From: Acidobacteriota bacterium
GTDB taxonomy: Bacteria; Acidobacteriota; Terriglobia; Terriglobales; Acidobacteriaceae
DNA length: 64,000 nucleotides
Reading direction: 5' to 3'
NCBI GenBank assembly: GCA_018268855.1
Contig: JAFDVR010000003.1
Span: 509-64,508, forward strand
Below the pieces are notes generated by a model, which worked only from the letters and a program-made list of their open reading frames with translations, was not told the origin of the DNA and searched no databases. Every line of letters begins with the position of its first letter. Position 1 is the stretch's first letter. Below, piece by piece: positions 1 to 64,000 of this stretch. Made by a program: the position numbers and the translations under genes.

Positions 1-339
1 GCGCGACCCCGGAGGGAGCAGGGGCCTTCAGGCCCCTGAATAGAGCCAAAAGAAAAAGGGCTTCAGCCCCGGGGCCTTTCTCTCCTAAAGCAGCAACAAT
101 TTTGCTGTTCCCCAATGCGAAGCATCCCTCGCGCACCAGCGCGACCGCTCCGTTAAGCCCACCACATTAATGGGGCAAAAGGCCGACCGACTTATCGCTA
201 CTGATCAGGTCGTTCCAGCCATACTTTTTGAGGAACGTGACCAAGACTCAACCAACGCAGACAGAGCATTCGCTTTATTGCATCCAGCATCTGGACTCTC
301 GTTCCGATATTCAATAGACAGAGATAATGATCGCTGCCT

Positions 340-1356
340 ATGATGTTCCGCATGAAATTACTTGAGAAAGGCGTACCTCGTTCTCGCAAGGTGTGCATTC
401 TGGCAGCCTTCATATTTGCCGCTCATGTACTTGCTACGGTTTCCTCGGGACAAATCCTCACAAAAGAAACTAGCTCTGCCCAAGCTTCGAAGATAACGTT
501 TCAAACGAAATTCGATCCGGCGACTCCACTTGAATCAAGAGTAAATCGCCCACCTGAGGAGATACAGCAGGATCTTCAAAAGCTGCCTGCGCCCTCTCCG
601 AAGCTTCATACACTCTCTGAGATGGAACGCTCAGAAATCTCAGCTGTTTTAGGAAAACTTCCAGACTTTTCGCGTAAAGCAATTATGCTGCATGTGCGCT
701 CCATAACTTTTGTCGATGACTTTGGAGCAAATGGAACTACAGGAGCCGAAAATCCGGCGGTCCCTACAACTTTCGACATGGCCCTTCGCGCCAGCTTGTT
801 GCACGAGAACATTTCAGAATTTCTAACGCGCAAAGAACGCAACTACTATTCTGACGATCCAGGCATACGTCTCTCGATTGCCGCAGGCTCTATGCCAGCG
901 CTTCTTTACGTCCTGCTACATGAAAGCGTTCATGTTCTAGACATTTCGAATCGTGGCGGCAAACCAGGATTTCCTCAACTTTTCCCGGGAGAAAATTCAG
1001 ACCGGTTTGTTCGAGGGATATGGGAGAACACGACCACAATGACGACTACATATCAATCGCCATTGTTTAAGATGAGCTGGTTCGGAACCCGTAAGCAGCA
1101 AAATCCAGAACTCGCAGTAGATACCTATCGCACGCTGGCTAAAACACCATTCGTTTCACTCTATGGGAGCAGTAATTGGCATGATGATATCGCTGAACTG
1201 GTCACGTGCTATTACTTCACGCAAATCCTGAAGCAGCCTTATCGAATCGTCGTTCAAAAGAATAATGCAGTTATTTATTCTCTTGAGCCTATGAAAAATC
1301 CGCTTGTGCAAGCACGTTTCCGTGAAGTTGTTCCTTTATACGCGAAACAATCTTAG
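340..1356 (+). CDS. Hypothetical exported protein with HExxH motif (possible zinc-metallopeptidase-like)
   Basis: 338-aa ORF. Hydrophobic N-terminal segment (CILAAFIFAAHVLATV) suggests a signal peptide or anchor. HESVH motif within LLYVLLHESVHVLD. No family recognised by eye. Lies in a visibly AT-richer stretch. Confidence 0.45.
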   Translation: MMFRMKLLEKGVPRSRKVCILAAFIFAAHVLATVSSGQILTKETSSAQASKITFQTKFDPATPLESRVNRPPEEIQQDLQKLPAPSPKLHTLSEMERSEISAVLGKLPDFSRKAIMLHVRSITFVDDFGANGTTGAENPAVPTTFDMALRASLLHENISEFLTRKERNYYSDDPGIRLSIAAGSMPALLYVLLHESVHVLDISNRGGKPGFPQLFPGENSDRFVRGIWENTTTMTTTYQSPLFKMSWFGTRKQQNPELAVDTYRTLAKTPFVSLYGSSNWHDDIAELVTCYYFTQILKQPYRIVVQKNNAVIYSLEPMKNPLVQARFREVVPLYAKQS

Positions 1357-1561
1357 AGACCGCACTCTCTTCGGATTGCGAACGGTTTGGCCGAGAGGCG
1401 AGGCTGAAAATTTCGGTTGCGTGATTCTCTCCGTAATCGCGAACACATCGACAGCCACGTGCAGCCGCCTAGGAAAGCTCCAAATAGGGCAGTCATAATT
1501 TCCTGAGCAAGGGAGAAGTCGCAGGAATGGCATCAAGCATCTCCAATACGCGATACATAGT

Positions 1562-4333
1562 CTAGAAACTGTACCGGAGTCCGCCCTCGACCCGGCGGCC
1601 ATTGTCGCCTGAGTAAGGACGCCCGAACAATGGCGAGCCAACGATGCCACCGACAGCCGTAACGTTAAAGTGATTGAGCACGTTGGAGCAACGAATGTTG
1701 GCTGCGAGAGACTGTGGATGCTCAGCCTTGGCCTTGTGGGTCAGCTTGAAAGTGCGCTGAAGATTGGTGTCTAGGTAAATGGTCCACGGCATACTACCGG
1801 CGTTGCGGGCAAGCGTGGCTCCCGTGCCAGTGGTTGAGAGTAAACCAAACGGTGTTGCGTAGGCGCAATCAGATGTGACAGTCGCCGAACAAATAGATGT
1901 CCCCGCAGGAGCCAGATACGGACGGTCATTGAAGTTTCCATCGCCATTGTTGTCGAATCCCGTGGTGATGTTGTACGGCTGGCCAACCTGGCCGTTCAAA
2001 TTCCCGCTGAGTTGGAGTGACCAGGGCAACTTAACGGTGGCATTGCCGAAGACATTCCAGAGCGCGTCTCCGGTGCTGCGGGCGTATTCGCCGGCGTTGG
2101 ATCCTGTAGTTTGCGGAGTGCTGAAAGGATTGTCGTTCGTATTAGCGGTGATGTTCTGGCGAACGCTACCTAGAAAAAATGGAAGGTGCTTGAGCTTCTG
2201 GTTAGCCAGGCCCATAAAAATGAGGTTGCCATAGCCGCGTCCGCTGGATTGCATCTGTAGGATATTGATGTTTTGCGTGAGTGGCCGTGGGCCTAAAGGT
2301 TGGCCATTCATAGGGGAATTGATGTTCTGAGTGCGAGTGTAGTGCCATATCTGCGCGATGTAGTAGTCGGCTGAGATAGACCAGCCTTTCGCAATCGTGT
2401 GGCTAAAGCCAAGATTCTCGATCCCGTAGAAGATATTTGGCAGATGTGGCTGAATCGTCCGAATAGACCGGAGTGGCGTAGCTCCAGGAAACGGGTCGCA
2501 CGCATTCGGATCGAATACGCCGGGACAAACCGGTGAATAAATTAGGTTGTTGATGCGGTGGGTTCCGTCCATGCCTAGAAGTTGGGAGTAATTGTGGGCA
2601 TTGAAACGACCGGAGAAGATACCAGCGTGCCCGTGCACAGTCCATGTGGAATTTTTATCCGGCGCCCAGGAAAGCCCGAACCGCGGATTGAAATTGTTGT
2701 GCACCATCGGCTTGTTCTGCGTGTAGTACCGGAGTCCCCACGCGAACTTGAGCCGGGGAAGAATCTTCCAATCGTCCTGCGCAAACAGAGCGAGGCGGTA
2801 CTGCGTCAGGTTGATAGTGGGAGTACCGGCAACGTTGGAGTATTGTGTCGGCGCTCCACCTGCCCATCCCTTCAGAGCGCGCACGTATTGCTCCATGCCG
2901 GTAATAGTTTCTATCTGCGCAGTGGGATGATGGTTGGCGTCGAGCACTGGCGCGGTACCGCCGCCAAAGAGCCATGTGCCATTGAAATTATTGAAATATT
3001 GAAAGCGCTCCCGAAGGTACTCCGATTGAATACCAAACTTGATGAGGTGTTTGGATAGATTGAGAATAGCGTCATCATCGAATCCAATATCGATTTCGTG
3101 ATCGCGCAGAGCGCCTTGAATGCTGCCGCCGGAAGTAAAGGCACCTGCAACCTGAAGCTGAGGCGCGAATGAATTAGGAATTTGGTTCTTGCCATTGAAC
3201 TCGATACCGAGCCGCGCTTCGTGCATAAGCCTGGCGGAGATCGTCGTGACATCCGTGAGATGCAACGCATGGTCGTAGGCCTGACTATCATAGGCAGCCT
3301 CTGCAAGCGTTGTACCGCCTGCCCCGACATTCTCCTGATGGTTACTGTGTGCGCTGAAACTGGCGATGAAAGTGTTCTTCTCTCCAAGCTGCCAGTCCAC
3401 CTTCGCCATACCGATCCAAAGGCGCTGCGGTGCTGGAACATTCTGAAGAATAGGCGTCTGATTACCGGAGGCGTCTACGCCTATGGCGCTGACCACAGCA
3501 AAGTTGTCGATCGAACGATGCTCAAGATTGAGGATAAAATCCGATCCTTTTTTTCGAATAGGACCAGTAAGCTCGAAACCGTAACGCAGCTTGCCAATCG
3601 CGGCACGACTGACTGAGAAGGGGTCGCGCGCGTTCATCCACGAACTGGAGTTCGTGACAAAAAGAGCACCATGATAGGTAGGTTGGCCCGGCTTCGTGTA
3701 GACCTGAATCTGTCTGCCGCCCAGTGGAGGATTCCGGTACTCGGCGGAGAACAGATCGGGATTGACCTTGATATAGGCGATCGCAGATTTTGGCGGCAGC
3801 GTCGTGTTATTGTCGCCGTTCTGAAAGCCATCCACCGAGATGATAGTACCGGATGCGCTGCCCCCTGCGGCTGCGCCCATCTGCTGCAATTCGCGGAGAA
3901 GATCGTCGGGATCATCCGCGAGAGACGCGAGACGCTGGCCGGAGATAGTTTGACTGGGACCACTGGCCGTGGCCGAATTATCATCGCCGTTCCCCACATC
4001 GACAGTGGTTCGCACTTCTTCAGGCTGAAGCGTAATAGAGAGCTCGGCCGCATGGGGAGCGATGACTGAGAAGCTCAGGACAGCAAAGCTCTCAGATGAG
4101 ACGTGCAGCATATGCTGGCCTGCCGGCACACAACCCATGTGAAAGACACCTGAGGAATTAGTAAGCACCGGCGCAGTCGAATCAAGCTGAACGGAGGCGC
4201 CGGAAATAACACTCGCCGTAGAATCGTGCACTATGCCCGAAAGCGGCGTACAGCCGCGTTGAGCTCTAGCGGCTGTGCCAAAGATAACGGCACATGCTAA
4301 ACCAGATGTAATGACGAACAGAAACCGTTTCAT
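1562..4333 (-). CDS. TonB-dependent-receptor-like outer membrane protein with N-terminal carboxypeptidase-regulatory-like domain
   Basis: 923-aa ORF. Signal peptide MKRFLFVITSGLACAVIFGTAARA. CarboxypepD_reg-like start (GIVHDSTASVISGASVQLD). Long beta-rich body ending in an aromatic residue (GGLRYSF). Confidence 0.8.
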   Translation of the reverse strand: MKRFLFVITSGLACAVIFGTAARAQRGCTPLSGIVHDSTASVISGASVQLDSTAPVLTNSSGVFHMGCVPAGQHMLHVSSESFAVLSFSVIAPHAAELSITLQPEEVRTTVDVGNGDDNSATASGPSQTISGQRLASLADDPDDLLRELQQMGAAAGGSASGTIISVDGFQNGDNNTTLPPKSAIAYIKVNPDLFSAEYRNPPLGGRQIQVYTKPGQPTYHGALFVTNSSSWMNARDPFSVSRAAIGKLRYGFELTGPIRKKGSDFILNLEHRSIDNFAVVSAIGVDASGNQTPILQNVPAPQRLWIGMAKVDWQLGEKNTFIASFSAHSNHQENVGAGGTTLAEAAYDSQAYDHALHLTDVTTISARLMHEARLGIEFNGKNQIPNSFAPQLQVAGAFTSGGSIQGALRDHEIDIGFDDDAILNLSKHLIKFGIQSEYLRERFQYFNNFNGTWLFGGGTAPVLDANHHPTAQIETITGMEQYVRALKGWAGGAPTQYSNVAGTPTINLTQYRLALFAQDDWKILPRLKFAWGLRYYTQNKPMVHNNFNPRFGLSWAPDKNSTWTVHGHAGIFSGRFNAHNYSQLLGMDGTHRINNLIYSPVCPGVFDPNACDPFPGATPLRSIRTIQPHLPNIFYGIENLGFSHTIAKGWSISADYYIAQIWHYTRTQNINSPMNGQPLGPRPLTQNINILQMQSSGRGYGNLIFMGLANQKLKHLPFFLGSVRQNITANTNDNPFSTPQTTGSNAGEYARSTGDALWNVFGNATVKLPWSLQLSGNLNGQVGQPYNITTGFDNNGDGNFNDRPYLAPAGTSICSATVTSDCAYATPFGLLSTTGTGATLARNAGSMPWTIYLDTNLQRTFKLTHKAKAEHPQSLAANIRCSNVLNHFNVTAVGGIVGSPLFGRPYSGDNGRRVEGGLRYSF

Positions 4334-4745
4334 GGTCTTCTCTTGGATCGTTCGTTCCAGGCGTGCTTCAGAGCATGTCTAAATCTAAACCTGGAGCTGC
4401 ATACGCAAGCTGAGAAGTATTGGTTCCCTGCGGATTGAAACAGAAAGATGTTAAAGAGAAGTCACAAATAGGATTTAGATACTAAAGACTCAGCCTCTAC
4501 TGGAATGCATGATGATCCGTAGCACTTAGAGCATCTCCTTCTAAGTGTGGTGGTCATGTTTTCAGGGCCAAAGGCCCGCTCCTCCCTTCAGAAGGGCACA
4601 GCTTTAGCTGTACCGTTATACATGCCTGAAAGAACCGGCTTCAGCCGCTGAGGTTTCACTTTTCAAACTAATCAAAGTCTCCTAAAGGAGCAGGCTTGCG
4701 TCGAGGTGAAGCGCAGTAATCACTCCAGCCCCTCACAAATCTCCA

Positions 4746-4826
4746 TCGCGCCAACGGAAGCGCCACGAACACCCAACCAGGCAAGAACCACGCGCAAAGC
4801 GAAGCCTCTCGCCCTCCGCGCAGGAG
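4746..4826 (-). repeat. Family-A GC-rich repeat, copy abutting the parB stop codon
   Basis: Reverse complement reads TAG then CTCCTGCGCGGAGGGCG...GTGGCGCTTCCGTTGGCGCGA. Matches copies at 11600, 27914, 35398, 37061, 38221, 40870, 43425, 63858. Ends approximate. Confidence 0.8.
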
Positions 4827-5729
4827 CTACTTCGTCAACATCTCAAACAACGTATCGAACTGCTCCAGCTTCGCATACTCAATCACTACGCGGCCCTTGC
4901 CGTTCTTATCTTCAATGCGCACCTTCAGGCCTAACGCGCGCTGTAGCGTCTCCTGCGCCTCGCGGACGTTCGGATCGATCACCTCTTCCTCAATCGTGTC
5001 TGCCTTGCCGATCTTTCTCTCCGGATCGAGCACGCCCTTCACAAAATTCTCCGTCGCGCGCACAGACAAGGACTGCGCCCGAATTTTTCTCGCCACCGCC
5101 AGCATCTGCTGTTCACTTTCCAGTGCCAGCAGCGCGCGCGCATGGCCAAAACTCAACTCGTCCGTCTCCAAAGCGTCCTGAATCTCGCGCGGCAGCTTCA
5201 TCAGCCGCACGAAGTTTGCAATCACCACCCGCCCCTTACCGGTGCGCAGAGCAATCTGCTCCTGCGTCATCTTGAACTCGCGGCCCAGCCGGTCCAGTGC
5301 CCGCGCCTGCTCCATCGGGTTCAGATCGGCGCGTTGCAGGTTTTCAACGATGGTCATCTCCATCGCCTGCTCGTTGCTCACTTCGCGCACCACCGCGGGA
5401 ATGGTCTGTTTGCCCACCCGCTTCGACGCGCGCCAGCGCCGCTCACCCGCAATCAGCTCAAAACGACCGTCCTTTACCGGACGCACGATGATCGGCTGCA
5501 CCACGCCCGTCGCCGCAATCGATCGCCCCAGCTCCTCCATCTGCTCTTCAGAAAACTTCTGCCGCGTCTGGTATGGACTCGGATCGATCTTGTCCACATC
5601 GATCTCGCGCGGTTTGCCGGTTGGCTCCGCCGCCACGGCAGGCGCCTGGGTCGCGGCAGGCGATTTGGAAGGAAGCAGCGTCTCCAGGCCTTTGCCTAAA
5701 GCTCTCTTTTTCGGATCAAAAGCAGACAT
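4827..5729 (-). CDS. parB: Chromosome partitioning protein ParB/Spo0J
   Basis: 300-aa ORF with ParB hallmarks: KRALGKGLETLLP near the N-terminus and LIAGERRWRASK box. Immediately downstream of parA in the same orientation. Confidence 0.92.
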   Translation of the reverse strand: MSAFDPKKRALGKGLETLLPSKSPAATQAPAVAAEPTGKPREIDVDKIDPSPYQTRQKFSEEQMEELGRSIAATGVVQPIIVRPVKDGRFELIAGERRWRASKRVGKQTIPAVVREVSNEQAMEMTIVENLQRADLNPMEQARALDRLGREFKMTQEQIALRTGKGRVVIANFVRLMKLPREIQDALETDELSFGHARALLALESEQQMLAVARKIRAQSLSVRATENFVKGVLDPERKIGKADTIEEEVIDPNVREAQETLQRALGLKVRIEDKNGKGRVVIEYAKLEQFDTLFEMLTK

Positions 5730-5764
5730 AGTTCACTCTTTTTGCACGTTGTTCAAACGTTGAA

Positions 5765-6625
5765 TTACTTGTTATAAGGCCAGAATTTAACCGTGGGCGT
5801 GTCATCCGCAGCCGCCGTCCGTATCCGTTCCTTCTCAATCGGACTCACAATGCCGTTCCGTTTCAGCAACTCACGGGCAAGCTCCTGGTACGCCTCCGCC
5901 CCGCGTGATCGCGGGTCATACTGGATCACAGGCGTTCCATGGCTCGGTGCCTCCGCCAGACGCACATTACGCGGAATGGTCGTCTGCAAAAGCTTGTCCC
6001 CAAAGAAGTTACGAAGATTCTCCGTTACCTGCGCTGCCAGACTGGTGCGCTGGTCATACATCGTCAGAAGAACGCCCTCAAGAGCTAATTTGCTGTTAAA
6101 AGCGCCGGAAACACGCTGTAACGTGCTCATGAACTCCGATATCCCCTCCAGGGCAAAGTACTCTGCCTGCATGGGAACCAGCAGCCCATCCGCGGAAACT
6201 AAAGCATTGAGCGTCAACAGATCCAAAGCCGGCGGACAATCCAGCAAAATAAATGGATATTTATTTCGCAAGGCATCCAAAGCATCCTTCAGCCTGAACT
6301 CGCGCCTTTCCTGCCCGGTAAGCTCAAAATTCGCACCAATTAAGTTGCGGCTCGAAGGAATGCAATCCAACCCCTCCGAAGAGGTTTTAACAATAGCCTC
6401 CTCAGCCGAAGCATGGCCAAGCAGAACATCGTAGGTACTTGGGCGATTATCGTCCTTAACAATCCCCAGCCCACCCGTACTGTTCGCCTGTGGATCGCAA
6501 TCCACAATCAGCGTCGGCAATCCTTCTAAAGCTAAGGCAGCAGAGAGGTTAATGGCAGTAGTCGTCTTTCCGACCCCACCCTTCTGGTTAACAATGGCGA
6601 GAATTTTGCTGGTTTGAGTGCTCAT
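5765..6625 (-). CDS. parA: Chromosome partitioning ATPase ParA/Soj
   Basis: 286-aa ORF with deviant Walker A ([15 protein letters not shown]). parA-parB tandem. Confidence 0.92.
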
Positions 6626-6701
6626 AACCTATGAGCAGTAGAGTAATGCACGCAAATAGATACGTGTTTTCCTAGGTCATCGCATCTTTGTGGATTGCGA
6701 T

Positions 6702-6717
6702 TGTTCCACGTGGAACA
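6702..6717. promoter_or_regulatory. parS centromere-like site 1
   Basis: Perfect 16-bp palindrome TGTTCCACGTGGAACA. One mismatch from the classical parS TGTTCCACGTGAAACA. Lies between parA and rsmG. Confidence 0.85.
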
Positions 6718-6748
6718 ATTTAGGAGAGACGATCCATTCTTGATTAAT

Positions 6749-6764
6749 TGTTCCACGTGGAACA
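6749..6764. promoter_or_regulatory. parS centromere-like site 2
   Basis: Second identical TGTTCCACGTGGAACA, 47 bp from site 1. Both share the extended ATTGTTCCACGTGGAACAAT context. Confidence 0.85.
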
Positions 6765-6769
6765 ATTTG

Positions 6770-7351
6770 CTAAGCCGTTCGCAAACCCAAATGCACTTTT
6801 CCCGAAGAATTTGGAATCGAAAGCGTCCGCCAGTGGAAACGTTCAGGAAGCTCTGCCGCGCTCTCGCCGGAAAATATAGCGAGTGCGCCGGAATTTGAAA
6901 CCCGGGGAACTGCTGCGTGGATGGCTTCAGCCATATTGTCTACCGCGCGCAGCGTTACAACCTCGAATGTCTGCGATGGCATGGATTCCACGCGTTGGGC
7001 CCAGACAGTTGCGGCCAAATCAAGCGTTCGGACGGCTTCGCGGAGAAAAGCGCCCTTTTTCCCCTGAGATTCAGCAAGGGTAATGGTGCTCTGCGGATAC
7101 ACCAGTTGAATGGGAATCCCGGGGAAACCAGCCCCCGAGCCGAAATCCAGAAGCGTTTGAAAGTATGGCAGATGGTGAGCAAGGAATAGGCTCTCGCCAA
7201 AGTGTCGCTGAATAATACCGTCGCGATCCCGAATAGACGTGAGATTGGTGCGAACATTCCAGCGCATGAGCAGATTCAGATAGATCTCAAGTTTCTCGTA
7301 AACCTTTTCGGGGAGCGGATCCTCAAGATATGGTGCGAGAATGTCGCGCAT
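6770..7351 (-). CDS. rsmG: 16S rRNA (guanine527-N7)-methyltransferase RsmG/GidB
   Basis: 193-aa ORF. SAM-binding GSGAGFPGIPI motif. Conserved position beside parAB. Confidence 0.85.
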   Translation of the reverse strand: MRDILAPYLEDPLPEKVYEKLEIYLNLLMRWNVRTNLTSIRDRDGIIQRHFGESLFLAHHLPYFQTLLDFGSGAGFPGIPIQLVYPQSTITLAESQGKKGAFLREAVRTLDLAATVWAQRVESMPSQTFEVVTLRAVDNMAEAIHAAVPRVSNSGALAIFSGESAAELPERFHWRTLSIPNSSGKVHLGLRTA

Positions 7352-7380
7352 AAAGAGATTTTAGCGTTACATTTGCACCT

Positions 7381-7977
7381 ATGGCCGTAAGACATCATCA
7401 TCTTCCTGAGCTGCAGTCTCTTCGAGGAATTGCGGCTTTGGTTGTCATGCTTGAACATTGTTCCTTTGTTTTCATACAGCCGCCCCGCGTTCATCTCCTG
7501 GCTGAGATCGTGTTCAATGCGCATGCCGCAGTGATGCTATTTTTTGTTCTCAGCGGATATGTCCTTTCCCGTTCACTGAGCGGAGCACCGGAGAGTGTTC
7601 CAACGCTCATCCGGTTCTATGTCAGTCGGCTATTTCGTATCTATCCTGCATTGTGGGCAGCGTGCGTTCTTGGCATGGTCTACTTTATTGCCGTTAAGCC
7701 CCACCTTCCGGTGCGGGACGCCTCTCCATGGTTCCTCGTAAATACTGCAGCGCTCACGTTACGGCGAATGCTATCTACCTTCAGCGGCCGGCCTACCCTG
7801 CTTGTTCCTATTCTTTGGTCCATCCGGGTTGAGCTTCTCGCTTCGTTACTTTTGCCTGGATTTGTATATCTCATCCGCCGCCGGTTGGGAATTCTGCTGC
7901 TTGCATTGTCCATTTTGGGTGCGTGGTACATAACGAATGCAGGAAAGAAGATGATGTCCAGAAACTCCTGCATGTGA
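7381..7977 (+). CDS. Acyltransferase-3 family membrane protein, N-terminal part only (possibly truncated)
   Basis: 198-aa ORF beginning LPELQSLRGIAALVVMLEHC, with several hydrophobic helices. Family members I know are roughly twice this length. The ORF ends at the edge of an AT-rich tandem-repeat tract. Confidence 0.5.
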   Translation: MAVRHHHLPELQSLRGIAALVVMLEHCSFVFIQPPRVHLLAEIVFNAHAAVMLFFVLSGYVLSRSLSGAPESVPTLIRFYVSRLFRIYPALWAACVLGMVYFIAVKPHLPVRDASPWFLVNTAALTLRRMLSTFSGRPTLLVPILWSIRVELLASLLLPGFVYLIRRRLGILLLALSILGAWYITNAGKKMMSRNSCM

Positions 7978-8072
7978 ATAATTTGTGAAAACGCTTGCAT
8001 GAATTATGTAAGCGGTTGCATAATGCTCCCGCGGCTTGGAAAGCGTTTGTGTCGTTTATTCGACCGTGCGCA

Positions 8073-8165
8073 GGAAGGATTGTCTGATTGGAAGGTCTGA
8101 TTGGAAGGATTGTCCGATTGGGAGATTGAATTGGGGAAGGGTTGTTCGATAGGGAAGGTTGTTCC
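8073..8165 (+). repeat. Degenerate tandem repeat, unit GGAAGG(ATT)GTCYGATT, about 6 units of 13-19 bp
   Basis: Read directly: ggaaggattgtctgatt / ggaaggtctgatt / ggaaggattgtccgatt / gggagattgaatt / ggggaagggttgttcgata / gggaaggttgttcc. Confidence 0.8.
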
Positions 8166-8306
8166 TCTGGCGAAGAGTATTCGGTGGTGAAGCTTGTTGG
8201 TTGGTGAACACTCTTCGCATTGAATTTGTTCGTTTACCGAACGGTATTCCGGTAGCAAACTTGTCTGTAGCGAAACCGTATTTGTTAGCAATCTTGTTCT
8301 TGGCCT

Positions 8307-8358
8307 AGCGGCACTTTATTTACGTTCAGCGGTATTTACGTTAGCGGCACTTTACGTT
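8307..8358 (+). promoter_or_regulatory. Three tandem AGCGG(CAC/T)TTTA(TT)TACGTT repeats immediately upstream of the receptor gene (candidate regulator-binding array)
   Basis: agcggcactttatttacgtt / cagcggtatttacgtt / agcggcactttacgtt. The array ends 26 bp before the ATG at 8384. That the repeats are binding sites is inference only. Confidence 0.4.
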
Positions 8359-8383
8359 GGCGACGTTATTTATGGAGGCAGTT

Positions 8384-11300
8384 ATGAGGGGATTGGGTGT
8401 GGCGAAGTATTTCGCAATGGTTGTTCTTTTCTTCACCGCTTTCACTCTGGCCGCAATGGCGCAGGGACGTGCGACGGTCTATGGCACGGTGACCGATCCT
8501 ACGGGCGCTGTGGTTCCTGGAGCGCAGGTGACCTTGACGAACCTGGGCACGCAGCAGACCCAGCATGCGGTAAGTGCGAGTGATGGCAGTTATGTGATTC
8601 CCTCTGTGCTGGCGTCGCGCTATTCGCTAAAGGTGGAAGCGCAGGGATTTGAATCGTTCCTCGCGAAGGACCTTGTGGTGCAGGTAGATGAGAACCGCCT
8701 GATTCCGGTGCAGCTTGGCGTTGGCGCGGTGGGACAGGAAGTGGTGGTGACGGACACTCCCGTGCAGGTGGATACGCGTGAAGGAACACTGACGCAGGTG
8801 ATCGATGCGGAGCGCGTGAAAGACCTTCCGCTGAATGGACGCAATCCGCTTGATCTTCAGTTTCTGGTGGCAGGCGCCGGCAATTCCACAAACTTATCGG
8901 GACAGCAGCAAAACGCGCTCGTTTCGTTCAACGGCGGACGATACAACACGAACAACTACACGCTGGATGGTGTGGACAACGAAGATCCATTCTTCGATTC
9001 GCCTTCGGTGGTGCCGAACCCGGATGCGCTGGACCAGTTCAGCATTAAGACAAGCAACTATGGAGCGCAGGAAGGCCGCAGCTCAGGCGCGCAGATTAAC
9101 GCAATCATCAAATCGGGCACGAACAAGTTTCATGGATCGTTGTTTGAATATCTGCGTAACGAAGTGTTGGATGCTAAACCGTATTTGTCCGATACTGTGG
9201 CCCCTTATCGGAGGAACCAGTTTGGCGGATCGATTGGCGGACCGATTCTTCGAGACAAGCTGTTCTTCTTCTTTTCGTATCAAGGAACGCGAACCGTAGC
9301 GAACCCGAACGCCATTACGTTGATTGTGCCGAGTGCGGCAGAGCGTGCGGGCAATTTTGCGGAACTGTGTCCTGCGGGCTTCGACGCTTCCGGGACCTGC
9401 AAATCCACCGCAAAGCCGAATAAGCAACTGACGCTTCCGGGGACGAAGACGAAGGCCCCGTTCAACAACCTGGCTACTTATGTTTATCCCGGCTCGGTCA
9501 ATTTCATGAATGCGCTGGTCCCGGCGGCGAACGGCGCTGGAAACAACTACACCTATACGCCGCATACGCATGCGGCCGACGACCAGTACATTACGCGTGT
9601 CGATGCCAGACTAGGCGAGCGCGATACGATCTTTGGGCACCTCATCTATGTTCCAACGAACAATATCAACGACCAGACACCTGCGCTGAACCTTCCGGGA
9701 TTTTTACAGGACATCAAGTACACGAACTGGCACGTTGCCATCAATGAAACGCACACTTTCAGTCCTCACCTGATTAATGTGGCGACGTTTGGATACAACA
9801 ATATCGTTCGCCATCAGAGCCCAATCGTTCCTGGCGATGCGAGCTGGAGTGGATTCGGTTCAGGCATTGTGAAGGCGGACGCGTCGGGGCCGAAGGGTTT
9901 TGATACGAAGGTGCCAACGTACTTCAATGCGTTTGCAGCATGGCCGCTGGACCAGTTCCGGCACGAGTATCAGTATTCCGACATGCTGTCGTGGACACAC
10001 GGCAAGCACACGATCACAACGGGCTTCGATGTCCGGCAGAACTATACGTATCAAAACCAATATTTCCAAGGCGACGGGCAGGTGCTGTTTGCGGCAAGTT
10101 ATACGGGAGACCAGTTAGCGGATTTTGTGACGGGACGTCCAAACTCGATCACGCAGGGATCGAGCAATGCGGGACGTCCGCGCAACGTGGTCCCGAATGT
10201 GTACCTCCAGGACGACTGGAAGGCCACGCCACGATTAACTCTGAACCTGGGTGTCCGATGGGAACCGTTTGTTGCGGCGCATGATGACTTTGGCCGTGTG
10301 TCCACCTTTCGTTTAGGACAGCAATCGACGGTGCTGCCCAACGCTCCCGCGGGCGTACTTTTTCCGGGCGATGCGGGCATGCCGAAGGACGGGATTGCGG
10401 ACAAGTGGAACCATTTCTCTCCACGCGTAGGGTTTGCGTTGGATGTGTTTGGAAACGGCAAAACAAGCCTGCGCGGCGGCTTCGGTTTGTATTACTCGGA
10501 CATCAATACACAGGCATATAACTCCGAGTCGTTGAACCAGCCGTATGCGTATAAATTGACGATCAACAAACCGGCGGGCGGACTTGCGAATCCGTATGGA
10601 GCGGGCGGGTCGCCTTATCCGTATGTTGCGCCAGACCCGAGCCAGTATTCTTCTTACCAGTTCACGCTGCCTGTGACGATCCAGGGCTTCGATCCTGATT
10701 TTCAGGTAGGACGTGTGGAACAGTGGAACATCAACGTGCAGCAGCAGTTGCCGTGGAAGATGATCAGCACGATTGCTTATGTGGGCACGAACGGTGAACA
10801 CCTGATTCTGACCTACGATGCGAACCCCGGTGTGTACAGCCTGGGGGGCAAACGGCAGTATGCTCCTACCTTCGACATGATTCAGCAATTCAACTCTGAA
10901 GGACACTCCAACTATCACTCGTTGCAGATGACGCTGAATAAGCGTCTGAGCCATGGCATTACCCTGATGGCGAACTATACGTGGTCGAAGGCGTTGGACA
11001 ACATTACAGCGCAGAACACAAAGATGACGAACCCATTCGACTTCAGCGACAGCCGTGGTTTGTCTGACGTGGATCTGCGGCATGTGTTTGTGATGTCTGG
11101 CATCTGGAGAATGCCTTCGCTGCGCAACCATTTTGTAAATGCCGTGCTGGGTGGATGGGAGTTGAATGGTATCTGGTCCATCCAGTCAGGCTCGCCGTTT
11201 ACGGTGATGTCGGGCGCGGACAATTCCAAGAGCCTGCAGAACCAGGACCGCGCGGACCAGATTGGGATCGCCCGTACGTATCCAAACAGACCGCGTGCGC

Positions 11301-11599
11301 AACAGATGGATGAATATTTCGATACCTCTGCCTTCACGGCAAATGCCCCTGGGACGTTTGGAACGGCGCGCCGCAATTCCCTGATCGGTCCGGGGCAGGA
11401 CCGGGTGACCCTGGGTCTGGTGAAGCGACTGGTTACGGTCGAGCAGGCACGGCTGCTGTTCCGCGCGGAGTTCTTCAATGCCTTCAATCATCCGACGTTG
11501 AATAACCCGACGGCGAATGTGTCGTCCGCACAGTTTGGAAAGATCAACGGAGCAGGCGATCCGCGCGTGGGACAGGTGGCCTTGCGCGTAGAGTTCTAG
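8384..11599 (+). CDS. TonB-dependent-receptor-like outer membrane protein with carboxypeptidase-regulatory-like domain
   Basis: Tracked ORF is 8357..11599. I prefer the ATG at 8384 (MRGLGVAKY...) because GGAGG sits at 8374-8378. Signal peptide ...FTLAAMAQG. CarboxypepD_reg-like start (GTVTDPTGAVVPGAQVTLTN). Plug-like VKDLPLNGRN. C-terminal ALRVEF. Confidence 0.8.
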   Translation: MRGLGVAKYFAMVVLFFTAFTLAAMAQGRATVYGTVTDPTGAVVPGAQVTLTNLGTQQTQHAVSASDGSYVIPSVLASRYSLKVEAQGFESFLAKDLVVQVDENRLIPVQLGVGAVGQEVVVTDTPVQVDTREGTLTQVIDAERVKDLPLNGRNPLDLQFLVAGAGNSTNLSGQQQNALVSFNGGRYNTNNYTLDGVDNEDPFFDSPSVVPNPDALDQFSIKTSNYGAQEGRSSGAQINAIIKSGTNKFHGSLFEYLRNEVLDAKPYLSDTVAPYRRNQFGGSIGGPILRDKLFFFFSYQGTRTVANPNAITLIVPSAAERAGNFAELCPAGFDASGTCKSTAKPNKQLTLPGTKTKAPFNNLATYVYPGSVNFMNALVPAANGAGNNYTYTPHTHAADDQYITRVDARLGERDTIFGHLIYVPTNNINDQTPALNLPGFLQDIKYTNWHVAINETHTFSPHLINVATFGYNNIVRHQSPIVPGDASWSGFGSGIVKADASGPKGFDTKVPTYFNAFAAWPLDQFRHEYQYSDMLSWTHGKHTITTGFDVRQNYTYQNQYFQGDGQVLFAASYTGDQLADFVTGRPNSITQGSSNAGRPRNVVPNVYLQDDWKATPRLTLNLGVRWEPFVAAHDDFGRVSTFRLGQQSTVLPNAPAGVLFPGDAGMPKDGIADKWNHFSPRVGFALDVFGNGKTSLRGGFGLYYSDINTQAYNSESLNQPYAYKLTINKPAGGLANPYGAGGSPYPYVAPDPSQYSSYQFTLPVTIQGFDPDFQVGRVEQWNINVQQQLPWKMISTIAYVGTNGEHLILTYDANPGVYSLGGKRQYAPTFDMIQQFNSEGHSNYHSLQMTLNKRLSHGITLMANYTWSKALDNITAQNTKMTNPFDFSDSRGLSDVDLRHVFVMSGIWRMPSLRNHFVNAVLGGWELNGIWSIQSGSPFTVMSGADNSKSLQNQDRADQIGIARTYPNRPRAQQMDEYFDTSAFTANAPGTFGTARRNSLIGPGQDRVTLGLVKRLVTVEQARLLFRAEFFNAFNHPTLNNPTANVSSAQFGKINGAGDPRVGQVALRVEF

Positions 11600-11674
11600 G
11601 TGCTGCGGTGCTGCGCGCACGGCGGTACTGCGCGTACGGCGGATTGCTTTGCGTGGCGCTTCCGTTGGTCGCGA
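11600..11674 (+). repeat. Family-A repeat, full 75-nt copy starting directly after the TAG stop
   Basis: GTGCTGCGGTGCTGCGCGCACGGCGGTACTGCGCGTACGGCGGATTGCTTTGCGTGGCGCTTCCGTTGGTCGCGA. Same length as the copy at 35398-35472 and nearly identical to it. Confidence 0.85.
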
Positions 11675-11692
11675 GGAGAGTGTGATCGAAGG

Positions 11693-11757
11693 CCAGGGCT
11701 AAAGCCCTTGTTTGTTTTGCGGTGGGGACAGCGGGCTGAAGCCCGCTTCTAATCCGG
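11693..11757 (+). repeat. Family-B-related repeat (CCAGGGCTAAAGCCC...GCGGGCTGAAGCCCGC)
   Basis: Near-identical copy at 39363-39425. Contains short GGGCT-loop-AGCCC hairpins. Confidence 0.75.
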
Positions 11758-11798
11758 TTGCGCTGGTGCTGGGATAGGTTTTGGGTGGCGCGATAGGG

Positions 11799-11892
11799 AG
11801 TAAGACTCGATTGAGATTCTCTCTCCCTCAGGGGCTGAAGCCCGGTTTCTCTGCTGTTGTAATGGCTGGGCTGAAGCCCAGCCCCTTCAAAG
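11799..11892 (+). repeat. Family-B repeat, long form
   Basis: AGTAAGACTCGATTGAGATTCTC...CCCTCAGGGGCTGAAGCCCGG...GGCTGGGCTGAAGCCCAGCCCCTTCAAAG. The long form recurs at 26444-26535. Core copies at 41675, 48369 and inverted at 48582. Confidence 0.85.
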
Positions 11893-12129
11893 CAGGCCGA
11901 TGTCTGCTGAGCTCAAGCTCAGCCCTTCTAAAACAGACGGGACTTCGATTCGTTAATGTGTCTGAGCCGATCTGCTCAAACAAGCTAGCTCTCATTCGGA
12001 AAAGGCCAGAGACAGATGCCATCGCCCGTCGCGTTCCAGCGGGCGGCTGGAGTGTTTGTTTTCATGTTAATTCGCGGATTAGTAACTGCCTTGATTCCGG
12101 TGGAGCGGCGGTTGCATGTGCGGGTGTAA

Positions 12130-12918
12130 GTGCGTGAAGGGCAATTACTTCTATTCGTGAGCAGCTTTGCACATGGACGTGCGAGACTGGTTAACGTGAT
12201 TGCTGCGACCCGCTTTGAATACCGTTTCCGCTATATGCTGCACGGCCTGATCTTTGTGTTGGGCTTTACTGCGCCATGGGAACGGGGCTGGATGCAGGTG
12301 GGGCAGCACACGGTCTGGGTCCAGGCTGCGTCGTATCTTTACCGGCACGGAATGGACTTTGCCGCGTCGACGAATGCCGTACTGATTTTAGCTACGCTGA
12401 TTGCGCTTGCCAGTGCTGCGTTGCGGGTATGGGCGGCGGCTTATCTGGGTGCTTCGGTGGTGCACCGCGAAAGCATGGCGGCGGACCGCGTAGTTGCCGA
12501 CGGGCCGTATCGCTACATGCGCAACCCGCTGTATCTCGGCACCGTGTTGTTTTCGCTGGCGGTGGCTGCGCTGATGCATCCGTCGGGCGCTGCGGTGACG
12601 GTGATTCTGATTGTGGTGTTGCAGCTTCGCCTGATTGCGCGCGAGGAACCTTTCCTGAAGCAGACCCTGGGCCCGGCGTACACCGAATACTGCGCGCAGG
12701 TGCCGCGCATCCTTCCGCGATGGAAGTCGCGGATTGCGCCCGGAGGCACCCGTCCCCACTGGGCGAGCGCGTTTCTGGGCGAAATTCTATTTATAGGCAC
12801 AGCCGTTTCGTTCCTCGTCCTCGGCTGGAAGTACGATGCTGTACTGATTCTGCAGGGAATTCTTGTATCGCTTGGTTTGGGCATCGTGGCGAGAGCGTTT
12901 ATCCCGCAGCGCGGCTAG
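12130..12918 (+). CDS. Isoprenylcysteine carboxyl methyltransferase (ICMT)/phospholipid methyltransferase family membrane protein
   Basis: Multi-pass hydrophobic ORF with the family motif DGPYRYMRNPLYLG...AREEPFLKQTLGPAYTEYCAQVPR. Start uncertain: GTG at 12130 or in-frame ATG at 12235. Confidence 0.72.
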   Translation: MREGQLLLFVSSFAHGRARLVNVIAATRFEYRFRYMLHGLIFVLGFTAPWERGWMQVGQHTVWVQAASYLYRHGMDFAASTNAVLILATLIALASAALRVWAAAYLGASVVHRESMAADRVVADGPYRYMRNPLYLGTVLFSLAVAALMHPSGAAVTVILIVVLQLRLIAREEPFLKQTLGPAYTEYCAQVPRILPRWKSRIAPGGTRPHWASAFLGEILFIGTAVSFLVLGWKYDAVLILQGILVSLGLGIVARAFIPQRG

Positions 12919-13085
12919 TGCTGCGTAGAGGGTGGGACGACGCGCTTTCAGGTGTGTCTTTGGTGAGCAGGGAGTACCGATGCTCCCGTTAAGCGAAATG
13001 ATGGTTGCGCCAAAAAAGAACGACGGTGCACCATCTGCCACAATTTAATTGAACTTTTGGGCTCATGCCGGCGTAGCATCCGTGC

Positions 13086-13802
13086 ATGCTGGTCTATGTG
13101 ATTGCGATTGCTGGCGGTTGTTTTCTTCTGGAGCGATTGATTCCCGGATGGCCGTTGCCGCGTGTAAAGAACTGGCCTGTTCGTGTAATTCTTGTGAACC
13201 TGGTGCAGTTGGGTGTGGTGATGCTTGCAGGAGTTACGTGGGAGCGCTGGTTGTCTTCTGCATCCCTGTTCCATCTGCGCGATCATCTTTCTCCCGCGGC
13301 AGGCGGTATGATCGCTTACTTTATTGCGACTTTCATCTTCTACTGGTGGCATAGATGGCGCCACCGCTACGATTTTCTTTGGAGAACTTTCCATCAGATT
13401 CACCATAGTCCCCAACGGATTGAAGTGATTACTTCGTTCTACAAACATCCTGTGGAGATGATTGTGAATTCGATCATTGGGAGTCTATTGGTTTATTCCT
13501 TACTTGGCCTAAGTCTCAAGGGCGGCGCTATCTATACAGCATGTACAGCGCTGGGAGAGTTTTTCTATCACACAAATGTGAAGACACCGCGCTGGGTCGG
13601 CTTTATCTTCCAAAGGCCGGAGATGCATCGCATCCATCACGAATATGGTTGCCATCGCAACAACTATGGCGACATTGTGTGGTGGGACATGTTGTTTGGG
13701 ACGTATTCGAATCCGAAAGAATTCAACACATCCTGCGGTTTTGATGACGAAAAGGAACAAAGGCTTAGGGAGATGCTGGCCTTCGGCGATGTTCATAAGT
13801 AG
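13086..13802 (+). CDS. Fatty acid hydroxylase / sterol desaturase superfamily membrane protein
   Basis: 238-aa ORF with histidine boxes HRWRH, HQIHH and HRIHHEYGCHRNNYGD. Confidence 0.75.
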   Translation: MLVYVIAIAGGCFLLERLIPGWPLPRVKNWPVRVILVNLVQLGVVMLAGVTWERWLSSASLFHLRDHLSPAAGGMIAYFIATFIFYWWHRWRHRYDFLWRTFHQIHHSPQRIEVITSFYKHPVEMIVNSIIGSLLVYSLLGLSLKGGAIYTACTALGEFFYHTNVKTPRWVGFIFQRPEMHRIHHEYGCHRNNYGDIVWWDMLFGTYSNPKEFNTSCGFDDEKEQRLREMLAFGDVHK

Positions 13803-13832
13803 CGGCTCGATTGCTACTCTTAATGGCATCGT

Positions 13833-14369
13833 ATGCAGTCCACTGTTCTTGCTGTTCACCAATCCACGCGTCACCATTTCAGCAAAGAGCCGCAGCTTGC
13901 GGTGCATTTGGTGGCGGGCATCGGCGTGGAGGGAGATGCGCATGCGGGCACGACCGTGCAGCATCTCTACCAAAAGCGCAAAGACCCTTCGCGGCCTAAC
14001 CTGCGGCAGGTGCACCTCATCCATAGCGAACTCTTTGCGATGTTGCAGCAGCGTGGGTTCGATGTGCAGCCGGGACAGCTAGGGGAGAACATCACAACGC
14101 GCGGCATCGATCTGTTGCACTTGCCCGAAGGCACGGAATTGCATCTTGGCGGGAGCGCGATGGTGCGGCTTACCGGATTGCGCACTCCATGCGTATTGAT
14201 CGACCGCTTCTGCCCAGGACTGATGAAGGAACTGATCGCGGATGCGACGGCGAAGAAGTATCTCGCAGGCGTGATGTCGGTAGTGATTGCGAGTGGCGAG
14301 GTGCGGCCGGGAGATGAGATCAGGGTTGTGCTGCCTGAAGGTACCGTTCGTGGGCTGGCGCCGATCTAA
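13833..14369 (+). CDS. MOSC domain-containing protein
   Basis: 178-aa ORF. ...HLVAGIGVEGDAHAG...GQLGENITTRGIDL... is typical of YiiM-like MOSC proteins. Confidence 0.72.
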   Translation: MQSTVLAVHQSTRHHFSKEPQLAVHLVAGIGVEGDAHAGTTVQHLYQKRKDPSRPNLRQVHLIHSELFAMLQQRGFDVQPGQLGENITTRGIDLLHLPEGTELHLGGSAMVRLTGLRTPCVLIDRFCPGLMKELIADATAKKYLAGVMSVVIASGEVRPGDEIRVVLPEGTVRGLAPI

Positions 14370-14430
14370 GGATTGACTACGGTGCAGGTGATGCCTTTCG
14401 GCATGCGAGCAAATAGATTTCTGATCTCAA

Positions 14431-14715
14431 CTATTTTGCGAAGAGATCACTATGACTGCCTAACCGGGCGAGGTACAGCAGAGCATTATCTGTCTTCTTA
14501 TAGATAAGAAGGAGATCGGGCTTGAGATGACACTCGCGATATCCATTCCAATGACCAAGAAGTGCGTGGTCGCGAAAACGAATCTCAAGTTCGCGGTCTT
14601 CTGCCAAGGCCTGAACGATCTGCTCAAAAAGAGGTTCGACGTCGCGGTAGCGTGAATTCTTAAGAGTTCGGCGAAAGTCTTTTCGGAATACCGCAGAAGT
14701 CTCAATCTCTCTCAT
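14431..14715 (-). CDS. yafQ: Type II toxin, YafQ/RelE family mRNA interferase
   Basis: 94-aa ORF with ...DHALLGHWNGYRECHLKPDLLLIYK... Overlaps the upstream antitoxin gene by 14 nt. Confidence 0.8.
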   Translation of the reverse strand: MREIETSAVFRKDFRRTLKNSRYRDVEPLFEQIVQALAEDRELEIRFRDHALLGHWNGYRECHLKPDLLLIYKKTDNALLYLARLGSHSDLFAK

Positions 14716-14974
14716 GCAATTGCTTCATCAGGGTGCTAATCGAATGCGCTCTCCGGCCCTTCCGGCTCTCAAGCTCCTTGATTGAATCAACCGTGCTCTT
14801 ACTCGGTCTTTTGATTTCAAATGGAAACGAACCATCCTGAGCTGTGCGTGTGAGCATGATACGGACTGCATCGCTGAGAGTGAGGCCGCAATCCTCCAAT
14901 ACCGCCGATGCGGCTTCTTTCACCGATTGATCGATGCGTGCGCGAACGACAGCATTGGTTGCCATGACAGACAC
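14702..14974 (-). CDS. dinJ: Type II antitoxin, DinJ/RelB family
   Basis: 90-aa ORF: NAVVRARIDQSVKEAASAVLEDCGLTLSDAVRIMLTRTAQDGSFPFE (ribbon-helix-helix DinJ pattern). Lies upstream of yafQ. Confidence 0.8.
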   Translation of the reverse strand: MSVMATNAVVRARIDQSVKEAASAVLEDCGLTLSDAVRIMLTRTAQDGSFPFEIKRPSKSTVDSIKELESRKGRRAHSISTLMKQLHERD

Positions 14975-14980
14975 CTCGTA

Positions 14981-14993
14981 GCTACATTGTAGC
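14981..14993. promoter_or_regulatory. Palindrome GCTACATTGTAGC upstream of dinJ (candidate operator)
   Basis: 13-bp palindrome 7 bp upstream of the dinJ ORF start. A further GCTACAATG half-site lies at 15002-15010. Operator role is inferred from the usual autoregulation of type II TA operons. Confidence 0.4.
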
Positions 14994-15073
14994 CCAATGT
15001 GGCTACAATGCTATTTGTATGCTGGCGTGCCACAGGATGGCGACAGGTACTCTGGGTACTCAAGGAGATATTC

Positions 15074-15385
15074 GTGGAGAACAGTAAAGCTACGTTCGTT
15101 GTGATTGCAGAGTTCAAGGTGCCTGCCCGGAGCCGCGAGGAGTTTTTGGAGCTAAGCCGTTTTGACAGTGAACGCTCGCTTGCAGAGGAGGCAGGATGCA
15201 GGCAGTTTGATGTGAGCACGGGCGAAGAGGCGCAGGACATTGTGGTCTTTTACGAGGTGTACGACGACCGCGCTGCCTTTGATGTGCATACGACGATGCC
15301 TCACTTCGCGACGTTCTCTGAGGGGTTGCAGCGGCTTGGCGTGGAGACGGTAGGTGTGCGGTTCTTCCATCGCCTGTATGCCTGA
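15074..15385 (+). CDS. Antibiotic biosynthesis monooxygenase (ABM) domain protein
   Basis: Tracked ORF is 14999..15385. The GTG at 15074 follows AAGGAGA (15062-15068). ATFVVIAEFKVPARSREEFLEL...VVFYEVYDDRAAFDVHTTMPHF fits the ABM fold pattern. Confidence 0.65.
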   Translation: MENSKATFVVIAEFKVPARSREEFLELSRFDSERSLAEEAGCRQFDVSTGEEAQDIVVFYEVYDDRAAFDVHTTMPHFATFSEGLQRLGVETVGVRFFHRLYA

Positions 15386-15486
15386 GTGAAGCTTCGCGAG
15401 AATTTTCCGGTCCGCGCGAGATCGGGATGATCGAACATGGGCGCCACACCAGGGCCGCGCTCACGTTCCGGTCAAAGAAAACGGCC

Positions 15487-16503
15487 TCAGTAGGCCTTCT
15501 TGCCTTCCGAATCAACCGGCGTGCCTGTGTCCACAATGTCGAAGTCATCCATCCGGACGGCAATCAGCTTTTGCAGATCGTCGAAGTTCCAGCGCGGGTC
15601 GTTGTCCGCCGTGATGAAGCCGGTTTGGCCGTTGTCCGCAACTACCGCGCCGTAGGTTTTCAGCGCGTTGAGGATCGCCCGGTTGGTCGGAGAGAAGCCC
15701 GACACGTCGAAATCGGCACGCAGCCGCAGCCGCGCTCCCATCACCACCGCCGTGCTCCAGTTGTTTCCCGCCGCGTGGCTCGCTGGCGCAACGTAGTAGC
15801 CGTTGTTGGCGTTCGCGCGGGTGAGGTTGAACGTGATGCGCAGCGCATGGTCGATGGTGCCAGTGGAGGCCTCTGCGTAGCGCAGCAGCAAAGGGAGCAT
15901 GGGCAGTCCTGCCGCGTCCGCCGATGTCCACGAATTCTTGCGCGCAGTGGTCTTCTTCGGTCCAAGCCAGCGGGTGTACTGCGATGCGGTGTAGTTGCCG
16001 TTCGCGTCCACCGACACATTGGCGAACTCATGCAGCATGCCCGTGCCCTGGTCGAAGACGAGGCAATGGTTGTCGGTTCCACCCTCAATCTTGCAGCCAC
16101 CGATCGGCAGCACGGTGCCAGTAGAAGCGTCTGATTCGCCCGCAAATTCCGTCAGCTTCACCCGCTTGAGGATGGTTGGGTTGGTCAGCGAGTTGCTGAG
16201 CGTTGTTGGCATGCTCGCGTCGATCTTGAGCCGGGCCGGGCCGAACATGGCCTTGAAGTTGCCGTTGACAGTCGGCTGGCCGTTGTTCGGCGTCATTGTG
16301 TGCGTGTTGATAGGCAACGCCGTGATGGGCTGCATCAGCGGGTAGCTCGACGGGAACAGATCGTGCAGCGGATCGCTGCTCGACACAACTGGAGGCGGAG
16401 TGACCGTGAGCGCCGATTGCGTCGCGCGTGAACCGGTCGTCGTATGCGTCTGCGCGAACAAGGCCGCAGCACTGAACATCAGGAAGGAAATCATCTTGCA
16501 CAT
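15487..16503 (-). CDS. Secreted hypothetical protein
   Basis: 338-aa ORF with signal peptide MCKMISFLMFSAAALFAQ. Ordinary, non-repetitive composition. No family recognised. Confidence 0.5.
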   Translation of the reverse strand: MCKMISFLMFSAAALFAQTHTTTGSRATQSALTVTPPPVVSSSDPLHDLFPSSYPLMQPITALPINTHTMTPNNGQPTVNGNFKAMFGPARLKIDASMPTTLSNSLTNPTILKRVKLTEFAGESDASTGTVLPIGGCKIEGGTDNHCLVFDQGTGMLHEFANVSVDANGNYTASQYTRWLGPKKTTARKNSWTSADAAGLPMLPLLLRYAEASTGTIDHALRITFNLTRANANNGYYVAPASHAAGNNWSTAVVMGARLRLRADFDVSGFSPTNRAILNALKTYGAVVADNGQTGFITADNDPRWNFDDLQKLIAVRMDDFDIVDTGTPVDSEGKKAY

Positions 16504-16700
16504 TGCTTACTTCACCTCCATGGTGGACGCTTGCTGCGTCCATATGTTGTCTCCGCTCGCTGCACCGTCAGCGCCAAAGCGAACACTCATCGTGTGGCTC
16601 GTTGTGCTGTCACAACGTAACACGTGCAGCCCAGGTGTGAGTGCAGAAAAGAGAATGGCCGCACATGCGCGGCCATTCTCTTTCAAAGTGTGGAAGACCG

Positions 16701-18137
16701 CTAGGCCAGTGTCTCCATCAGTTTGTTGATGGTGGAGTTGAGGTGCTTATCGGCGCGGCGCTGTTCGTCGATTTTGGCGATGGAGTGCATCACGGTGGTG
16801 TGGTGCTTGCCGCCGAACTGGCGTCCGATCTCGGGCAGGGAGGCTTCCGTCATCTGCTTGGCGAGATACATGGCGATCTGGCGCGGGACGACGATCTGGC
16901 GCGAGTTGTTCTTCTGCTTCAGTTCGCCCACCTTCATGCCGAACTGTTCCGCCGTGGCGCGCTGGATGGCTTCGATGGTGATCTTGCGCACCTGCGTATC
17001 GATGAACTGCTTGAGGCACTGTTGCGCCGTGGGCAGCGTGATTTCGACGCCGTGCAGCGAGCACCACGCCATCAGGCGAACGAGCGCGCCTTCGAGTTCA
17101 CGCACGTTGGTGCGGACGTTCGATGCGATAAAGAGCGCAACATCCGTCGGCAACGTGGCATGTTCGTTCTCCGCCTTCTTTTGCAGAATGGCGACCTTGG
17201 TTTCCAGGTCGGGCGGTTGAATGTCGGCGATCAAGCCCCACTCAAAGCGCGAACGCAGACGGTCTTCAAAGTCGGCCAGCTCTTTGGGAGGACGATCCGA
17301 GGCGATGACGATCTGCTTCATGCTCTCGTGCAGCGCGTTGAAGGTGTGGAAGAACTCTTCCTGCGTGCGCTCCTTGCCGGCGAGGAACTGAATGTCGTCG
17401 ATCAGCAGCACGTCCACTCCGCGATAGTTGTCGCGGAAGGTGGTCATCTTGTCATAACGCACGGAGCTGATCATCTCGTTGGTGAACTTTTCGCCGGAGA
17501 CGTAGCGGATGGTGGCGTGCGGATTGTGCCGTTTCACCTCGTGGCCGATGGCATGCATCAGGTGGGTCTTGCCCATGCCCACACCGCCGTAGAGGAAGAG
17601 CGGATTGTAGGCCCTGGACGGGCGCTCGGCCACGGCGAGCGAAGCCGCATGCGCAAACTGGTTGCCGCTGCCGATCACAAAGTTGTCGAACAGATAGCGC
17701 TGGTTCAGTTGCGCGGTGTTCCAGTCCAGCCGGCCCTGCTCAGGAGCAGGTGCGGGTGGCGGCGGAGCGTGGTTGCCGAGGCGGCCTGCGCGCGGCGTAA
17801 GCGGCGCCTGCGTGGAGTGCGCGGGCACGGGAGCAAAGCCGCCGTCTTCGCGCGTCTTGGGAGCGGTGGGATCTTCCGCCGCGGTCACAAACTTTACTTC
17901 GTCGATCTCGAGTTCCAGATTGTCCACGGCCTCGTAGATCAGGTCGCCGAACTTGTCGCCGAGGTGGCCGAACTCTTTGGAAGGAATGCGCACAAATAAC
18001 GTTCTGCCATTGACGTGCGAAAAGCGGGTGGGTTTGAGCCAGGTTTCAAACGACTGCCGGTTGATCTTCTTTTCGAGCGCGGAAAGAATGCGCATCCAGA
18101 AATTGGGAACAATGGCGGGCGTTGGAACAAATGACAT
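16701..18137 (-). CDS. dnaA: Chromosomal replication initiator DnaA
   Basis: 478-aa ORF. Walker A LFLYGGVGMGKTHLMHAIG. AAA+ sensor regions. C-terminal DNA-binding helix ...GGKHHTTVMHSIAKI... Confidence 0.96.
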   Translation of the reverse strand: MSFVPTPAIVPNFWMRILSALEKKINRQSFETWLKPTRFSHVNGRTLFVRIPSKEFGHLGDKFGDLIYEAVDNLELEIDEVKFVTAAEDPTAPKTREDGGFAPVPAHSTQAPLTPRAGRLGNHAPPPPAPAPEQGRLDWNTAQLNQRYLFDNFVIGSGNQFAHAASLAVAERPSRAYNPLFLYGGVGMGKTHLMHAIGHEVKRHNPHATIRYVSGEKFTNEMISSVRYDKMTTFRDNYRGVDVLLIDDIQFLAGKERTQEEFFHTFNALHESMKQIVIASDRPPKELADFEDRLRSRFEWGLIADIQPPDLETKVAILQKKAENEHATLPTDVALFIASNVRTNVRELEGALVRLMAWCSLHGVEITLPTAQQCLKQFIDTQVRKITIEAIQRATAEQFGMKVGELKQKNNSRQIVVPRQIAMYLAKQMTEASLPEIGRQFGGKHHTTVMHSIAKIDEQRRADKHLNSTINKLMETLA

Positions 18138-19176
18138 CAGTGTGTACTTCCTTCGTTCGATCTTTTGTTGTGCTCAATCTCTGCCTGGATGGCGGTCTCG
18201 AAATGCCTCTTGCGACTTCGTTGGCAACTGGCGGGCTAAGCCTGGGCTGTGGATTGCGCAGCGCAGGAAGCGTCCGGAGGTGTTGCGACGATCTCAACTG
18301 CATTGCCGGGAGAGCGATTGCAGTGAGCGAAGTTTCAGAGGATCGAGGGTACTGTCCGTGAGCAGAAATTGGTGCGTGTTGCAGTGTCGCGTTTCTTTGA
18401 AGCGAGACCAATCGTAGCAAGAAGAATGTGGCCTTGTACCGGAGGCATAGGGAATTTTTTTTTGCAAGAGCCTGCTTTGCACCAAAGGTTGTGAAGACTT
18501 GCGTGATGCTCCCTGAAAGTGCACAATGCAAAACTTTCGTTCCGATTTTCTGCGACAGACGATTGCGTCCCGCGCATGCAGCTTGCTAAAGTGCTGCGCG
18601 GTTTCGCAGACAACACGGCACGCATGTGTGTGTTGCATCGTGCCTGCGCGCATGCACGACGACCTAACTATGCCAAAGAGCAATGGCCGAGCAATGACGC
18701 ATCGTGTCACGCTGTTGCCGAAAATATAAAGCTACGTTGTGCATCCATCTGCGAACGGAGTTTGTCGAACAAGGCTGAGAGGAGGTACGAACCATGGACC
18801 CGGACACACCCGCATCCACACCACGAATCAGCGCAGCAGACCGTTTTGATAGCGGCATGCATGTGTCGTTTGAGAACGGCGAGGAGGGCTTCTACTCACA
18901 GGAGCTGCTCTACTCCATGCTCGATCGGACCGTTGCAGACGGTCGTCCAGCAGAGCCAGAGTCAATGCTCTCCGGGCAGGATAAAGAGCGCTAGCCTCTG
19001 CACAACGATGCGGAGCAGCGCTCCTACGCGCCGGACCGGCCCGCCCCGAAGGGCGCCGCATGTGCAAGCGCTGGAAAAATGGGTTGAAATCGGCTAGAAT
19101 CAAGACTTGGCCCGCTGCATTCTCGCGGGCTTCCCGCTCCTATAGCGACAGATTTGAAGAATAAGAGAGCAGAACC
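18138..19176. other. Candidate replication origin region (dnaA-rpmH divergent intergenic)
   Basis: 1 kb gap between divergent dnaA(-) and rpmH(+). Core genes to the left are on the minus strand and those to the right on the plus strand. Only weak DnaA-box-like 9-mers were seen (TGTGGATTG at 18248; GCATCCACA at 18811). There is a T10 run at about 18455. Confidence 0.3.
18794..18994 (+). CDS. Small hypothetical protein (66 aa)
   Basis: ATG preceded by GAGAGGAGG with about 7-nt spacing. Acidic, non-repetitive sequence (…HVSFENGEEGFYSQELLYSMLDR…). No family recognised. Confidence 0.35.
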   Translation: MDPDTPASTPRISAADRFDSGMHVSFENGEEGFYSQELLYSMLDRTVADGRPAEPESMLSGQDKER

Positions 19177-19332
19177 ATGCCAAAGCGCACCTTTCAACCC
19201 AACCGCCGCCGCCGCGCAAAGACCCACGGTTTCCTTACCCGCATGAAGACCAAGGCAGGGCAAACCGTTCTGAACCGCCGCCGCGCGAAGGGCCGCCACA
19301 AGATCGCCGTCTCCGCCGGCTACCGCGACTAA
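19177..19332 (+). CDS. rpmH: 50S ribosomal protein L34
   Basis: Not in the ORF track (51 aa). Hand translation: [51 protein letters not shown], unmistakably L34. Followed by rnpA. Confidence 0.95.
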
Positions 19333-19383
19333 TCCTGCGCGGATGGCGGGAGACGCGCTTTGCGCGTGTTCTTGCTGGTCGCC
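19333..19383 (+). repeat. Family-A repeat, partial copy directly after the rpmH TAA
   Basis: TCCTGCGCGGATGGCGGGAGACGCGCTTTGCGCGTGTTCTTGCTGGTCGCC. Contains the ACGCGC-loop-GCGCGT hairpin. Confidence 0.7.
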
Positions 19384-19419
19384 ACAAGCTGTCGTACATC
19401 CCCTGTTGAGGAAGGCTGA

Positions 19420-19821
19420 ATGGATTCCGCCAATCGCCTTCGCCGCCACGCCGATTACCAGGCCCTCTACAAAAACGGGCGCAAGCACTTTGCAAAACAC
19501 ATGAGCTACTTCGTCTCTCCCAGGTCCTGCGCGGACGGCGAAGGCGTTCGTGCGTTTGGTGAAGAGATTGCCGGGCCGCGCGTTGGTCTTACTGTAGGCA
19601 AGGTGCTCGGCAAAGCCGTCGATCGCAACCGCATCAAACGCCGCCTGCGTGCCGCCGTCCGTCAGCATATCGGTTTGCTGGATGGGCTGGATGTCGATAT
19701 CGCGCTCCATCCGCGCAAAGTTGTTCTGGATCTGGATTGGAGCGTACTGGAGGAGGAGGTGGCTTTTATCTTTCGTGCGATTGCGAAGATGCAGGAGAAG
19801 AAGACAACCGGAACTGTATAA
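19420..19821 (+). CDS. rnpA: Ribonuclease P protein component
   Basis: 133-aa basic ORF with ...RVGLTVGKVLGKAVDRNRIKRRLRAAVR... Conserved rpmH-rnpA order. Confidence 0.85.
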   Translation: MDSANRLRRHADYQALYKNGRKHFAKHMSYFVSPRSCADGEGVRAFGEEIAGPRVGLTVGKVLGKAVDRNRIKRRLRAAVRQHIGLLDGLDVDIALHPRKVVLDLDWSVLEEEVAFIFRAIAKMQEKKTTGTV

Positions 19822-19969
19822 AACTTCTTCCTCTCCCTAGCCGGAATGTATAACTTTTCTTGACATGCCTGAAATCGGGGCGTGGAATGGAAATGTTCAC
19901 GGATGCACATGGTGCATCTAATGAATTGCCCCCAACACGGCGGCAACCGTATTGAGGGCAAGTAGTGAA

Positions 19970-20086
19970 CTAGAAGATCACTACGACTGTTACGACCGCA
20001 GCAATCAGAAGTGCTGTGACGATAGCCAGGGCGAGATTCCCTGACACCGACACAGAACCCTGAGCCTTGGCTGTTCCAAGTCTCAT
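19970..20086 (-). CDS. Candidate 38-aa hydrophobic peptide
   Basis: Internal ATG of the 76-aa tracked ORF, preceded by AAGGAGGA with 7-nt spacing. Sequence MRLGTAKAQGSVSVSGNLALAIVTALLIAAVVTVVVIF has a single C-terminal transmembrane helix. Confidence 0.35.
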   Translation of the reverse strand: MRLGTAKAQGSVSVSGNLALAIVTALLIAAVVTVVVIF

Positions 20087-20350
20087 GTGTTTGTCCTCCT
20101 TCTTTGTAATGACGCCCCGGAGCCATAACTCCGGGGCGTTCTCGTTTCGCACAGGGCGAATCTTTGAAGCTCCGGTTGTGTGCTCTGTGCGCTGCCGCAA
20201 GAAAGAAGACCGAATCAGTATCGCATCCGTATGATTGAAAAACCCTGAAGGGATGGCAGGTCCGCGCAGGGGAGTTGAAGTGCACTACTTCAGAAAATGC
20301 TGTAAACCAGCATGCGTAGAGCAGATTCCTTTGAGATATAGGGGCGAGGA

Positions 20351-20430
20351 TAGGTCGCGCCTTCAGCGCTCTGGTTGTGTGTAGGCTGCATACCTGGGGC
20401 TAATATAGAGCGGGCCTTCGGCCCCTAAAA
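20351..20430 (+). repeat. Family-E repeat
   Basis: TAGGTCGCGCCTTCAGCGCTCTG...TACCTGGGGC...GCGGGCCTTCGGCCCCTAAAA. Longer copies at 28033-28124 and 55032-55122. Ends approximate. Confidence 0.75.
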
Positions 20431-20563
20431 CTTTAGCCTTCTCCAGCTTCGAAGCACCTGCCATTCCTGTAGGTGGCTTGTATGTTGTACGCCAGAATGT
20501 TGTGTAAATGGAAAGGCCACGCCTGTAGAACGCGTGGCCTGTTCGCATGCAGATCGAGATCGA

Positions 20564-21007
20564 CTACTTCTTCTGCTCGAGATTGAACATCCAGTGGACG
20601 CCGAACTTGTCCGTCAGCATGCCGAAGCGGGCGCCCCAGAAGGTGTCGCCCACCGGCAACATCACTTTGCCGCCTTCGCTCAGGCTGGCGAAGAACCTGT
20701 CCTGCTCCTGTTCGGATTCGCAGTCGATGCTCACGGCGAAGTTGCCCTCTCCCTGGGCCGTCTGGCCTACCGGAACGTCGGAGGCCATGAGGACAGCGTT
20801 GCCAACGCGAATGTTGGCGTGCATCACGCGGTCCTGCGAGGCGGCCATATCAGCGCCTTCGCCGCAACCTTCCTGATTGGTACCGGGTTGCGGAGGCGCG
20901 TCTGCGAAGGTCATGATGTGCGGCTCCGCTCCGAGCGCTTTGCCGTAGAAGGTGATCGCTTCACGGCAGTTTCCATTGAAAAAGAGATAGGGCTGAATTG
21001 CTTTCAT
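20564..21007 (-). CDS. VOC (glyoxalase/PhnB-like) family protein
   Basis: 147-aa ORF: MKAIQPYLFFNGNCREAITFYGKALGAE...FWGARFGMLTDKFGVHWMFN, the typical PhnB/YjdN-like pattern. Confidence 0.75.
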   Translation of the reverse strand: MKAIQPYLFFNGNCREAITFYGKALGAEPHIMTFADAPPQPGTNQEGCGEGADMAASQDRVMHANIRVGNAVLMASDVPVGQTAQGEGNFAVSIDCESEQEQDRFFASLSEGGKVMLPVGDTFWGARFGMLTDKFGVHWMFNLEQKK

Positions 21008-21681
21008 CGTTTTGCTCCTGTTGGTTTGAATGAGGCCCGAAGTGTGTCGAGATAGTCGCAGAGCGCGTCGCCTGCCTGTTGCATCCGTTCCGCATCCTGT
21101 GAACTTTTGCCGGTGCCCCAGATGCCCATCTGCGCGGCGACGATGAGCGCGGCGGCGCTTTTGGGAGAGACCGTATCGCGAACGGTCCTGTTCTTGATGC
21201 CGTTGCGAATGGCTTCGGCGTAAGCGCTGCGCCAGGTATCGTAGAGCGTATTGAGACGCTTATGAAATTCCTTGTCGAGCGGCGACATCTCCTGCGCCAG
21301 ATTGTTCAGCGGACAGCCGAAGACAAAGTGGCCGCTGGCGATGTCTTCTTTCACATAACGCTTGCATGTTTTGCGGATCGTCCTGATGGGATCGTCGCTG
21401 TCGCGCAGCGGGTCGAGCCAGCGCTGCAGCAGCAGCGGGCCGATATACTCGTCCACCACGGCGTAGCCGAGCGCCTGTTTGGAAGCGAAGTAGTGGAAGA
21501 GCGCGCCCTTGGTAAGTCCCGTCTCTTCGGCGATGGTGTTCACACTGGCGCCCTGAAAGCCGTTGCGGTAGATCTCGCCGAACGCCGTCTCGATCACTTT
21601 GCGGCGGGTGGCTTCTGCGTCGCGGGATTTCGATAGCAGCTTCACGGGTACAACATACCTACCGGTAGGTATGTATGTCAA
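21004..21681 (-). CDS. TetR/AcrR family transcriptional regulator
   Basis: N-terminal HTH RRKVIETAFGEIYRNGFQGASVNTIAEETGLTKGALFHYFASKQAL. 4-nt overlap with the downstream VOC gene. Exact start uncertain. Confidence 0.8.
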   Translation of the reverse strand: MTYIPTGRYVVPVKLLSKSRDAEATRRKVIETAFGEIYRNGFQGASVNTIAEETGLTKGALFHYFASKQALGYAVVDEYIGPLLLQRWLDPLRDSDDPIRTIRKTCKRYVKEDIASGHFVFGCPLNNLAQEMSPLDKEFHKRLNTLYDTWRSAYAEAIRNGIKNRTVRDTVSPKSAAALIVAAQMGIWGTGKSSQDAERMQQAGDALCDYLDTLRASFKPTGAKR

Positions 21682-21724
21682 AAACAGCCATCAATCCGGC
21701 TTGCCGGTCTTCGCAATTTTGAAG

Positions 21725-21758
21725 GAGATGGCCGTCCGTCTGCTAAGACGGCCATCTC
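21725..21758. terminator. 12-bp-stem hairpin downstream of the IPT/TIG gene
   Basis: GAGATGGCCGTC-(10 nt)-GACGGCCATCTC. No clean U-tract on either strand, so the terminator function is uncertain. Confidence 0.4.
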
Positions 21759-21771
21759 TAAACAACCTTCT

Positions 21772-24700
21772 CTAGTTGCTTACATTCACGGCAATGACTG
21801 CCGTGTTGTCGTTTGTATAGCTATCAGGCTCTGTGGAATCTGCCTTCCACGAGAATCCGGCCGGACCAGCCGCGCTGTGCACCACCGTGTAGGTAACGGT
21901 GGCGCTGGCGCCGCTCGCCAGCGATCCAAGGCTGCAGCGGACCTGGATCTGCACCGAACAGGAGCCTGCGGTTGTGGAGACGGAGGTGAAGGTGGTGTTG
22001 TCTGAAAACATTGTGGAGAGCAGAACGTTGGTGGCCGGTCCACCATTGTTGAGGACCGTGGCGGTGTAGGTGGTTGCCACGTTTTGGGCCGGTGTGCCGG
22101 AAGAGGTCGCGGTCACGGCCAGATCGGTCGAGGATACGGGCGCGCCCGCCACCGATCGAAGCGAGTACATGCCGTTAAGAGAACGGAAGGCGAGTCCATT
22201 TGTGCCCCAACGCGTGAGATTAATGGGCATACGTTCGGGGCCCCAATGGAGGGTGCCTATAAGGATCAGCAAAGGCAGTTCGTTGCTGAGCACGGGCACT
22301 CCCGTGGAGAGGCTGTAGGTATGCAGGGCATCTACATAGTTCATCTCAACACTGCTTCCGAGCGAGCCTTGCGAATCCACGGTATAGAGCTTGTTGAGGG
22401 TTGTATCCGCAGCGACGGTGCCGGCGGCATAGGAGCCGGCGACGAGTGTGCCGTCAGCCAGAGAGAACGCCCGGCCAAAGGACGTGTAGAAGTTTCCGCC
22501 TGCGACGGCGATGTCGGGATAGCCTTCTGCTGTCAGAACGTTGGAATCATCGTGTGCCAGCTTTTGCGTCAGGCCGGTGCTGTTATATCCAAAGATGGTG
22601 TAGCTGTTGACTCCGACCGCGGAGATCTCGCTCTTGGTCGTGTCCACGCTGGCCCAGCCTACATATCTGTCCAGAAATGAGCCGCGAAGAACACCCGCAT
22701 CGAAGATGCCTACTTTATACGGCTGAGCGACAAGATTGTAGAAGATCGAGAGGAAGACGGAATTTGGTTGTCCGGGAATGGGCAACAGACAAATGGCGGA
22801 GGGATTGCTGCCGCCCGGGACCGGGGGAAGACTGAAGGGCGGATCGGCGACGCCGGTGGTGAGATTCACTCGCTGCACGGCACCCAGCGAAGGCAGGCTC
22901 ACCCAGAGATACACACCGTCGTCTGAGACTGCCGTCTGGCCGGGAGGGCCCGCGACGGGAATGGGTATATCTAAGATCTGCTTCACTGGATCGAAGGGCA
23001 CCACTGTGCTGGCGTAGGAAGCGGGAGCGCCCAGTCCAGGCGTGATGTAAAACTTGCCGTTTGCAGCGCTATACGTAATTTTGCTGGTCGAGAAGGAAAC
23101 AAACCCGGAATCGACCAGGCGGATGTAGATTGTGCCGGAGCCTTGCGACAGGGAGGCGCTCGTTATCCATATGCTGGGAGAACCTTCGAGTGTGAGCACG
23201 TTTGTGGGAACGGTGACTGTGATTTCGTTCGCGCTGACCCGGGTGCCTGTAAACGAAGTGTCCTGGATCGTGCTGTTGGCCACGAACTTCCAGTGGACGA
23301 GAGGATCCGGCGGCATGTTCGCTCCATAGAGATGGATGGTGGTATCGCCGGAGCGGGTATACAGCATTGCGGGCTGCACGGACGAGAGCGTAATGGCGAA
23401 GGGAATGTACAGGTAGAGATATGCCGTATGGAGAGAGGATGGGTAATTGTCTGTGCGCAGACGCACAGGATGATTATCGGGCCCCTGCTCGGACGGGGAG
23501 AGCACGAAGGTGATCGTCGTAGAGTTCACATAGGTGGAGCTATGGTCGTTTCCATTGAACTCCAGGTGGGTCGTGGGGGTGAAGCCCGTTCCTGTGAGTG
23601 TGATGGTGACTGGAGTTGTTCCGCCGGGTGGCAGCGTGGAAGGCGATATAGCCGTAAGCGCGAGGCCCGCTGTGATAGAGATGTCTGCCGGGGCAGAGTC
23701 TCCCCCTCCCGGCGAGGGATTGTGCACGACCAGAGGCAGTGTTGCAGCGGTCGCTATGTCAGCCGCGCTCAGCTTGGTGGTGAGCTGTGTGTTGGATAGG
23801 TACGTGGCAACGTGCGTTACGCCATTCACCGTGATGGTGGAGGAAGACAGGAAGCCTGTGCCGGTAATGGTCACCGTTGGCGTGCCTGTTGTGCCTGCCT
23901 GGAAGCTCGCGGGCGAGAGGCTCGTGATAACCGGTGTCGCGTTATTGACAGGCTGAGGAATGGCGGGGCTGGCCGCGCCGCCGTTTTTGGCAACCACCGA
24001 GATTGTTCCCGCTGAAGCAAGCTTCGCTGCCGGCATTACAAAGGAGATCGAGGCGGGAGAAAGATAGGTGGTGGCCACAGCAGTTCCATCCACCTCTACC
24101 GTTGTGGTGGAGAGAAAGTTTGCGCCCGTCAGCACCACCGTAATGGCTGGAGACCCCACGTTGAAAGAGGCCGGTGAGATGCTGGAGATGGTTGGGGCAA
24201 ATGCCGGTGCGGTCACGGTAAACGGAACTGAACCACTTGCAGCTGTGCCGTTCTTCGCAACAATACCAAGGGAGCCGGCGCTGGCTAGTTTACCGGCTGG
24301 AATGACTGCCGTCATGGACGTTGCGGAGACGTAGGTTGCGGCGACAGCAGTGCCACTCACTTCCACCGTTGTGGTGGAGAGAAAGTTTGTGCCGGTGAGC
24401 GTAATTGTGGTGGCAGCAGAGCCTGCCGCTGCGCTGGCGGGTGTGACTGCGGTAAGTGTAGGTGCCGCGGCCGGCGCTGTGACCGTGAAGCTAACCGGTG
24501 CACTGGCATCGGAACCGTTTTTGGCTACGATGGAGAGAGAACCGGCTGTAGCAAGTTGCGTTGCCGGGATGACCGCAGTGAGCGAAGTGGCTGAAACATA
24601 GGTCCGCGCTACGTTTGTTCCTGCTACTTCCACTGTGGTGGACGGCAGAAAGTTTGTCCCTGTGAGCGTAACCGTAGTGGCAGCAGAGCCAGCCACCGCA

Positions 24701-24843
24701 CTTGCGGGTGCGACTGCGGTGAGCGTGGGAGCGGAAGCAGGTGGGGTAGTGGTATTACCGCCAGAACTTGGACCGCCACATCCGGAGAAGAGGAAAAGGG
24801 CCGTCGAGCACACCAAAGCAGACACAACACAGCGAAAAGACAT
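21772..24843 (-). CDS. Large lipoprotein with tandem IPT/TIG-like repeats and a C-terminal DUF11-like repeat domain
   Basis: 1023 aa. Lipobox LFLFSGCGG. At least 5 repeats of the ...TLTGTNFL.STTVEV.GT.VA.TYVSATS.TAVIPA... module. C-terminal ...TYTATVLNNGGPATNVLL... resembles the conserved DUF11 repeat. Confidence 0.7.
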   Translation of the reverse strand: MSFRCVVSALVCSTALFLFSGCGGPSSGGNTTTPPASAPTLTAVAPASAVAGSAATTVTLTGTNFLPSTTVEVAGTNVARTYVSATSLTAVIPATQLATAGSLSIVAKNGSDASAPVSFTVTAPAAAPTLTAVTPASAAAGSAATTITLTGTNFLSTTTVEVSGTAVAATYVSATSMTAVIPAGKLASAGSLGIVAKNGTAASGSVPFTVTAPAFAPTISSISPASFNVGSPAITVVLTGANFLSTTTVEVDGTAVATTYLSPASISFVMPAAKLASAGTISVVAKNGGAASPAIPQPVNNATPVITSLSPASFQAGTTGTPTVTITGTGFLSSSTITVNGVTHVATYLSNTQLTTKLSAADIATAATLPLVVHNPSPGGGDSAPADISITAGLALTAISPSTLPPGGTTPVTITLTGTGFTPTTHLEFNGNDHSSTYVNSTTITFVLSPSEQGPDNHPVRLRTDNYPSSLHTAYLYLYIPFAITLSSVQPAMLYTRSGDTTIHLYGANMPPDPLVHWKFVANSTIQDTSFTGTRVSANEITVTVPTNVLTLEGSPSIWITSASLSQGSGTIYIRLVDSGFVSFSTSKITYSAANGKFYITPGLGAPASYASTVVPFDPVKQILDIPIPVAGPPGQTAVSDDGVYLWVSLPSLGAVQRVNLTTGVADPPFSLPPVPGGSNPSAICLLPIPGQPNSVFLSIFYNLVAQPYKVGIFDAGVLRGSFLDRYVGWASVDTTKSEISAVGVNSYTIFGYNSTGLTQKLAHDDSNVLTAEGYPDIAVAGGNFYTSFGRAFSLADGTLVAGSYAAGTVAADTTLNKLYTVDSQGSLGSSVEMNYVDALHTYSLSTGVPVLSNELPLLILIGTLHWGPERMPINLTRWGTNGLAFRSLNGMYSLRSVAGAPVSSTDLAVTATSSGTPAQNVATTYTATVLNNGGPATNVLLSTMFSDNTTFTSVSTTAGSCSVQIQVRCSLGSLASGASATVTYTVVHSAAGPAGFSWKADSTEPDSYTNDNTAVIAVNVSN

Positions 24844-24911
24844 GCTTAATCATCCGCTTACAAACTAAGCGAATGCAAGAAGGAAGTGGGCTGATGAAGC
24901 GCGGGGGTCAC

Positions 24912-25865
24912 CTAAGACCGCCGGACGCAGCGGAAGCCTATGTTGCTGGTGGAGCTGTCCGGGGTGTTCTGTGTGCGGGCGGCTACGCGGTAGCGGTTGC
25001 AGTAAGAGGCGTGGCAGAGGAAGCTGCCGCCCTTCATCACCTTGTTTGTCCCGTTTTTGGGGCCGCGCGGATTGGTGGTCTCGTGCTTTGGGTGCACGGT
25101 GTGGAACCAGTCAGCCGTCCACTCCCACACGTTGCCGGTGATGGAGTAGAGGCCGTAGCCGTTGGGCGGAAAGGCACGCACCGGGCAGGCGCCTTTGTAT
25201 CCGTCCGCGCCTGAGTCTTCCGTGGGGAACTCGCCCTGCCAGACGTTGCAGAGATGTTTGCCGCCGGGTTCGAGTTCGTCTCCCCACGGATAGATCTTCT
25301 GCTCGAGGCCGCCGCGCGCGGCGTACTCCCACTCGGCTTCGGTGGGGAGCTGCTTGCCGGCCCACGCGGCATAGGCAGCCGCATCGTTGAAGGAGACGTG
25401 GACGACGGGGTGGTCTGGCCGGGTGTCGATGTTTGTGCCCGGGCCTTCGGGGGCGTTCCACTTTGCGCCGAAGACCTTGCACCACCACGGCGCCTGGGCC
25501 ACATTGTCGGCAACGAGCTGTTCGAAGCGGTCTTCGGGGATGTGCGCCCAGAAGACGAACGACCAGTCGAACTTTTCTGCCTCGGTGATGTAGCCGGTGG
25601 CGCGGATGAACTCCGCGAATTGGGTGTTGGTGACGGGTGTGATGTCGATGGAGAAGGGCGAGACCACGACGGGGCGGATGGGGCCTTCGCCGTCTGCCTG
25701 GAAGCCGTGCGGATAGTCGGTCCCCATGAGGAAGCGTCCGCCGGGGAGAGCGATCATGCCGTCGCTGGAGGCTGCCTGTGCGGAGGCGGCAGTTGAGGTT
25801 TCGCCAGCAGTGGACGGGCCGCGATCGACAGCAGGGATGCAGCAGGATTTCTTCTGGTCGTCCAT
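24912..25865 (-). CDS. Formylglycine-generating enzyme (SUMF1/FGE) family protein
   Basis: Tracked ORF runs to 26153 but its first 96 codons are Arg/Pro/His-rich. I chose the ATG at 25865 (MDDQKKSCC...). Motifs PGGRFLMGTD, ...PVTNTQFAEFIRATGY..., RGGSFLCHASYCNRYRVAAR. Confidence 0.8.
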   Translation of the reverse strand: MDDQKKSCCIPAVDRGPSTAGETSTAASAQAASSDGMIALPGGRFLMGTDYPHGFQADGEGPIRPVVVSPFSIDITPVTNTQFAEFIRATGYITEAEKFDWSFVFWAHIPEDRFEQLVADNVAQAPWWCKVFGAKWNAPEGPGTNIDTRPDHPVVHVSFNDAAAYAAWAGKQLPTEAEWEYAARGGLEQKIYPWGDELEPGGKHLCNVWQGEFPTEDSGADGYKGACPVRAFPPNGYGLYSITGNVWEWTADWFHTVHPKHETTNPRGPKNGTNKVMKGGSFLCHASYCNRYRVAARTQNTPDSSTSNIGFRCVRRS

Positions 25866-26443
25866 CTGGTTCTCCGGGCGGTGTTGATGGAAGTTTACAG
25901 GGTGAGGGCGATGCGCAGGGCTGAAGTCCGCTTCTACTCCGTCGTGCGGCGGATTCTTGTCCTGCTTTCCCTCAGCTTTGCAGCGGCGGTGGAAGTGGTG
26001 GAGAAGACGGGTATTCCTCAGAGGCGGTTTGGGAGGTGTTGAAATCCGTCCCGCTGGATGAGTGCGCTGGTATTGGGTGGGGGCGGTGTTTGCACATGAG
26101 CGTGGATGTTTTCTGCGTGTGGATGCGCGGGCGGCTGTGAAGAAGAGGGACAAGGTGGGTGGTTTGAGAGAGTTTCCACCCTGCGATTCGGGCTTTGCTC
26201 GTCCGGGGTGTCGGGATTTCTAAATCGCGGATGGTAGATAACGTTTGTAGATGGAGCGAGTTGAGACGGGTTTCCACTTTTCCCTCCACAACGGCTACGG
26301 CTACTGAGAAGTAAGTGTTCTTTACATACTTTTTCTTAAAAGCAGTACTCGCGGACGACGACACGCTTGGCCTGACGCCTCCGGTGAGCGCGATGAGGAG
26401 TGTTGCAAGAGCCAAGGCAGATTGTGACGAATCCTGGAGAAGA

Positions 26444-26535
26444 AGTAAGACTCTATTGAGATTCTCCCCCTCAGGGGCTAAAGCCCGGATTGTTAGGAGC
26501 GTAAATGGCTGGGCTGAAGCCCAGCCCCTTCAAAG
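26444..26535 (+). repeat. Family-B repeat, long form
   Basis: AGTAAGACTCTATTGAGATTCTCCCCCTCAGGGGCTAAAGCCCGG...GGCTGGGCTGAAGCCCAGCCCCTTCAAAG. Close match to 11799-11892. Confidence 0.85.
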
Positions 26536-26725
26536 TCTCGGTTCTCATCGCTGCTGCGCTTTCCTCGTGGAATGCGCTTTGTTATCCGCATTCGTTCCGT
26601 GTAATTCACATGGTGGAATTCGTGCGGAGTCTCGATAGAATCAAGCCCATACCGCAAAGAGTGGTGCGGGTGTTACGCTTGTGGCCACACCACTGCATTC
26701 GTTTTTCTCTGGGAGGATTCCGCCT

Positions 26726-27913
26726 GTGTCGACCACCATCACTCCGCCATCCAGCACCGCAGCGCCCACCGGCAACCTGGAGATCTCGGTCTCACGCGCG
26801 GAGTTGCTGCGCGAGCTGACCGCGGCGCAGAGCGTGGTCGAGCGCAAGACGACGATTCCTATCCTGTCGAATTTTTTGTTTGAGGCCGACGAAGACCGCC
26901 TCACCATCACGGCCACCGATCTTGACCAGTCGATCCGCACCTCGTGCCCGGCAAAGGTGAAGAAGCCCGGCGCATGCACCATTCCCGCGCGCAAGCTGTA
27001 CGACTACATCAAGCTGCTGCCCGAGGGCGAGATCAGCATCAAGCTGATGGACAACCACTGGGTGCAGATTCGTGCAGGCCGTTCGAACACGAAGATGGTC
27101 GGCATGGCGCGCGCGAACTTTCCGCAGGTGCCGGAGTTTCCGACGGCGGGCGCGGTGAAGCTGTCCGCACCGATTCTGCGCGGCATGATTGCGAAGACGA
27201 TCTTTTCGATCTCCAATGAGGAGTCTCGCTACACGCTGAACGGCGCTCTGCTGGTGCTGAAGGCGGAGAGCATGGCCATGGTGGCCACTGATGGACATCG
27301 CCTGGCGCACATTGAGCGACTGGGCGAGAACCTGTCCGGCATCACCGGCGAAAAGAAGACGCTGATTCCGCGCAAGGCGCTGAGTGAGCTGTCCTCGCTT
27401 CTGGCAAACACCAGCGCGCAGACCGAGGAAGAAGACTACGTCGAGTTTTCGGATGATGAGACGACGCTGTTCTTCCGCATTGGTGGACGCGTGCTGACCA
27501 GCCGCAAACTTACCGGCCAGTTCCCCAACTACGAAGCCGTGCTGCCGCGCGATAACAACAAATTTGTGATCGTGCGCGCGGACGATCTGATGGGCGCTCT
27601 GCAGCGCGTGGCGCAGTTTGCCGATGAGCGCTCCGGCGCGATCAAGCTGCGGCTGGAGCAGAACGAGCTGCGCGTTTCGTCTTCTTCGACAGACGCGGGC
27701 GAATCCGAAGATGTGATTGAAACGCCGTACAACTACGATCCCATCATCGTCGGTTTCAACTCGCAGTACCTCATCGACTTTCTGAAGGCGATTGGGAATT
27801 CGGGCGAGGTACGGTTGGAGTTCAAGGATGCGCAGAGTGCCGGCCAGATGCGTCCTGAGGATGCGAATGAAGACCAGAAGTACCGCTATATCCTGATGCC
27901 GATGAGAATTTGA
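26726..27913 (+). CDS. dnaN: DNA polymerase III beta sliding clamp
   Basis: Tracked ORF is 26681..27913. The GTG at 26726 follows GGGAGG (26711-26716). LEISVSRAELLRELTAAQSVVERKTTIPILSNFLFEA...LTITATDLD plus the C-terminal ...YRYILMPMRI are typical DnaN. A single TTATCCGCA DnaA-box-like site lies at 26582-26590. Confidence 0.92.
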   Translation: MSTTITPPSSTAAPTGNLEISVSRAELLRELTAAQSVVERKTTIPILSNFLFEADEDRLTITATDLDQSIRTSCPAKVKKPGACTIPARKLYDYIKLLPEGEISIKLMDNHWVQIRAGRSNTKMVGMARANFPQVPEFPTAGAVKLSAPILRGMIAKTIFSISNEESRYTLNGALLVLKAESMAMVATDGHRLAHIERLGENLSGITGEKKTLIPRKALSELSSLLANTSAQTEEEDYVEFSDDETTLFFRIGGRVLTSRKLTGQFPNYEAVLPRDNNKFVIVRADDLMGALQRVAQFADERSGAIKLRLEQNELRVSSSSTDAGESEDVIETPYNYDPIIVGFNSQYLIDFLKAIGNSGEVRLEFKDAQSAGQMRPEDANEDQKYRYILMPMRI

Positions 27914-27975
27914 CGACTGCGCGCACGGCGCTCCTGCGCGGAGGGCGGGAGACGCGCTTCGCGCGTGGTCTTCGG
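27914..27975 (+). repeat. Family-A repeat starting directly after the dnaN TGA
   Basis: CGACTGCGCGCACGGCGCTCCTGCGCGGAGGGCGGGAGACGCGCTTCGCGCGTGG... Confidence 0.8.
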
Positions 27976-28032
27976 TGAGTGGCAAGGTGTTGACGCTTCC
28001 AGAGCTTTTCTCATTGGGATGTAGTTGCACAG

Positions 28033-28124
28033 ATAGGGCGCGCCTTCAGCGCTTTTGTTTTCTATGTGCCGTATACCTGGGACTTTGCCCCAGGCTGTTA
28101 TAGGACGGGCCTTTGGCCCTGAAA
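28033..28124 (+). repeat. Family-E repeat
   Basis: TAGGGCGCGCCTTCAGCGC...TACCTGGGACTTTGCCCCAGGCTGTTATAGGACGGGCCTTTGGCCCTGAAAA. Matches 55032-55122. Confidence 0.8.
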
Positions 28125-28249
28125 ATAAGCACTACACCCCGCAAGAGAGATGCTTTAGTAATCGCGATGAAGTTCAAAGAAGGCCCGGTGATTGCCGGGC
28201 TTTTTATGTTGTTATTGTCTTTTGAAATGGAGTGGCGCATTCTTAACGC

Positions 28250-28525
28250 ATGGATACGGCGAGCGAAACCATCACCATACAAATATCGGGCAAGGCGAAG
28301 GACTATGTGGAAGAGCATGTAGCTTCCGGCCGTTTCGCCAGCGCGGAGGAGTATGTTGCCAGCCTCGTGCAGGAAGCGCAGATCTACGAAACCAGTTTGA
28401 AAGAGCGGCTTCTCGGAGCCTTGGAGTCGCCCAGCATCGACGTACCGGAGGAATTAGTTGGGAAACCGGAGATGCTCGACTGGCTGGAAGCTGAGTTGAA
28501 CAAGCGGCAGACTCCTGCAGCATGA
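28250..28525 (+). CDS. parD: Type II antitoxin, ParD-like (ribbon-helix-helix)
   Basis: 91 aa. ...ISGKAKDYVEEHVASGRFASAEEYVASLVQEAQ... is typical of ParD/COG3609 antitoxins. 4-nt overlap with the toxin gene. Confidence 0.7.
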   Translation: MDTASETITIQISGKAKDYVEEHVASGRFASAEEYVASLVQEAQIYETSLKERLLGALESPSIDVPEELVGKPEMLDWLEAELNKRQTPAA

Positions 28526-28827
28526 AACTGCGGTTCACTGAAAAAGCAGTTGCATCTATTCGTCGCAGCAAAGCGCATTATCGGAGGGAAGCTTCTGCTT
28601 CAATAGCGGAGCGATTTAATGCCGACGTGATTGCAACAGCATCGCTGCTTCTGCGTAGTCCGCAGTTAGGACGAGTTCCTGTCTTTGATGATCCAAAATT
28701 GGCCAATCTACGCACATTGCCCTTGGCCGGATTTCCGTATGCCATTTATTACCGTGTAGAAGCGGACGCAATTCTGATTGTGGATGTGATCCACGGTGCA
28801 CGTGATCTGAAGTCTCTATTGCGTTAA
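28522..28827 (+). CDS. parE: Type II toxin, ParE/RelE family
   Basis: 101 aa. MKLRFTEKAV...PQLGRVPVFDDP...RTLPLAGFPYAIYYRVEADAILIVDVIHGARD matches the ParE pattern. Confidence 0.75.
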   Translation: MKLRFTEKAVASIRRSKAHYRREASASIAERFNADVIATASLLLRSPQLGRVPVFDDPKLANLRTLPLAGFPYAIYYRVEADAILIVDVIHGARDLKSLLR

Positions 28828-28992
28828 ATCGTGCCTAAGCAGTTTCCCTCAGGTGTAGTTCTGATGCGGACGAAATACACAGATCCTTCCCCTTCGCTTC
28901 GCTCAAGGGTCAGGATGACGGCAATCGATGAGAATTACCTATTCAAAAAATGCTCTAAAGCAGTTGTTAGCCCCAGAGTTGCTGACCTCTCA

Positions 28993-29196
28993 CTACGCCC
29001 TTGATCCCTGTTCGGTGACTGCGTCGATAGCATGATGCTTGGGTTCGTACGCATCAACAAGCGTTACCAGAGCATCCAGTTCCTCTCCCTCAGGTGTTCC
29101 TGCGGCGGCATCCATCAACTGATCGATGCGGGCCAGAGCTTGTTCATGATCGTGCTCGTTATGAATGGGGTGTACGTGAACACCGTTGCTTTTCAT
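28993..29196 (-). pseudogene. N-terminal fragment of a HigA-like (COG5499-type) antitoxin lacking the HTH domain
   Basis: 67 aa. ...IHNEHDHEQALARIDQLMDAAAGTPEGEELDALVTLVDAYEPKHHAI... resembles the N-terminal half of HigA-type antitoxins, but the ORF stops before any HTH. A short family-C-like repeat (about 28873-28920) lies just downstream. No cognate toxin is adjacent. Confidence 0.45.
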
Positions 29197-29217
29197 ATTC
29201 GACCTTTCAAATTTGGA

Positions 29218-29502
29218 TCAACTCGGGAAATCCATCATCACTTCATCCACATAACACCAGCCCCACGTCTCACCGGGTTCAAGCGAGCGGATGAGCGGAT
29301 GCTTCGTGGCATGGAAGTGTTTGGTGGCGTGCTTGCCGGGTGAACTGTCGCAGCAGCCCACGTGTCCGCAGAGGAGACATTGGCGGAGATGCACCCACCG
29401 GCCGCCTGTTTTGACGCACTCTTCGCAGCCTTGTTCATAGAAAGGTTGCGGATCGGTGAGCCAGGTGTCTTCGAGCGTTTCGAGATGCTTGCAGGATTTC
29501 AT
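29218..29502 (-). CDS. UBP-type zinc-finger protein
   Basis: ATG at 29502 (MKSCKHLE...) preceded by AGGAG. Cys/His-rich CEECVKTGGRWVHLRQCLLCGHVGCCDSSPGKHATKHFHATKHPL. The upstream part of the tracked 186-aa ORF looks non-coding. Confidence 0.7.
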   Translation of the reverse strand: MKSCKHLETLEDTWLTDPQPFYEQGCEECVKTGGRWVHLRQCLLCGHVGCCDSSPGKHATKHFHATKHPLIRSLEPGETWGWCYVDEVMMDFPS

Positions 29503-29554
29503 TGTGGCTGCTCCTGTGGTGTTCCTCAGCATAGACCTTTGCATCCTATGACGC

Positions 29555-30223
29555 ATGAAACTGAAGGCGGTACTCTGCGACATCGATGGCACCCTGATTG
29601 ATTCCAACGTGCAGCATGCTGAGAGCTGGCAACGAACCTTCGCGCACTTTGGCGTTCCGGCCACGTTTGAAGAAGTGTTGCGGCAGATTGGCAAGGGCAG
29701 CGACCACCTGCTTCCTGTCTTTGTGCCGAACAAGCATGAGCGCGAGGCGTTGGAGCCGAAGCTGAAGGACTTTCGCAAAAAACTGTTTCATCGCGAATAC
29801 ATCGATACTATCCAACCGTTTCCTAAATCGCGTGAGCTATTGCAGCGCATGATTACGGAAGGCCTGCGTGTGGCCGTGGCCTCGTCTACCGATAAGGACG
29901 ATCTGCCCAAGCTGAAGCAGATCGCGCGCATCGACGATCTGGTGGAGAAGGAAACCACAGCGGGCGATGCGGCGCACTCCAAGCCCGATCCCGACATCTT
30001 TCAGTCTGCGATAGGCAAGCTGGGACTGCGGCGCGGAGAAGTGATCGCGCTGGGCGATACGCCGTGGGACATTGAGGCCGCAGGCCGCGCCGGGGTGGAC
30101 ACCATCGCCGTCACCTGCGGCGGCTGGTCGCGCGACGATCTGGCCAGCGCCGTGGCCGTGTACGACGATCCGGCGCATCTCCTGCGGGAATTCGATCATT
30201 CGCCTCTGGCGCGGCGGAGTTGA
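29555..30223 (+). CDS. HAD-superfamily hydrolase (phosphatase-like)
   Basis: 222 aa. Motif I LCDIDGTLIDS, motif II VASST, motif IV GDTPWDIEAA. Confidence 0.8.
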   Translation: MKLKAVLCDIDGTLIDSNVQHAESWQRTFAHFGVPATFEEVLRQIGKGSDHLLPVFVPNKHEREALEPKLKDFRKKLFHREYIDTIQPFPKSRELLQRMITEGLRVAVASSTDKDDLPKLKQIARIDDLVEKETTAGDAAHSKPDPDIFQSAIGKLGLRRGEVIALGDTPWDIEAAGRAGVDTIAVTCGGWSRDDLASAVAVYDDPAHLLREFDHSPLARRS

Positions 30224-30258
30224 ATTCTTTCGTGAAGACCATGTGCGGCTGAGGTCAC

Positions 30259-31281
30259 TTACAATCCCGCGCGGTGGGTGTGCTGCTTAATCGCATCCGT
30301 AATCTGCAACGCCAGCGCAAGGGCTTTGCGAGCATCCTGTGCCGTCACACGCGGCGTAGTGCGTGTTTGCACAGCATTTACAAAGGCTTCCAGTTCCAGG
30401 CGCAGCGGCTCTCCCGGCGTCGTTGGCACCTTGCGCAATGACAATCCCTGTGACGGATGTTCCGCTGTTTGCTGCGCGGCAAAGACGGCCTCAAGCTGCT
30501 GCGGCGTGAGCGAGGCGGCGGCGGTGACGTCGATCATCAAGAGGTCCTGCCGCGCAAAGTCGAGCGAAAGATACTGGTGCGGCTGGAAGAAGCGCAGCTT
30601 GCGCACGCGCTCGGTGGAAACGCGCGACGCCGTAAAGTTGGCAACGCAGCCATTCTCAAATTCAAGGCGCACGTTGGCAATGTCCACTTTGCGCGAAAGA
30701 ACGGGCAAGCCCACCGCGCGCACCTCCGCCACAGGCGATTGCACCAGCGAAAGTACCACGTCCAGATCGTGGATCATCAGGTCCAGCACCACGTCCACAT
30801 CGAGCGAGCGCGGCGTAAAGACGCTGAGGCGGTGCGCCTCAAAGAACATCGGCTTGTTCATCAGCGGGACCGCCGCCGTTACCGCCGGGTTGAAGCGTTC
30901 CAGGTGCCCTACCTGCACGATGCGGCTATGCTGCTCCGCAGTGGCAAGGATTGCGTCTGCTTCTTCCAGCGTGGAGGAGATGGGCTTCTCGATCAGAACG
31001 TCGATGCCGTGGCGAAGCAGAGTCTGCGCAATCGCTGCATGCTGCACCGTCGGCACGCAAACACTCGCGGCCTCAATATTCAGTCCTGCGGTAAGAAGCT
31101 CTTCCACCGAGGCAAACGCCGGCACCCCGTACTCCGCGGCGAGCGCATGGCGTGCCTGCTCGCTCGTGTCGACGATGGCGACAAGCTGCGCCGCGGGCAG
31201 ATCGCGGTAGACGCGCAGATGATTGCGGCCAAAGGAGCCGCCGCCGACAACCGCAACCCTGGTTGGTGTCTCCGCTGCCAC
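30259..31281 (-). CDS. Gfo/Idh/MocA family NAD(P)-dependent oxidoreductase
   Basis: 340 aa. Rossmann N-terminus RVAVVGGGSFGRNHLRVY...EKP motif (LIEKPIS). GTG start overlaps the upstream stop (TAGTG). Confidence 0.8.
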   Translation of the reverse strand: MAAETPTRVAVVGGGSFGRNHLRVYRDLPAAQLVAIVDTSEQARHALAAEYGVPAFASVEELLTAGLNIEAASVCVPTVQHAAIAQTLLRHGIDVLIEKPISSTLEEADAILATAEQHSRIVQVGHLERFNPAVTAAVPLMNKPMFFEAHRLSVFTPRSLDVDVVLDLMIHDLDVVLSLVQSPVAEVRAVGLPVLSRKVDIANVRLEFENGCVANFTASRVSTERVRKLRFFQPHQYLSLDFARQDLLMIDVTAAASLTPQQLEAVFAAQQTAEHPSQGLSLRKVPTTPGEPLRLELEAFVNAVQTRTTPRVTAQDARKALALALQITDAIKQHTHRAGL

Positions 31282-31475
31282 TACTTGCCTTCGACAGCGT
31301 GTTTGCAGCGGGTGTAGAGATCGAGAAGCTGCGCAACGTGGTCTTCAGGTTTGGTGGAACTGGAAGCGGTAAAGCCCGTGGAGCCTGACGCTTTGGTTAC
31401 ATTGGCCGTGGTGGCGATGAATTTGAGCAGATCGAGCGCAATATCTTCTGTGCGACGCGCGGTGTTGATGTCCAT
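31281..31475 (-). CDS. Small hypothetical protein (64 aa) translationally coupled to the oxidoreductase
   Basis: Its TAG stop shares one nucleotide with the GTG start of the downstream gene. Non-repetitive sequence. No family recognised. Confidence 0.4.
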   Translation of the reverse strand: MDINTARRTEDIALDLLKFIATTANVTKASGSTGFTASSSTKPEDHVAQLLDLYTRCKHAVEGK

Positions 31476-31610
31476 GAGGAGATTAGAGCAGCGACGGGGA
31501 GTGCGAGCAAGTGAGCGCCCTATGCCGCTGCGTGTGTTGGCTTCTAACGGCTGGGATGGAGCCCAGCCGGTAGAAGCAGGTCTATCTGTGCGTGGAAGAT
31601 TTAGAGATGT

Positions 31611-32195
31611 TTATTGCGTGCTGGTTACTTGCCAACCGTTTTGGGTGTTGGTCAGGGTAGCCGTTCCGTTTTTAGGTCCGGCGAGATTTGCTGCCACCGA
31701 GGGGTAGGTGTTCTGCGTTTCCGCGGCCTTTGCCCAGACGGGGACGCCGTCGAGCGTGTATTGATACTGCACGGTGGTGGTGGCGCCTGGCTGGTCCGAT
31801 GCGGGCGTGGCACTCACGACGTTGCTCACCTTGCGATGTCCGTAGCAGAAGTTGCCATAGCCGGGCATGGATGGGTCCGCCGTCCATGCGGAGCGGCCTT
31901 TGTCGCTCACGTCGTAGTTGTTCTGCTGTTTGGAGATGATGATGATCTTCTTTTCGCTGGTGGTGCGTGTGAGCAGGCCCTGGTCCACGAGGGCGTCGTA
32001 TTTGGCTGTGTCGTCGCTGTCGTGGCCGACCTGTACGGGAAACTTTTTGGCTTCGGTCCACAGGCAAGCCGGATGGCCGGCATAGTACTGGTCGATGGCT
32101 GCGCTGTAGTTTGTCTTGTTGTCTGCGGTCTTCTTGCATCCGCCGAGCGCCATCACACCGATCACGCCGAACAGAGCAGCATTGCGAATATTCAT
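31611..32195 (-). CDS. Hypothetical lipoprotein
   Basis: 194 aa. Lipobox VMALGGCKK. Ordinary, non-repetitive composition. Confidence 0.6.
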   Translation of the reverse strand: MNIRNAALFGVIGVMALGGCKKTADNKTNYSAAIDQYYAGHPACLWTEAKKFPVQVGHDSDDTAKYDALVDQGLLTRTTSEKKIIIISKQQNNYDVSDKGRSAWTADPSMPGYGNFCYGHRKVSNVVSATPASDQPGATTTVQYQYTLDGVPVWAKAAETQNTYPSVAANLAGPKNGTATLTNTQNGWQVTSTQ

Positions 32196-32283
32196 GAGCG
32201 TTTCTCCCTTGCGGTTGGATGCAGGAAGAGAGGTGCGCTCATGCCTCGGATGGTTTGCATGGGTGTTGATTCTTAGGTTGCGT

Positions 32284-33303
32284 TTACGCCTGGCTTACGA
32301 TGACGGTTTGCGGCGCTTTCTGGAGGATGTGCTGTTTGGAAGAAGCGTATCCCGCGTTGCGGAACATGGTTTCGAATTCAGCGAAGGTGTAAGCATCGCC
32401 TGCCGCCGTGGTGCCGAGCATGGTCATCGCAAATCCAGCAGCGATGGGCGGCGAAACGCGATCGTCGTTCGGCACGAAGTCGAGCGTGGCGCAGCAGCCC
32501 TGCGGGGTGAGCGAGGCGCGGATTTTGCGCATCAGCTTTTCGCAGGTGGGTTGATCGAAGTGATGGAAGAAGTTTGTGACCAACACCACATCGTACGGGC
32601 CGCCGAACTCCGTTTCGAAGGCATCTCCGGGCAGAAGAGAATGACGTTCTGCAACGCCGAACCGCTTTGCGTTCTCGCTGGCGACGGCAAGCACGTTGGG
32701 CCAATCCAATGCTGTAATCTGCGCCTTTGGGCTACGCTGTGCCATGAGAATGCCAAACATTCCATGTCCGGCAGCGATATCCAGCACGCGCATTTCTCCG
32801 TCGCTTGCGAGCATTGCAGCGATTTCTGCCGCCGCAGGAAATATCAGAGGGACCATCTGCCGGGCGAACTCGACCCAGACAGGATTGTCGTGACTGACGG
32901 TTCCCTCGCCGGGAAGGGTGGTCCTGCCTGTGCGCACCACATCTGCAAGACCGCGAAACGGCGCGGTTACGCGCTCATCCAGAAGGAAACCAGCCACGCT
33001 GCCCATGTATGCCTGGGAGTTGCGGTCGAGGAAGAGAGCGGCGTCGGGCGTGACCGTGTACTCGTTTCCCTGCTTGAGGAGGAAGTTGCAGATCACGAGG
33101 TAGTCGCAAAGAATGCGAACACCGCGCGCGGAGGCAGCGGCCGCCTGGGCGATGGTCTCTGCAGTGCGATTGCCGGCAGCGATGACGGTAAACAGATCCA
33201 GATCGATCGCTGCTTTCAAGGCCGCGGAGCGCTGATAGGCGTTTAGGGTCTCGAAGATAAACGCTGGGTTTGGTTGAGGAGCGGAGATATTCGCGGTAGC
33301 CAT
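32284..33303 (-). CDS. Class I SAM-dependent O-methyltransferase (with N-terminal dimerisation/wHTH-like domain)
   Basis: 339 aa. N-terminus ...ETLNAYQRSAALKAAIDLDLFTVIA.... SAM motif VLDIAAGHGMFG. Confidence 0.75.
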   Translation of the reverse strand: MATANISAPQPNPAFIFETLNAYQRSAALKAAIDLDLFTVIAAGNRTAETIAQAAAASARGVRILCDYLVICNFLLKQGNEYTVTPDAALFLDRNSQAYMGSVAGFLLDERVTAPFRGLADVVRTGRTTLPGEGTVSHDNPVWVEFARQMVPLIFPAAAEIAAMLASDGEMRVLDIAAGHGMFGILMAQRSPKAQITALDWPNVLAVASENAKRFGVAERHSLLPGDAFETEFGGPYDVVLVTNFFHHFDQPTCEKLMRKIRASLTPQGCCATLDFVPNDDRVSPPIAAGFAMTMLGTTAAGDAYTFAEFETMFRNAGYASSKQHILQKAPQTVIVSQA

Positions 33304-33508
33304 AGGCCCGCCATTCTACACACCGCGGAATCTTCTGCTCCGAATAAATTTTCCGGTGGGAGTGTCGGAGGCGTTGTCAAGAGGGGAGGAGGTGGAAGGT
33401 GTTTGTAAGTTGCTGAGTTTGCGGTGAGTTAGGCGGATGAGAAATTTGCCGGATTGGTGTGTGCGGGTTGGTATTCTAGAAAGGTAGAGAAAAAGAGAAG
33501 AGCGGAGC

Positions 33509-33537
33509 GGGACGCGTGAGCGTCCCTTTTGATTTTT
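33509..33537 (+). terminator. Intrinsic-terminator-like hairpin with no plus-strand gene upstream
   Basis: GGGACGC-GTGA-GCGTCCC followed by TTTTGATTTTT. Located 17 bp before the first ORF of the phage-derived cluster. Confidence 0.5.
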
Positions 33538-33553
33538 AAAGCGTGCGTGTGGG

Positions 33554-33949
33554 GTGTGTGTTGTGGGTAGAAGGCCATTGGTGAGTAAGGTGGCGGCGGT
33601 GGAGAAGAACGAGGTTGTGAAGCGGCAGGCGGTGCAGGAGCAGGTGGGGAGCGAGCCGGCGGCGGCGGGGGCCAGAAAGCGGCGGAAGTTGCAGCGCGGC
33701 AGTTGCAAGGAGTTTTTGCAGAAGGAGGTTTCTTCGATTCTGGAAGAGGCTGTGGACAAGTTGAAAGAAAAGATCCTGGCGGGAGATGCAGGGGCGCTGA
33801 AGACGTTGTGGCAGATGAGCGGTCTGGAGAAAGAGCCATCCATCACGCGCAGGAGCAGGAGCAACACGGCGCGGCAGATTTTGAAGGAGCTGGATGAGCA
33901 TGCGGTGGAAGACGAGCCGGGCGAGATGGACGAGAGGCAAGAGGGATGA
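33554..33949 (+). CDS. Hypothetical protein, first gene of the phage-derived cluster
   Basis: 131-aa ORF (GTG start, uncertain). Charged and helical (...KEFLQKEVSSILEEAVDKLKEKILAGDAGALKTLWQMSGLEKE...). 4-nt overlap with the next gene. A small-terminase-like role is only a guess. Confidence 0.35.
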   Translation: MCVVGRRPLVSKVAAVEKNEVVKRQAVQEQVGSEPAAAGARKRRKLQRGSCKEFLQKEVSSILEEAVDKLKEKILAGDAGALKTLWQMSGLEKEPSITRRSRSNTARQILKELDEHAVEDEPGEMDERQEG

Positions 33950-35397
33950 AGAGAGTATGGAAGCGATGGCAGCCGGGATGGCTGATCGGTGTGTTGCTGG
34001 GGTGGGCGCTTGGCGGAATGGGTGGGGTGGCGCACGCTGAAGTGTTGCGAACGCATGTGGCGGACACGCTGTATACGGCGGATGGAGGTGCGGCGCATGG
34101 GACGGCGCTGATCAGTTGGCCTTCCTTCACGACGGCGGCGGGTGAGACGGTGGCGAAGGGCAGCATGGCGGTGACGCTGGGGGAGACGGGCGGGCTGAGT
34201 GTGTCGCTGGCTCCGAATGCGGGCGCGTCGCCGGTGAACACGTATTACACGGTGGTGTTTCACCTGGGGGATGGAGCGGTGAGCCGCGAGTTCTGGGTGG
34301 TGCCTGTGTCGGAGAGCGATGTAAGGCTGGAGCAGGTGCGGGTGAGCGTGCTGCCTGCTTCGGTGGCGATGCAGACGGTGAGCAGGCAGTATGTGGACCA
34401 GGCGATTGCGCGCGCCGTTGCGGAGTTGTCGAACGACGATTCGACTGCGTATGTGCGGAAGGCGGGAGATACGATGGCGGGGCCGCTGGTGCTGCCGGGC
34501 GATCCTGTGTTGGGCACGCAGGCTTCGACGAAAAGTTATGTGGATGCGAGCGTGGCGCAAACGATCTCCGGCCTTGGCAGCATGTCTATGCAGAACGCGG
34601 ATGCGGTGCATGTGACGGGTGGCGTGTTGAGCGGGCTGACGAGTGCAGGCATGGACAGGCTGGACCTGACGATTGGAACGACGAGCGCGCATGGGTTGAA
34701 CTTTGGCGATGCGAACCTGTACCGCTCGGCGGAAGGGCAGACGGTGTTCAACGCGAATGCGAGTGGCGAGATTGGCGTGACGGTGTCGAACCTGAACAAT
34801 GGGCCGGGTGCGGACTCATTTTTTCGCGTGCAGTCGAACAACGCGATCACGACGTCGTTCGGTTTTTATGCGTTCGGTCCGGGACGTGGAGCGGGTGGAT
34901 TGATTAAGCCCTTGTCCGGGTATCTATCGACGGCAAATGGAATGACGAACGGCATGGTGATTGCGACGGAGAGCGCGGCCCCGGTTGTGTTTGGGTACAA
35001 CAACGCGGAGAGCGTGCGGGTGCAGCAGGGGCTTTCGGTGGGGACGTCCGCGGACCCGGGCGCGGGCAATGTCCTGGCGGCGGGCGCGGTGATCGGCAGC
35101 GTGCAGGCGATCGCGTACAGCGCGACTCCGGTGTTGAGCGTGCATGGCAATGCGAACCGGATTGTGCTGACGGGCGATGTGGTGTCGAGCACGATGGATG
35201 CGGGCGCGGACGGGCAACGGATGTGCATTGCCGTGGTGCAGGATGCGACCGGGGGACATGCGTTTGCGTGGCCGGTGAACATGCTTGGCGCGATGACGGT
35301 GGGGACGGCCGCGGGCAAGCGGAGTCAGCAGTGTTTTGTGTATTACGCGGCGGATGGAGCATGGATAGCGGAGAGTGCGGGCGTAGTGAATGAGTAG
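33946..35397 (+). CDS. Phage tail-fibre-like protein
   Basis: 483 aa. Contains the tail-fibre hallmark YVRKAGDTMAGPLVLPGDP...STKSYVDASVAQ and a C-terminal tip-like segment ...IAVVQDATGGHAFAWPVN.... The hydrophobic N-terminus is atypical for a fibre. Confidence 0.5.
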   Translation: MKRVWKRWQPGWLIGVLLGWALGGMGGVAHAEVLRTHVADTLYTADGGAAHGTALISWPSFTTAAGETVAKGSMAVTLGETGGLSVSLAPNAGASPVNTYYTVVFHLGDGAVSREFWVVPVSESDVRLEQVRVSVLPASVAMQTVSRQYVDQAIARAVAELSNDDSTAYVRKAGDTMAGPLVLPGDPVLGTQASTKSYVDASVAQTISGLGSMSMQNADAVHVTGGVLSGLTSAGMDRLDLTIGTTSAHGLNFGDANLYRSAEGQTVFNANASGEIGVTVSNLNNGPGADSFFRVQSNNAITTSFGFYAFGPGRGAGGLIKPLSGYLSTANGMTNGMVIATESAAPVVFGYNNAESVRVQQGLSVGTSADPGAGNVLAAGAVIGSVQAIAYSATPVLSVHGNANRIVLTGDVVSSTMDAGADGQRMCIAVVQDATGGHAFAWPVNMLGAMTVGTAAGKRSQQCFVYYAADGAWIAESAGVVNE

Positions 35398-35472
35398 GTG
35401 CTGCGGTGCTGCGCGCACGGCGCTCCTGCGCGGAGGGCGGACTGCTTTGCGTGGCGCTTCCGCTGGTCGCGA
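35398..35472 (+). repeat. Family-A repeat, full 75-nt copy starting directly after the TAG stop
   Basis: GTGCTGCGGTGCTGCGCGCACGGCGCTCCTGCGCGGAGGGCGGACTGCTTTGCGTGGCGCTTCCGCTGGTCGCGA. Confidence 0.85.
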
Positions 35473-35595
35473 GGAAGAGTGTTGGCGGGGTCGAGAGAGC
35501 CTGCGGCTAAAGTCGTTTTTGTGGCCGGGATCTTCAGGGGCCTGAAGATCCCGGCTCCCTCCGAATGGGGCACCCGCTTTTGGTTGAAAGGACGG

Positions 35596-37044
35596 ATGGG
35601 GGATGGGGTGAAGGAGAGTGAGTGGGCTTTGCTGGGCCGGAGACTGGATCTCCGGCCTGATTGTTTGGCGGGTGTGCGGCTGGCGGAGACGTTGTTGCGG
35701 ATTCGGAACAAGAGCGGGGCGATTGTGCCGCTGGTTGCGAACCGCGCGCAGAGAGCGTTTGAGTGCAGGGCGGGCCGCGCGAATGTGGTGTTGAAGGCGC
35801 GGCAGATGGGGATGACGACGTGGATTGCGGGACGGTTTCTGTTGAAGACGATCCTGATCCCCGGCACCACGAGTGTGCTGGTGGCGCATACGCGCGAGGC
35901 GGCGGAGCAGATGTTCACCGTGGTGCGAAGGATGTGGGAGCACCTGCCGGAGGACCTGCGTGAAGGCGCGGGACGGACGGCGCGGCTGAATGCGGGCGCG
36001 ATGGTGTTTGGCGAGATCGATTCAGAGTTTCGCGTGGTGAGCGCGGCGGAGATGAATGCAGGTCGCGGCGTGACGATACGAAATCTGCATTGCAGTGAGG
36101 TGTCGCGGTGGCCGGGCGATGCGATGGAGACGCTGGCGGGTTTGAAGGCGGCGCTGGTGCCGGGCGGCGAGCTGGTGATGGAGTCCACTGCGAATGGAGC
36201 GTTTGGATGCTTCTATCGCGAGTGGATGCAGGCGGAGGAGAAGGGCGTGGTGCGGCACTTTTTTCCATGGTGGATGGAGGAGAGTTATCGTGCGCGCGCG
36301 GTACAGCGGAGTTCGCTGCGCGAGGATGAGCAGAGGCTGGTGGAGCGCGAAGGACTGCAGCTGGACCAGATCGGTTTCCGGCGGGAGCTGGAGCGAACGT
36401 ACGGCACGATGCGGGTGCAGGAGTTTGCGGAAGATGCGGTGAGTTGCTTCCGGGCGAGCGGCGACTGCGTGTTCGATGTGGCGGGACTGGTGGCGTGTGA
36501 GCCGCTGGAGACGCGGTGGAACGGTGCTCTGCATATATGGCTGCCGCCGGTGACTGGGCGAACGTACGGCATGGGTGTGGACCCGGCCGGAGGCGGGAGC
36601 GAAGGAGATTTTGCCGCGGTGCAGGTGGTGGACCAGTTGACGGGAATGCAGTGCGCGGAGCTGCGGGCGAGACTGCATCCGCGTGTGCTGTCGGGGCATG
36701 TGACGGAGCTGGCGCGGGAGTACAACGATGCGATGGTGGCGGTGGAGAGAAACAATCATGGCGCGGCAGTGCTGGCTTATCTGGATGGGCGCAATCTGCG
36801 GATGTACGTCGAGCATGGGCAGATGGGGATGTTGACGACGAACTTTTCGCGCGCGGAGATGATTGCGTGGATGGGTGTGTTGCTGACGGAACGGCCGGCG
36901 CTGTTCCGGAGCGCACGGCTGATGGAGGAGTGCAGGTCGTTTGTGTTGACGAAGAGTGGACGGGCAGAGGCCGCGAGTGGGACGCATGATGACCTGGTGA
37001 TGGCGATGGGTGTGGCGCAGCGGCAGCGAGTTGTTAGTTGTTAG
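35596..37044 (+). CDS. Phage terminase large subunit
   Basis: Tracked ORF starts at 35398 inside the repeat. I chose the ATG at 35596 (MGDGVKES...). Walker-A-like VVLKARQMGMTTW. Nuclease-half pattern ...NLHCSEVSRW...ESTANGAFGCFY...HDDLVMAMGVA. Confidence 0.75.
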   Translation: MGDGVKESEWALLGRRLDLRPDCLAGVRLAETLLRIRNKSGAIVPLVANRAQRAFECRAGRANVVLKARQMGMTTWIAGRFLLKTILIPGTTSVLVAHTREAAEQMFTVVRRMWEHLPEDLREGAGRTARLNAGAMVFGEIDSEFRVVSAAEMNAGRGVTIRNLHCSEVSRWPGDAMETLAGLKAALVPGGELVMESTANGAFGCFYREWMQAEEKGVVRHFFPWWMEESYRARAVQRSSLREDEQRLVEREGLQLDQIGFRRELERTYGTMRVQEFAEDAVSCFRASGDCVFDVAGLVACEPLETRWNGALHIWLPPVTGRTYGMGVDPAGGGSEGDFAAVQVVDQLTGMQCAELRARLHPRVLSGHVTELAREYNDAMVAVERNNHGAAVLAYLDGRNLRMYVEHGQMGMLTTNFSRAEMIAWMGVLLTERPALFRSARLMEECRSFVLTKSGRAEAASGTHDDLVMAMGVAQRQRVVSC

Positions 37045-37060
37045 TTGTTAGGTGTATGGC

Positions 37061-37160
37061 GGGATTGCTTCGCTTGGCGCTCCCGTTGGTCGGTGCTGCG
37101 CGCACGGCGCTCCTGCGCGCAGGGCGGGAACGCTTTGCGCGGCGCTTCCGTTGGTCGCGA
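37061..37160 (+). repeat. Family-A repeat, about 1.5 copies
   Basis: GGATTGCTTCGCTTGGCGCTCCCGTTGGTCG then GTGCTGCGCGCACGGCGCTCCTGCGCGCAGGGCGGGAACGCTTTGCGCGGCGCTTCCGTTGGTCGCGA. Same half-plus-full layout as 63858-63929. Confidence 0.8.
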
Positions 37161-37185
37161 TTGGAGCTTGTGATTGGTTTGGAAG

Positions 37186-37240
37186 AAAGCAGGTCTCTCC
37201 ACTACGGGCGCAAAAAGCGCGCCCTTCGGTCGAGATGACG
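37186..37240 (+). repeat. Family-C repeat
   Basis: AAAGCAGGTCTCTCCACTACGGGCGCAAAAAGCGCGCCCTTCGGTCGAGATGACG. Copies at 39923, 40974, 41781. Short relatives at about 28873, 38259, 42325, 56097. Confidence 0.85.
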
Positions 37241-37274
37241 TATTGGTAAATGAGGACGATTTGCCTCGCGAGCA

Positions 37275-37315
37275 AACCCACCCATGCGCAAATAGCGCGC
37301 ATGGATGGGGCACCC
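37275..37315 (+). repeat. Family-D repeat (variant)
   Basis: AACCCACCCATGCGCAAATAGCGCGCATGGATGGGGCACCC. Hairpin CCATGCGC/GCGCATGG. Relatives at 38344, 39521 and inverted at 43541. Confidence 0.75.
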
Positions 37316-37348
37316 CTCTATGCGCGATGAGGATGTCGTAAGCTTTGG

Positions 37349-38221
37349 ATGCGGCTGGTTGAGGGGTTTGGCGTGGCGGTTTTGGCGGTGCAGGCGATTC
37401 GCAGGATGCGCGGCGGGGCGCAGAGCCAGTTGATGCTGGGAGCGGATGGCCATCTCTGGGTGGTGAAGTTTCAGAACAATCCTCAGCATTTGCGTGTGCT
37501 GGCGAATGAGTTGATCGCGACTCGTCTGGCGGAGGCGGTGGGACTGAGTGTGCCTGCGACCGATGTGGTGGAAGTGACGGAGTGGCTGATTGCGCATTCG
37601 CCGGAGATGATGGTGGACCGCGGCAAGGGTGTGCGCGAACGGTGCGCGGCGGGGTTGCAGTTTGGATCGCGGTTCATTGGCGGTCTCATGCCGGGGCAGG
37701 TTTTGGACTATGTTCCGGAAGACCAGATTGCAGAGGTGCGCAATGTGGAGGAGTTTGCCGGGATGCTGGTGATCGATAAGTGGACCGGCAATGCGAATGG
37801 GCGGCAGGCGGTGTTTCATCGCAGGCCGCGAGAGCGGAAGTATCGCGCTACGTTCATCGACCAGGGGTATTGTTTCCATGCGGGTGATTGGACGTTTTCG
37901 GATGCGCCGTTGCGTGGGGTGTATCAACGCAACGCTGTTTACGCCGGTGTGACGGGGTGGGAGAGTTTTGAGCCGTGGCTCTCGCGTGTGGAGACGATGA
38001 GCGAGGATACGGTGTTTGCGATTGCGGAGGCTGTTCCGCCGGAGTGGTATGGCGGCGATCCTGCGGAGCTGGAGCAGTTGATGGTGCGATTGCTAGAGCG
38101 GCGGGCGCGGGTGCGGGAGTTGATTGTGTCGTTTCGGGATTCAGATCGGGAGCCGTTTCCACATTGGGGACGGAAGAAGGTTGTTTTTGGGAAGATGCCG
38201 GAGCCGCGGTTTGTTAACTAG
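37349..38221 (+). CDS. HipA-like (PI3/4-kinase-fold) putative Ser/Thr kinase
   Basis: 290 aa. Catalytic-loop-like LVIDKWTGNANGRQ (Asp then Asn at +5, as in HipA GNxDxHxKN and in protein kinases). Metal-binding-like ATFIDQGYCF. N-terminus ...GGAQSQLMLGADGHLWVVKFQNNPQ.... Assignment made by eye only. Confidence 0.6.
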   Translation: MRLVEGFGVAVLAVQAIRRMRGGAQSQLMLGADGHLWVVKFQNNPQHLRVLANELIATRLAEAVGLSVPATDVVEVTEWLIAHSPEMMVDRGKGVRERCAAGLQFGSRFIGGLMPGQVLDYVPEDQIAEVRNVEEFAGMLVIDKWTGNANGRQAVFHRRPRERKYRATFIDQGYCFHAGDWTFSDAPLRGVYQRNAVYAGVTGWESFEPWLSRVETMSEDTVFAIAEAVPPEWYGGDPAELEQLMVRLLERRARVRELIVSFRDSDREPFPHWGRKKVVFGKMPEPRFVN

Positions 38222-38290
38222 CTCCTGCGCGGAGGGCGGAAGACGCGCTTCGCGCGTGAAAGCAGATTCCTCGCTGCGCTCGGAATGACA
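38221..38290 (+). repeat. Family-A partial copy plus short family-C-like unit, starting at the TAG stop of the kinase gene
   Basis: (TA)GCTCCTGCGCGGAGGGCGGAAGACGCGCTTCGCGCGTG then AAAGCAGATTCCTCGCTGCGCTCGGAATGACA. Confidence 0.8.
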
Positions 38291-38343
38291 ATGTATGGGT
38301 ACGTTGAAGAGTTTGGTGGTTGGGTTGCATTGAGAGTGTGAGA

Positions 38344-38385
38344 CCCCACCCTTTCGCGATAAAGCCGCGAAAGAATGGGGCACCC
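38344..38385 (+). repeat. Family-D repeat
   Basis: CCCCACCCTTTCGCGATAAAGCCGCGAAAGAATGGGGCACCC. Hairpin TTTCGCG/CGCGAAA. Nearly identical copy at 39521-39562. Confidence 0.85.
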
Positions 38386-39226
38386 AGAGTGGGAGGTGGG
38401 TTTGGCGGCGCGGGTTCCTTGTGAGTTCTTCCTGGTGCGGTATGTGCCGGATGCGGTGAAGAACGAGTTTGTGAACATTGGGGTGGTGCTGCGGGAGGCG
38501 GCGCGTCCTGAGGGCGCGGTGGTGCGTTTTACACGCGACTGGAGCCGCGTGCGGTGCATGGACCCGGATGCGGATACGGGGATGCTGGAGTCGCTGGAGG
38601 GTGAGATTGCGGCGCGGCTGCGGCTGGGGGATGCGGACTTCAAGCCGGTGATGCGGGTGATGGAGGATACCTTCTCCAATGCGGTGCAGTTGAGTGAGCC
38701 GCGTGCTTCGCTGGCGGAGAGCGTGGCTGCCGAGATGGAGCAGTTGATGGCGATGTATGTAGAAAGCCGCCGTGAGCGTGTGGCGCGGAAGCGAACGGGG
38801 CGCGCGGCGTTGCAGGCGGAGATGCGTGGAGCGTTTGAGCATGCGGGTGTTTGGGAGTTGATGCGCAAACGGATTGCGGCGGCGGAGTATACGAGAGTGG
38901 GTGATCCGCTGAAGATCGATTGCGGCTACAGGCCGGACTTTTATTCCCAGGCCGCAGGCGCTTATTCCCAGGCCGCAGGCGCTGTGGTGAGGATGTTCCA
39001 TGCCGTATCTCTCGAAGGTGATTTGGAGGCGGCGAAGGTGTTGGCGTTTGCTGCGCCGGCTTTGCGCGATGGATTGCAGCGGGTGGAAGGCGCTTCTCTT
39101 GATCTTGCCGCCGTGGTTGAGCCGGTGCGGCAGGTGGAGGAGTCGTTTGCTGAAGAGGGTTTGGAGCGGTACCGGTATGGTGTGGAGACGATGGAGAGTG
39201 CGGGGATTCGAGTGATTGCGGCTTAG
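38375..39226 (+). CDS. DUF3037-like protein of unknown function
   Basis: 283 aa. N-terminal CEFFLVRYVPDAVKNEFVNIGVVLRE...VVRFTRDWSRVRCMDPDAD matches my recollection of the DUF3037 signature (aromatic-x-h-h-R-[FY]-V-P-x5-E-F-h-N-h-G-V-h-L). The ATG at 38375 lies inside the family-D repeat, so the true start may be slightly downstream. Confidence 0.55.
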   Translation: MGHPEWEVGLAARVPCEFFLVRYVPDAVKNEFVNIGVVLREAARPEGAVVRFTRDWSRVRCMDPDADTGMLESLEGEIAARLRLGDADFKPVMRVMEDTFSNAVQLSEPRASLAESVAAEMEQLMAMYVESRRERVARKRTGRAALQAEMRGAFEHAGVWELMRKRIAAAEYTRVGDPLKIDCGYRPDFYSQAAGAYSQAAGAVVRMFHAVSLEGDLEAAKVLAFAAPALRDGLQRVEGASLDLAAVVEPVRQVEESFAEEGLERYRYGVETMESAGIRVIAA

Positions 39227-39362
39227 AATCTTGGGGCGGTGGCGGAGACGGCCCGGCGGGAGTTGCGTATCTAGTTGTTAGTTTTTGGTTGTTCGTTGTT
39301 AGTGCGGTGGTTTTGGAGGCGTGCCTGATGGCGCGCCTTTTGTTTTGGAAAACGGAGATTGA

Positions 39363-39425
39363 CCAGGGCTAAAGCCCTTTTCAACGGAGTGGGTAACAGC
39401 GAGCTGAAGCCCGCTTCCCATCCGG
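39363..39425 (+). repeat. Family-B-related repeat
   Basis: CCAGGGCTAAAGCCCTTTTCAACGGAGTGGGTAACAGCGAGCTGAAGCCCGCTTCCCATCCGG. Matches 11693-11757. Confidence 0.8.
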
Positions 39426-39520
39426 TTTGTGGCAGACTTGAGGGTTTAAAAGCAGCGAGTTAGCAAGTCAGCGGTTTATTTCTCGCACGCTTTAGCTTTA
39501 TGGTCGCGCGGCGCGCGATA

Positions 39521-39562
39521 GCCCACCCTTTCGCGATAAAGCCGCGAAAGAATGGGGCACCC
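39521..39562 (+). repeat. Family-D repeat
   Basis: GCCCACCCTTTCGCGATAAAGCCGCGAAAGAATGGGGCACCC. Confidence 0.85.
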
Positions 39563-39601
39563 GGCTTTGGGGCGGAGTTGAGGGTTTAAGTCAGCGGTTT
39601 T

Positions 39602-39632
39602 GGCACAGCTTTTGGGCTGTGCCTTTTTGTTT
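39602..39632 (+). terminator. Intrinsic terminator closing the kinase/DUF3037 unit
   Basis: GGCACAGC-TTTTGG-GCTGTGCC followed by TTTTTGTTTG. Immediately upstream of the portal RBS (GGAGGTGGG at 39635-39643). Confidence 0.6.
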
Positions 39633-39646
39633 GTGGAGGTGGGTGT

Positions 39647-40918
39647 GTGGGTGTGAAGGAGAGATTGCGCGGGGCCTGGGATTGTCTGCGTGTGGATGCG
39701 CGTGAGCGTGGGGCGCGGAAGACGGCGATGTTGCCTGGGGTGTTGACGGCTTTTCGTCCTGCTGGTGTGGCGAATGTAATGCCGAAGCCTACGGCGGCGA
39801 ATCTGCGGCGGTTTGCCGAGACGCCGCTGGCGCGGCGCGCGATCAATGTGGTGAAGGACCGCATTGCCTGCATGGATTGGCAGGTGCGGTGGAAGAGGGA
39901 TGCGGATTTGCAGCGGATGGGAAAAGCAGATCTCTCCACTGCGGACGCAAAAAGCGCGTCCTTCGGTCGAGATGACGATTCATTATTGCGCATTTTGCGA
40001 CGGTGTCTCGAGGCGCCGAATCCTGGAGATTCGTTTCGCACGTTGATGGAGCAGGTGATCGAGGACGTGCTGGTGGGTGGGTTTGGTGCGATGGAGATGG
40101 AGCTGACCGGGGATGAGGCTGCTCCGTTTCGATTGTGGCCGGTGGATGGCGCGACGATCCAGGTGGATGGCAAGTGGAGTGGCGATGAGAGTGAGCCGCG
40201 GTATGCGCAGGCGAATGGGTTGCAGCGTACTGCTCTGCTGGATGCGGAGTTGATGTATGTGCGGCTGAATGCGCGGACGCATACTCCGTTTGGGCTGGGG
40301 CGGCTGGAGGTTGCGTTTGAGGCGATCAGCCAGTTTTTGCAGGCGAACCGATATGCGCACCGGCTGGCGAGCAATTCCTCTGCGCAGTTTGCGCTTTGGT
40401 TGCAGGACGCCACGCCGGAGCAGCATGGGCGCATGGTGCAGTGGTGGCGCGACTGTGTGGAGGGGTCGGGCGAGGTGCCGATCTTCAGTACGGAGACGAA
40501 GCCGGAGGTGTTGCGCTTCTCGGGCGGAACGGATGCGGACCTGCGGCTGGAGTGGCAGGAGTTTTTGATGCGCATGATTGCGAATGCTTTCGATCTTCCT
40601 CCGATGATGCTGGGCGTGCAGCATGATGTGAACCGCTCCACCGCGACGGAGCTGGCGCAGGAGGCGTTTGAGAGTGCGGTGAAGCCGGTGGCGAAACTGG
40701 TGGCCGAGCATATTACGCGCGATCTGTTTGCGAAGCGGCTGGGACTGACGGAGGTGGAGTTCGTCTTCAACGAGTTGATGACGGAGGACGATGCGAAGGA
40801 CGTGTCAGTGCAGGTGGAGCTGTTGAAGGCGGGTGTGTTGACGGTGGATGAGGTGCGACGGACGTTGGGGTGCTCCGCGCACGGCGATAGACGCGCTTCG
40901 CGCGTGTTCTTTGCGTGA
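39647..40918 (+). CDS. Phage portal protein (HK97-like family)
   Basis: 423 aa (GTG start). ...AINVVKDRIACMDWQV...LEAPNPGDSFRTLMEQVIEDVLVGGFGAMEM...WPVDGATIQV...RYAHRLASN... fits the portal pattern. Contains an in-frame family-C repeat, and its last about 16 codons are family-A repeat sequence. Confidence 0.7.
   Translation: MGVKERLRGAWDCLRVDARERGARKTAMLPGVLTAFRPAGVANVMPKPTAANLRRFAETPLARRAINVVKDRIACMDWQVRWKRDADLQRMGKADLSTADAKSASFGRDDDSLLRILRRCLEAPNPGDSFRTLMEQVIEDVLVGGFGAMEMELTGDEAAPFRLWPVDGATIQVDGKWSGDESEPRYAQANGLQRTALLDAELMYVRLNARTHTPFGLGRLEVAFEAISQFLQANRYAHRLASNSSAQFALWLQDATPEQHGRMVQWWRDCVEGSGEVPIFSTETKPEVLRFSGGTDADLRLEWQEFLMRMIANAFDLPPMMLGVQHDVNRSTATELAQEAFESAVKPVAKLVAEHITRDLFAKRLGLTEVEFVFNELMTEDDAKDVSVQVELLKAGVLTVDEVRRTLGCSAHGDRRASRVFFA
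39923..39977 (+). repeat. Family-C repeat inserted in frame inside the portal ORF
   Basis: AAAGCAGATCTCTCCACTGCGGACGCAAAAAGCGCGTCCTTCGGTCGAGATGACG, translated as KADLSTADAKSASFGRDD within the portal protein. Confidence 0.85.
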
Positions 40919-40949
40919 TGAATTTTGCTGGCGCTTCCGTTGGTCGCGA
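40870..40949 (+). repeat. Family-A repeat spanning the portal 3' end and stop codon
   Basis: GTGCTCCGCGCACGGCGATAGACGCGCTTCGCGCGTGTTCTTTGCGTGATGAATTTTGCTGGCGCTTCCGTTGGTCGCGA. Confidence 0.8.
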
Positions 40950-40973
40950 TGGAGAGTATTACCGACTTGAAAG

Positions 40974-41028
40974 AAAGCAGGTCTCTCCACTGCGCGATTG
41001 CTTTGCAATCGCTCCGGTCGAGATGACG
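40974..41028 (+). repeat. Family-C repeat (variant loop)
   Basis: AAAGCAGGTCTCTCCACTGCGCGATTGCTTTGCAATCGCTCCGGTCGAGATGACG. The central hairpin is replaced by GCGATTGC-TT-GCAATCGC. Confidence 0.8.
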
Positions 41029-41082
41029 GTGTGTATGGGTTATCGAGATGACGATGTGTGTGGTGGGTGTTGTGGAGGTGGA

Positions 41083-41688
41083 ATGCGGGTTGAGGCGATG
41101 GCGGTGGAGTTTCCTGAGGTGAGTGGGCATCCGAACCGGCTGCCGTTTGCGGGTGTGTTGACGCTGGTGGATGTGGCGAGTGATAAGGCCCCGAGTGGGG
41201 CGCGCGGGCATAAGGTGATCCTGACGCGCGCGGCTGCGGAGGCGGCGTTGCCGAGTCTGCTGGGGATGGCGGTGGACTTCAAGGCTGGATGGGATGGGCA
41301 TGATGCGCGGCAGAAGTGCGGCATCATCACGGCGGCGGAGGTGGTTGGCAAGGAGTTACGCGTGAGCGGGTATCTGTTTGCGCGTGACTTTTCCGAGATG
41401 GTGGATGAGATGCGCGCGCATGGTGAGGACGCGCTCGGCATGAGCTATGAGCTTGCCGATGCGCATGTGGTGGACATGCGTGCGAGTGTGTGGACGTTGA
41501 GCAAGGCGACGTTTACCGGTGCGGCGATTCTGTTGCGGGAGAAGGCGGCGTATAAGTCGACCAGCTTCCGGTTGGAGGCGGAGGGTGAGCGGCGGTGCAG
41601 GTTGTTTCCGCGTGCTCGTGGCGTCCAGAGAGGCCGGGGTGAGCGGGTGGTTCCTTCGCGTGTGGAGCGACGGTCCCTCAGGGGCTAA
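41083..41688 (+). CDS. Prohead protease-like protein (HK97 S78-like pattern, tentative)
   Basis: ATG at 41083 follows GGAGGTGG. ...LPFAGVLTLVDV...WDGHDARQKCGIIT...LGMSYEL... resembles the His/Ser arrangement of prohead proteases. The C-terminal codons and stop lie in a family-B repeat. Confidence 0.42.
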   Translation: MRVEAMAVEFPEVSGHPNRLPFAGVLTLVDVASDKAPSGARGHKVILTRAAAEAALPSLLGMAVDFKAGWDGHDARQKCGIITAAEVVGKELRVSGYLFARDFSEMVDEMRAHGEDALGMSYELADAHVVDMRASVWTLSKATFTGAAILLREKAAYKSTSFRLEAEGERRCRLFPRARGVQRGRGERVVPSRVERRSLRG

Positions 41689-41743
41689 AGCCCGGTTCGT
41701 GGCGGCGGAGAAATGGACGGGCTGAAGCCCGTCCCCTTCAAAG
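41675..41743 (+). repeat. Family-B repeat (core)
   Basis: CCCTCAGGGGCTAAAGCCCGGTTCG...GGACGGGCTGAAGCCCGTCCCCTTCAAAG. Confidence 0.8.
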
Positions 41744-41780
41744 CAAGCTGCTGCGCGTGAGCTTGAGGCGGGCTTGAAGA

Positions 41781-41835
41781 AAAGCAGGTCTCTCCGCTAC
41801 GGGCGCAAAAAGCGCGCCCTTCGGTCGAGATGACG
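41781..41835 (+). repeat. Family-C repeat
   Basis: AAAGCAGGTCTCTCCGCTACGGGCGCAAAAAGCGCGCCCTTCGGTCGAGATGACG. Confidence 0.85.
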
Positions 41836-41893
41836 GTGAGTAGAGGGCGCGATAAAGCTGCTAGAACTTCGGTCCAGATGACGGGACTTTGTT

Positions 41894-42235
41894 GTGGTTG
41901 AGATGACGGTGTTGTTTGAAGAGAGGTGGAGATTGGAAGACGTGATGCATGTTGGTGAAGAGCAGGATGTGATGGAGATTGTGGCTACGGTAGCGGAGCC
42001 GGCGGTGGAGTTGGAGCGGCGCGTTGCGGAGTTGGAGGGCCAGATTCGTGCGTTGATGGCACAGACTTCTGCCGCGCATGAGAGTGCGGGACGGAAGACG
42101 GCGAAGACGTTTTCTGTCGCGGCGAAGGGTGAAGCGATGGAAGCGGGCGCGCTGGATGCGGCGTTTGCGAGCCTGAGCGTGGAGCAGCGGATCGCCGTGA
42201 AGATGGAGATGATGCGGAGCGGGTTGCTGGGTTAG
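41894..42235 (+). CDS. Coiled-coil protein, possible scaffolding protein
   Basis: 113-aa ORF between the protease-like and capsid genes. ...AEPAVELERRVAELEGQIRALMAQ... Start uncertain. Confidence 0.35.
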   Translation: MVEMTVLFEERWRLEDVMHVGEEQDVMEIVATVAEPAVELERRVAELEGQIRALMAQTSAAHESAGRKTAKTFSVAAKGEAMEAGALDAAFASLSVEQRIAVKMEMMRSGLLG

Positions 42236-42377
42236 TGCTGCGCGCACGGCGAGTTAGCAAGTCAGCGAGTTAGCAAGTCAGATGGTCGCGCTTATGCGCG
42301 ATGACGATGCTTTGCATCGTGGCAAAAGCAGATCCTTCGCTACGCTCAGGATGACAAATCTATAGCTGATCGATGTA

Positions 42378-42403
42378 GGTGCGGCTTTGGCCGCGCCTTT
42401 TTT
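42378..42403 (+). terminator. Intrinsic terminator immediately upstream of the capsid gene
   Basis: GGTGCGGC-TTTG-GCCGCGCC (one G-U pair) followed by TTTTTT. Confidence 0.55.
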
Positions 42404-42440
42404 GTTGAGTGAGAAAAGATCGCGCGCGGATGGGCGCGGC

Positions 42441-43424
42441 ATGAGGAGAAAAATGAGGGCAGAATTTAAGGACATTCACGCGGCGGCGGATTACATGGGG
42501 CCGGGCGCGATTGAGGTGCAGCAGTATCAGACGGAGATTACGGACATTGTTCGCCGTCGCGGTGTGTTTGGGCAGCGGATTAAGCAGGTGCCGGCGACGG
42601 GACATCCATCGCGGTTCTTTGAGGAGACGGGCATTCCTTCTCCGACGGCTGCGGCCGGGTTTGTAGATCCGCGCAACATTGTTGCTCCGGTGGTGACGCC
42701 GACGCGCGTGGAGCGCAGCGTTCCGCTGAAGGCGCTGGTGGCGCAGTTGAATTACAACCTCTTCGATCTGGAGCTGGGGCAGCAGCAGAGCCAGTTTGCT
42801 TATCTGCAGGCGAAGGACCTGGCGGACACGGTGGATGGCGTGATGCGCGCGCATGATGTTGCGCTGTGGAACGGCAACGACACGAGCCTGAGCACGCCGA
42901 CGACGAACCAGTATTTTGGCGCGGCTGCGCAGATTGCCGCAGGCGGCAACTCGGTGACGGTGGGCGTGAATGACAGCATTGTGGACGCGCTGAAGTCCAC
43001 GATTGCGCAGATGGTGGCGAACTCAAGCTATGCGGTGAGGCCGACGGCCATCTACGCGAACCCGGTGCTGCTGGACCTGATCGATCGTGAGATGAAGTCT
43101 GCGTTCAACGTGGTGTTGAATACGAGAGCGATTGAGGCGGGTGTGACAGTGAAGACGCTGAGCACGCAGGCGGGCGAGATTCCTCTGATTCCTGAGTGGA
43201 CGCTGAGCTATACGGGCACGCCTGGGTCGGGTTCGGCTGTGCTGCCGGCGTACATCGTGACGGAGGACCTGATCGAGTATCACTGGCTGACCGATCCGAG
43301 TCCGCGTGTGTTTCAGCTTGGCACGCCGGGGTCGCTGGCGAGCCAGCATGTGGTGGTGAAGTTTGGCGGTCTGGTGGTGAAGGGCGCGAACTATGCGCAC
43401 TACCAGGTGCTGGTGGATCGCTAG
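42441..43424 (+). CDS. Phage major capsid protein (HK97-fold, tentative)
   Basis: Position after the protease and scaffold genes. About 327 aa from MRRKMRAEFKD (alternative ATG at 42453 after GAGGAG). ...VFGQRIKQVPATGHPSRFFEE...NYNLFDLELGQQQ...WNGNDTS... is capsid-like. Confidence 0.6.
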   Translation: MRRKMRAEFKDIHAAADYMGPGAIEVQQYQTEITDIVRRRGVFGQRIKQVPATGHPSRFFEETGIPSPTAAAGFVDPRNIVAPVVTPTRVERSVPLKALVAQLNYNLFDLELGQQQSQFAYLQAKDLADTVDGVMRAHDVALWNGNDTSLSTPTTNQYFGAAAQIAAGGNSVTVGVNDSIVDALKSTIAQMVANSSYAVRPTAIYANPVLLDLIDREMKSAFNVVLNTRAIEAGVTVKTLSTQAGEIPLIPEWTLSYTGTPGSGSAVLPAYIVTEDLIEYHWLTDPSPRVFQLGTPGSLASQHVVVKFGGLVVKGANYAHYQVLVDR

Positions 43425-43505
43425 GTCCTACGCGGACGGCGGGGGACGCGCTTTGCGCGTGTTCTTTGGTAAGTGAACATCGCGTGGCGCTTCCGTTGGG
43501 CGCGA
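43425..43505 (+). repeat. Family-A repeat starting directly after the capsid TAG
   Basis: GTCCTACGCGGACGGCGGGGGACGCGCTTTGCGCGTGTTCTTTGG...GCGTGGCGCTTCCGTTGGGCGCGA. Confidence 0.8.
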
Positions 43506-43540
43506 TGGAGTTTTGCTGGTTGTGCATGGATTTCCCAGGC

Positions 43541-43581
43541 GGGTGCCCCATACATGCGCGTTCTTTGCGCATGTGTGGGTT
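43541..43581 (-). repeat. Family-D repeat, inverted
   Basis: GGGTGCCCCATACATGCGCGTTCTTTGCGCATGTGTGGGTT is the reverse-complement-like form of the 37275 copy. Confidence 0.7.
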
Positions 43582-43618
43582 CTCCGCCTTTTTCTTAATG
43601 GCTTGCGGGAGGTGGGGC

Positions 43619-44215
43619 GTGGTGTATCTGGAGCCGGGCGAATATGCGCGGTTTGGTTTGGATGACGAGACGGGCGACAGCCTGGTGGTGAGTGCGTCGG
43701 CGATGATCGATGCGTTTTGCCGCAGGCAGGGATTCGATGTGAAGCAGTACACGGAGCGGCTGCGTTTTGCGCCCTGCGGACGCAGGGTGATGGTGAGTGC
43801 GACGCCGGTGGTGAACGTGGTGAGTGCGCGTGTGCGTGCAGAAAGACGAAGGACAGCGATGTTTGCCGATGCGATGGAGGCGGCTGTGGCTGCATTTGGG
43901 CTGGAGGGGAGCTGGGCGAATGTTGCGGTGGAGGAGATGGAGGTCTCTGCGCTGGGAGAGATTTCCTTTGCGGCGCAGACGTTTGGCGCTCCGTGGACAG
44001 AGGCTGAGGTGGTGTACACGGCCGGATGGGAGACGGTGCCCGACGCGGTGAAGGTGGCGTGCGCGCAGGTGGTGCGCAATGCGCAGGCCATGCCGGCTCT
44101 GAATGTAAAGCGCACCACGGTGGATGCGATGCAGATGGAGTACTTCAGCGGCGCACTTCTGGATGAGGAAGTGAAGCGGATGTTGCGGCCGTTTGTGGCC
44201 ACGAGGCTGGGATGA
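43619..44215 (+). CDS. Head-tail connector protein (gp6-like)
   Basis: GTG start after GGGAGGTGGGG. VVYLEPGEYARFGLDDETGDSLVVSASAMIDAFCRRQGF...VVYTAGWETVPDAVKVACAQVV resembles gp6-like connectors. The upstream part of tracked ORF 43196.. overlaps the capsid gene and repeats. Confidence 0.55.
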   Translation: MVYLEPGEYARFGLDDETGDSLVVSASAMIDAFCRRQGFDVKQYTERLRFAPCGRRVMVSATPVVNVVSARVRAERRRTAMFADAMEAAVAAFGLEGSWANVAVEEMEVSALGEISFAAQTFGAPWTEAEVVYTAGWETVPDAVKVACAQVVRNAQAMPALNVKRTTVDAMQMEYFSGALLDEEVKRMLRPFVATRLG

Positions 44216-44604
44216 GCGAGATGAAGGTGTGGGCGCGAAGAGCGGCGCATGCGCTGGTGCAGTCGGCGGGCACGAATACGGTTGCGCTGCGCATGCCTGC
44301 GGCTGCGGGAGCTACGGATGCGGATGAGCTGGGGATTGTGGCGTCTGCGTGGAGTGAGGTGCCGTTGTGGCCGGTGATGGTGCGCACGTCCGCGCGTGGA
44401 ACTGCGTTGCTGGTGAGCGCGGAGGTGTTGCATGCGGCGTTGTCGCTGGAAGATGCGCATGCGGTGAAGCGGGCCTTGCAGGAGTGCGAAGGCGTGTCGA
44501 TTGCGGGCGCGTGGATGTTTGTGCGGGCGGTGGAGGTGCGTGAGGTGGGCGGCGAACCGTACCTGTATCGCATGGAACTGGTGGCAACAGAAGGGAGCGC
44601 ATAA
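44212..44604 (+). CDS. Phage structural protein (head-closure/adaptor position)
   Basis: 130 aa. 4-nt overlap with the connector gene. Function inferred from position only. Confidence 0.4.
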   Translation: MSEMKVWARRAAHALVQSAGTNTVALRMPAAAGATDADELGIVASAWSEVPLWPVMVRTSARGTALLVSAEVLHAALSLEDAHAVKRALQECEGVSIAGAWMFVRAVEVREVGGEPYLYRMELVATEGSA

Positions 44605-44607
44605 GCG

Positions 44608-45096
44608 ATGCAGAACATGGCAGACACGTTTTATGCAACGCTGCGCGACCGGCTGGCGAGTGTGAATGCGGGCCGCGTGGTTGCGGTGCGCGGACAACTG
44701 CGGCCCGCGGTGGTGGTGGATGAGAACGAGATGCCGGAGCAGGCCACGGATGCGGGCGTCTTTCATCTGCGCTGGGGCGCGCGCCGGACAGACCGCGGCG
44801 GCGCGCTGCCCATGGTGACGGCGGAGTGCGTGATTACGTTTCGCAGCAGCGGCGCGGATGCGCAATCCATCCTGGCGCGAGGGCGGCAGAGGAACGCGAT
44901 GTGCGCGGAGCTGGATGCGATGCTGCTTCCGGCCATGGCGGTGAAGAAGGCGTTTAGCGGGAGTGGAGCGGTGGCGATGGCGACGAACATCTTCTGGTGC
45001 GAGCAGGGTGAGCGCGTGGTGAAGGAGAAGGGCGAGTTGCTGGAGACCACAGCGACGGTGCTGGTGATGAGTTATCTGGAGGAGGGCGAGCGATGA
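44608..45096 (+). CDS. Phage structural protein (tail-completion position)
   Basis: 162 aa. Tightly packed between neighbouring genes. Function inferred from position only. Confidence 0.4.
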   Translation: MQNMADTFYATLRDRLASVNAGRVVAVRGQLRPAVVVDENEMPEQATDAGVFHLRWGARRTDRGGALPMVTAECVITFRSSGADAQSILARGRQRNAMCAELDAMLLPAMAVKKAFSGSGAVAMATNIFWCEQGERVVKEKGELLETTATVLVMSYLEEGER

Positions 45097-46067
45097 GCGA
45101 TGCGAAGACCATTGTTGCGACTGCTCCTGTGGCGGATCGCGTGCGCGCCTACTTTGCTCCTGTGAACCGCGTCACCGGCAATGCGGGCGTCTTCGATCCT
45201 GCGCGCGATGGGCGGTTTGCGCTGGAGGCACCTCCGCCGGGATGGATGGATGCGGGCGTGGTGCGGGACTTTGTGCGGCGTTCGGAGACGAAGGTGTCTC
45301 CGCTGATGAGTGGCGCGCCTGCGGTGGCGCGAACGCAGGTGCGCAGCGCGGTGGGTGCTGAGATTGCGTGGACGTTTGATGGATGGAGCAGACTGGCGAT
45401 GGCGCTGAGCGGCGGCGGCGCGCTGATGAATCTGCTGGAGGTTGCGGCGAGTGCGGACGCGAGGGACTCCGGCGGTCATGCCGCGGATGCGGTGCCAGTA
45501 TTGAGTGGAAGCACGGCGCGCGTGTTGCAGGTGAGCGCGGATGCGGGCTTTGCGGTGGGCGACATCGTGGTGGTGGATGTGGACTATGGCGGCGAAACGG
45601 GATTCGCCGGCAGCGGCATCAGTGGGGCGTATGTGGCGAATGCGGACGATGTAACGGGCGATCCGCATACTGTGCGGCGGGTGAGCTTCAACGTTGGGCG
45701 TGTGGTGGATGTGAACGGCGGCGCGGTGACGTTGAGTGACGACTTGCCTGCGGGTACTCCCACGGAAGCGATGAAGGTGGCGAAGGTGCACGGGTTTGTG
45801 GACCGCGAGGGTGGACGGTTCTTTCAGGAGTGGTCTGCGCTGTTTGTGGTGGATGGTGTGCAGGGCGATCGCGTGCTGTTTCACTATCCGCGTTTGCAGG
45901 CCGCGGCGGGCGCGGAAGAAACCGTGGGCACGCTGGCGGGACAACTTTCCACGTGGCCGCTGCGGGCGCGCATGCGGGCGCTGCCTGTGGTGGATGCGAA
46001 TGATGGCGAGACGGTGTTCTGCTTCCGCAGCTATCTGCCTGCGGCGATGCGCGAGGTGCTGCGATGA
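45093..46067 (+). CDS. Phage structural protein (major-tail or tail-tube position)
   Basis: 324 aa. 4-nt overlaps on both sides. No family recognised. Confidence 0.4.
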   Translation: MSDAKTIVATAPVADRVRAYFAPVNRVTGNAGVFDPARDGRFALEAPPPGWMDAGVVRDFVRRSETKVSPLMSGAPAVARTQVRSAVGAEIAWTFDGWSRLAMALSGGGALMNLLEVAASADARDSGGHAADAVPVLSGSTARVLQVSADAGFAVGDIVVVDVDYGGETGFAGSGISGAYVANADDVTGDPHTVRRVSFNVGRVVDVNGGAVTLSDDLPAGTPTEAMKVAKVHGFVDREGGRFFQEWSALFVVDGVQGDRVLFHYPRLQAAAGAEETVGTLAGQLSTWPLRARMRALPVVDANDGETVFCFRSYLPAAMREVLR

Positions 46068-48355
46068 AGGTGTTGATCGACAACCTGGATGGGCAGGGAT
46101 TTGTGGACTATGCTGCGGCGCTGGCGGAGCCGAGTCCTTTGCGGATTGAGCGCGTGCTGAACAAGCCTTCAACGTGCCGGATGAGTTTGTATTTGCAGGA
46201 TGGCGGCATGAACGCTCCTGTGGCGCGCGGGCGTGTGGTGGTGATTGCGGAGAATGGCGCCGGATTGTTTTCAGGATATGTGACGAGCGTTGTTCCGCAG
46301 GATGACAGCGTGGGTGCGTGGACGAACGTGGTGGCGTTGAGCGATGAGGCGCTGGCGGATGCGGCAGGCGAGCGGAGCGGCTTTCGCGTCTTGGATGGAA
46401 CGCTTGCGGAACAGATGCAGCGCGTTGCGCAGCAGCAGGGCGCGGGGCTGATGGACGCGTCGGGCGTGGTTGCGCCGCAGGGCGTGAGCATTGCTCAACA
46501 AAGCAGCGGTGCCACGTTCTCAGAGAATGCGGGCGCGCTGGCCGAAGCCGGTTATACAGCGTATCGCGTGCTGGGCGGAGCGGTGAGCGTGCAGGCGATT
46601 GGAGCGGCGGTGCACGCGCTGGACGATGTGGTGTCTACCGTGTGGAAGTCTGCGCCTGCTGCTGTAAACGATGTGACGGTGAGCGGGGAGGAGGAGCCTT
46701 CCACGTATGTGACGGAGGTCTTTCGCGGCGACGGCGCCACGGCGGAGTTTGTGCTGGCGCATGCGCCTTTCCATGCGAGTGAAGGCGTGGTGGTGGACGA
46801 TGCGTTTGCCGGTGCGGCGCTGGATGCGCGTGTGTGGGCGGAGACGGACCCGGTGGGATGCATGGATGCCGGAGGCGCTGGGCTGGTGCTGAGCGGCGGC
46901 GATGGTGTGGATGGACACACTGCTCTAGTGGCGAACGACGATGTGGAGCTGGGCGGAGCGTTGCTGGCCGAAGCAAGCGGTGTGCTGTTGAGCGGCGCGA
47001 GCGATGGCATACTGTGCGGCATGTACGCGGACGGATTATCGGTGGCGCAGTGCGTTACGGGCATCCGCATACGGCAGAGCGGCGGCGTGACGGTGGCGTT
47101 TGCGCTGGTGCAGGGCGTGGAGACGGGGGATGCGTTTCCTGTGCAGGAGGGGCACCGGTATACGTTTCGTGTGCGGATGCAGGCGAGCGAGGTGCATCGC
47201 GTGCGGCAGACGTATCGCGTGCAGGTGGATGGAAGCACGTTTAGTTTTGGCGGTGGCGAAGTTCCATCTCCTATGCGCGTGGTGTGCGATGTGCAGGACC
47301 TGGGGCTGGCGTCGAATACGGCGGCCACGGTGCTGTGCGATGCGGAGATCGCGTCCGCGCCTGCGGTGGCGCGGTTTGCGGCGGTGAGTGCAGCGCAGAT
47401 GTCTGGTTCGGTGCGGCGTGTGCGGTTGTTGCGCACTCCTGCGGCATGGCTGCGGATGCGCGATGCAGATGGTGTGGAACGTCCGGGGCTGATTGGTGTT
47501 GCGGGCGAAGGTGTGGATGCTTCGCTGAGCGGCAATGGTGTACTGACGTTCTTCAACGGGCGCGTGCCTGCCGTGGGTGAGGATGTGCTGGTGACGTATC
47601 GTGTGGCTGCGCGTTCTGTGGGACGCGCGGAGAATGCGGATGCGATTGCCGCAGGCGATGCGCTTGGATTGCCGGGACGGGCGCAGTGGCGCGGGCGTGT
47701 GCGGCGGCCCGTCACGCGCACGTCAGAAGATTGCGAGCATGCGGCTGCGGCGCTGGTGGCGGTGGCCTCGCATGCTGGCGGAGGCGTGCAGGGCGTGTGC
47801 ACGGCGGTCAATCCGCAGAGGAACGCGGATGTGTGGCCGGGCGATGCGATGGCCCTGGCCACGGGAGAGCGCGCGGTGGTGCGCCGCGTTGCGATTCGCG
47901 ATACCAACAGCCTGCCTGAGGCGCTGGTGTTCGAGATTGGTTTTGCGAACGAGTGGGCCGAAGCGCTTGCGATAGAGACGACCGATGGTCTGAGCGAGGA
48001 CGCGCATCTGCCGGTCGCCGTTGCCACGGATGCAAATGCGCCGGTTGCGAATGTGAGTGCGTTGAAAGTGGTGGCCGTTACGGAGTCTGCGATCCAGGTG
48101 GATGCGGGTGTCGATCCACCGGCGGGCGGCGGGTTTGAGGTGCGGCGATGGGATGCGGGGTTTGGCGCGGCGGCGGGAACGGATGCGGACCTGGTGTTGC
48201 GCAGCGCGGTGCGCGGCTTCGATATTCCGCGCGCAATGCAGCAGGAGATGGTCTTCGTGCGGATGTATGACGGGCCGGCGCCGAGGCGGTATTCGCGTTT
48301 TTCCAACGCGGTGCGGGTGACGGTACGGGTGAGGGGTTGTGACGAATCGCCTTGA
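46064..48355 (+). CDS. Large phage tail/baseplate-like protein
   Basis: 763 aa. N-terminus MKVLIDNLDGQGFVDYAAAL...LRIERVLNKPSTCRMSLYL resembles the starts of tail-hub or host-specificity proteins. Not coiled-coil or Gly-rich like a tape measure. Confidence 0.45.
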   Translation: MKVLIDNLDGQGFVDYAAALAEPSPLRIERVLNKPSTCRMSLYLQDGGMNAPVARGRVVVIAENGAGLFSGYVTSVVPQDDSVGAWTNVVALSDEALADAAGERSGFRVLDGTLAEQMQRVAQQQGAGLMDASGVVAPQGVSIAQQSSGATFSENAGALAEAGYTAYRVLGGAVSVQAIGAAVHALDDVVSTVWKSAPAAVNDVTVSGEEEPSTYVTEVFRGDGATAEFVLAHAPFHASEGVVVDDAFAGAALDARVWAETDPVGCMDAGGAGLVLSGGDGVDGHTALVANDDVELGGALLAEASGVLLSGASDGILCGMYADGLSVAQCVTGIRIRQSGGVTVAFALVQGVETGDAFPVQEGHRYTFRVRMQASEVHRVRQTYRVQVDGSTFSFGGGEVPSPMRVVCDVQDLGLASNTAATVLCDAEIASAPAVARFAAVSAAQMSGSVRRVRLLRTPAAWLRMRDADGVERPGLIGVAGEGVDASLSGNGVLTFFNGRVPAVGEDVLVTYRVAARSVGRAENADAIAAGDALGLPGRAQWRGRVRRPVTRTSEDCEHAAAALVAVASHAGGGVQGVCTAVNPQRNADVWPGDAMALATGERAVVRRVAIRDTNSLPEALVFEIGFANEWAEALAIETTDGLSEDAHLPVAVATDANAPVANVSALKVVAVTESAIQVDAGVDPPAGGGFEVRRWDAGFGAAAGTDADLVLRSAVRGFDIPRAMQQEMVFVRMYDGPAPRRYSRFSNAVRVTVRVRGCDESP

Positions 48356-48368
48356 TGGGACATTCGCA

Positions 48369-48438
48369 CCCTCAGGGGCTAAAGCCCCGTTCTTACGAGG
48401 GGCGTACATGGCTGGGCTAAAGCCCAGCCCCTTCAAGG
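48369..48438 (+). repeat. Family-B repeat (core), left arm of an inverted pair
   Basis: CCCTCAGGGGCTAAAGCCCCG...GGCTGGGCTAAAGCCCAGCCCCTTCAAGG. Confidence 0.8.
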
Positions 48439-48581
48439 CAAATTCGAGGTGTGGGTGACGATGCGGGTGGAGTAGCGGGATGCCTGAGAAAGAGCAGATG
48501 AGTCGCGCGTTGTGCTTGCTTGCAGGGAGTTGAGCTTGTGATGTATCGCATTATGTTGCGGTGAATCACGTTGTCCTTGTT

Positions 48582-48648
48582 TTGAAGGGGCTGGGCTTCA
48601 GCCCAGCCGTTATGCCCCGGTAAAACCCGGGCTTTTAGCCCCTGAGGG
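48582..48648 (-). repeat. Family-B repeat (core), right arm, inverted
   Basis: TTGAAGGGGCTGGGCTTCAGCCCAGCC...CCGGGCTTTTAGCCCCTGAGGG. Confidence 0.8.
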
Positions 48649-48725
48649 AACGAATTCCACCCCAGCGCATTCCTCAGGCGCACAATTCTGGTCCTCAAAA
48701 AGGAAATGAAAAGGGGGGTGATGAA

Positions 48726-48947
48726 ATGACGGATTTTGAGGCGCAGGTGCTGGCGGACCTGAGTGCGTTGAAGAGCCAGATGCATGCGCTGCTTGGCGTT
48801 GGACAGCCGGGGCGTTTGCAGGCCCTGGAAGACCGCGTGGAGCGGCACGAGGCTGCGGTGCAGCGCATGAAAGGCATGGGCGGTCTGTTGAGTGTGGCGT
48901 TAACGGTAGTGCATGTGGCAATCGATTTCTTCCGGCGCGCGCACTGA
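48726..48947 (+). CDS. Small C-tail-anchored membrane protein (lysis-cassette position)
   Basis: 73 aa. Coiled N-terminal part and C-terminal hydrophobic helix GLLSVALTVVHVAIDFF. Purine-rich RBS. Confidence 0.45.
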   Translation: MTDFEAQVLADLSALKSQMHALLGVGQPGRLQALEDRVERHEAAVQRMKGMGGLLSVALTVVHVAIDFFRRAH

Positions 48948-48982
48948 GACTTTTGTTGAACAAATAAAAAGGAGAATGAGAA

Positions 48983-49240
48983 ATGAATTTTTTGAAGTTG
49001 TTTTTACGTGGACTGGCGTTGCTGCCGAGCCTGATTCAGGGCATTGAATCGATCTTTGGCGCGAAGACGGGCGGCCAGAAGAAAGAGGCGGCGCTGGAGA
49101 TTGTGAGTTCCGCGATTAACCTGACCGATGCGGTGACGGGCAAGCATGTGGTGGATGCGAAGAGCTTTTCTGACGGTCTGGGCAAGGTGATTGACGGCGT
49201 GGTGCAGTGCTTGAATGCGAGTCTTTGGGCGAAGGCCTAG
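48983..49240 (+). CDS. Small membrane protein, holin-like (tentative)
   Basis: 85 aa. AAGGAG RBS. N-terminal hydrophobic helix FLKLFLRGLALLPSLIQGI. Sits at the end of the phage-derived cluster. No endolysin follows. Confidence 0.4.
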   Translation: MNFLKLFLRGLALLPSLIQGIESIFGAKTGGQKKEAALEIVSSAINLTDAVTGKHVVDAKSFSDGLGKVIDGVVQCLNASLWAKA

Positions 49241-49316
49241 GTGTTAATGGAGGGTGCACGGCGAATGATTTGCGGTGTGGCTGTTGCTGCGTGATGCGGA
49301 TACGCGTACTGCTGTA

Positions 49317-49335
49317 TGTAATAGAAAGTATTACA
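49317..49335. promoter_or_regulatory. Inverted repeat TGTAATA-N5-TATTACA (candidate HigA operator 1)
   Basis: tgtaatagaaagtattaca, upstream of higB. Confidence 0.5.
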
Positions 49336-49358
49336 AGCGTACATCTTCCACTTGAACC

Positions 49359-49379
49359 CTGTAATATGTAGTATTACAG
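49359..49379. promoter_or_regulatory. Inverted repeat CTGTAATA-N5-TATTACAG (candidate HigA operator 2)
   Basis: ctgtaatatgtagtattacag. Same half-sites as operator 1, centres 43 bp apart, 25 bp before the higB ATG. Confidence 0.5.
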
Positions 49380-49403
49380 TAACGAAGCCCGGGAGATGGG
49401 ACG

Positions 49404-49679
49404 ATGATCAAGAGCTTCGCACACAAGGGGCTGGAGCAGTTCTTTAAAGAAGGAACGAAGAAGGGCATCCAGCCCCGGCACGCAAACAAGCTGACCCTCA
49501 TCCTTTTCGCCCTCAACAATGCAACACGCGCCAACAACATGGACATCCCCGGATGGGTGTTTCACCCGCTGAAGGGTGCCAAAAACATCTACGCAGTACG
49601 CGTTGACGGAAACTATCGCGTCACCTTTAGATTTGAAGATGGCCATGCTCATGTAGTTGATTATCTGGACTACCATTAG
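49404..49679 (+). CDS. higB: Type II toxin HigB (plasmid-maintenance-system-killer family)
   Basis: 91 aa: MIKSFAHKGLEQFFKEGTKKGIQPRHANKLTLIL...HPLKGAKNIYAVRVDGNYRVTFRFEDGHAHVVDYLDYH. Confidence 0.85.
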   Translation: MIKSFAHKGLEQFFKEGTKKGIQPRHANKLTLILFALNNATRANNMDIPGWVFHPLKGAKNIYAVRVDGNYRVTFRFEDGHAHVVDYLDYH

Positions 49680-49740
49680 TCCAAAAAGGCGGCCGCAGCC
49701 GCTGTAACGGGGACAACGTCCCACATCGAAAGGATTCGGA

Positions 49741-50040
49741 ATGATGCATATCTACCGGCCGGTCCACCCGGGAGAGATTCTGAAAGAGTTCATCACTGGC
49801 GATGTCACTGTGACGTCCCTTGCGAAGCACATTGACTATCCGCGCGGAAATCTCTCGCGCGTGATCAACGGCAAACTGGGTATCGCGCCGAGCCTTGCAG
49901 TGAAGCTGTCTGAAGCGTTTCCTAATCAGGATGCGGAGTTCTGGATGAACCTGCAGAACAGTTATGAGCTGGCGCTGGTCCGGAAGGAAAAACGGAAGAA
50001 GATCAGGCCGATCCTCACTTCTACTCAAGCAGCGGCCTAG
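49741..50040 (+). CDS. higA: Type II antitoxin HigA (XRE-type HTH)
   Basis: 99 aa. HPGEILKEF...SLAKHIDYPRGNLSRVINGKLGIAPSLAVKLSEAF...FWMNLQNSYEL. Downstream of higB, in the usual reversed order. Confidence 0.85.
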   Translation: MMHIYRPVHPGEILKEFITGDVTVTSLAKHIDYPRGNLSRVINGKLGIAPSLAVKLSEAFPNQDAEFWMNLQNSYELALVRKEKRKKIRPILTSTQAAA

Positions 50041-50183
50041 CCGCAGCTTGAGTGTTGGCTTGAGATGACGGACTTTTCTTGCCAGCGGACCAGACCCGCC
50101 TTTGCACCCACTCCGGTAAAGCAGATCTCTCGCGGACTCTTTTAGTGACGGGAAAATGTTTCTTGCCGTGAAATGATGTTGAT

Positions 50184-50690
50184 ATGAGTGCAAAAGTGTT
50201 GGTGGGCGTGGTGATGGGCAGCAGCAGCGACTATGGCGTGATGAGCGCTGCGGTGGAGATGCTGCGGGAGTTTGGTGTTCCGTTTGAGGAGCGCGTGGTA
50301 TCGGCCCATCGCACGCCGGACCTGCTGATGGAGTATGCGGCGGCGGCTCGGGAGCGCGGGTTGCAGGCGATCATCGCGGGTGCGGGTGGTGCGGCGCATC
50401 TGCCAGGGATGCTGGCGGCGAAGACGATCGTTCCAGTGCTGGGTGTGCCGGTGCCTGCGACGGCGCTGCAGGGCATGGACGCTCTGTTGAGCATTGTGCA
50501 GATGCCGAAGGGTGTTCCCGTTGGGACGCTTGCCGTAGGTAAGGCGGGCGCGGCGAATGCTGCTCTGTTGGCGATTGCGATGCTGGCTACGCGCGATGAG
50601 GCGCTGGCAAACAAGTTGACCGCGTGGCGTGCGGCGCGTGAGAAGCAGGTGTTGAGCGAGACGCTTCCGCCGCAGGGAGATGCGAAGTGA
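50184..50690 (+). CDS. purE: N5-carboxyaminoimidazole ribonucleotide mutase
   Basis: 168 aa. [14 protein letters not shown]...VVSAHRTPD...[19 protein letters not shown]. Confidence 0.92.
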
Positions 50691-51844
50691 GCTCGATTCT
50701 GCCGGGTGCAACGATTGGGATTTTTGGAGGCGGGCAGCTTGGCCGCATGATGGCGATGGCCGCGCGCTCGTTCGGGTACAAGGTGCATGTGCTGGATCCC
50801 GATCCGGCTTGTCCTGCGGCGTATGTCGTCGACAAGGTGATTGAAGCTGGATGGAAGGACGATTGGAACGCACGCAACCTGGCGCGCGAGTGCGACGTTG
50901 TCACGCTGGAAATTGAGCAGATTGGGATTGCGAGTCTTGAGGCGGCGGCGCAAGAGTGTCCGGTGCGGCCCGGCGCGCGGATGCTGGCGGTGATCCAGGA
51001 CCGCGCGGAGCAGAAGGACTGGCTGCGCAAGCATGGGTTTCCGGTGGGCGAGTATCGCGTGTGCAGAACGCTGGAGCAGTTGCGCGAGGCTGTGCCGGCG
51101 CTTGGCGGCAAGTGTTTTGTGAAGTCTGCCACGGGCGGATATGACGGTCGCGGGCAGGTGAAGATCGGTTTTGGCGAAAGCTCGTCTGCCGATGTTGTGC
51201 GCGATGCTTGGGATGAGCTTGGGCGCGCGTGTGTGGTTGCGGAGAAGGCCATCGATCTACGCGAAGAGGTGAGCGTGATGGTGGCGCGACGTCCAAGTGG
51301 CGAGGTGAAGGCTTATCCGACGGCCAGCAATCATCATGAGAAGCAGATTCTGGAGTGGAGCGTGATTCCTGCTTCGCTGGAGCCTGATATGGAGAAACAA
51401 GCGCGCATGATTGCGGCGGAGATTGCGGACACGTTTGTGCTGGAAGGTGTGCTGGCGGTGGAGATGTTTGTGACGCGCGATGGCGAATTGCTGGTGAATG
51501 AGTGCGCGCCGCGTCCGCATAACAGCTACCACGCGAGCGAACGCGCGTGCGTGACGAGCCAGTTTGAGCAGGCGATTCGTGCGGCTTGCGACTTGCCATT
51601 GGGTGATGTGGATCTGGTGCAGCCTTGTGCGATTGCGAATCTGCTGGGCGAGACGTGGCTGCATGAAGATGGCACGGAGAAGGAGCCCCGGTTTGATGAG
51701 GCGCTGGCTGTGCCAGGGGTGAGGATCCATCTGTATGAGAAGTTGAAGCCGCGCAAGGGCAGGAAGATGGGGCATTTGAGCGCGGTGGGGGCGAGTCCGG
51801 AGGAGGCCCGGGAGCGGGTGCTTGAGGCGAAGGCGAGGCTATAG
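50687..51844 (+). CDS. purK: N5-carboxyaminoimidazole ribonucleotide synthase
   Basis: 385 aa. GTGA overlap with purE. ATP-grasp pattern [13 protein letters not shown]...[12 protein letters not shown]...RKMGHL. Confidence 0.9.
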
Positions 51845-51924
51845 GCTCTGATAGGGAATGTTCATAACTATTGATTGCTCCCAACTCGACAGATAGAATT
51901 ACAAATGAAATGGAGGTGGGAGCA

Positions 51925-52092
51925 ATGAGCGAAAATGACCTCAGGATGCTTATGGAGCAATTCGATCGTTTGCGTGTCGAATGCGATACACCAGAAAAGG
52001 CCTCTGCTCAGCTTCAGAAGGAAGGTCTTCTCGATGAAAAAGGCCAGATAGCCACGCCATACCGTGAATCGGAGACCTCTGTTTGGCAATAG
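51925..52092 (+). CDS. Small acidic protein (55 aa), candidate antitoxin-like partner
   Basis: ATG at 51925 after GGAGGTGGG. MSENDLRMLMEQFDRLRVECDTPEKASAQLQKEGLLDEKGQIATPYRESETSVWQ. Its stop overlaps the start of the next ORF by 10 nt. Confidence 0.45.
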   Translation: MSENDLRMLMEQFDRLRVECDTPEKASAQLQKEGLLDEKGQIATPYRESETSVWQ

Positions 52093-52709
52093 TTCTTGGC
52101 TATCATGGGTGCGATCAAGCAACCGCTCAGAAACTTCTGAGCGGTTCTTCATTTGTGGAAAGCAATCAACCATGGGATTGGCTGGGCTCAGGCGCATATT
52201 TCTGGGAGTGGGATGCTGTGCGTGCGTACACTTGGGCCTTGGAGCGCAGATCGAATGCACCTTGCATTGTGGGTGCCGCGATTGATCTAGGACACTGTCT
52301 GGATCTAACCACTCAGAGCGGCATTTTGGCTGTCGCAGCGGCGTACCGCTCTTATAAGGAACTGCAGGAACAGGCCGGAAAGGCTTTGCCTCAAAATAGG
52401 CCGAAAAGGAACGATCAAAACCCAAAAGACCGAGCTCTTAGGTTCCTTGATAAAGCTGTAATCGAGCACCTGCACCAGTCCTTCAAGGAAGCATCCTTAC
52501 AGAGGGGAACTCCTTACCAGGAGTTTCAGACGGTGCGGGCGCTTTTCCCCGAGGGAGAAGAGTTATACGAAAATGCAGGATTTCTAAGCAGAACGCATGT
52601 ACAGATTGCTGTTAGAGTTCCTGCACAAATACGAGGCGTCTTTCGTATACCTGTCGACGAGTGTAAAAAGGTTGATATTCCCATAGAGATTTACGACTTT
52701 GGATGTTAA
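52083..52709 (+). CDS. Protein with ADP-ribosyltransferase-like H-Y-Q/E motif pattern (DUF3990/PARP-like, tentative)
   Basis: 208 aa (TTG start after GGAGA). GYHGCD, then DWLGSGAYFWE...AYTWAL, then late THVQIAVR. This spacing recalls the HG / GxG-aromatic-Y / [QE]-h-h-h triad of H-Y-E ART-fold proteins. Assignment is from memory only. Confidence 0.4.
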   Translation: MAIVLGYHGCDQATAQKLLSGSSFVESNQPWDWLGSGAYFWEWDAVRAYTWALERRSNAPCIVGAAIDLGHCLDLTTQSGILAVAAAYRSYKELQEQAGKALPQNRPKRNDQNPKDRALRFLDKAVIEHLHQSFKEASLQRGTPYQEFQTVRALFPEGEELYENAGFLSRTHVQIAVRVPAQIRGVFRIPVDECKKVDIPIEIYDFGC

Positions 52710-52712
52710 GAC

Positions 52713-52747
52713 AAAAAGGCAGCAGACCGAGTGAGGCTGCTGCCTTT
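52713..52747. terminator. Bidirectional terminator hairpin shared by the cassette and the convergent E2 gene
   Basis: AAAAA-GGCAGCAG-(11 nt)-CTGCTGCC-TTT. The U-tract is stronger for the minus-strand E2 transcript. Confidence 0.6.
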
Positions 52748-52803
52748 ACAACTTACTGTTGCGTGCCACTCCTAATTTCGCTCAGGGCAGATTAAGCGCA
52801 GCA

Positions 52804-54756
52804 CTAGCCGATGTCTTCGGTCCAGTTTTCGAGGACGGCTTTGAAGTCGCTCATGAATTTGCCGGCGTCGGAGCCGTCGATGATGCGGTGGTCGAAGCCC
52901 AGGGCGAAGCGCTGGACGTAGCGAATGGCGATGACGTCGTTGCCATCTTTGTCTTCTACGACGAGAGCTTCCTTGTTCAAGCCGCCGATGCCGAGGATGG
53001 CTGATTGCCCCTGCGGGATGATGGGTGTGCCGAACTGTTCGCCGAAGATGCCGGAGTTGGTGAGGGTGAAGGTACCGCCTGCGACGTCGTCGGGAGCAAG
53101 CTTCTTGTTGCGCGCGCGGGCGGCGAGATCGACGATGCCGCGCGCGAGGCCGAGGAAGTTTTTCTCCTCTGTCTGCTTGAGTACGGGGACGATGAGGCCC
53201 CAGTCGAGCGCGACGGCGATGCCGATGTTGATGTTCTTGTTGTAGCGGATCGCCTGGCCTTCCGTCGCCGCGTTGACGATGGGATGCTTCTGCAGCGCGA
53301 TGACGGCGGCGCGCGTGATGAACGGCATGTACGTGAGCTTTACGCCGTTGCGCTGTTCGTACTTGCTCTTTTCCTTGTCGCGGATGCGGGCGACGCGCGT
53401 CATGTCCACCTTGAAGACGGTGTGGACGTGCGCGTTGGTGTGCTTGGACTCGACCATGCGCTGCGCGATGATGGCGCGCATCTTGGACATGGGGACGAGC
53501 TCGCCCGGCTGCGGTGTTGGGGCGGCGGGAGCTGCTGGCTTCGCGGCGGCGGGTGCAGATGCTGTGGCAGGCTTCGCTGCGCTCGGGTTCTGCATGTAGC
53601 CGAGAATGTCGGACTTGGTGATGCGTCCGGCTGAACCGGTGCCGGAGATCTGCGCGATGTCGATGTTGTTGTCTTTCGCGATCTTGCGGACGAGCGGCGA
53701 AGAGCGCGGCTTTTCGCCTTCGGTGGGTGCCGGTGCGGGAGCGGATGGAGTGGGCGAGCCAGGGCCGCGATCGTTTGCTGAACCCACCGGCGATGAAGCT
53801 ACCGGTAAAGATGGGGCACCCGCAGTGGCCGCAGGTGCAGCCGCACCTGCGCCGCCGATGATGGCGACGACGGTGTTGATGGCAACGGTCTGGCCTTCCT
53901 GCGCCTTGATCTCCTTCAGCGTTCCGGCTGCTGGCGAGGGGATTTCTGCATCGACTTTGTCGGTGGAGATTTCGAAGATAGGCTCGTCGCGCTGGACGGT
54001 GTCGCCGACCTTCTTGAGCCATTTAGTGATGGTGCCTTCGGTGATGGATTCGCCCATCTGCGGCATAAGGACTTCGGTTGTGCCGCCACCTTGCTGTGCT
54101 TGCGGCTGTGCGGGAGTGGAGGTGCCGTCGGACTGTGGTGTGGGTGCGGGCGTTGACGCTCCACCCGATGCAGCGCCGCCGATGACGGCGACGACGGTGT
54201 TTACCTGGACGGTTTGGCCTTCCTGCGCTTTGATCTCGGTGAGTGTTCCGGCTGCGGGTGAAGGGATTTCTGCATCCACTTTGTCAGTCGAGATTTCAAA
54301 GATGGGTTCGTCGCGCTGGACGGTGTCGCCGACCTTCTTGAGCCACTTGGTGATCGTGCCTTCGGTGATGGATTCACCCATCTGCGGCATGAGGACGTCG
54401 GTCTTTGCGCCGCCGGCTGTGGGAGCTTCGGCGGGCTTTGCTGCTTCCGGCTGCTTGGGAGCCTCGGCCTGTGCGGGTGCTGCTGGAGCGGCGGCTGGCG
54501 CAGCGGATGCCGCGCTTCCCTCTTCTGCAACGATGGCGACGACGGAGTTTACCTCTACGGTTGCGCCTTCCTGCACCTTGATCTCGAGGATTTTTCCAGC
54601 GACGGGCGAGGGGATCTCTGCGTCGACCTTGTCGGTGGAGATTTCAAAGATGGGTTCATCGCGCGCGACGGTGTCGCCTACCTGCTTGAGCCATTTGGTG
54701 AGTGTGCCTTCGGTGATGGATTCGCCCATCTGGGGCATGACGATATTGGTAGGCAT
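52804..54756 (-). CDS. 2-oxo acid dehydrogenase E2 component (dihydrolipoamide acyltransferase) with three lipoyl domains
   Basis: 650 aa. Three MPQMGESITEGT...EISTDKVDAEIPSP lipoyl modules separated by Ala/Pro linkers. PSBD (SPLVRKIAKDNNIDI). Catalytic DHRIIDG. Confidence 0.9.
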   Translation of the reverse strand: MPTNIVMPQMGESITEGTLTKWLKQVGDTVARDEPIFEISTDKVDAEIPSPVAGKILEIKVQEGATVEVNSVVAIVAEEGSAASAAPAAAPAAPAQAEAPKQPEAAKPAEAPTAGGAKTDVLMPQMGESITEGTITKWLKKVGDTVQRDEPIFEISTDKVDAEIPSPAAGTLTEIKAQEGQTVQVNTVVAVIGGAASGGASTPAPTPQSDGTSTPAQPQAQQGGGTTEVLMPQMGESITEGTITKWLKKVGDTVQRDEPIFEISTDKVDAEIPSPAAGTLKEIKAQEGQTVAINTVVAIIGGAGAAAPAATAGAPSLPVASSPVGSANDRGPGSPTPSAPAPAPTEGEKPRSSPLVRKIAKDNNIDIAQISGTGSAGRITKSDILGYMQNPSAAKPATASAPAAAKPAAPAAPTPQPGELVPMSKMRAIIAQRMVESKHTNAHVHTVFKVDMTRVARIRDKEKSKYEQRNGVKLTYMPFITRAAVIALQKHPIVNAATEGQAIRYNKNINIGIAVALDWGLIVPVLKQTEEKNFLGLARGIVDLAARARNKKLAPDDVAGGTFTLTNSGIFGEQFGTPIIPQGQSAILGIGGLNKEALVVEDKDGNDVIAIRYVQRFALGFDHRIIDGSDAGKFMSDFKAVLENWTEDIG

Positions 54757-55031
54757 CGTGCGCGTTCCTCTGCTGAGATAAGTTCAGCGTCCGCCGGTGT
54801 CTGGACGCATGCAATCGCAACTTTCGATTATAGGAGTGTGATGCAAAGAGCGCATCGCGGGGCGTTTATCGGCTTGATGGGACAACCTATTCGACCAGGG
54901 TTTGATGAAGTGAAACGCGCGAATTAATTTTCCCAATGGATGCGGATAGAGCCGTCAATAAGAGCAGCACGGCGCGTACGGATAGCTTTGGATAGTTTCT
55001 CGTATATTGCCTTCAAAATGGCGAAGGACAT

Positions 55032-55122
55032 ATAGGTCGCGCCTTCAGCGCTCTGCTTTGCGCGGATGTGTACCTGGGGCGTTGCCCCAGGCTGTTATAG
55101 GGCCGGGCCTTTGGCCCTAAAA
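55032..55122 (+). repeat. Family-E repeat
   Basis: TAGGTCGCGCCTTCAGCGCTCTG...TACCTGGGGCGTTGCCCCAGGCTGTTATAGGGCCGGGCCTTTGGCCCTAAAA. Confidence 0.8.
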
Positions 55123-55230
55123 GCACGGCTCATCGCAGTGATGTCTCGTCACGCGTGCTGTTACAGATCGGTCTTTAACCCTGGAAGCACGAACACCATT
55201 CCTATTCGCAATTACTTAGCAGCGGGTTTG

Positions 55231-55974
55231 CTATACCAAGTTTGCAAGCAACGCATCTTTCGATTCGACCGCAAGAATCTGCCTGTCAAATACGTGGCCG
55301 AAGCGGTGCGCGATGGAGTTGGATGCGTTCTCCATGGTGGGGCGCAGAGGGTGTTCAGGCGAGACTTCTTCTTCGAGGCTGGTGACGCCGCGGTCGGCGA
55401 TGCCGCAGGGAACGATCCAGTTGAAGTCGCGCAGGTCGGTGGTGACGTTGAGCGCGAAGCCGTGCGAGGTGACGGCCTGCGAGACGTGGATGCCGATGGC
55501 GGCGATCTTCTTCTCCTGCACGCTGGAGTCGGGAGTAGCCCCTGCCATTGTCCATACACCGGTGCGTTTGCAGATGCGTTGCGCGAGGACGCCGAAGTCG
55601 TTGCAGGTGCGGATGAGCGCTTCTTCCATGAGGCGGACGAAGTCGACGGGGCCGAGATGCGGGCCTTTTTTGCCGGGCAGGTCTCCGCGCAGATCGAAGA
55701 TGGGATAGCCGACGAGCTGGCCGGGGCCGTGGTAGGTGACGTCGCCTCCGCGATTGATCTCGTGGATCTCCACGCCTTTTGCGGCGAGCACTTCGTCACT
55801 GGCCAGGATGTTGGCGCGGGTGGCGTTGCGTCCAAGCGTGAGTACCGGTGGATGCTCCAGCAGGATGAGCGTGTCGCCGATCTTCTGCTGCTTGCGCGCG
55901 GCGGCGACGGCGTTCATCACGCGCATGCCTTCGGCGTAGGAGACGCGGCCGAGTTGGAGGAGGTTGATGAGCAC
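55231..55974 (-). CDS. lipB: Octanoyltransferase (lipoyl(octanoyl) transferase)
   Basis: 247 aa. ...LLEHPPVLTLGRNA...INRGGDVTYHGPGQLVGYPI... Lies upstream of the E2 gene. Confidence 0.9.
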   Translation of the reverse strand: MLINLLQLGRVSYAEGMRVMNAVAAARKQQKIGDTLILLEHPPVLTLGRNATRANILASDEVLAAKGVEIHEINRGGDVTYHGPGQLVGYPIFDLRGDLPGKKGPHLGPVDFVRLMEEALIRTCNDFGVLAQRICKRTGVWTMAGATPDSSVQEKKIAAIGIHVSQAVTSHGFALNVTTDLRDFNWIVPCGIADRGVTSLEEEVSPEHPLRPTMENASNSIAHRFGHVFDRQILAVESKDALLANLV

Positions 55975-56239
55975 GGGGATCTTTCCAAGCTGAGTTTTAT
56001 TCGTTATTCAAGAATCCAGAATATGAGAGCAACGGGCTGATGCCTAGATGTGTGTCCCACTTCGGGCATGGATGTTCGCTCGTTGCGAACATGGAAAAAC
56101 AGATTCCTCCCTGCGTTCGGAATGACAACTCTGTGGTGGGCGGGATCGATAATCTCAACGAGCCAAAAGCAATATCTTCAGTCTGTGCTCACGAGAAAGT
56201 TGCGAGGACTCTGATCGAAATGACGGGCCTTTGCAGGCG

Positions 56240-57028
56240 CTATGGGTCGCGGTATTCGCGGCGTTTGAGTTCGCGGATGGCTTCCGGATGGCCCTGGTGG
56301 GCGGCCTGGCGAATCCAGTGGCGGGACTGGACGTAGTCGTGTTCGACGCCCTGGCCGGTGGCGTAGAGGTGGCCGAGTTGGAACTGGGCTTCGGCGTTGC
56401 CCTGGTGCGCGGCTTTGCGGTACCAGGCGGCTGCCTGTTCGTAGCTGAGGGGAACGCCGCGTCCGAAGTAGTAGAGGTCGGCCAGTTTTTGCTGGGCTTC
56501 GGGATAGTTCTGGTTGGCAGCGAGACGATACCAGTGGGCGGCTTCGGTATCGCTTGGCGGAACGCCTTCTCCTTTGCCGTACATGAGGCCGAGGTTGTAT
56601 TGCGCCCAGGCGAGCTGGCTGTGAGCGGCCCTCTGGCACCATGCAAAGGCTTCGGCAAAGTTGTTTGATGTGTAGTAGCGGAAGCTGAGATTGGCCTGCG
56701 CGTAGGCGTGGCCCTGTTCCGCGGCCCTGCGTTCCCAGTGCGCAGCTTCTGTGTGGTCTTGTGCTACTCCCTGGCCTTCGTCGTACAACGTGCTGAGGAT
56801 GTATTGGGATTCGGCGTGACCCTGTTCTGCGGCGAGGCGGAAGCTGACGGCCGCCTGGGTGAAGTTGGCGGCGTTATAGTGGGCGATTGCCTGACGGTAG
56901 TGAGGATTGGAGGATTTGTCCGCAGCGTCGCGAAGTCCACGCGCGATGATGCCGGAGCGTGAGGCGTGGAGCGACAGACCGCTGCCGGTAGGGACATGTT
57001 GCAGGCCGGCTTTGCTGTTATCGTCCAT
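56240..57028 (-). CDS. Sel1-repeat (TPR-like) protein
   Basis: 262 aa with about 6 repeats of the A..W..AA.QG...AQ..LG..Y..G.GV pattern. Confidence 0.8.
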   Translation of the reverse strand: MDDNSKAGLQHVPTGSGLSLHASRSGIIARGLRDAADKSSNPHYRQAIAHYNAANFTQAAVSFRLAAEQGHAESQYILSTLYDEGQGVAQDHTEAAHWERRAAEQGHAYAQANLSFRYYTSNNFAEAFAWCQRAAHSQLAWAQYNLGLMYGKGEGVPPSDTEAAHWYRLAANQNYPEAQQKLADLYYFGRGVPLSYEQAAAWYRKAAHQGNAEAQFQLGHLYATGQGVEHDYVQSRHWIRQAAHQGHPEAIRELKRREYRDP

Positions 57029-57800
57029 GGGCGCTTATCTGGCGGTCGATGAGATCGAAGCGACGCTGGGCGTCGGCGATCTGTTCGCGAACGCCGGTGG
57101 CGAGTTCGGTGAGCAGATCGCGGTGTTCGCGGGCGGCGGCTTCAGTGTCGAGATGCAGTTGGGCCACTTCACTGGCGAGCAGAGCGTGGCGCTCCGCTTC
57201 CAGATTGTTGATGTCGCGCTCTGCATGCTGGATCTGGCGGGTGATGCGGAGAAGTTCGGCGGAGCGGGTTTCTCCCGCGACAGAGGCGTGGATTTCGCGA
57301 TGATCGTCGAGGAGGCGCTGCAGGGTTTCGATGTCGCCGCGGCTGTAGGCCTGGTTGGCGCGCGCCATCAGCATGGTGAAGAACTTCTGCTCGGCGTTGT
57401 CGCGGGCGAAGTCGGGATGGATGCGCTTGGCGAGTTCGCGGAAGAGTGTTTTGAGGTTTGGGGGAGGGTCGAACTCTTCGGCTTCGCGCGCATCGCCGAA
57501 TGCGGCGTCGTGGCTTTGCTGCGCGCGCTGGCGAGCTTCTTCGGCGCGCTGACGGGCTGCGTCAGAGTTGTAGAGATCGGCCTCGCGCTCTACGATGCGA
57601 GCTTCGATTTCATCGAGTTCCGCGTAGAGGATGCCTACCTGGCGCATATAGCGGCCTTCAAAGGCTTTCAACTGGGCACGGAGCTGGGCAAGTTCGGATT
57701 CGCGCGTGGCGAGTTGGGTGCGCACGGCGGCCAGCTTCTCGCGCCTTTCCAGGAGAGCAAGGTCGTCCGCGGATTGTTGAAGGATGATTTCGGCGGTCAT
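57018..57800 (-). CDS. J-domain (DnaJ-like) coiled-coil protein
   Basis: ATG at 57800 (MTAEIILQQ...). The upstream part of the tracked ORF is low-complexity. HPD motif in LFRELAKRIHPDFARDNAE. Flanking coiled coils. 11-nt overlap with the Sel1 gene. Confidence 0.65.
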   Translation of the reverse strand: MTAEIILQQSADDLALLERREKLAAVRTQLATRESELAQLRAQLKAFEGRYMRQVGILYAELDEIEARIVEREADLYNSDAARQRAEEARQRAQQSHDAAFGDAREAEEFDPPPNLKTLFRELAKRIHPDFARDNAEQKFFTMLMARANQAYSRGDIETLQRLLDDHREIHASVAGETRSAELLRITRQIQHAERDINNLEAERHALLASEVAQLHLDTEAAAREHRDLLTELATGVREQIADAQRRFDLIDRQISAHGR

Positions 57801-57946
57801 GCTGCTTCCGATGCGTGCAGCTTGCAGTTTAACCGAGGCGGAGTGCGACTCTGTGTGGATGCATGCTGCGCATGGGCGCGGAGATATCTGCAAGAGATTT
57901 CCATGTGCGATCCGATGCCCTGAAGAGGGCATCTGCGAGCAAGCGT

Positions 57947-58726
57947 TCAGGCGTTTTCTTTCACATCTGCCGATGCAGATTTTCTTTTTCTGAACCATCC
58001 CCAAATTGCTGTTGCAGCCGCACCAAGCACACCCAAGACCCAGACGGTGTTGGACTGAAAGAAGGTGCTCAGAGCATTGAGGGGATCGACTTTGACCTCG
58101 ATGTCCCGGTCCACAGCCGTGAAGTCTTTTGAGAGGCCGTTCAGTTCCACTATGGCGGCCAGGTGAAGATGAAGTTTGCCGGAACGCTTTGGAGAGAGGT
58201 CCCATGCCCACGTTGTGGGTGTATCTCCTGTGACGAACTGCTCTTCGGAGCTGAGAGGAGTTATGTCGAAGTCCGCGCTTTTGAGCGTCATCTTCATTTT
58301 GGTGGAGACGGGCGTTGACAGCGCCGTGGTGTTGCCATCGTCTGGCAGTCCGGATTTGAGGGTGGCGACGGAGACCTTCTCCGAACCGATGCGCGCAGTG
58401 ACGCGAGCCGTTTCTCCTGTCTTCATTGTTTCGGGAGTGTTGTAGGCGAGATTTCCCCTCTTCAGATCTTGAAGCTGACGATCTAAATTCTGCTCGTCGC
58501 TCTGTTCTGAAGTTGTGCCTGCTATGGAGGGGCGACTGTGATTTCTATGGGTGTGGTTACTCTCTGTTGCGGCGGTGGAGGGTGAGTGAGTGCTGTATGT
58601 AGCTCTCGCTGGAACGGTCCGCGAACCGCTCTTTTCGAAGGTAGGCATGGTGATCGCGACAAGAACAACGACCACGACCAATGCGATGACGATCTCAATC
58701 CACGTCCATCGGAACCAGTTTTTCAT
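57947..58726 (-). CDS. Hypothetical membrane protein with N- and C-terminal transmembrane helices
   Basis: 259 aa. TM1 WIEIVIALVVVVVLVAI and TM2 VWVLGVLGAAATAIWGWF flank a Ser/Thr-rich and beta-rich middle. Confidence 0.55.
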   Translation of the reverse strand: MKNWFRWTWIEIVIALVVVVVLVAITMPTFEKSGSRTVPARATYSTHSPSTAATESNHTHRNHSRPSIAGTTSEQSDEQNLDRQLQDLKRGNLAYNTPETMKTGETARVTARIGSEKVSVATLKSGLPDDGNTTALSTPVSTKMKMTLKSADFDITPLSSEEQFVTGDTPTTWAWDLSPKRSGKLHLHLAAIVELNGLSKDFTAVDRDIEVKVDPLNALSTFFQSNTVWVLGVLGAAATAIWGWFRKRKSASADVKENA

Positions 58727-58792
58727 GGGCCTCCTCCGGTGGTGGAACTATACCGCAAATGTGAGGGAACCTAACGTATTTGGCAGGAGTAA

Positions 58793-61105
<2,313 letters not shown>

Positions 61106-61121
61106 ACATTTGCATTGCAAT

Positions 61122-61157
61122 AAGAAAGGAGGCCTATATCGGCCTCCTTTCTTCTTC
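61122..61157. terminator. Intrinsic terminator after katG (also faces convergent hipA)
   Basis: AAGAAAGGAGGCC-TATATC-GGCCTCCTTTCTT followed by CTTC. Confidence 0.7.
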
Positions 61158-61184
61158 AGCACGGGTTGGATGAGGGTTTCGTTC

Positions 61185-62432
61185 TTAGTGAAACATTTTA
61201 GTCAGCGGAAATAACGCCATTCGCTCAGTCAATTTAGACTTCGCTTCTTCTGCCATAGGAATATCTTTCTGGAAAGAAGGCCAGAGGTGCACGATGGATT
61301 CGGCAGTGTGCAAAGCGGCGTCTCGTAGTAACTGCGGCGGAGCAGGTATTTTTGCGATGAATCTATTGAGAAGTTCTCTGTCAAACTTGCTCACATCCTT
61401 TTCCCGTGCGACAGAGAGCGACATAGTCGTATCGGGCATGTAAGCGATGGTGGAGACAAAGTCATAGGCCGGACTGAGTTCTGGCGTTCGCCCATCGCGG
61501 TAAATTAAGGACCAATTCTTTAAGTGCATATCTGCATTGCCTATGGCCGCGCTGAAAACCAGTCTGCGCATAAACTCCGCGATGGAATCTGCGGCTATCC
61601 TGCTCAAATCGGTCGCGATATTCCCATAGCTATAGTTGCGATATTTGCTTTCAGGGAATTGACGGTACACCTGATTGAAATCTTCTATGTGAATGCGTGA
61701 ACCATCTGCGGCGCGATCAAAACGTTTCACCCATAAAGCATTCGCTTGAGTGCGCATGAAATCAGGCAATCCCTCAACCTCTGCCGCTGACACCAGACCG
61801 TTTTCGGCAACTGTAATTCCAATCGCCCGCGCAAATTGCATCATGGAGTATTCATTTTCAGGAACCAGAGGGTATTGACGTGAAGGAAGTTTGAGTACCC
61901 AATGACCGCCTTTCCCCTCGACGGGCACTGTCAAACCACGCTCTGGAGAGCCCACCGCAGAAAATTTCATTTGAACCCCCGCAAGGGAGAACCGTAGCGG
62001 CTGTTCCTGCTGGAGTGTTTCCGCCTTAAACAAACCTTCTGCAGAAAAGTCACTCGCAGGAGGGGGGCCATCCTGCTCTCTACGCACGATCACGGCGCCA
62101 GGCAGATCGTCCCCCAAAAGTTCCAATAAGGGCAGATCGCGAGCTTCTTTTGTTCCGGAGCGTTGAGCTACGTAATGCCGCAGTTCACCTTCCGGCAGAA
62201 GATTGGAAAAGAATGGCGCCACGCGCATTCCTGTCCGCTGCGGTTCCGGATCGAGAAATCCTTCGGCGTTATAGAAAGAAAGACTGAGGACAGGACGGTG
62301 CTCATCGGCGATATAAGCCGGATCGAATGCAAAGATGTTCTGATCGTTCGGGATTTCCGTGATGGTGCCGACGCGTGCGTGGTTCAACCAGACAGAGAGA
62401 TGCGCGAGTCCTTTTTTTTTAGTCATCGCCAT
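61185..62432 (-). CDS. hipA: Type II toxin HipA (Ser/Thr kinase)
   Basis: ...LSVWLNHARVGTI...SLAGVQMKFS...GNADMHLKNWSLIY... Start at 62432 or 62426 (the tracked ORF extends to 62456). Overlaps the hipB 3' end. Confidence 0.88.
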   Translation of the reverse strand: MAMTKKKGLAHLSVWLNHARVGTITEIPNDQNIFAFDPAYIADEHRPVLSLSFYNAEGFLDPEPQRTGMRVAPFFSNLLPEGELRHYVAQRSGTKEARDLPLLELLGDDLPGAVIVRREQDGPPPASDFSAEGLFKAETLQQEQPLRFSLAGVQMKFSAVGSPERGLTVPVEGKGGHWVLKLPSRQYPLVPENEYSMMQFARAIGITVAENGLVSAAEVEGLPDFMRTQANALWVKRFDRAADGSRIHIEDFNQVYRQFPESKYRNYSYGNIATDLSRIAADSIAEFMRRLVFSAAIGNADMHLKNWSLIYRDGRTPELSPAYDFVSTIAYMPDTTMSLSVAREKDVSKFDRELLNRFIAKIPAPPQLLRDAALHTAESIVHLWPSFQKDIPMAEEAKSKLTERMALFPLTKMFH

Positions 62433-62742
62433 CGTCCTCTTGGTCTTCTGGATCATTACCGACCAGGCGGCTTTTCTGCGGCGTAGATTTCAAACCGGAA
62501 TGTTCCGCAATGAGATTGTGGACAGCAGGAAGCAGCCGAACCGGCACGGCGACAGGCTCTGCTCCCATGCTTCTCAGAACCTGTACAAGGCTTGTGAGGC
62601 GCGGGTCTTCGTTGCCGGACTCAAGCCGCGCGATCTGCGATTGCGCCTTTCCGGAAAGCCGGGCTATCTCCGCCTGAGACATGCCGAGTTGGCGGCGACG
62701 GTTACGAAGAGTACGCCCCCAATATTCGGGAACAGTTTCCAT
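62419..62742 (-). CDS. hipB: Type II antitoxin HipB (XRE-family HTH)
   Basis: 107 aa. LRNRRRQLGMSQAEIARLSGKAQSQIARLESG. Confidence 0.8.
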   Translation of the reverse strand: METVPEYWGRTLRNRRRQLGMSQAEIARLSGKAQSQIARLESGNEDPRLTSLVQVLRSMGAEPVAVPVRLLPAVHNLIAEHSGLKSTPQKSRLVGNDPEDQEDDGDD

Positions 62743-62753
62743 TACTCATGCAT

Positions 62754-62772
62754 CATAAATTAAGTAAATTTA
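62754..62772. promoter_or_regulatory. Inverted repeat ATAAATT-N5-AATTTAT in the hipB/mrr divergent promoter region
   Basis: Lies 12 bp upstream of hipB in a 49-bp AT-rich gap. Operator role is speculative. Confidence 0.3.
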
Positions 62773-62884
62773 TAGTTCAAAATATATATACATGAGCGTT
62801 TATGTACAACAGACCATTGCTCCTAAACTCGAAAATACGCTCATGCCCGGTAGATCACAGGACCGATGCACCAGGCAAAGTCTT

Positions 62885-63832
62885 ATGGGGATAGGCTCCC
62901 TAACGGGTAACATCGCTTCATGCCGGTTCCTAACTTTTCAGGCTTTCTTATCACCCATCCTCAGGATTGCGTCTGATGGAGCCATTCATAGCGCTGCCGA
63001 ATTTGAGCAGGGTTCGGCCGATATTTTGGGCCTTTCTCCCGAAGATCGAACGCAGATGTTAGCAAGTGGAGGGATGACGGTCCTGCGAGACCGCAGTGGA
63101 TGGGCTTACTACTATTTATTTCGCGCCGGTCTTTTGGAGCGTCCCAGCCGGGGCCATTACCGGATAACGGAACGTGGCCTTCAGGCATTGAAAGACTGCC
63201 CGGATGGTGTCAACAAGAAATATCTGAAGCAGTTTCCTGAGTTTCTGGAATACGTTAACTCGAAGCCCAAAGAGGGAAAGCTGATTGATTCGGCGTCCGT
63301 TCTGGAAACATCGAATCAAACCCCGCAAGGAATGATCGATGAAGCGTACCGTGTGCTTCAGGAGCAACTGGCTGCTGACCTGCTGGAGCAGATCATGTCC
63401 AAATCTCCCGCCTTTTTTGAAGCTCTGGTCGTAAAGCTGCTAGTACGGATGGGCTATGGAGGCTCAGAGGCAGAAGCTTATGTTACCGGGCGTTCTGGCG
63501 ATGGCGGAATCGACGGATTGATTAATGAAGACCGGCTTGGCCTCGACCGGATTTACGTCCAGGCAAAAAGATGGAAAGAAAAGATAGGTACGCCGCAAAT
63601 TCGCGATTTTGTAGGTAGCCTGGCCGGTCAAGGCGCACATAAAGGAGTTTTCATCACTACTTCAGGCTTCCAGCCCAGTGTCGCGGAATATCTGCGTGGA
63701 GTTCAGCACAGGGTCGTTCTTATTGATGGGCCACGACTGGCCGCTCTTTGCATCGAGTTTGGCATTGGCGTGGTTCCCGAAGGCGCATATACGATTCGTA
63801 AAATCGATGCTTCCTTTTTTGAGAGCGAATAA
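62885..63832 (+). CDS. mrr: Mrr-family type IV restriction endonuclease
   Basis: N-terminal Mrr_N-like wHTH (FQAFLSPILRIASDG...GWAYYYLFRAGLLERPSRGHYRITERG). Catalytic core GRSGDGGIDGLI...IYVQAKRW. Start unclear; see the corresponding finding. Tracked ORF begins at 62792. Confidence 0.8.
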   Translation: MGIGSLTGNIASCRFLTFQAFLSPILRIASDGAIHSAAEFEQGSADILGLSPEDRTQMLASGGMTVLRDRSGWAYYYLFRAGLLERPSRGHYRITERGLQALKDCPDGVNKKYLKQFPEFLEYVNSKPKEGKLIDSASVLETSNQTPQGMIDEAYRVLQEQLAADLLEQIMSKSPAFFEALVVKLLVRMGYGGSEAEAYVTGRSGDGGIDGLINEDRLGLDRIYVQAKRWKEKIGTPQIRDFVGSLAGQGAHKGVFITTSGFQPSVAEYLRGVQHRVVLIDGPRLAALCIEFGIGVVPEGAYTIRKIDASFFESE

Positions 63833-63857
63833 AGGTATGTGCGCGGATGGTTTGTTT

Positions 63858-63929
63858 CGCCTTGGCGCTTCCGTTGGTCGGTGCTGCGCGCACGGCGGAA
63901 GGCTTTGCGTGGCGCTTCCGTTGGGCGCG
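63858..63929 (+). repeat. Family-A repeat, about 1.5 copies, downstream of mrr
   Basis: CGCCTTGGCGCTTCCGTTGGTCG then GTGCTGCGCGCACGGCGGAAGGCTTTGCGTGGCGCTTCCGTTGGGCGCG. Confidence 0.8.
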
Positions 63930-64000
63930 GTTTGAGATTGTGGGTCGGGTGGAGAAGGGGCCGCGGCTGAAGCCGGTTTTGTTGTTGGCCGTAGTTTCAG

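What the first reader, a model, noticed from the sequence alone, without database searches (positions are those of the whole stretch)
33554..49240. Structural-only phage cluster colonised by host repeats: domesticated (GTA-like) element or decaying prophage?
About 16 kb of co-oriented genes encode tail-fibre-like, TerL, portal, protease-like, scaffold-like, capsid, connector and tail-size proteins plus two small membrane proteins. I can find no integrase, excisionase, repressor, replication, tape-measure or endolysin gene on either strand; the minus-strand ORFs there are Arg/Pro-rich shadows. Host genes bound the cluster on both sides within the window (O-methyltransferase on the left; higBA then purEK on the right). 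The first half (33.5-43.6 kb) has 150-420 bp spacers after almost every gene. Those spacers are filled with the same repeat families found next to housekeeping genes such as dnaN, parB and rpmH. The second half (43619-48355) is still phage-like and compact, with 4-nt ATGA-type overlaps at 44212, 45093 and 46064. The long ORFs remain open despite the repeat invasion. That pattern suggests long residence under selection, as with gene transfer agents or other domesticated particles, rather than a recent prophage. I am not aware of a GTA described for this lineage.
Basis: partly seen in the sequence, partly recalled or inferred. Interest (0 to 1): 0.65.

Follow-up and report, generated by a model that had tools for sequence, protein, structure and literature searches.

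The report
Conserved domesticated phage-particle gene cluster
This is not a dying prophage but a phage-derived head, neck and tail-tip gene set that soil Acidobacteriaceae have kept intact at one chromosomal spot across hundreds of species, which makes it a strong candidate for a new gene-transfer-agent-like particle in a major soil phylum.

Summary
Window 33.9-49.2 kb carries 15 co-oriented genes between host genes:
- portal, putative protease, scaffold-like protein, capsid protein and head-tail adaptor;
- two neck-sized proteins, a tail tube protein, a tail hub and two small membrane proteins.

Host repeats fill the spacers, and one copy sits in frame inside the portal gene.

New evidence:
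- The same cluster lies next to purEK in Terriglobus, Edaphobacter, Granulicella, Silvibacterium, Acidipila and Ca. Korobacteraceae. At least 563 species genomes encode the capsid homologue.
- Every gene was intact in the 28-84 complete copies checked per gene.
- dN/dS is 0.02-0.6.
- The capsid protein (78-92% identity) is more conserved than PurE/PurK.
- Cluster distances track PurEK distances (Mantel r = 0.94).
- TerL ATPase and nuclease motifs are invariant.
- No integrase, replication, repressor or lysin gene was found.
- Distant free-phage relatives have chaperones and a tape-measure gene between tube and hub. This element lacks them.

Verdict: an anciently domesticated, vertically inherited siphovirus-derived particle cluster, most likely GTA-like. 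Particle production and DNA transfer are untested. It was previously listed only as a "prophage".

The parts
33554..33949 (+). 131-aa ORF overlapping the start of the fibre-like gene. Membership is uncertain, and it is not a demonstrated small terminase.
   Evidence: GC3 is 0.77. No Pfam, PHROG or PADLOC hit. No homologue upstream of the cluster in other loci. Some other loci carry an unrelated sigma70_r4-like gene of about 150 aa instead.
33946..35397 (+). Fibre-like protein (483 aa) with a signal-peptide-like N-terminus. The N-terminal ~200 aa are conserved and the C-terminus is hypervariable. Orthologues are 800-1700 aa.
   Evidence: phrog_16641 tail-fibre motif at aa 166-211, E = 4.5e-8. 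tblastn hits cover only aa 1-200. The signal-like N-terminus is present in orthologues. It is not homologous to the phage tape-measure-like protein.
35596..37044 (+). Large terminase (TerL), 482 aa from the likely ATG start.
   Evidence: Terminase_6C and phrog_2, E = 2.4e-22. The start was chosen at an SD-like site. ATPase and nuclease motifs are invariant in 55 sequences.
37349..38221 (+). HipA_2-like Ser/Thr kinase, the toxin-like half of a HipA/DUF3037 pair.
   Evidence: PF20613, E = 8.6e-10. PADLOC PDC-M66A, E = 2.2e-7. 58-79% identical across the loci that carry it.
38375..39226 (+). DUF3037 protein, partner of the kinase.
   Evidence: PF11236, E = 4.2e-21. PADLOC PDC-M66B, E = 5.1e-9. 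The pair is described as the defence or toxin-neutraliser system DS-6/HipAD (PMC13092281, PMC12548924).
39647..40918 (+). Portal protein carrying an in-frame host-repeat insertion (39901-39977) in a variable loop and a repeat-derived 3' end (40871-40911).
   Evidence: PF04860, E = 4.7e-47. Alignment with 11 orthologues shows a ~17-aa insertion.
41083..41688 (+). Putative prohead protease. The assignment rests on position and conserved His/Ser/Glu residues, not on family membership.
   Evidence: 65-81% identical across genomes. Invariant H17, H44, H74, S122 and E124. In phage relatives it is the N-terminal part of a 545-581-aa protein. No Pfam or PDB hit.
41894..42235 (+). Scaffold-like coiled-coil protein.
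   Evidence: It lies between the protease and the capsid gene. Only weak coiled-coil family hits. Conserved in about 80 loci.
42453..43424 (+). Major capsid protein (323 aa).
   Evidence: Canonical position in the gene order. 11 of 31 divergent family members hit Pfam SU10_MCP (best E = 3.9e-8), one hits Major_capside and one Phage_capsid. 78-93% identical across genera, with 4366 hits. dN/dS is 0.04-0.13.
43619..44215 (+). Head-tail adaptor.
   Evidence: phrog_442, E = 7.7e-18.
44212..44604 (+). 130-aa neck protein. Head-closure or stopper candidate by position.
   Evidence: Conserved and intact in 53 loci. No family hit.
44608..45096 (+). 162-aa neck or tail-completion candidate by position.
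   Evidence: Conserved and intact in 71 loci. No family hit.
45093..46067 (+). Major tail (tube) protein.
   Evidence: In phage relatives its homologue is followed by two small genes, a 1600-2270-aa coiled-coil tape-measure-like protein and then the hub. The low-confidence AF2 model has one significant PDB match, the phage Mystique tail tube 9n71_A, E = 4e-5.
46064..48355 (+). Tail hub / Tal-like tail-tip protein. It has an N-terminal gp27/Mu gp44-like hub domain followed by a jelly-roll lectin-like domain.
   Evidence: AF2 pLDDT is 75. Foldseek PDB hits include MuSo2 43-kDa tail protein, Mu gp44, Listeria gp18, 80alpha baseplate and VgrG (E from 3e-7 to 1e-4). BFVD hits are phage tail and minor tail proteins. 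More than 360 full-length homologues exist.
48726..48947 (+). 73-aa protein with a C-terminal hydrophobic helix. Holin-like candidate, unverified.
   Evidence: Conserved at 48-84% identity after the hub gene in the 39 loci with a complete copy.
48983..49240 (+). 85-aa small membrane-like protein.
   Evidence: phrog_36560, E = 1.3e-5. Conserved at 51-92% identity.
35395..43466 (.). Host repeat copies (families D2-D7, D10, D11) in the spacers. Many form hairpins followed by a T-run, which is terminator-like.
   Evidence: One search gives the families and coordinates. Terminator-like sites number 29 against 14.7 ± 4.0 expected. The D2 core is also found in the clusters of other genomes.

Best explanation
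An ancient siphovirus-type prophage was domesticated in the ancestor of Acidobacteriaceae and Ca. Korobacteraceae (class Terriglobia). It has been inherited vertically at one locus, upstream of purEK and near the replication origin.

The retained genes are TerL, portal, protease, scaffold, SU10-type capsid protein, adaptor, two neck proteins, tail tube, Tal-like hub, a variable fibre-like protein and two small membrane proteins. Together these most likely still build a DNA-packaging, phage-like particle with a stub tail, because tape measure and chaperones are absent. Such a particle would work like a gene transfer agent: made from chromosomal genes, unable to propagate itself, and filled with host DNA by a terminase that has no recognisable specificity subunit.

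The embedded HipA-like kinase and DUF3037 pair is a conserved passenger. It acts either as a defence or addiction module, or as a switch that arrests producer cells.

Shown here: conservation, synteny, gene intactness, purifying selection and the gene identities.

Inferred: particle assembly, packaging of host DNA, release and transfer.
For: - Same locus and gene set in T. saanensis, T. roseus, E. paludis and many MAGs.
- At least 563 GTDB species genomes encode the capsid homologue.
- Two module orders exist with the same gene content.
- All genes are intact in 28-84 complete copies each.
- dN/dS is 0.02-0.6. The capsid value (0.04-0.13) is similar to PurE/PurK (0.04-0.16).
- The capsid protein is 78-92% identical across genera, against 65-80% for PurE.
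- Mantel r = 0.94 between cluster and PurEK distances, with 0 of 2000 permutations as high.
- TerL ATPase and nuclease motifs are invariant.
- Hub fold, tube by synteny and a weak fold hit, and capsid family SU10_MCP by transitive homology.
- No integrase, replication or lysogeny genes on either strand.
- Only non-disruptive repeat insertions are tolerated, including an in-frame one in the portal gene.
- Low-level RNA-seq contigs cover the T. roseus cluster.
Against: - No particle, packaging or transfer data exist.
- No tape measure, tail chaperone, distal tail protein, small terminase or endolysin was found in the cluster. A canonical siphovirus tail cannot be built from these genes alone unless missing parts are encoded elsewhere.
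- The fibre-like protein has a Sec-type signal peptide, which is odd for a virion protein.
- The RNA evidence consists of assembled contigs at low depth and could include DNA.
- Protease, neck and tube assignments rest mainly on position.
- Empty-site genomes within the family were not searched for.
Confidence: 0.6

Rival explanations
1. The cluster is a domesticated phage remnant kept for a function other than DNA transfer. Examples are interference with the assembly of infecting related phages, a capsid-sensing abortive-infection system built around the HipA/DUF3037 pair, or a bacteriocin-like or protein-delivery particle.
For: - The HipA_2/DUF3037 pair resembles the validated defence system DS-6/HipAD/PDC-M66 (PMC13092281, PMC12548924), and within Acidobacteriaceae genomes it is more conserved than TerL or portal.
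- No tape measure or TerS is present.
- The fibre-like protein appears to be exported.
Against: - Three lineages lack the kinase pair yet keep TerL, portal, protease and capsid (L106, L115, L117).
- TerL nuclease and ATPase motifs and the portal are conserved, which points to DNA packaging.
- The whole head-neck-tail set is under purifying selection, not just one or two genes.
Confidence: 0.25
2. The cluster is an intact or inducible prophage, or a phage satellite such as a capsid-forming PICI, that still moves between cells. This is how earlier prophage surveys listed it.
For: - VirSorter, geNomad and IMG/VR call it viral (Eichorst 2018 Cluster 153 includes T. roseus NC_018014 150-180 kb, which is L033).
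- IMG/VR contigs L093-L117 carry the same element.
Against: - It occupies a fixed locus in every related genome retrieved, with no integrase, excisionase, repressor or replication genes and no tRNA in the window.
- It is only about 15 kb long.
- Its distances track those of host housekeeping genes.
- Unlike cf-PICIs it carries tube and hub genes and has no integrase or primase.
Confidence: 0.04
3. The cluster is a decaying cryptic prophage drifting towards loss, with ORFs open by chance.
For: - Loss of the tape measure, chaperones and all non-structural modules.
- Invasion by host repeats.
Against: - Zero disrupted genes in 28-84 orthologues per gene.
- dN/dS is well below 1 at synonymous divergences of 0.2 to more than 1.
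- The capsid protein is more conserved than the flanking housekeeping genes.
Confidence: 0.02

Closest known systems
RcGTA-type gene transfer agents of Alphaproteobacteria (Rhodobacter capsulatus GTA; structure in PMC7296036)
   Same: - A chromosomal cluster of about 15 kb in phage head-to-tail order: TerL, portal, protease, capsid, adaptor, stopper/terminator-sized genes, tube, hub.
- No integrase, replication or lysogeny genes.
- Vertical inheritance over a whole bacterial family or order, under purifying selection.
- A portal of the HK97 type.
   Different: - Independent origin. No NCBIfam or Pfam GTA-family hit, and the capsid protein is SU10-type rather than the HK97 Phage_capsid family.
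- No tape measure, chaperones or distal tail protein, and no recognisable TerS.
- An embedded conserved HipA-like kinase and DUF3037 pair.
- A different phylum.
- Function not demonstrated.
Acidobacterial 'prophage Cluster 153' of Eichorst et al. 2018 (PMC5900883)
   Same: It includes the same T. roseus region (NC_018014 150-180 kb, which is L033) and other Terriglobus, Acidobacteriaceae and Koribacter regions.
   Different: There it was treated as a group of predicted-active prophages forming a new viral subfamily. Here it is shown to be one syntenic, vertically inherited locus lacking all non-structural phage modules.
HipA-like kinase + DUF3037 defence pair (DS-6 / HipAD / PADLOC PDC-M66; PMC13092281, PMC12548924)
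   Same: Adjacent HipA_2-family kinase and DUF3037 protein, with PADLOC PDC-M66A/B hits.
   Different: - Here the pair sits between TerL and portal of a structural operon and is conserved family-wide.
- DS-6B also carries DUF1829, which was not detected here.
- The PADLOC scores are modest.
- Defence activity was not tested.
Capsid-forming phage-inducible chromosomal islands (cf-PICIs)
   Same: Small chromosomal elements that encode their own capsid and packaging genes but not a full tail.
   Different: cf-PICIs are mobile, with integrase, replication genes and helper induction, and they have no tail genes. This element is fixed in place, has no integrase or replication genes, and carries tube and hub genes.
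Uncultured siphophages in IMG/VR (L122-L142; GC 0.39-0.49)
   Same: Homologous portal (31-38% identity), protease (38-49%), capsid (43-53%), adaptor, tube (27-30%) and hub (22-26%) in the same order.
   Different: - The phages have two chaperone-sized genes and a 1600-2270-aa tape-measure-like gene between tube and hub.
- They have extra connector genes.
- Their contigs are 35-120 kb long.

Membership tests
Gene transfer agent (functional class) | Phage-derived structural and packaging genes encoded in the host chromosome | tested here: met
   TerL, portal, adaptor, capsid, tube and hub were identified. The cluster is flanked by host genes.
Gene transfer agent (functional class) | No genes for its own replication, integration, excision or lysogeny control | tested here: met
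   No such domain on either strand of 33.3-49.3 kb. No tRNA in the window. Several small ORFs remain unannotated.
Gene transfer agent (functional class) | Vertical inheritance at a conserved locus across a lineage | tested here: met
   Synteny with purEK and a GFO/IDH oxidoreductase across genera. Mantel r = 0.94 against PurEK distances. At least 563 species genomes carry the capsid homologue.
Gene transfer agent (functional class) | Purifying selection on the structural genes | tested here: met
   dN/dS is 0.02-0.6. No disrupted genes. TerL motifs are invariant.
Gene transfer agent (functional class) | Production of particles that package random host DNA in pieces too small to carry the cluster | not testable with these tools
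   This needs EM and sequencing of DNase-protected DNA.
Gene transfer agent (functional class) | Transfer of packaged DNA to recipient cells | not testable with these tools
   This needs marker-transfer assays.
Gene transfer agent (functional class) | Expression under host control in a subpopulation | tested here: inconclusive
   Low-depth RNA-seq contigs cover parts of the T. roseus cluster, at depth 5-13 against about 70 for purEK in run X1. Contig depth is a poor measure of expression and DNA carry-over is possible.
RcGTA-like (alphaproteobacterial type I) GTA family | Sequence homology to the RcGTA head-tail cluster proteins, as captured by curated GTA and HK97 models | tested here: not met
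   NCBIfam gave no GTA model hit. portal_HK97 scored only 53 bits against a cut-off of 112. The capsid family is SU10_MCP-like.
Complete siphovirus tail module | Tape measure protein and its chaperones between tube and hub | tested here: not met
   The tube stop and hub start overlap (ATGA at 46064). Phage relatives have these genes at that position.
HipA/DUF3037 defence system (PDC-M66 / DS-6 / HipAD) | Adjacent HipA-family kinase and DUF3037 protein | tested here: met
   PF20613 and PF11236. PDC-M66A/B.
HipA/DUF3037 defence system (PDC-M66 / DS-6 / HipAD) | Anti-phage protection, and kinase toxicity neutralised by the partner | not testable with these tools
   Reported for homologues in PMC12548924 and PMC13092281, not for this pair.
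Capsid-forming PICI | Integrase, replication module and helper-dependent mobility | tested here: not met
   No integrase or primase was found, and the locus is fixed across genera.

The most novel reading that the evidence does not exclude
Acidobacteriaceae, a dominant soil family, and their relatives carry an independently evolved gene transfer agent. It is family-wide, lacks a tape measure, and its production or producer-cell fate is governed by an embedded HipA-like kinase and DUF3037 switch. This would give soil Acidobacteriota a dedicated, host-controlled route of horizontal gene exchange.
Probability: 0.4. Interest if true: 0.9.

Novelty: new variant of a known kind. Interest (0 to 1): 0.78.

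Why it matters
Known GTAs are few: Alphaproteobacteria, Bartonella, Brachyspira, Desulfovibrio and Methanococcus. No paper found in the library searched describes one for Acidobacteriota, which are among the most abundant soil bacteria and are hard to manipulate genetically.

- **Ecology.** A conserved particle-forming locus would give a mechanism for gene flow in soil.
- **Virome surveys.** It would explain why "viral" contigs from Acidobacteriaceae recur in soil and peat viromes. IMG/VR, VirSorter and geNomad all call this locus viral.
- **Tools.** It could offer a delivery tool for these organisms.
- **Evolution.** The tape-measure-less tail and the conserved kinase pair are new features for studying how phages are tamed.
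- **Annotation.** The locus inflates prophage counts in this family.

Tried and rejected
- **Exact look-up of the 324-aa protein.** It is not on record.
- **A "short version" in Edaphobacter.** The first contexts suggested the capsid module had been lost there. Mapping all loci showed a module permutation: the capsid-to-tube block lies upstream of the fibre and TerL genes. Idea rejected.
- **Giant fibre-like protein as the missing tape measure.** It shows no similarity to the phage tape-measure-like protein, and its sequence is fibre-like and beta-rich. Rejected.
- **131-aa ORF (33554) as small terminase.** It is not conserved in any other locus. Not supported.
- **Phage_lysozyme gene 8 kb downstream in E. 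paludis as the element's lysin.** Apart from the two E. paludis strains it is absent from the window and from the other loci searched. Rejected.
- **Strong GC skew (+0.3) as a foreign-DNA signature.** It extends over purEK and is lineage-specific, being about 0 in T. saanensis. Rejected.
- **Sequence profiles against the PDB.** Capsid (two of three profiles), tube, hub, protease and both neck proteins gave no usable hits. The broadest capsid profile gave one weak hit, 9vel Gp6.1, E = 0.0011.
- **AF2 model of the tube protein.** It was poor, with pLDDT 47.
- **Sequencing runs.** No public run was found for the window's own sequence. The T. saanensis locus was not accepted for a run search.
Full report
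**1. What is in the window**

The window comes from an Acidobacteriota chromosome near the replication origin.
- An Acido-Lenti-1 RNA lies at 28076.
- dnaA is at 16701-18137 on the minus strand and dnaN at 26681-27913 on the plus strand.

Between an O-methyltransferase (32284-33303, minus strand) and higBA and purEK (49404-51844) lie co-oriented plus-strand genes. Family searches identify the following.

| Coordinates | Gene | Evidence |
|---|---|---|
| 35596-37044 | TerL | Terminase_6C, phrog_2 |
| 37349-38221 | HipA_2-like kinase | Pfam; PADLOC PDC-M66A |
| 38375-39226 | DUF3037 protein | Pfam; PADLOC PDC-M66B |
| 39647-40918 | Portal | PF04860, E = 4.7e-47 |
| 43619-44215 | Head-tail adaptor | phrog_442 |
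| 33946-35397 | Fibre-like protein | weak tail-fibre motif |

The remaining genes have no direct family hit. Ten long minus-strand ORFs have no domains and are shadow ORFs. No tRNA, integrase, repressor, replication, lysin or tape-measure gene is present.

**2. Repeats**

Repeat families D3-D7 and D11 occur both in the cluster's spacers and beside dnaN and other host genes. Many are hairpins followed by a T-run. Terminator-like sites are enriched, at 29 found against 14.7 ± 4.0 expected. The D2 core also occurs in the clusters of other genomes.

One D2 copy (39901-39977) sits inside the portal gene as an in-frame insertion of about 17 aa in a variable loop. The long ORF starts at 35398, 40915 and 43196 are read-through of repeats, and the likely true starts lie downstream.

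**3. Comparative evidence**

The 763-aa protein has more than 360 full-length homologues in Acidobacteriaceae. The capsid-position protein has 4366 hits and is 82-93% identical in the 120 best-scoring hits, which include named Terriglobus, Granulicella and Edaphobacter proteins.

Genomic contexts show the same cluster directly upstream of purE-purK. These come from T. saanensis CP002467, E. paludis CP121195 and CP121194, and several long MAG contigs. In many the same GFO/IDH oxidoreductase lies on the left, as in the window.

They include Terriglobus, Edaphobacter, Granulicella, Silvibacterium, Acidobacterium, Acidipila, Acidisarcina, Alloacidobacterium, Bryocella and Ca. Korobacteraceae.

Mapping all window proteins onto 92 loci showed two gene orders with the same content.
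- **Order A:** (fibre)-TerL-HipA-DUF3037-portal-protease-scaffold-capsid-adaptor-g130-g162-tube-hub-m73-m85-purEK. This is the order in the window, Terriglobus, Silvibacterium, Acidipila and Korobacteraceae.
- **Order B:** protease through tube, then fibre-TerL-HipA-DUF3037-portal-hub-m73-m85-purEK. This is the order in Edaphobacter and Granulicella.

An early impression that Edaphobacter had lost the capsid module was wrong.

**4. Selection and inheritance**

- Every gene is an intact ORF in all 28-84 complete copies found per gene. Apparent internal stops were only HSP over-extension at gene ends.
- Nei-Gojobori dN/dS is 0.02-0.6 for all genes in nine genome pairs. The closest pair has dS of about 0.2. 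The capsid value is 0.04-0.13, against 0.04-0.16 for PurE and PurK.
- Identity to the window is 78-92% for capsid, 65-81% for protease and 64-79% for HipA. It is about 60% for portal, about 55% for TerL and 29-64% for hub. PurE is 65-80% and PurK 63-84%.
- Pairwise distances of TerL, portal, capsid and hub correlate with PurEK distances. Spearman values are 0.77-0.85 and Mantel r is 0.94, with 0 of 2000 permutations as high. PurE against PurK gives 0.75.
- TerL Walker-type and nuclease motifs are invariant in 55 sequences.

These results exclude a decaying or recently acquired prophage.

**5. Gene identities by structure and synteny**

An AF2 model of the 763-aa protein has pLDDT 75. Its N-terminal ~230 residues match gp27/Mu gp44/Tal/VgrG-type tail hubs, with E from 3e-7 to 1e-4. 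A jelly-roll domain follows. BFVD matches are phage tail and minor tail proteins.

IMG/VR holds two groups of relatives.
- L093-L117 and L137 are this same element called "viral". Three of them lack the kinase pair.
- L122-L142 are distant phages with capsid identity of 43-53% and GC of 0.39-0.49.

In those phages the homologue of the 324-aa protein is followed by two small genes. Next comes a 1600-2270-aa coiled-coil tape-measure-like protein, and then the hub homologue. Hence the 324-aa protein is the tail tube. Its poor AF2 model still has only one significant PDB hit, a phage tail tube. The acidobacterial element lacks chaperones and a tape measure, because the tube and hub genes overlap at 46064.

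The giant fibre-like protein is not a tape measure.

The capsid assignment is supported by transitive homology. Eleven of 31 divergent family members hit Pfam SU10_MCP.

**6. What is known**

Eichorst et al. 2018 (PMC5900883) listed the T. roseus copy (NC_018014 150-180 kb, which is L033) in "prophage Cluster 153" and regarded such regions as predicted-active prophages. A 2025 peat-moss virome paper saw a shared phage-like contig matching an Acidobacteriaceae genome and mentioned cryptic phages only in general terms. Searches for a GTA in Acidobacteria found no description of one.

The HipA-like and DUF3037 pair corresponds to the defence or toxin-neutraliser system DS-6/HipAD/PDC-M66. NCBIfam has no GTA-family hit for any cluster protein, so the element is not an RcGTA relative.

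**7. Expression**

RNA-seq contigs from T. roseus cover parts of the fibre, DUF3037, portal, capsid and adaptor genes. Their depth is low, about 5-13, against about 70 for purEK in one run. This is weak evidence. It is compatible with low or subpopulation expression, but also with DNA carry-over.

**8. Interpretation**

The best-supported reading is an anciently domesticated, vertically inherited siphovirus-derived particle cluster that works like a gene transfer agent. It differs from known GTAs in four ways: an independent origin, no tape measure, no recognisable small terminase, and a conserved embedded kinase pair.

Particle formation, host-DNA packaging and transfer are inferred, not shown.

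The main rival is retention for another function, such as defence or interference. The main points for that rival are the kinase pair and the missing tail parts. The main point against it is selection on the entire packaging, head, neck and tail-tip set, including in lineages without the kinase pair.

The signal-peptide-like N-terminus of the fibre-like protein remains unexplained.

Noticed in passing
window 33946-35397; orthologues e.g. L001:529-5109, L004:1307-5086: The fibre-like protein and its 800-1700-aa orthologues begin with a Sec-type signal-peptide-like segment (basic residues, a hydrophobic core, then A-Q/V). Only the first ~200 aa are conserved, and the rest varies greatly in length and sequence. 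An exported protein would be odd for a virion fibre.
   Followed up: partly
window 49404-50040; L009:16743-18076: A HigB/HigA-like pair sits between the last cluster gene and purE only in the window. T. saanensis has an IS (rve transposase) at the same junction. This boundary seems to be a hot spot for small insertions.
   Followed up: partly
window 33000-52000; L033, L003, L031 versus L009, L090: Coding-strand GC skew of about +0.3 covers the cluster and also purEK. The same is seen in T. roseus and some MAGs. It is about 0 in T. saanensis and negative in a Korobacteraceae MAG, so it is a lineage-specific bias and not a mark of the element.
   Followed up: yes
window 28076-28120 and 55068-55122: An Acido-Lenti-1 sRNA match lies just downstream of dnaN. 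A second copy, 80% similar (repeat D13), lies near the lipoate-protein ligase gene.
   Followed up: no
window 53838-54762: Three tandem 253-nt direct repeats (75-100% identity) correspond to the three lipoyl domains of the 2-oxoacid dehydrogenase E2 gene.
   Followed up: partly
L106, L115, L117 (IMG/VR): Three variants of the same element have TerL followed directly by portal with no HipA/DUF3037 pair. The pair is therefore either a later insertion or has been lost in some lineages.
   Followed up: partly
L060, L088: Two loci carrying the cluster are labelled Verrucomicrobia and Acetobacteraceae MAGs. With 84-85% capsid identity to Acidobacteriaceae, these are probably binning errors.
   Followed up: no
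L009:2975-3673, L011:3243-3920, L057:812-1261, L068:1819-2427: Some order-A loci have a conserved gene of about 150 aa with a sigma-70 region-4-like HTH just upstream of TerL. It could be a regulator or a small terminase. The window lacks it.
   Followed up: partly
window 40871-40911, 43426-43466, 38223-38263, 27932-27972: Repeat family D3 is a GC hairpin followed by GTTCTT. It sits right after the portal, capsid, HipA and dnaN genes and looks like a dispersed terminator-type element.
   Followed up: partly

Follow-up and report, generated by a model that had tools for sequence, protein, structure and literature searches.

Within the 64,000-nucleotide window, i.e. the whole stretch of Acidobacteriota DNA that was analysed, a short HipA-superfamily kinase gene (gene A) and a DUF3037 gene (gene B) separate the large terminase gene (TerL) from the portal gene within a phage-derived cluster, a wedged position that an earlier, sequence-only reading had claimed and that was borne out by Terminase_6C and phrog_2 matches upstream and a Phage_portal match downstream. 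The features are as follows.

33946–49240, + strand: the whole phage-derived cluster holding the pair (profile matches, synteny)
35398–37044, + strand: large terminase TerL (Terminase_6C, phrog_2), directly upstream of the pair
37349–38221, + strand: gene A, short HipA-superfamily Ser/Thr kinase of 290 aa (profiles, motifs, AF2 fold)
38346–38385, + strand: first copy of the 40-bp hairpin repeat, CCACCCTTTCGCGATAAAGCCGCGAAAGAATGGGGCACCC, −22.5 kcal/mol, overlapping the gene B start codon of the sequence-only reading
38375–39226, + strand: gene B, two-domain DUF3037 protein, putative kinase-neutralising partner (Pfam, PADLOC, PHROG)
39315–39350, + strand: first terminator-like hairpin after gene B, an 11-bp stem followed by a T-tract
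39523–39562, + strand: second, perfect copy of the 40-bp hairpin repeat, between the two terminators
39602–39633, + strand: second intrinsic-terminator-like hairpin, just upstream of the portal start, the one reported earlier
39647–40918, + strand: portal gene (Phage_portal, E 4.7e-47), directly downstream of the pair
61185–62742, − strand: canonical hipBA, full-length HipA (Couple_hipA and HipA_C) with an HTH_3 HipB

The cluster genes are ordered as fibre-like p483, TerL, A, B, portal, p257, p113, p345, head-tail adaptor, p130, p162, p324, p763 and p85, among which TerL, the portal, the head-tail adaptor and the fibre-like protein were identified. Host genes border the cluster, GFO_IDH_MocA/methyltransferase to its left and higBA-like/purE/purK to its right. 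p345 is a putative capsid assigned by position only; it had no Pfam or PDB match, and its PHROG ‘major head protein’ match was marginal (E 0.078, 1/14 members). Neither the 13–16 kb cluster nor the rest of the window contains an integrase, repressor, replication gene or tRNA. The N-terminal part of the TerL ORF probably includes repeat-derived sequence, and the portal carries a window-specific in-frame insertion of 16 aa (aa 92–107) that comes from a small repeat element.

Gene A comprises the core kinase only, without the HipA N-subdomain 1. The HipA_2 profile of Pfam (PF20613) scored above its gathering score (38.7 bits versus 27, E 8.6e-10) over aa 16–114 only, HipA_C (PF07804) matched weakly and below its cutoff (26.2 versus 30.5 bits), Couple_hipA of Pfam gave no match in gene A, and phrog_3162 aligned with aa 18–239. 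Four core motifs served as the criterion for Hip kinases (Gerdes et al. 2021), and gene A carries a Gly-rich loop (GGAQSQ, aa 22–27), an ATP-binding Lys (K40, within VVKF), a catalytic D143-x4-N148 (DKWTGN, aa 143–148) and an Mg-binding Asp (D171, within IDQG, aa 170–173), which do not vary among 40 homologs and, among 77 orthologs, are either invariant or conserved to 85% or more; the DKWTGN and IDQG motifs quoted by the sequence-only reading are thus present and invariant or nearly so. The motif spacing is comparable to that of the canonical HipA in the window (DMHLKN at 309–314). An AF2 model of moderate confidence (pLDDT 65.5, pTM 0.68) found its best PDB matches in PI4K-IIα (4hnd, E 1.7e-4, prob 1.0) and HipA (3tpb, E 3e-3, prob 0.99), so that the predicted fold is HipA/PI3-4-kinase-like at that model confidence, and together with the HipA_2 match this upheld the claim of a 290-aa kinase of such a type. 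Searching PDB chains with the sequences and profiles of both genes yielded nothing significant, the kinase matching Shewanella HipA locally and weakly.

For gene B, the proposed DUF3037 identity held, with the Pfam profile matching the N-terminal domain at E 4e-21, and phrog_5137 matched as well. Like the ORF of gene A, the 283-aa ORF (38375–39226) is present where the sequence-only reading placed it, but both of its ends call for correction. Its ATG at 38375 falls within the 40-bp repeat element, and translation likely starts at TTG 38402, which shortens the protein to 274 aa and agrees with the NCBI model. Because a second perfect copy lies at 39523–39562, the repeat copies flank gene B. The C-terminal domain is alpha/beta and without a Pfam match; for the C-terminal 154 aa, neither DUF1829 nor any other family was found even at E ≤ 1. 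An AF2 model of gene B (pLDDT 79) had two full-length viral matches in BFVD (E about 1e-8), and Foldseek against the PDB returned nothing significant, with weak and inconclusive PD-(D/E)xK nuclease-like matches only. A HipS-like or HipA N-subdomain-like nature of the DUF3037 domain was rejected, as hhalign against the full-length HipA of the window detected no similarity. At its 3′-end, gene B terminates at a late in-frame TAG (39224–39226), 16 codons ahead of the stop in all orthologs, while the ancestral frame runs on to 39272–39274 and encodes a C-terminal tail conserved in orthologs; since the late stop removes this 16-aa tail, the gene B copy in the window may be impaired.

Two hairpins follow gene B. 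The first (39315–39340) folds at −20.1 kcal/mol (z −4.45), and the stem within 39315–39350 resembles the AGGCGTGGCC…GGCTGCGCCT terminators 3′ of gene B in orthologous loci; the second (39602–39623 plus T-tract) folds at −16.5 kcal/mol (z −3.16) and agrees with the clean terminator earlier said to end the pair. Terminator-like hairpins were present in 72 of 74 orthologous B-to-portal gaps versus 2 of 66 TerL-to-A and 2 of 79 A-to-B gaps. No sigma-70-like site was found on the + strand of the window, and upstream of gene A in 74 loci the best promoter scores equalled those of shuffled controls and no conserved non-coding block was seen; promoters of Acidobacteria may, however, deviate from the consensus. 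Of the ‘independently transcribed moron’ proposed earlier, the pair's own terminator stands, while its own promoter and an upstream terminator were undetectable in these scans. Transcription of the pair together with the terminase gene, ending at the terminator that follows gene B, is probable.

The same 13–16 kb head/packaging cluster occupies the same locus (GFO…purE-purK) in about 80 Acidobacteriaceae species of several genera, and the TerL-kinase-DUF3037-portal order is kept in about 93–95% of these roughly 80 species-level loci. Gene A adjoins gene B in 79 of 81 orthologous loci (median gap about 63 bp), TerL is directly upstream of the kinase gene in 66 of the 71 loci with enough sequence, and the portal directly follows gene B in 71 of 75. 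Two cluster arrangements exist, with TerL-A-B-portal in both, and the rearranged one occurs for the most part in a single clade. The pairwise distances of A and B rise with those of purE/purK (rho 0.50–0.74; p-distances 0.30/0.35 for A/B versus 0.26 for purE/purK), as do those of the cluster genes (rho 0.44–0.90), and A and B co-diverge with TerL, the portal and other cluster genes (rho 0.45–0.62). The dN/dS values are 0.23 for gene A and 0.28 for gene B, and those of the cluster genes tested range from 0.12 to 0.45, each below 0.5. In at least two lineages the pair is intact without any phage genes, and these pair-only loci nest within cluster-bearing clades; no terminase or portal remnants were found around them, and therefore the loss was deduced from the phylogeny, which points to two or more losses of the phage genes with the pair retained. 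Conversely, in a related cluster (L096) TerL directly adjoins the portal and the pair is absent. Neither gene B nor p345 matched any of 50,697 GenBank phage records by tblastn, and an IMG/VR search for distant viral relatives with the gene B alignment recovered the same Acidobacterial family only. Fixed within a phage-derived cluster and passed on vertically, the pair is not the cargo of a recent prophage; the autonomous moron suggested by the sequence-only reading is not supported in this respect, given a cluster that lacks integrase and replication genes and is fixed at one locus and vertically inherited across Acidobacteriaceae.

Gene transfer agents (GTAs) such as RcGTA are phage-derived head/packaging/tail clusters that reside at a fixed locus and are vertically inherited across a bacterial family. 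In gene content and inheritance, the present cluster can be likened to RcGTA: it spans about 15 kb, has head/packaging/tail genes but neither an integrase nor replication genes, keeps a fixed locus and is under purifying selection. It is unrelated in sequence, belongs to Acidobacteriota and has a putative capsid assigned by position only. A domesticated element that may be GTA-like is the best reading of it. No GTA cluster that we know of has its terminase and portal genes separated by a kinase toxin pair.

The pair itself has counterparts elsewhere. It matched both components of the PADLOC candidate system PDC-M66 (PDC-M66A, E 2.2e-7; PDC-M66B, E 5.1e-9) and shares gene order and adjacency with it; because the matches are weak and cover N-terminal halves only (A, aa 13–136; B, aa 17–166), the pair is a distant branch of PDC-M66. 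A kinase-then-DUF3037 order was also seen in Cyanobacteria, without phage genes, and DUF3037 genes beside HipA-like kinase genes were reported for Bacteroidota and Pseudomonadota (PMC12548924), in keeping with the neighbourhood across unrelated phyla that the sequence-only reading had expected. The accompanying statement that such pairs have no assigned function is outdated, as besides the PDC-M66 match both DS-6/HipAD (PMC13092281) and the Retron-Sda1 operon (PMC12548924) defend against phage. DS-6 was identified in E. coli by DefensePredictor; a catalytic mutant of its kinase no longer protects against phage, an A-B complex is predicted by AF3 (ipTM 0.76–0.79), and a TA-like model was proposed (PMC13092281), while the title of Brenes & Laub 2025, cited therein, places HipAD in prophages. 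In the Retron-Sda1 operon, defence is lost when the HipA-like kinase is deleted, removal of the DUF3037 gene causes toxicity, and the retron parts are not required; kinase and DUF3037 form a stand-alone defence module associated with a type III retron RT/ncRNA (PMC12548924).

By description, DS-6/HipAD resembles the present pair in having a HipA-related kinase first, a DUF3037 partner second and no HipB-like HTH antitoxin, but it is accessory in E. coli, whereas the pair here is core-like, vertically inherited and set in a non-mobile cluster. The DS-6B partner combines DUF3037 with DUF1829; since the C-terminal domain of gene B is not DUF1829, regulation may differ. The Retron-Sda1 pair, likened by description as well, has the same kinase and DUF3037 make-up, and its function is the model adopted here, but at the C-terminus its DUF3037 protein resembles retron DNA-binding proteins, and its genomic setting differs. 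Among the short core Hip kinases, hipIN, hipJS and hipMP encode proteins of 279–321 aa with downstream putative antitoxins, and an abortive-infection role was proposed for kinases of this type (Gerdes et al. 2021, PMC8262856). Like gene A, they are core kinases with a Gly-rich loop near the N-terminus and a partner gene downstream, but their partners are HipS-like/HIRAN or resolvase-like, and DUF3037 goes unmentioned in PMC8262856.

Canonical HipBA, as in E. coli K-12 and at 61185–62742 of the window, where Couple_hipA and HipA_C matches to the kinase and an HTH_3 partner confirmed the assignment made earlier, shares the kinase superfamily and catalytic motifs with gene A. However, canonical HipBA has an HTH HipB, while the pair is without it and has the kinase first, i.e. 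a reversed gene order; the HipA of the window has 423 aa with N-subdomain 1, whereas gene A has 290 aa without it, and gene B is unrelated to HipA by hhalign. As had been stated, no HTH partner adjoins the kinase gene, the gene upstream being the terminase. The hipBA of the window adjoins an Mrr nuclease gene, and higBA-like and parE modules are further TA modules in the window.

We consider it fairly probable that A and B constitute a HipAD/PDC-M66-type module fixed in a family-wide phage-derived cluster, in which a kinase toxin would be restrained by B until triggered. Gene A would be an active short HipA-family Ser/Thr kinase and a growth-arresting toxin, the DUF3037 protein would bind and restrain it, and a trigger such as phage infection may free the kinase, which would then abort the infection or arrest the cell. 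Direct support comes from the kinase identity and predicted fold, the invariant catalytic motifs, the DUF3037 identity, the strict A-B adjacency and order, the purifying selection and the conserved terminator, while toxin/antidote behaviour and anti-phage defence are attributed to the pair by analogy with homologous systems tested by others. On that analogy, a kinase-toxin or abortive-infection role, as also suggested by the sequence-only reading, is the best hypothesis. Retention of the pair where phage genes were deleted fits an addictive or beneficial toxin module, which may stabilise the cluster. Defence systems are usually patchy, mobile and short-lived, and against a defence role the family-wide vertical inheritance and housekeeping-like conservation are atypical of them; the nearly constant placement of the pair between TerL and portal might reflect a function in the phage-derived element instead of defence.

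Such a role is conceivable, if rather unlikely, as a control module of the GTA-like element, in which the kinase, expressed with the terminase, would arrest or reprogram the producer or phosphorylate a packaging or host factor, with gating by gene B limiting particle production to a subpopulation or to certain conditions. The TerL-A-B-portal order in about 93–95% of the loci and in both arrangements, the absence of a terminator or detectable promoter between TerL and A ahead of a conserved terminator after B, the co-divergence with cluster genes (rho 0.45–0.62) and a conservation that is housekeeping-like and not patchy all favour it, but the pair persists in at least two lineages stripped of all phage genes, L096 has TerL beside the portal without the pair, and homologous pairs (Cyanobacteria, E. 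coli, a Bacteroidota retron locus) occur or work without phage structural genes. A purely selfish addiction module could also be envisaged, whose deletion would kill the cell, whose position would be a frozen accident of an ancestral phage and which would give neither defence nor regulatory benefit; the precise retention of the pair under deletion of both flanks, the TA-like behaviour of the homologous pair (PMC12548924) and the other TA modules in the window (hipBA, higBA-like, parE) point the same way. We regard it as improbable, for purifying selection similar to that on purE/purK at family scale is stronger than chromosomal TA loci usually show, L096 illustrates that loss of the pair can occur, and homologs give measurable phage defence.

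An independently transcribed moron, as proposed first, if carried by a recently integrated, potentially active prophage, would account for two genes between terminase and portal with a strong terminator after them, and virus-detection pipelines flagged the region as viral in 18 IMG/VR contigs that carry it. It is nevertheless very improbable in view of the identical locus (GFO…purEK/E2) that several genera share across about 80 species, the lack of an integrase, a repressor, replication genes and tRNAs both in the cluster and in the rest of the window, the divergence tracking host genes with dN/dS below 0.5 in all cluster genes tested, the near restriction of the rearranged form to one clade, the missing relatives of gene B and p345 in the GenBank phage records and the lack of a promoter-like signal upstream of gene A. 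That A and B are ordinary virion or assembly components of a phage-derived particle, as their presence in almost every cluster copy between two packaging genes might imply, is hardly credible for a gene A with a predicted protein-kinase fold and conserved catalytic residues, for two genes that both persist without structural genes and for homologs that function as a defence system.

Pairs of the HipAD/PDC-M66 type are by now counted among anti-phage systems, and finding one would not be remarkable in itself; new are its evolutionary behaviour and setting, i.e. a vertical, housekeeping-like inheritance across the family, locked between terminase and portal, and the surrounding cluster shows hallmarks of domestication. 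Acidobacteriaceae rank with the most abundant bacteria of soils, where they are dominant and hard to work with. We tentatively raise the unlikely prospect that they carry a previously undescribed, family-wide GTA-like domesticated phage element with the pair as a built-in control or maintenance module co-expressed with the terminase; if true, this module would link the formation of particles to a growth arrest or death that the kinase imposes on the producing cell, and deletion of the cluster would become difficult. Questions thereby raised are whether Acidobacteriaceae make GTA-like particles, whether a kinase toxin module serves as regulator or anti-deletion lock of such an element, and what the substrate and trigger of DUF3037-partnered Hip kinases are. 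Since metagenome pipelines flag this chromosomal cluster as ‘viral’, prophages or the ‘core virome’ of soils and peat may be overcounted.

The HipA-type kinase gene (A) and the DUF3037 gene (B) form a pair that represents a divergent form of an already known system, placed in surroundings that are new and unusual in evolutionary terms. Its two ORFs lie between the large terminase (TerL) and portal genes, as the sequence-only reading had placed them, and the phage-derived genes around them are bordered by host genes.

Landmarks of the pair and its surroundings in the window
30259-31281, GFO_IDH_MocA gene, left host backbone gene
35398-37044, TerL, upstream of the pair (Terminase_6C, phrog_2)
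37349-38221, A, kinase of 290 aa in the ORF listing, co-oriented with B
38375-39226, B, DUF3037 protein of 283 aa in the ORF listing, co-oriented with A
39315-39340, hairpin 1, after B, −20.1 kcal/mol, the stronger of the two hairpins
39602-39623, stem of hairpin 2, followed by a T-tract, before the portal gene, −16.5 kcal/mol, z −3.2, found by scan
39647-40918, portal, downstream of the pair (Phage_portal, E = 4.7e-47)
50184-50690, purE, right host backbone, followed by purK and E2

The product of A matched the Pfam HipA_2 model with 38.7 bits, above the gathering score of 27, and HipA_C weakly. It carries a Gly-rich loop (GGAQSQ, aa 22-27), an ATP-binding Lys (K40), a catalytic D-x4-N motif (DKWTGN, aa 143-148) and a Mg-binding Asp (IDQG), in a spacing resembling that of the window's canonical HipA (DMHLKN at 309-314); the motif residues did not vary among 40 database homologs and varied little or not at all among 77 genomic orthologs. 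An AlphaFold2 model of moderate confidence (pLDDT 65.5, pTM 0.68) had PI4K-IIα (E = 1.7e-4) and HipA (E = 3e-3) as the closest solved structures, and a sequence-only search of the PDB with A gave no significant match. By motifs and fold, A is a short core Hip kinase.

B matched Pfam DUF3037 (E = 4e-21), and both protein identities proposed from the sequence were thus borne out by Pfam. Because the ATG start initially taken for B (38375) falls within a 40-bp hairpin repeat, the first copy of which creates that ATG, TTG 38402 is the likelier start, yielding 274 aa as in the public gene model. In this form B comprises a DUF3037 domain (~aa 1-120) and a C-terminal alpha/beta domain, for which a Pfam search gave no match. 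The structure model of B (pLDDT 79) had no significant PDB match, showing weak similarity only, to PD-(D/E)xK-type nucleases, and two full-length matches in BFVD, both unnamed viral proteins; comparison with the HipA N-subdomain revealed no similarity. In divergent copies of the cluster (loci L087, L088, L093 and L097) the kinase is ~60% identical to the window's and the DUF3037 partner 30-35%. Evolution is faster in the partner, yet its architecture and tail at the C-terminus are preserved. Two features set the window's B apart from its orthologs, a late stop codon and a tandem duplication of 7 aa. Its TAG (39224-39274 region) precedes by 16 codons the stop used by every ortholog, with the conserved tail (NLGAVAETARRELRI) still readable in frame beyond it, and has arisen either by nonsense mutation in recent times or through faulty assembly. 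The duplication, 21 bp in tandem at 38941-38982 (TTATTCCCAGGCCGCAGGCGC twice, so that YSQAAGA is encoded twice), falls in a linker of poor conservation and low model confidence.

Both proteins matched the components of one PADLOC candidate system (PDC-M66A, E = 2e-7; PDC-M66B, E = 5e-9), although weakly and only in their N-terminal halves. In the Retron-Sda1 operon, a HipA-like kinase and a DUF3037 protein defend against phage Bas51 with the retron being dispensable; deletion of the kinase abolishes defence, while deletion of the DUF3037 gene is toxic, and DUF3037 genes are strongly associated genomically with HipA-like genes (PMC12548924). DS-6, renamed HipAD, likewise consists of a kinase and a DUF3037+DUF1829 protein, for which AF3 predicts a complex and a catalytic mutation abolishes defence (PMC13092281). 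Gerdes et al. describe short Hip kinases (hipIN, hipJS and hipMP) with a parallel gene order, kinase first and larger partner second, but DUF3037 is not among the partners they list (PMC8262856). The neighbourhood of DUF3037 and HipA-like kinase genes across phyla, stated in the sequence-only reading, was seen in another phylum: in Microcoleus, outside any phage context, 28 bp separate a DUF3037 gene from the HipA_2 gene upstream of it, and on a Calothrix plasmid the pair has TIR, integrase and type III restriction genes as neighbours. That reading's kinase-toxin or abortive-infection hypothesis agrees with the behaviour of the tested homologs, whereas its statement that the pair had no assigned function is outdated by these and by PDC-M66.

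When species-representative genomes were scanned, 347 stretches proved to encode relatives of B, and the 80 best were essentially all from Acidobacteriaceae (Terriglobus, Granulicella, Edaphobacter, Acidipila, Silvibacterium and others). By tblastn of the window proteins against these loci, a conserved head/packaging cluster of 13-16 kb was recognized (33946-49240 in the window), ordered as fibre-like protein, TerL, A, B, portal, p257, p113, p345, head-tail adaptor, p130, p162, p324, p763 and p85, with purE-purK next to it; Edaphobacter aggregans, for example, has terminase, pair, portal, a few genes and purE-purK. In a second arrangement, mainly of one Granulicella/Edaphobacter clade, the fibre gene is preceded by the p345-to-p324 block, and TerL-A-B-portal is intact there too. 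A adjoins B in 79 of 81 loci, TerL is directly upstream of A in 66 of the 71 with enough sequence, and the portal gene directly follows B in 71 of 75. No integrase, repressor or replication gene was present from GFO_IDH_MocA to purE in the public gene calls of a compact example locus, and the window has no tRNA and, among the scanned ORFs, no integrase. GenBank phages yielded no relative of B or p345, and 18 IMG/VR contigs carry the cluster. A 70%-identical homolog of p345, a putative capsid protein by position only, occurs in very large viral contigs (L098-L100; IMG/VR, 74-214 kb), where it is surrounded by nucleic-acid repair genes (DNA ligase, polynucleotide kinase-phosphatase, CCA-adding enzyme, RNA ligase) and distant from any recognisable terminase or portal; this reflects either the cluster's parent phage lineage or exchange with that lineage. 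We found no description of the cluster in the literature searched; in published work, regions of this kind are listed under prophages or 'core virome' contigs (PMC5900883, PMC12142844). For the coding strand, GC skew was markedly higher over 33000-48000, at 0.24-0.38, versus ~0-0.2 in most of the rest of the window.

p345 of the orthologous loci (L002-L082 and L102) is 76-88% identical to the window's and more conserved than purE/purK, and divergence was compared gene by gene.

Mean pairwise protein distance and median dN/dS (NG86; only pairs with dS <1.2, in which dS is near saturation, so that the ratios are rough)
p345, distance 0.18, dN/dS 0.12
purK, distance 0.26, dN/dS 0.16
purE, distance 0.265, dN/dS 0.19
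A (kinase), distance 0.30, dN/dS 0.23
portal, distance 0.31, dN/dS 0.27
B (DUF3037), distance 0.35, dN/dS 0.28
TerL, distance 0.41, dN/dS 0.375
p324, distance 0.46, dN/dS 0.42
p763, distance 0.55, dN/dS 0.45

The distance matrices all correlate (A versus purK, rho 0.74; B versus purE, 0.58; TerL versus purK, 0.90), and the cluster ORFs are intact in nearly all loci. Correlated divergence with purE/purK, dN/dS in the purifying range and intact ORFs do not fit a decaying or mobile prophage; judged from its genes, the cluster looks like a domesticated, host-maintained element, similar to a gene transfer agent (GTA) cluster.

Terminator-like hairpins were detected in the B-to-portal gap of 72 of 74 loci, versus 2 of 66 TerL-to-A and 2 of 79 A-to-B gaps; the terminator after B is therefore a conserved feature, and the one reported before the portal in the sequence-only reading was recovered as hairpin 2. 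Upstream of A, no conserved non-coding block was found across loci and sigma-70-like scores equalled those of shuffled controls; A may have an unconventional promoter. The TerL-to-A and A-to-B gaps are short (medians 120 and 63 bp), and TerL, A and B are most simply read as a single transcription unit that ends at the conserved terminator, the portal gene opening the next.

Five loci, of Terriglobus albidus and four Granulicella, have the pair without phage genes, in T. albidus between GFO_IDH_MocA and purE-purK, and no phage-gene remnants were found in the flanks of the pair in any of them. In the A+B tree these loci are nested among cluster-bearing relatives, a full-cluster locus (L081) being sister to three of them; therefore the phage genes were lost on two or more occasions, and each loss left the pair exactly where it stood. 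Conversely, TerL is followed directly by the portal gene, across ~250 bp of non-coding sequence and without the pair, in one IMG/VR contig with a related cluster (L096, 2200-2640), the sole case of this kind seen. Thus, pair and phage genes can each exist alone, which speaks against the pair being indispensable for structure or assembly. A virion component is the least probable of the explanations considered. Such separability of pair and phage genes is consistent with a toxin module that withstands deletion or brings a benefit by itself.

We consider it likely, on the behaviour of the homologs, that A is a kinase toxin causing growth arrest and that B restrains it, that phage infection or another trigger would free A, and that freed A would abort the infection or arrest the cell. 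From its place inside the cluster, the module would also disfavour deletions. A dedicated regulator of the GTA-like element is a less probable role, to which the nearly constant adjacency to the terminase gene and likely co-transcription with it would point, but the pair is separable from the cluster and homologous pairs occur independently of phage genes. A purely selfish addiction module is rather improbable. The prophage moron proposed originally is very unlikely if taken as a recent acquisition, and was mistaken as to the prophage, given the fixed GFO...purE-purK locus, the lack of an integrase among the scanned ORFs and divergence that tracks purE/purK.

Next to its orthologs, the locus in the window gives the impression of some erosion or invasion. 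The spacers flanking A and B contain hairpin repeat elements, two perfect 40-bp direct copies (38346-38385 and 39523-39562) flanking B and related elements ending in ATGGGGCACCC lying at 35565, 37305, 53811 and, on the reverse strand, 43541. The portal has a window-specific 16-aa in-frame insertion (aa 92-107; 39920-39967; GKADLSTADAKSASFG), coinciding with a small repeat element, GCAAAAAGCGCG[C/T]CCTTCGGTCGAGATGAC, which recurs at 37210 and 41805 and, in related form, near 41017; within the 64-kb window, no copy was found outside the cluster. The fibre-like gene (33946-35397) encodes 483 aa, versus 1,533 aa with a GDSL lipase/esterase domain in E. aggregans (L002, 512-5113). Most other loci conserve only its N-terminal third, with ~4-5 kb between that match and TerL, and in L102 it is replaced by a 166-aa ORF; the receptor-binding end seems to be changing quickly. 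Between cluster and purE (49404-50040) lie a HigB-like toxin gene (PF05015, E = 4e-20) and a small partner gene with weak HTH similarity, an insertion absent from all 81 orthologous loci checked. The contig is metagenome-assembled, and sequencing errors may contribute to the eroded features.

The window holds at least four toxin-type modules: the kinase pair, the higBA-like genes, a probable parDE module (28192-28827) made up of a ParE toxin gene (PF05016) and an adjoining 100-aa upstream ORF, and a canonical hipBA (61185-62742), which had been correctly recognised from the sequence and comprises a Couple_hipA + HipA_C kinase with an HTH_3 partner. An Mrr-type restriction endonuclease gene (Mrr_N + Mrr_cat) directly adjoins hipBA, forming a small defence-island-like spot (61185-63832).
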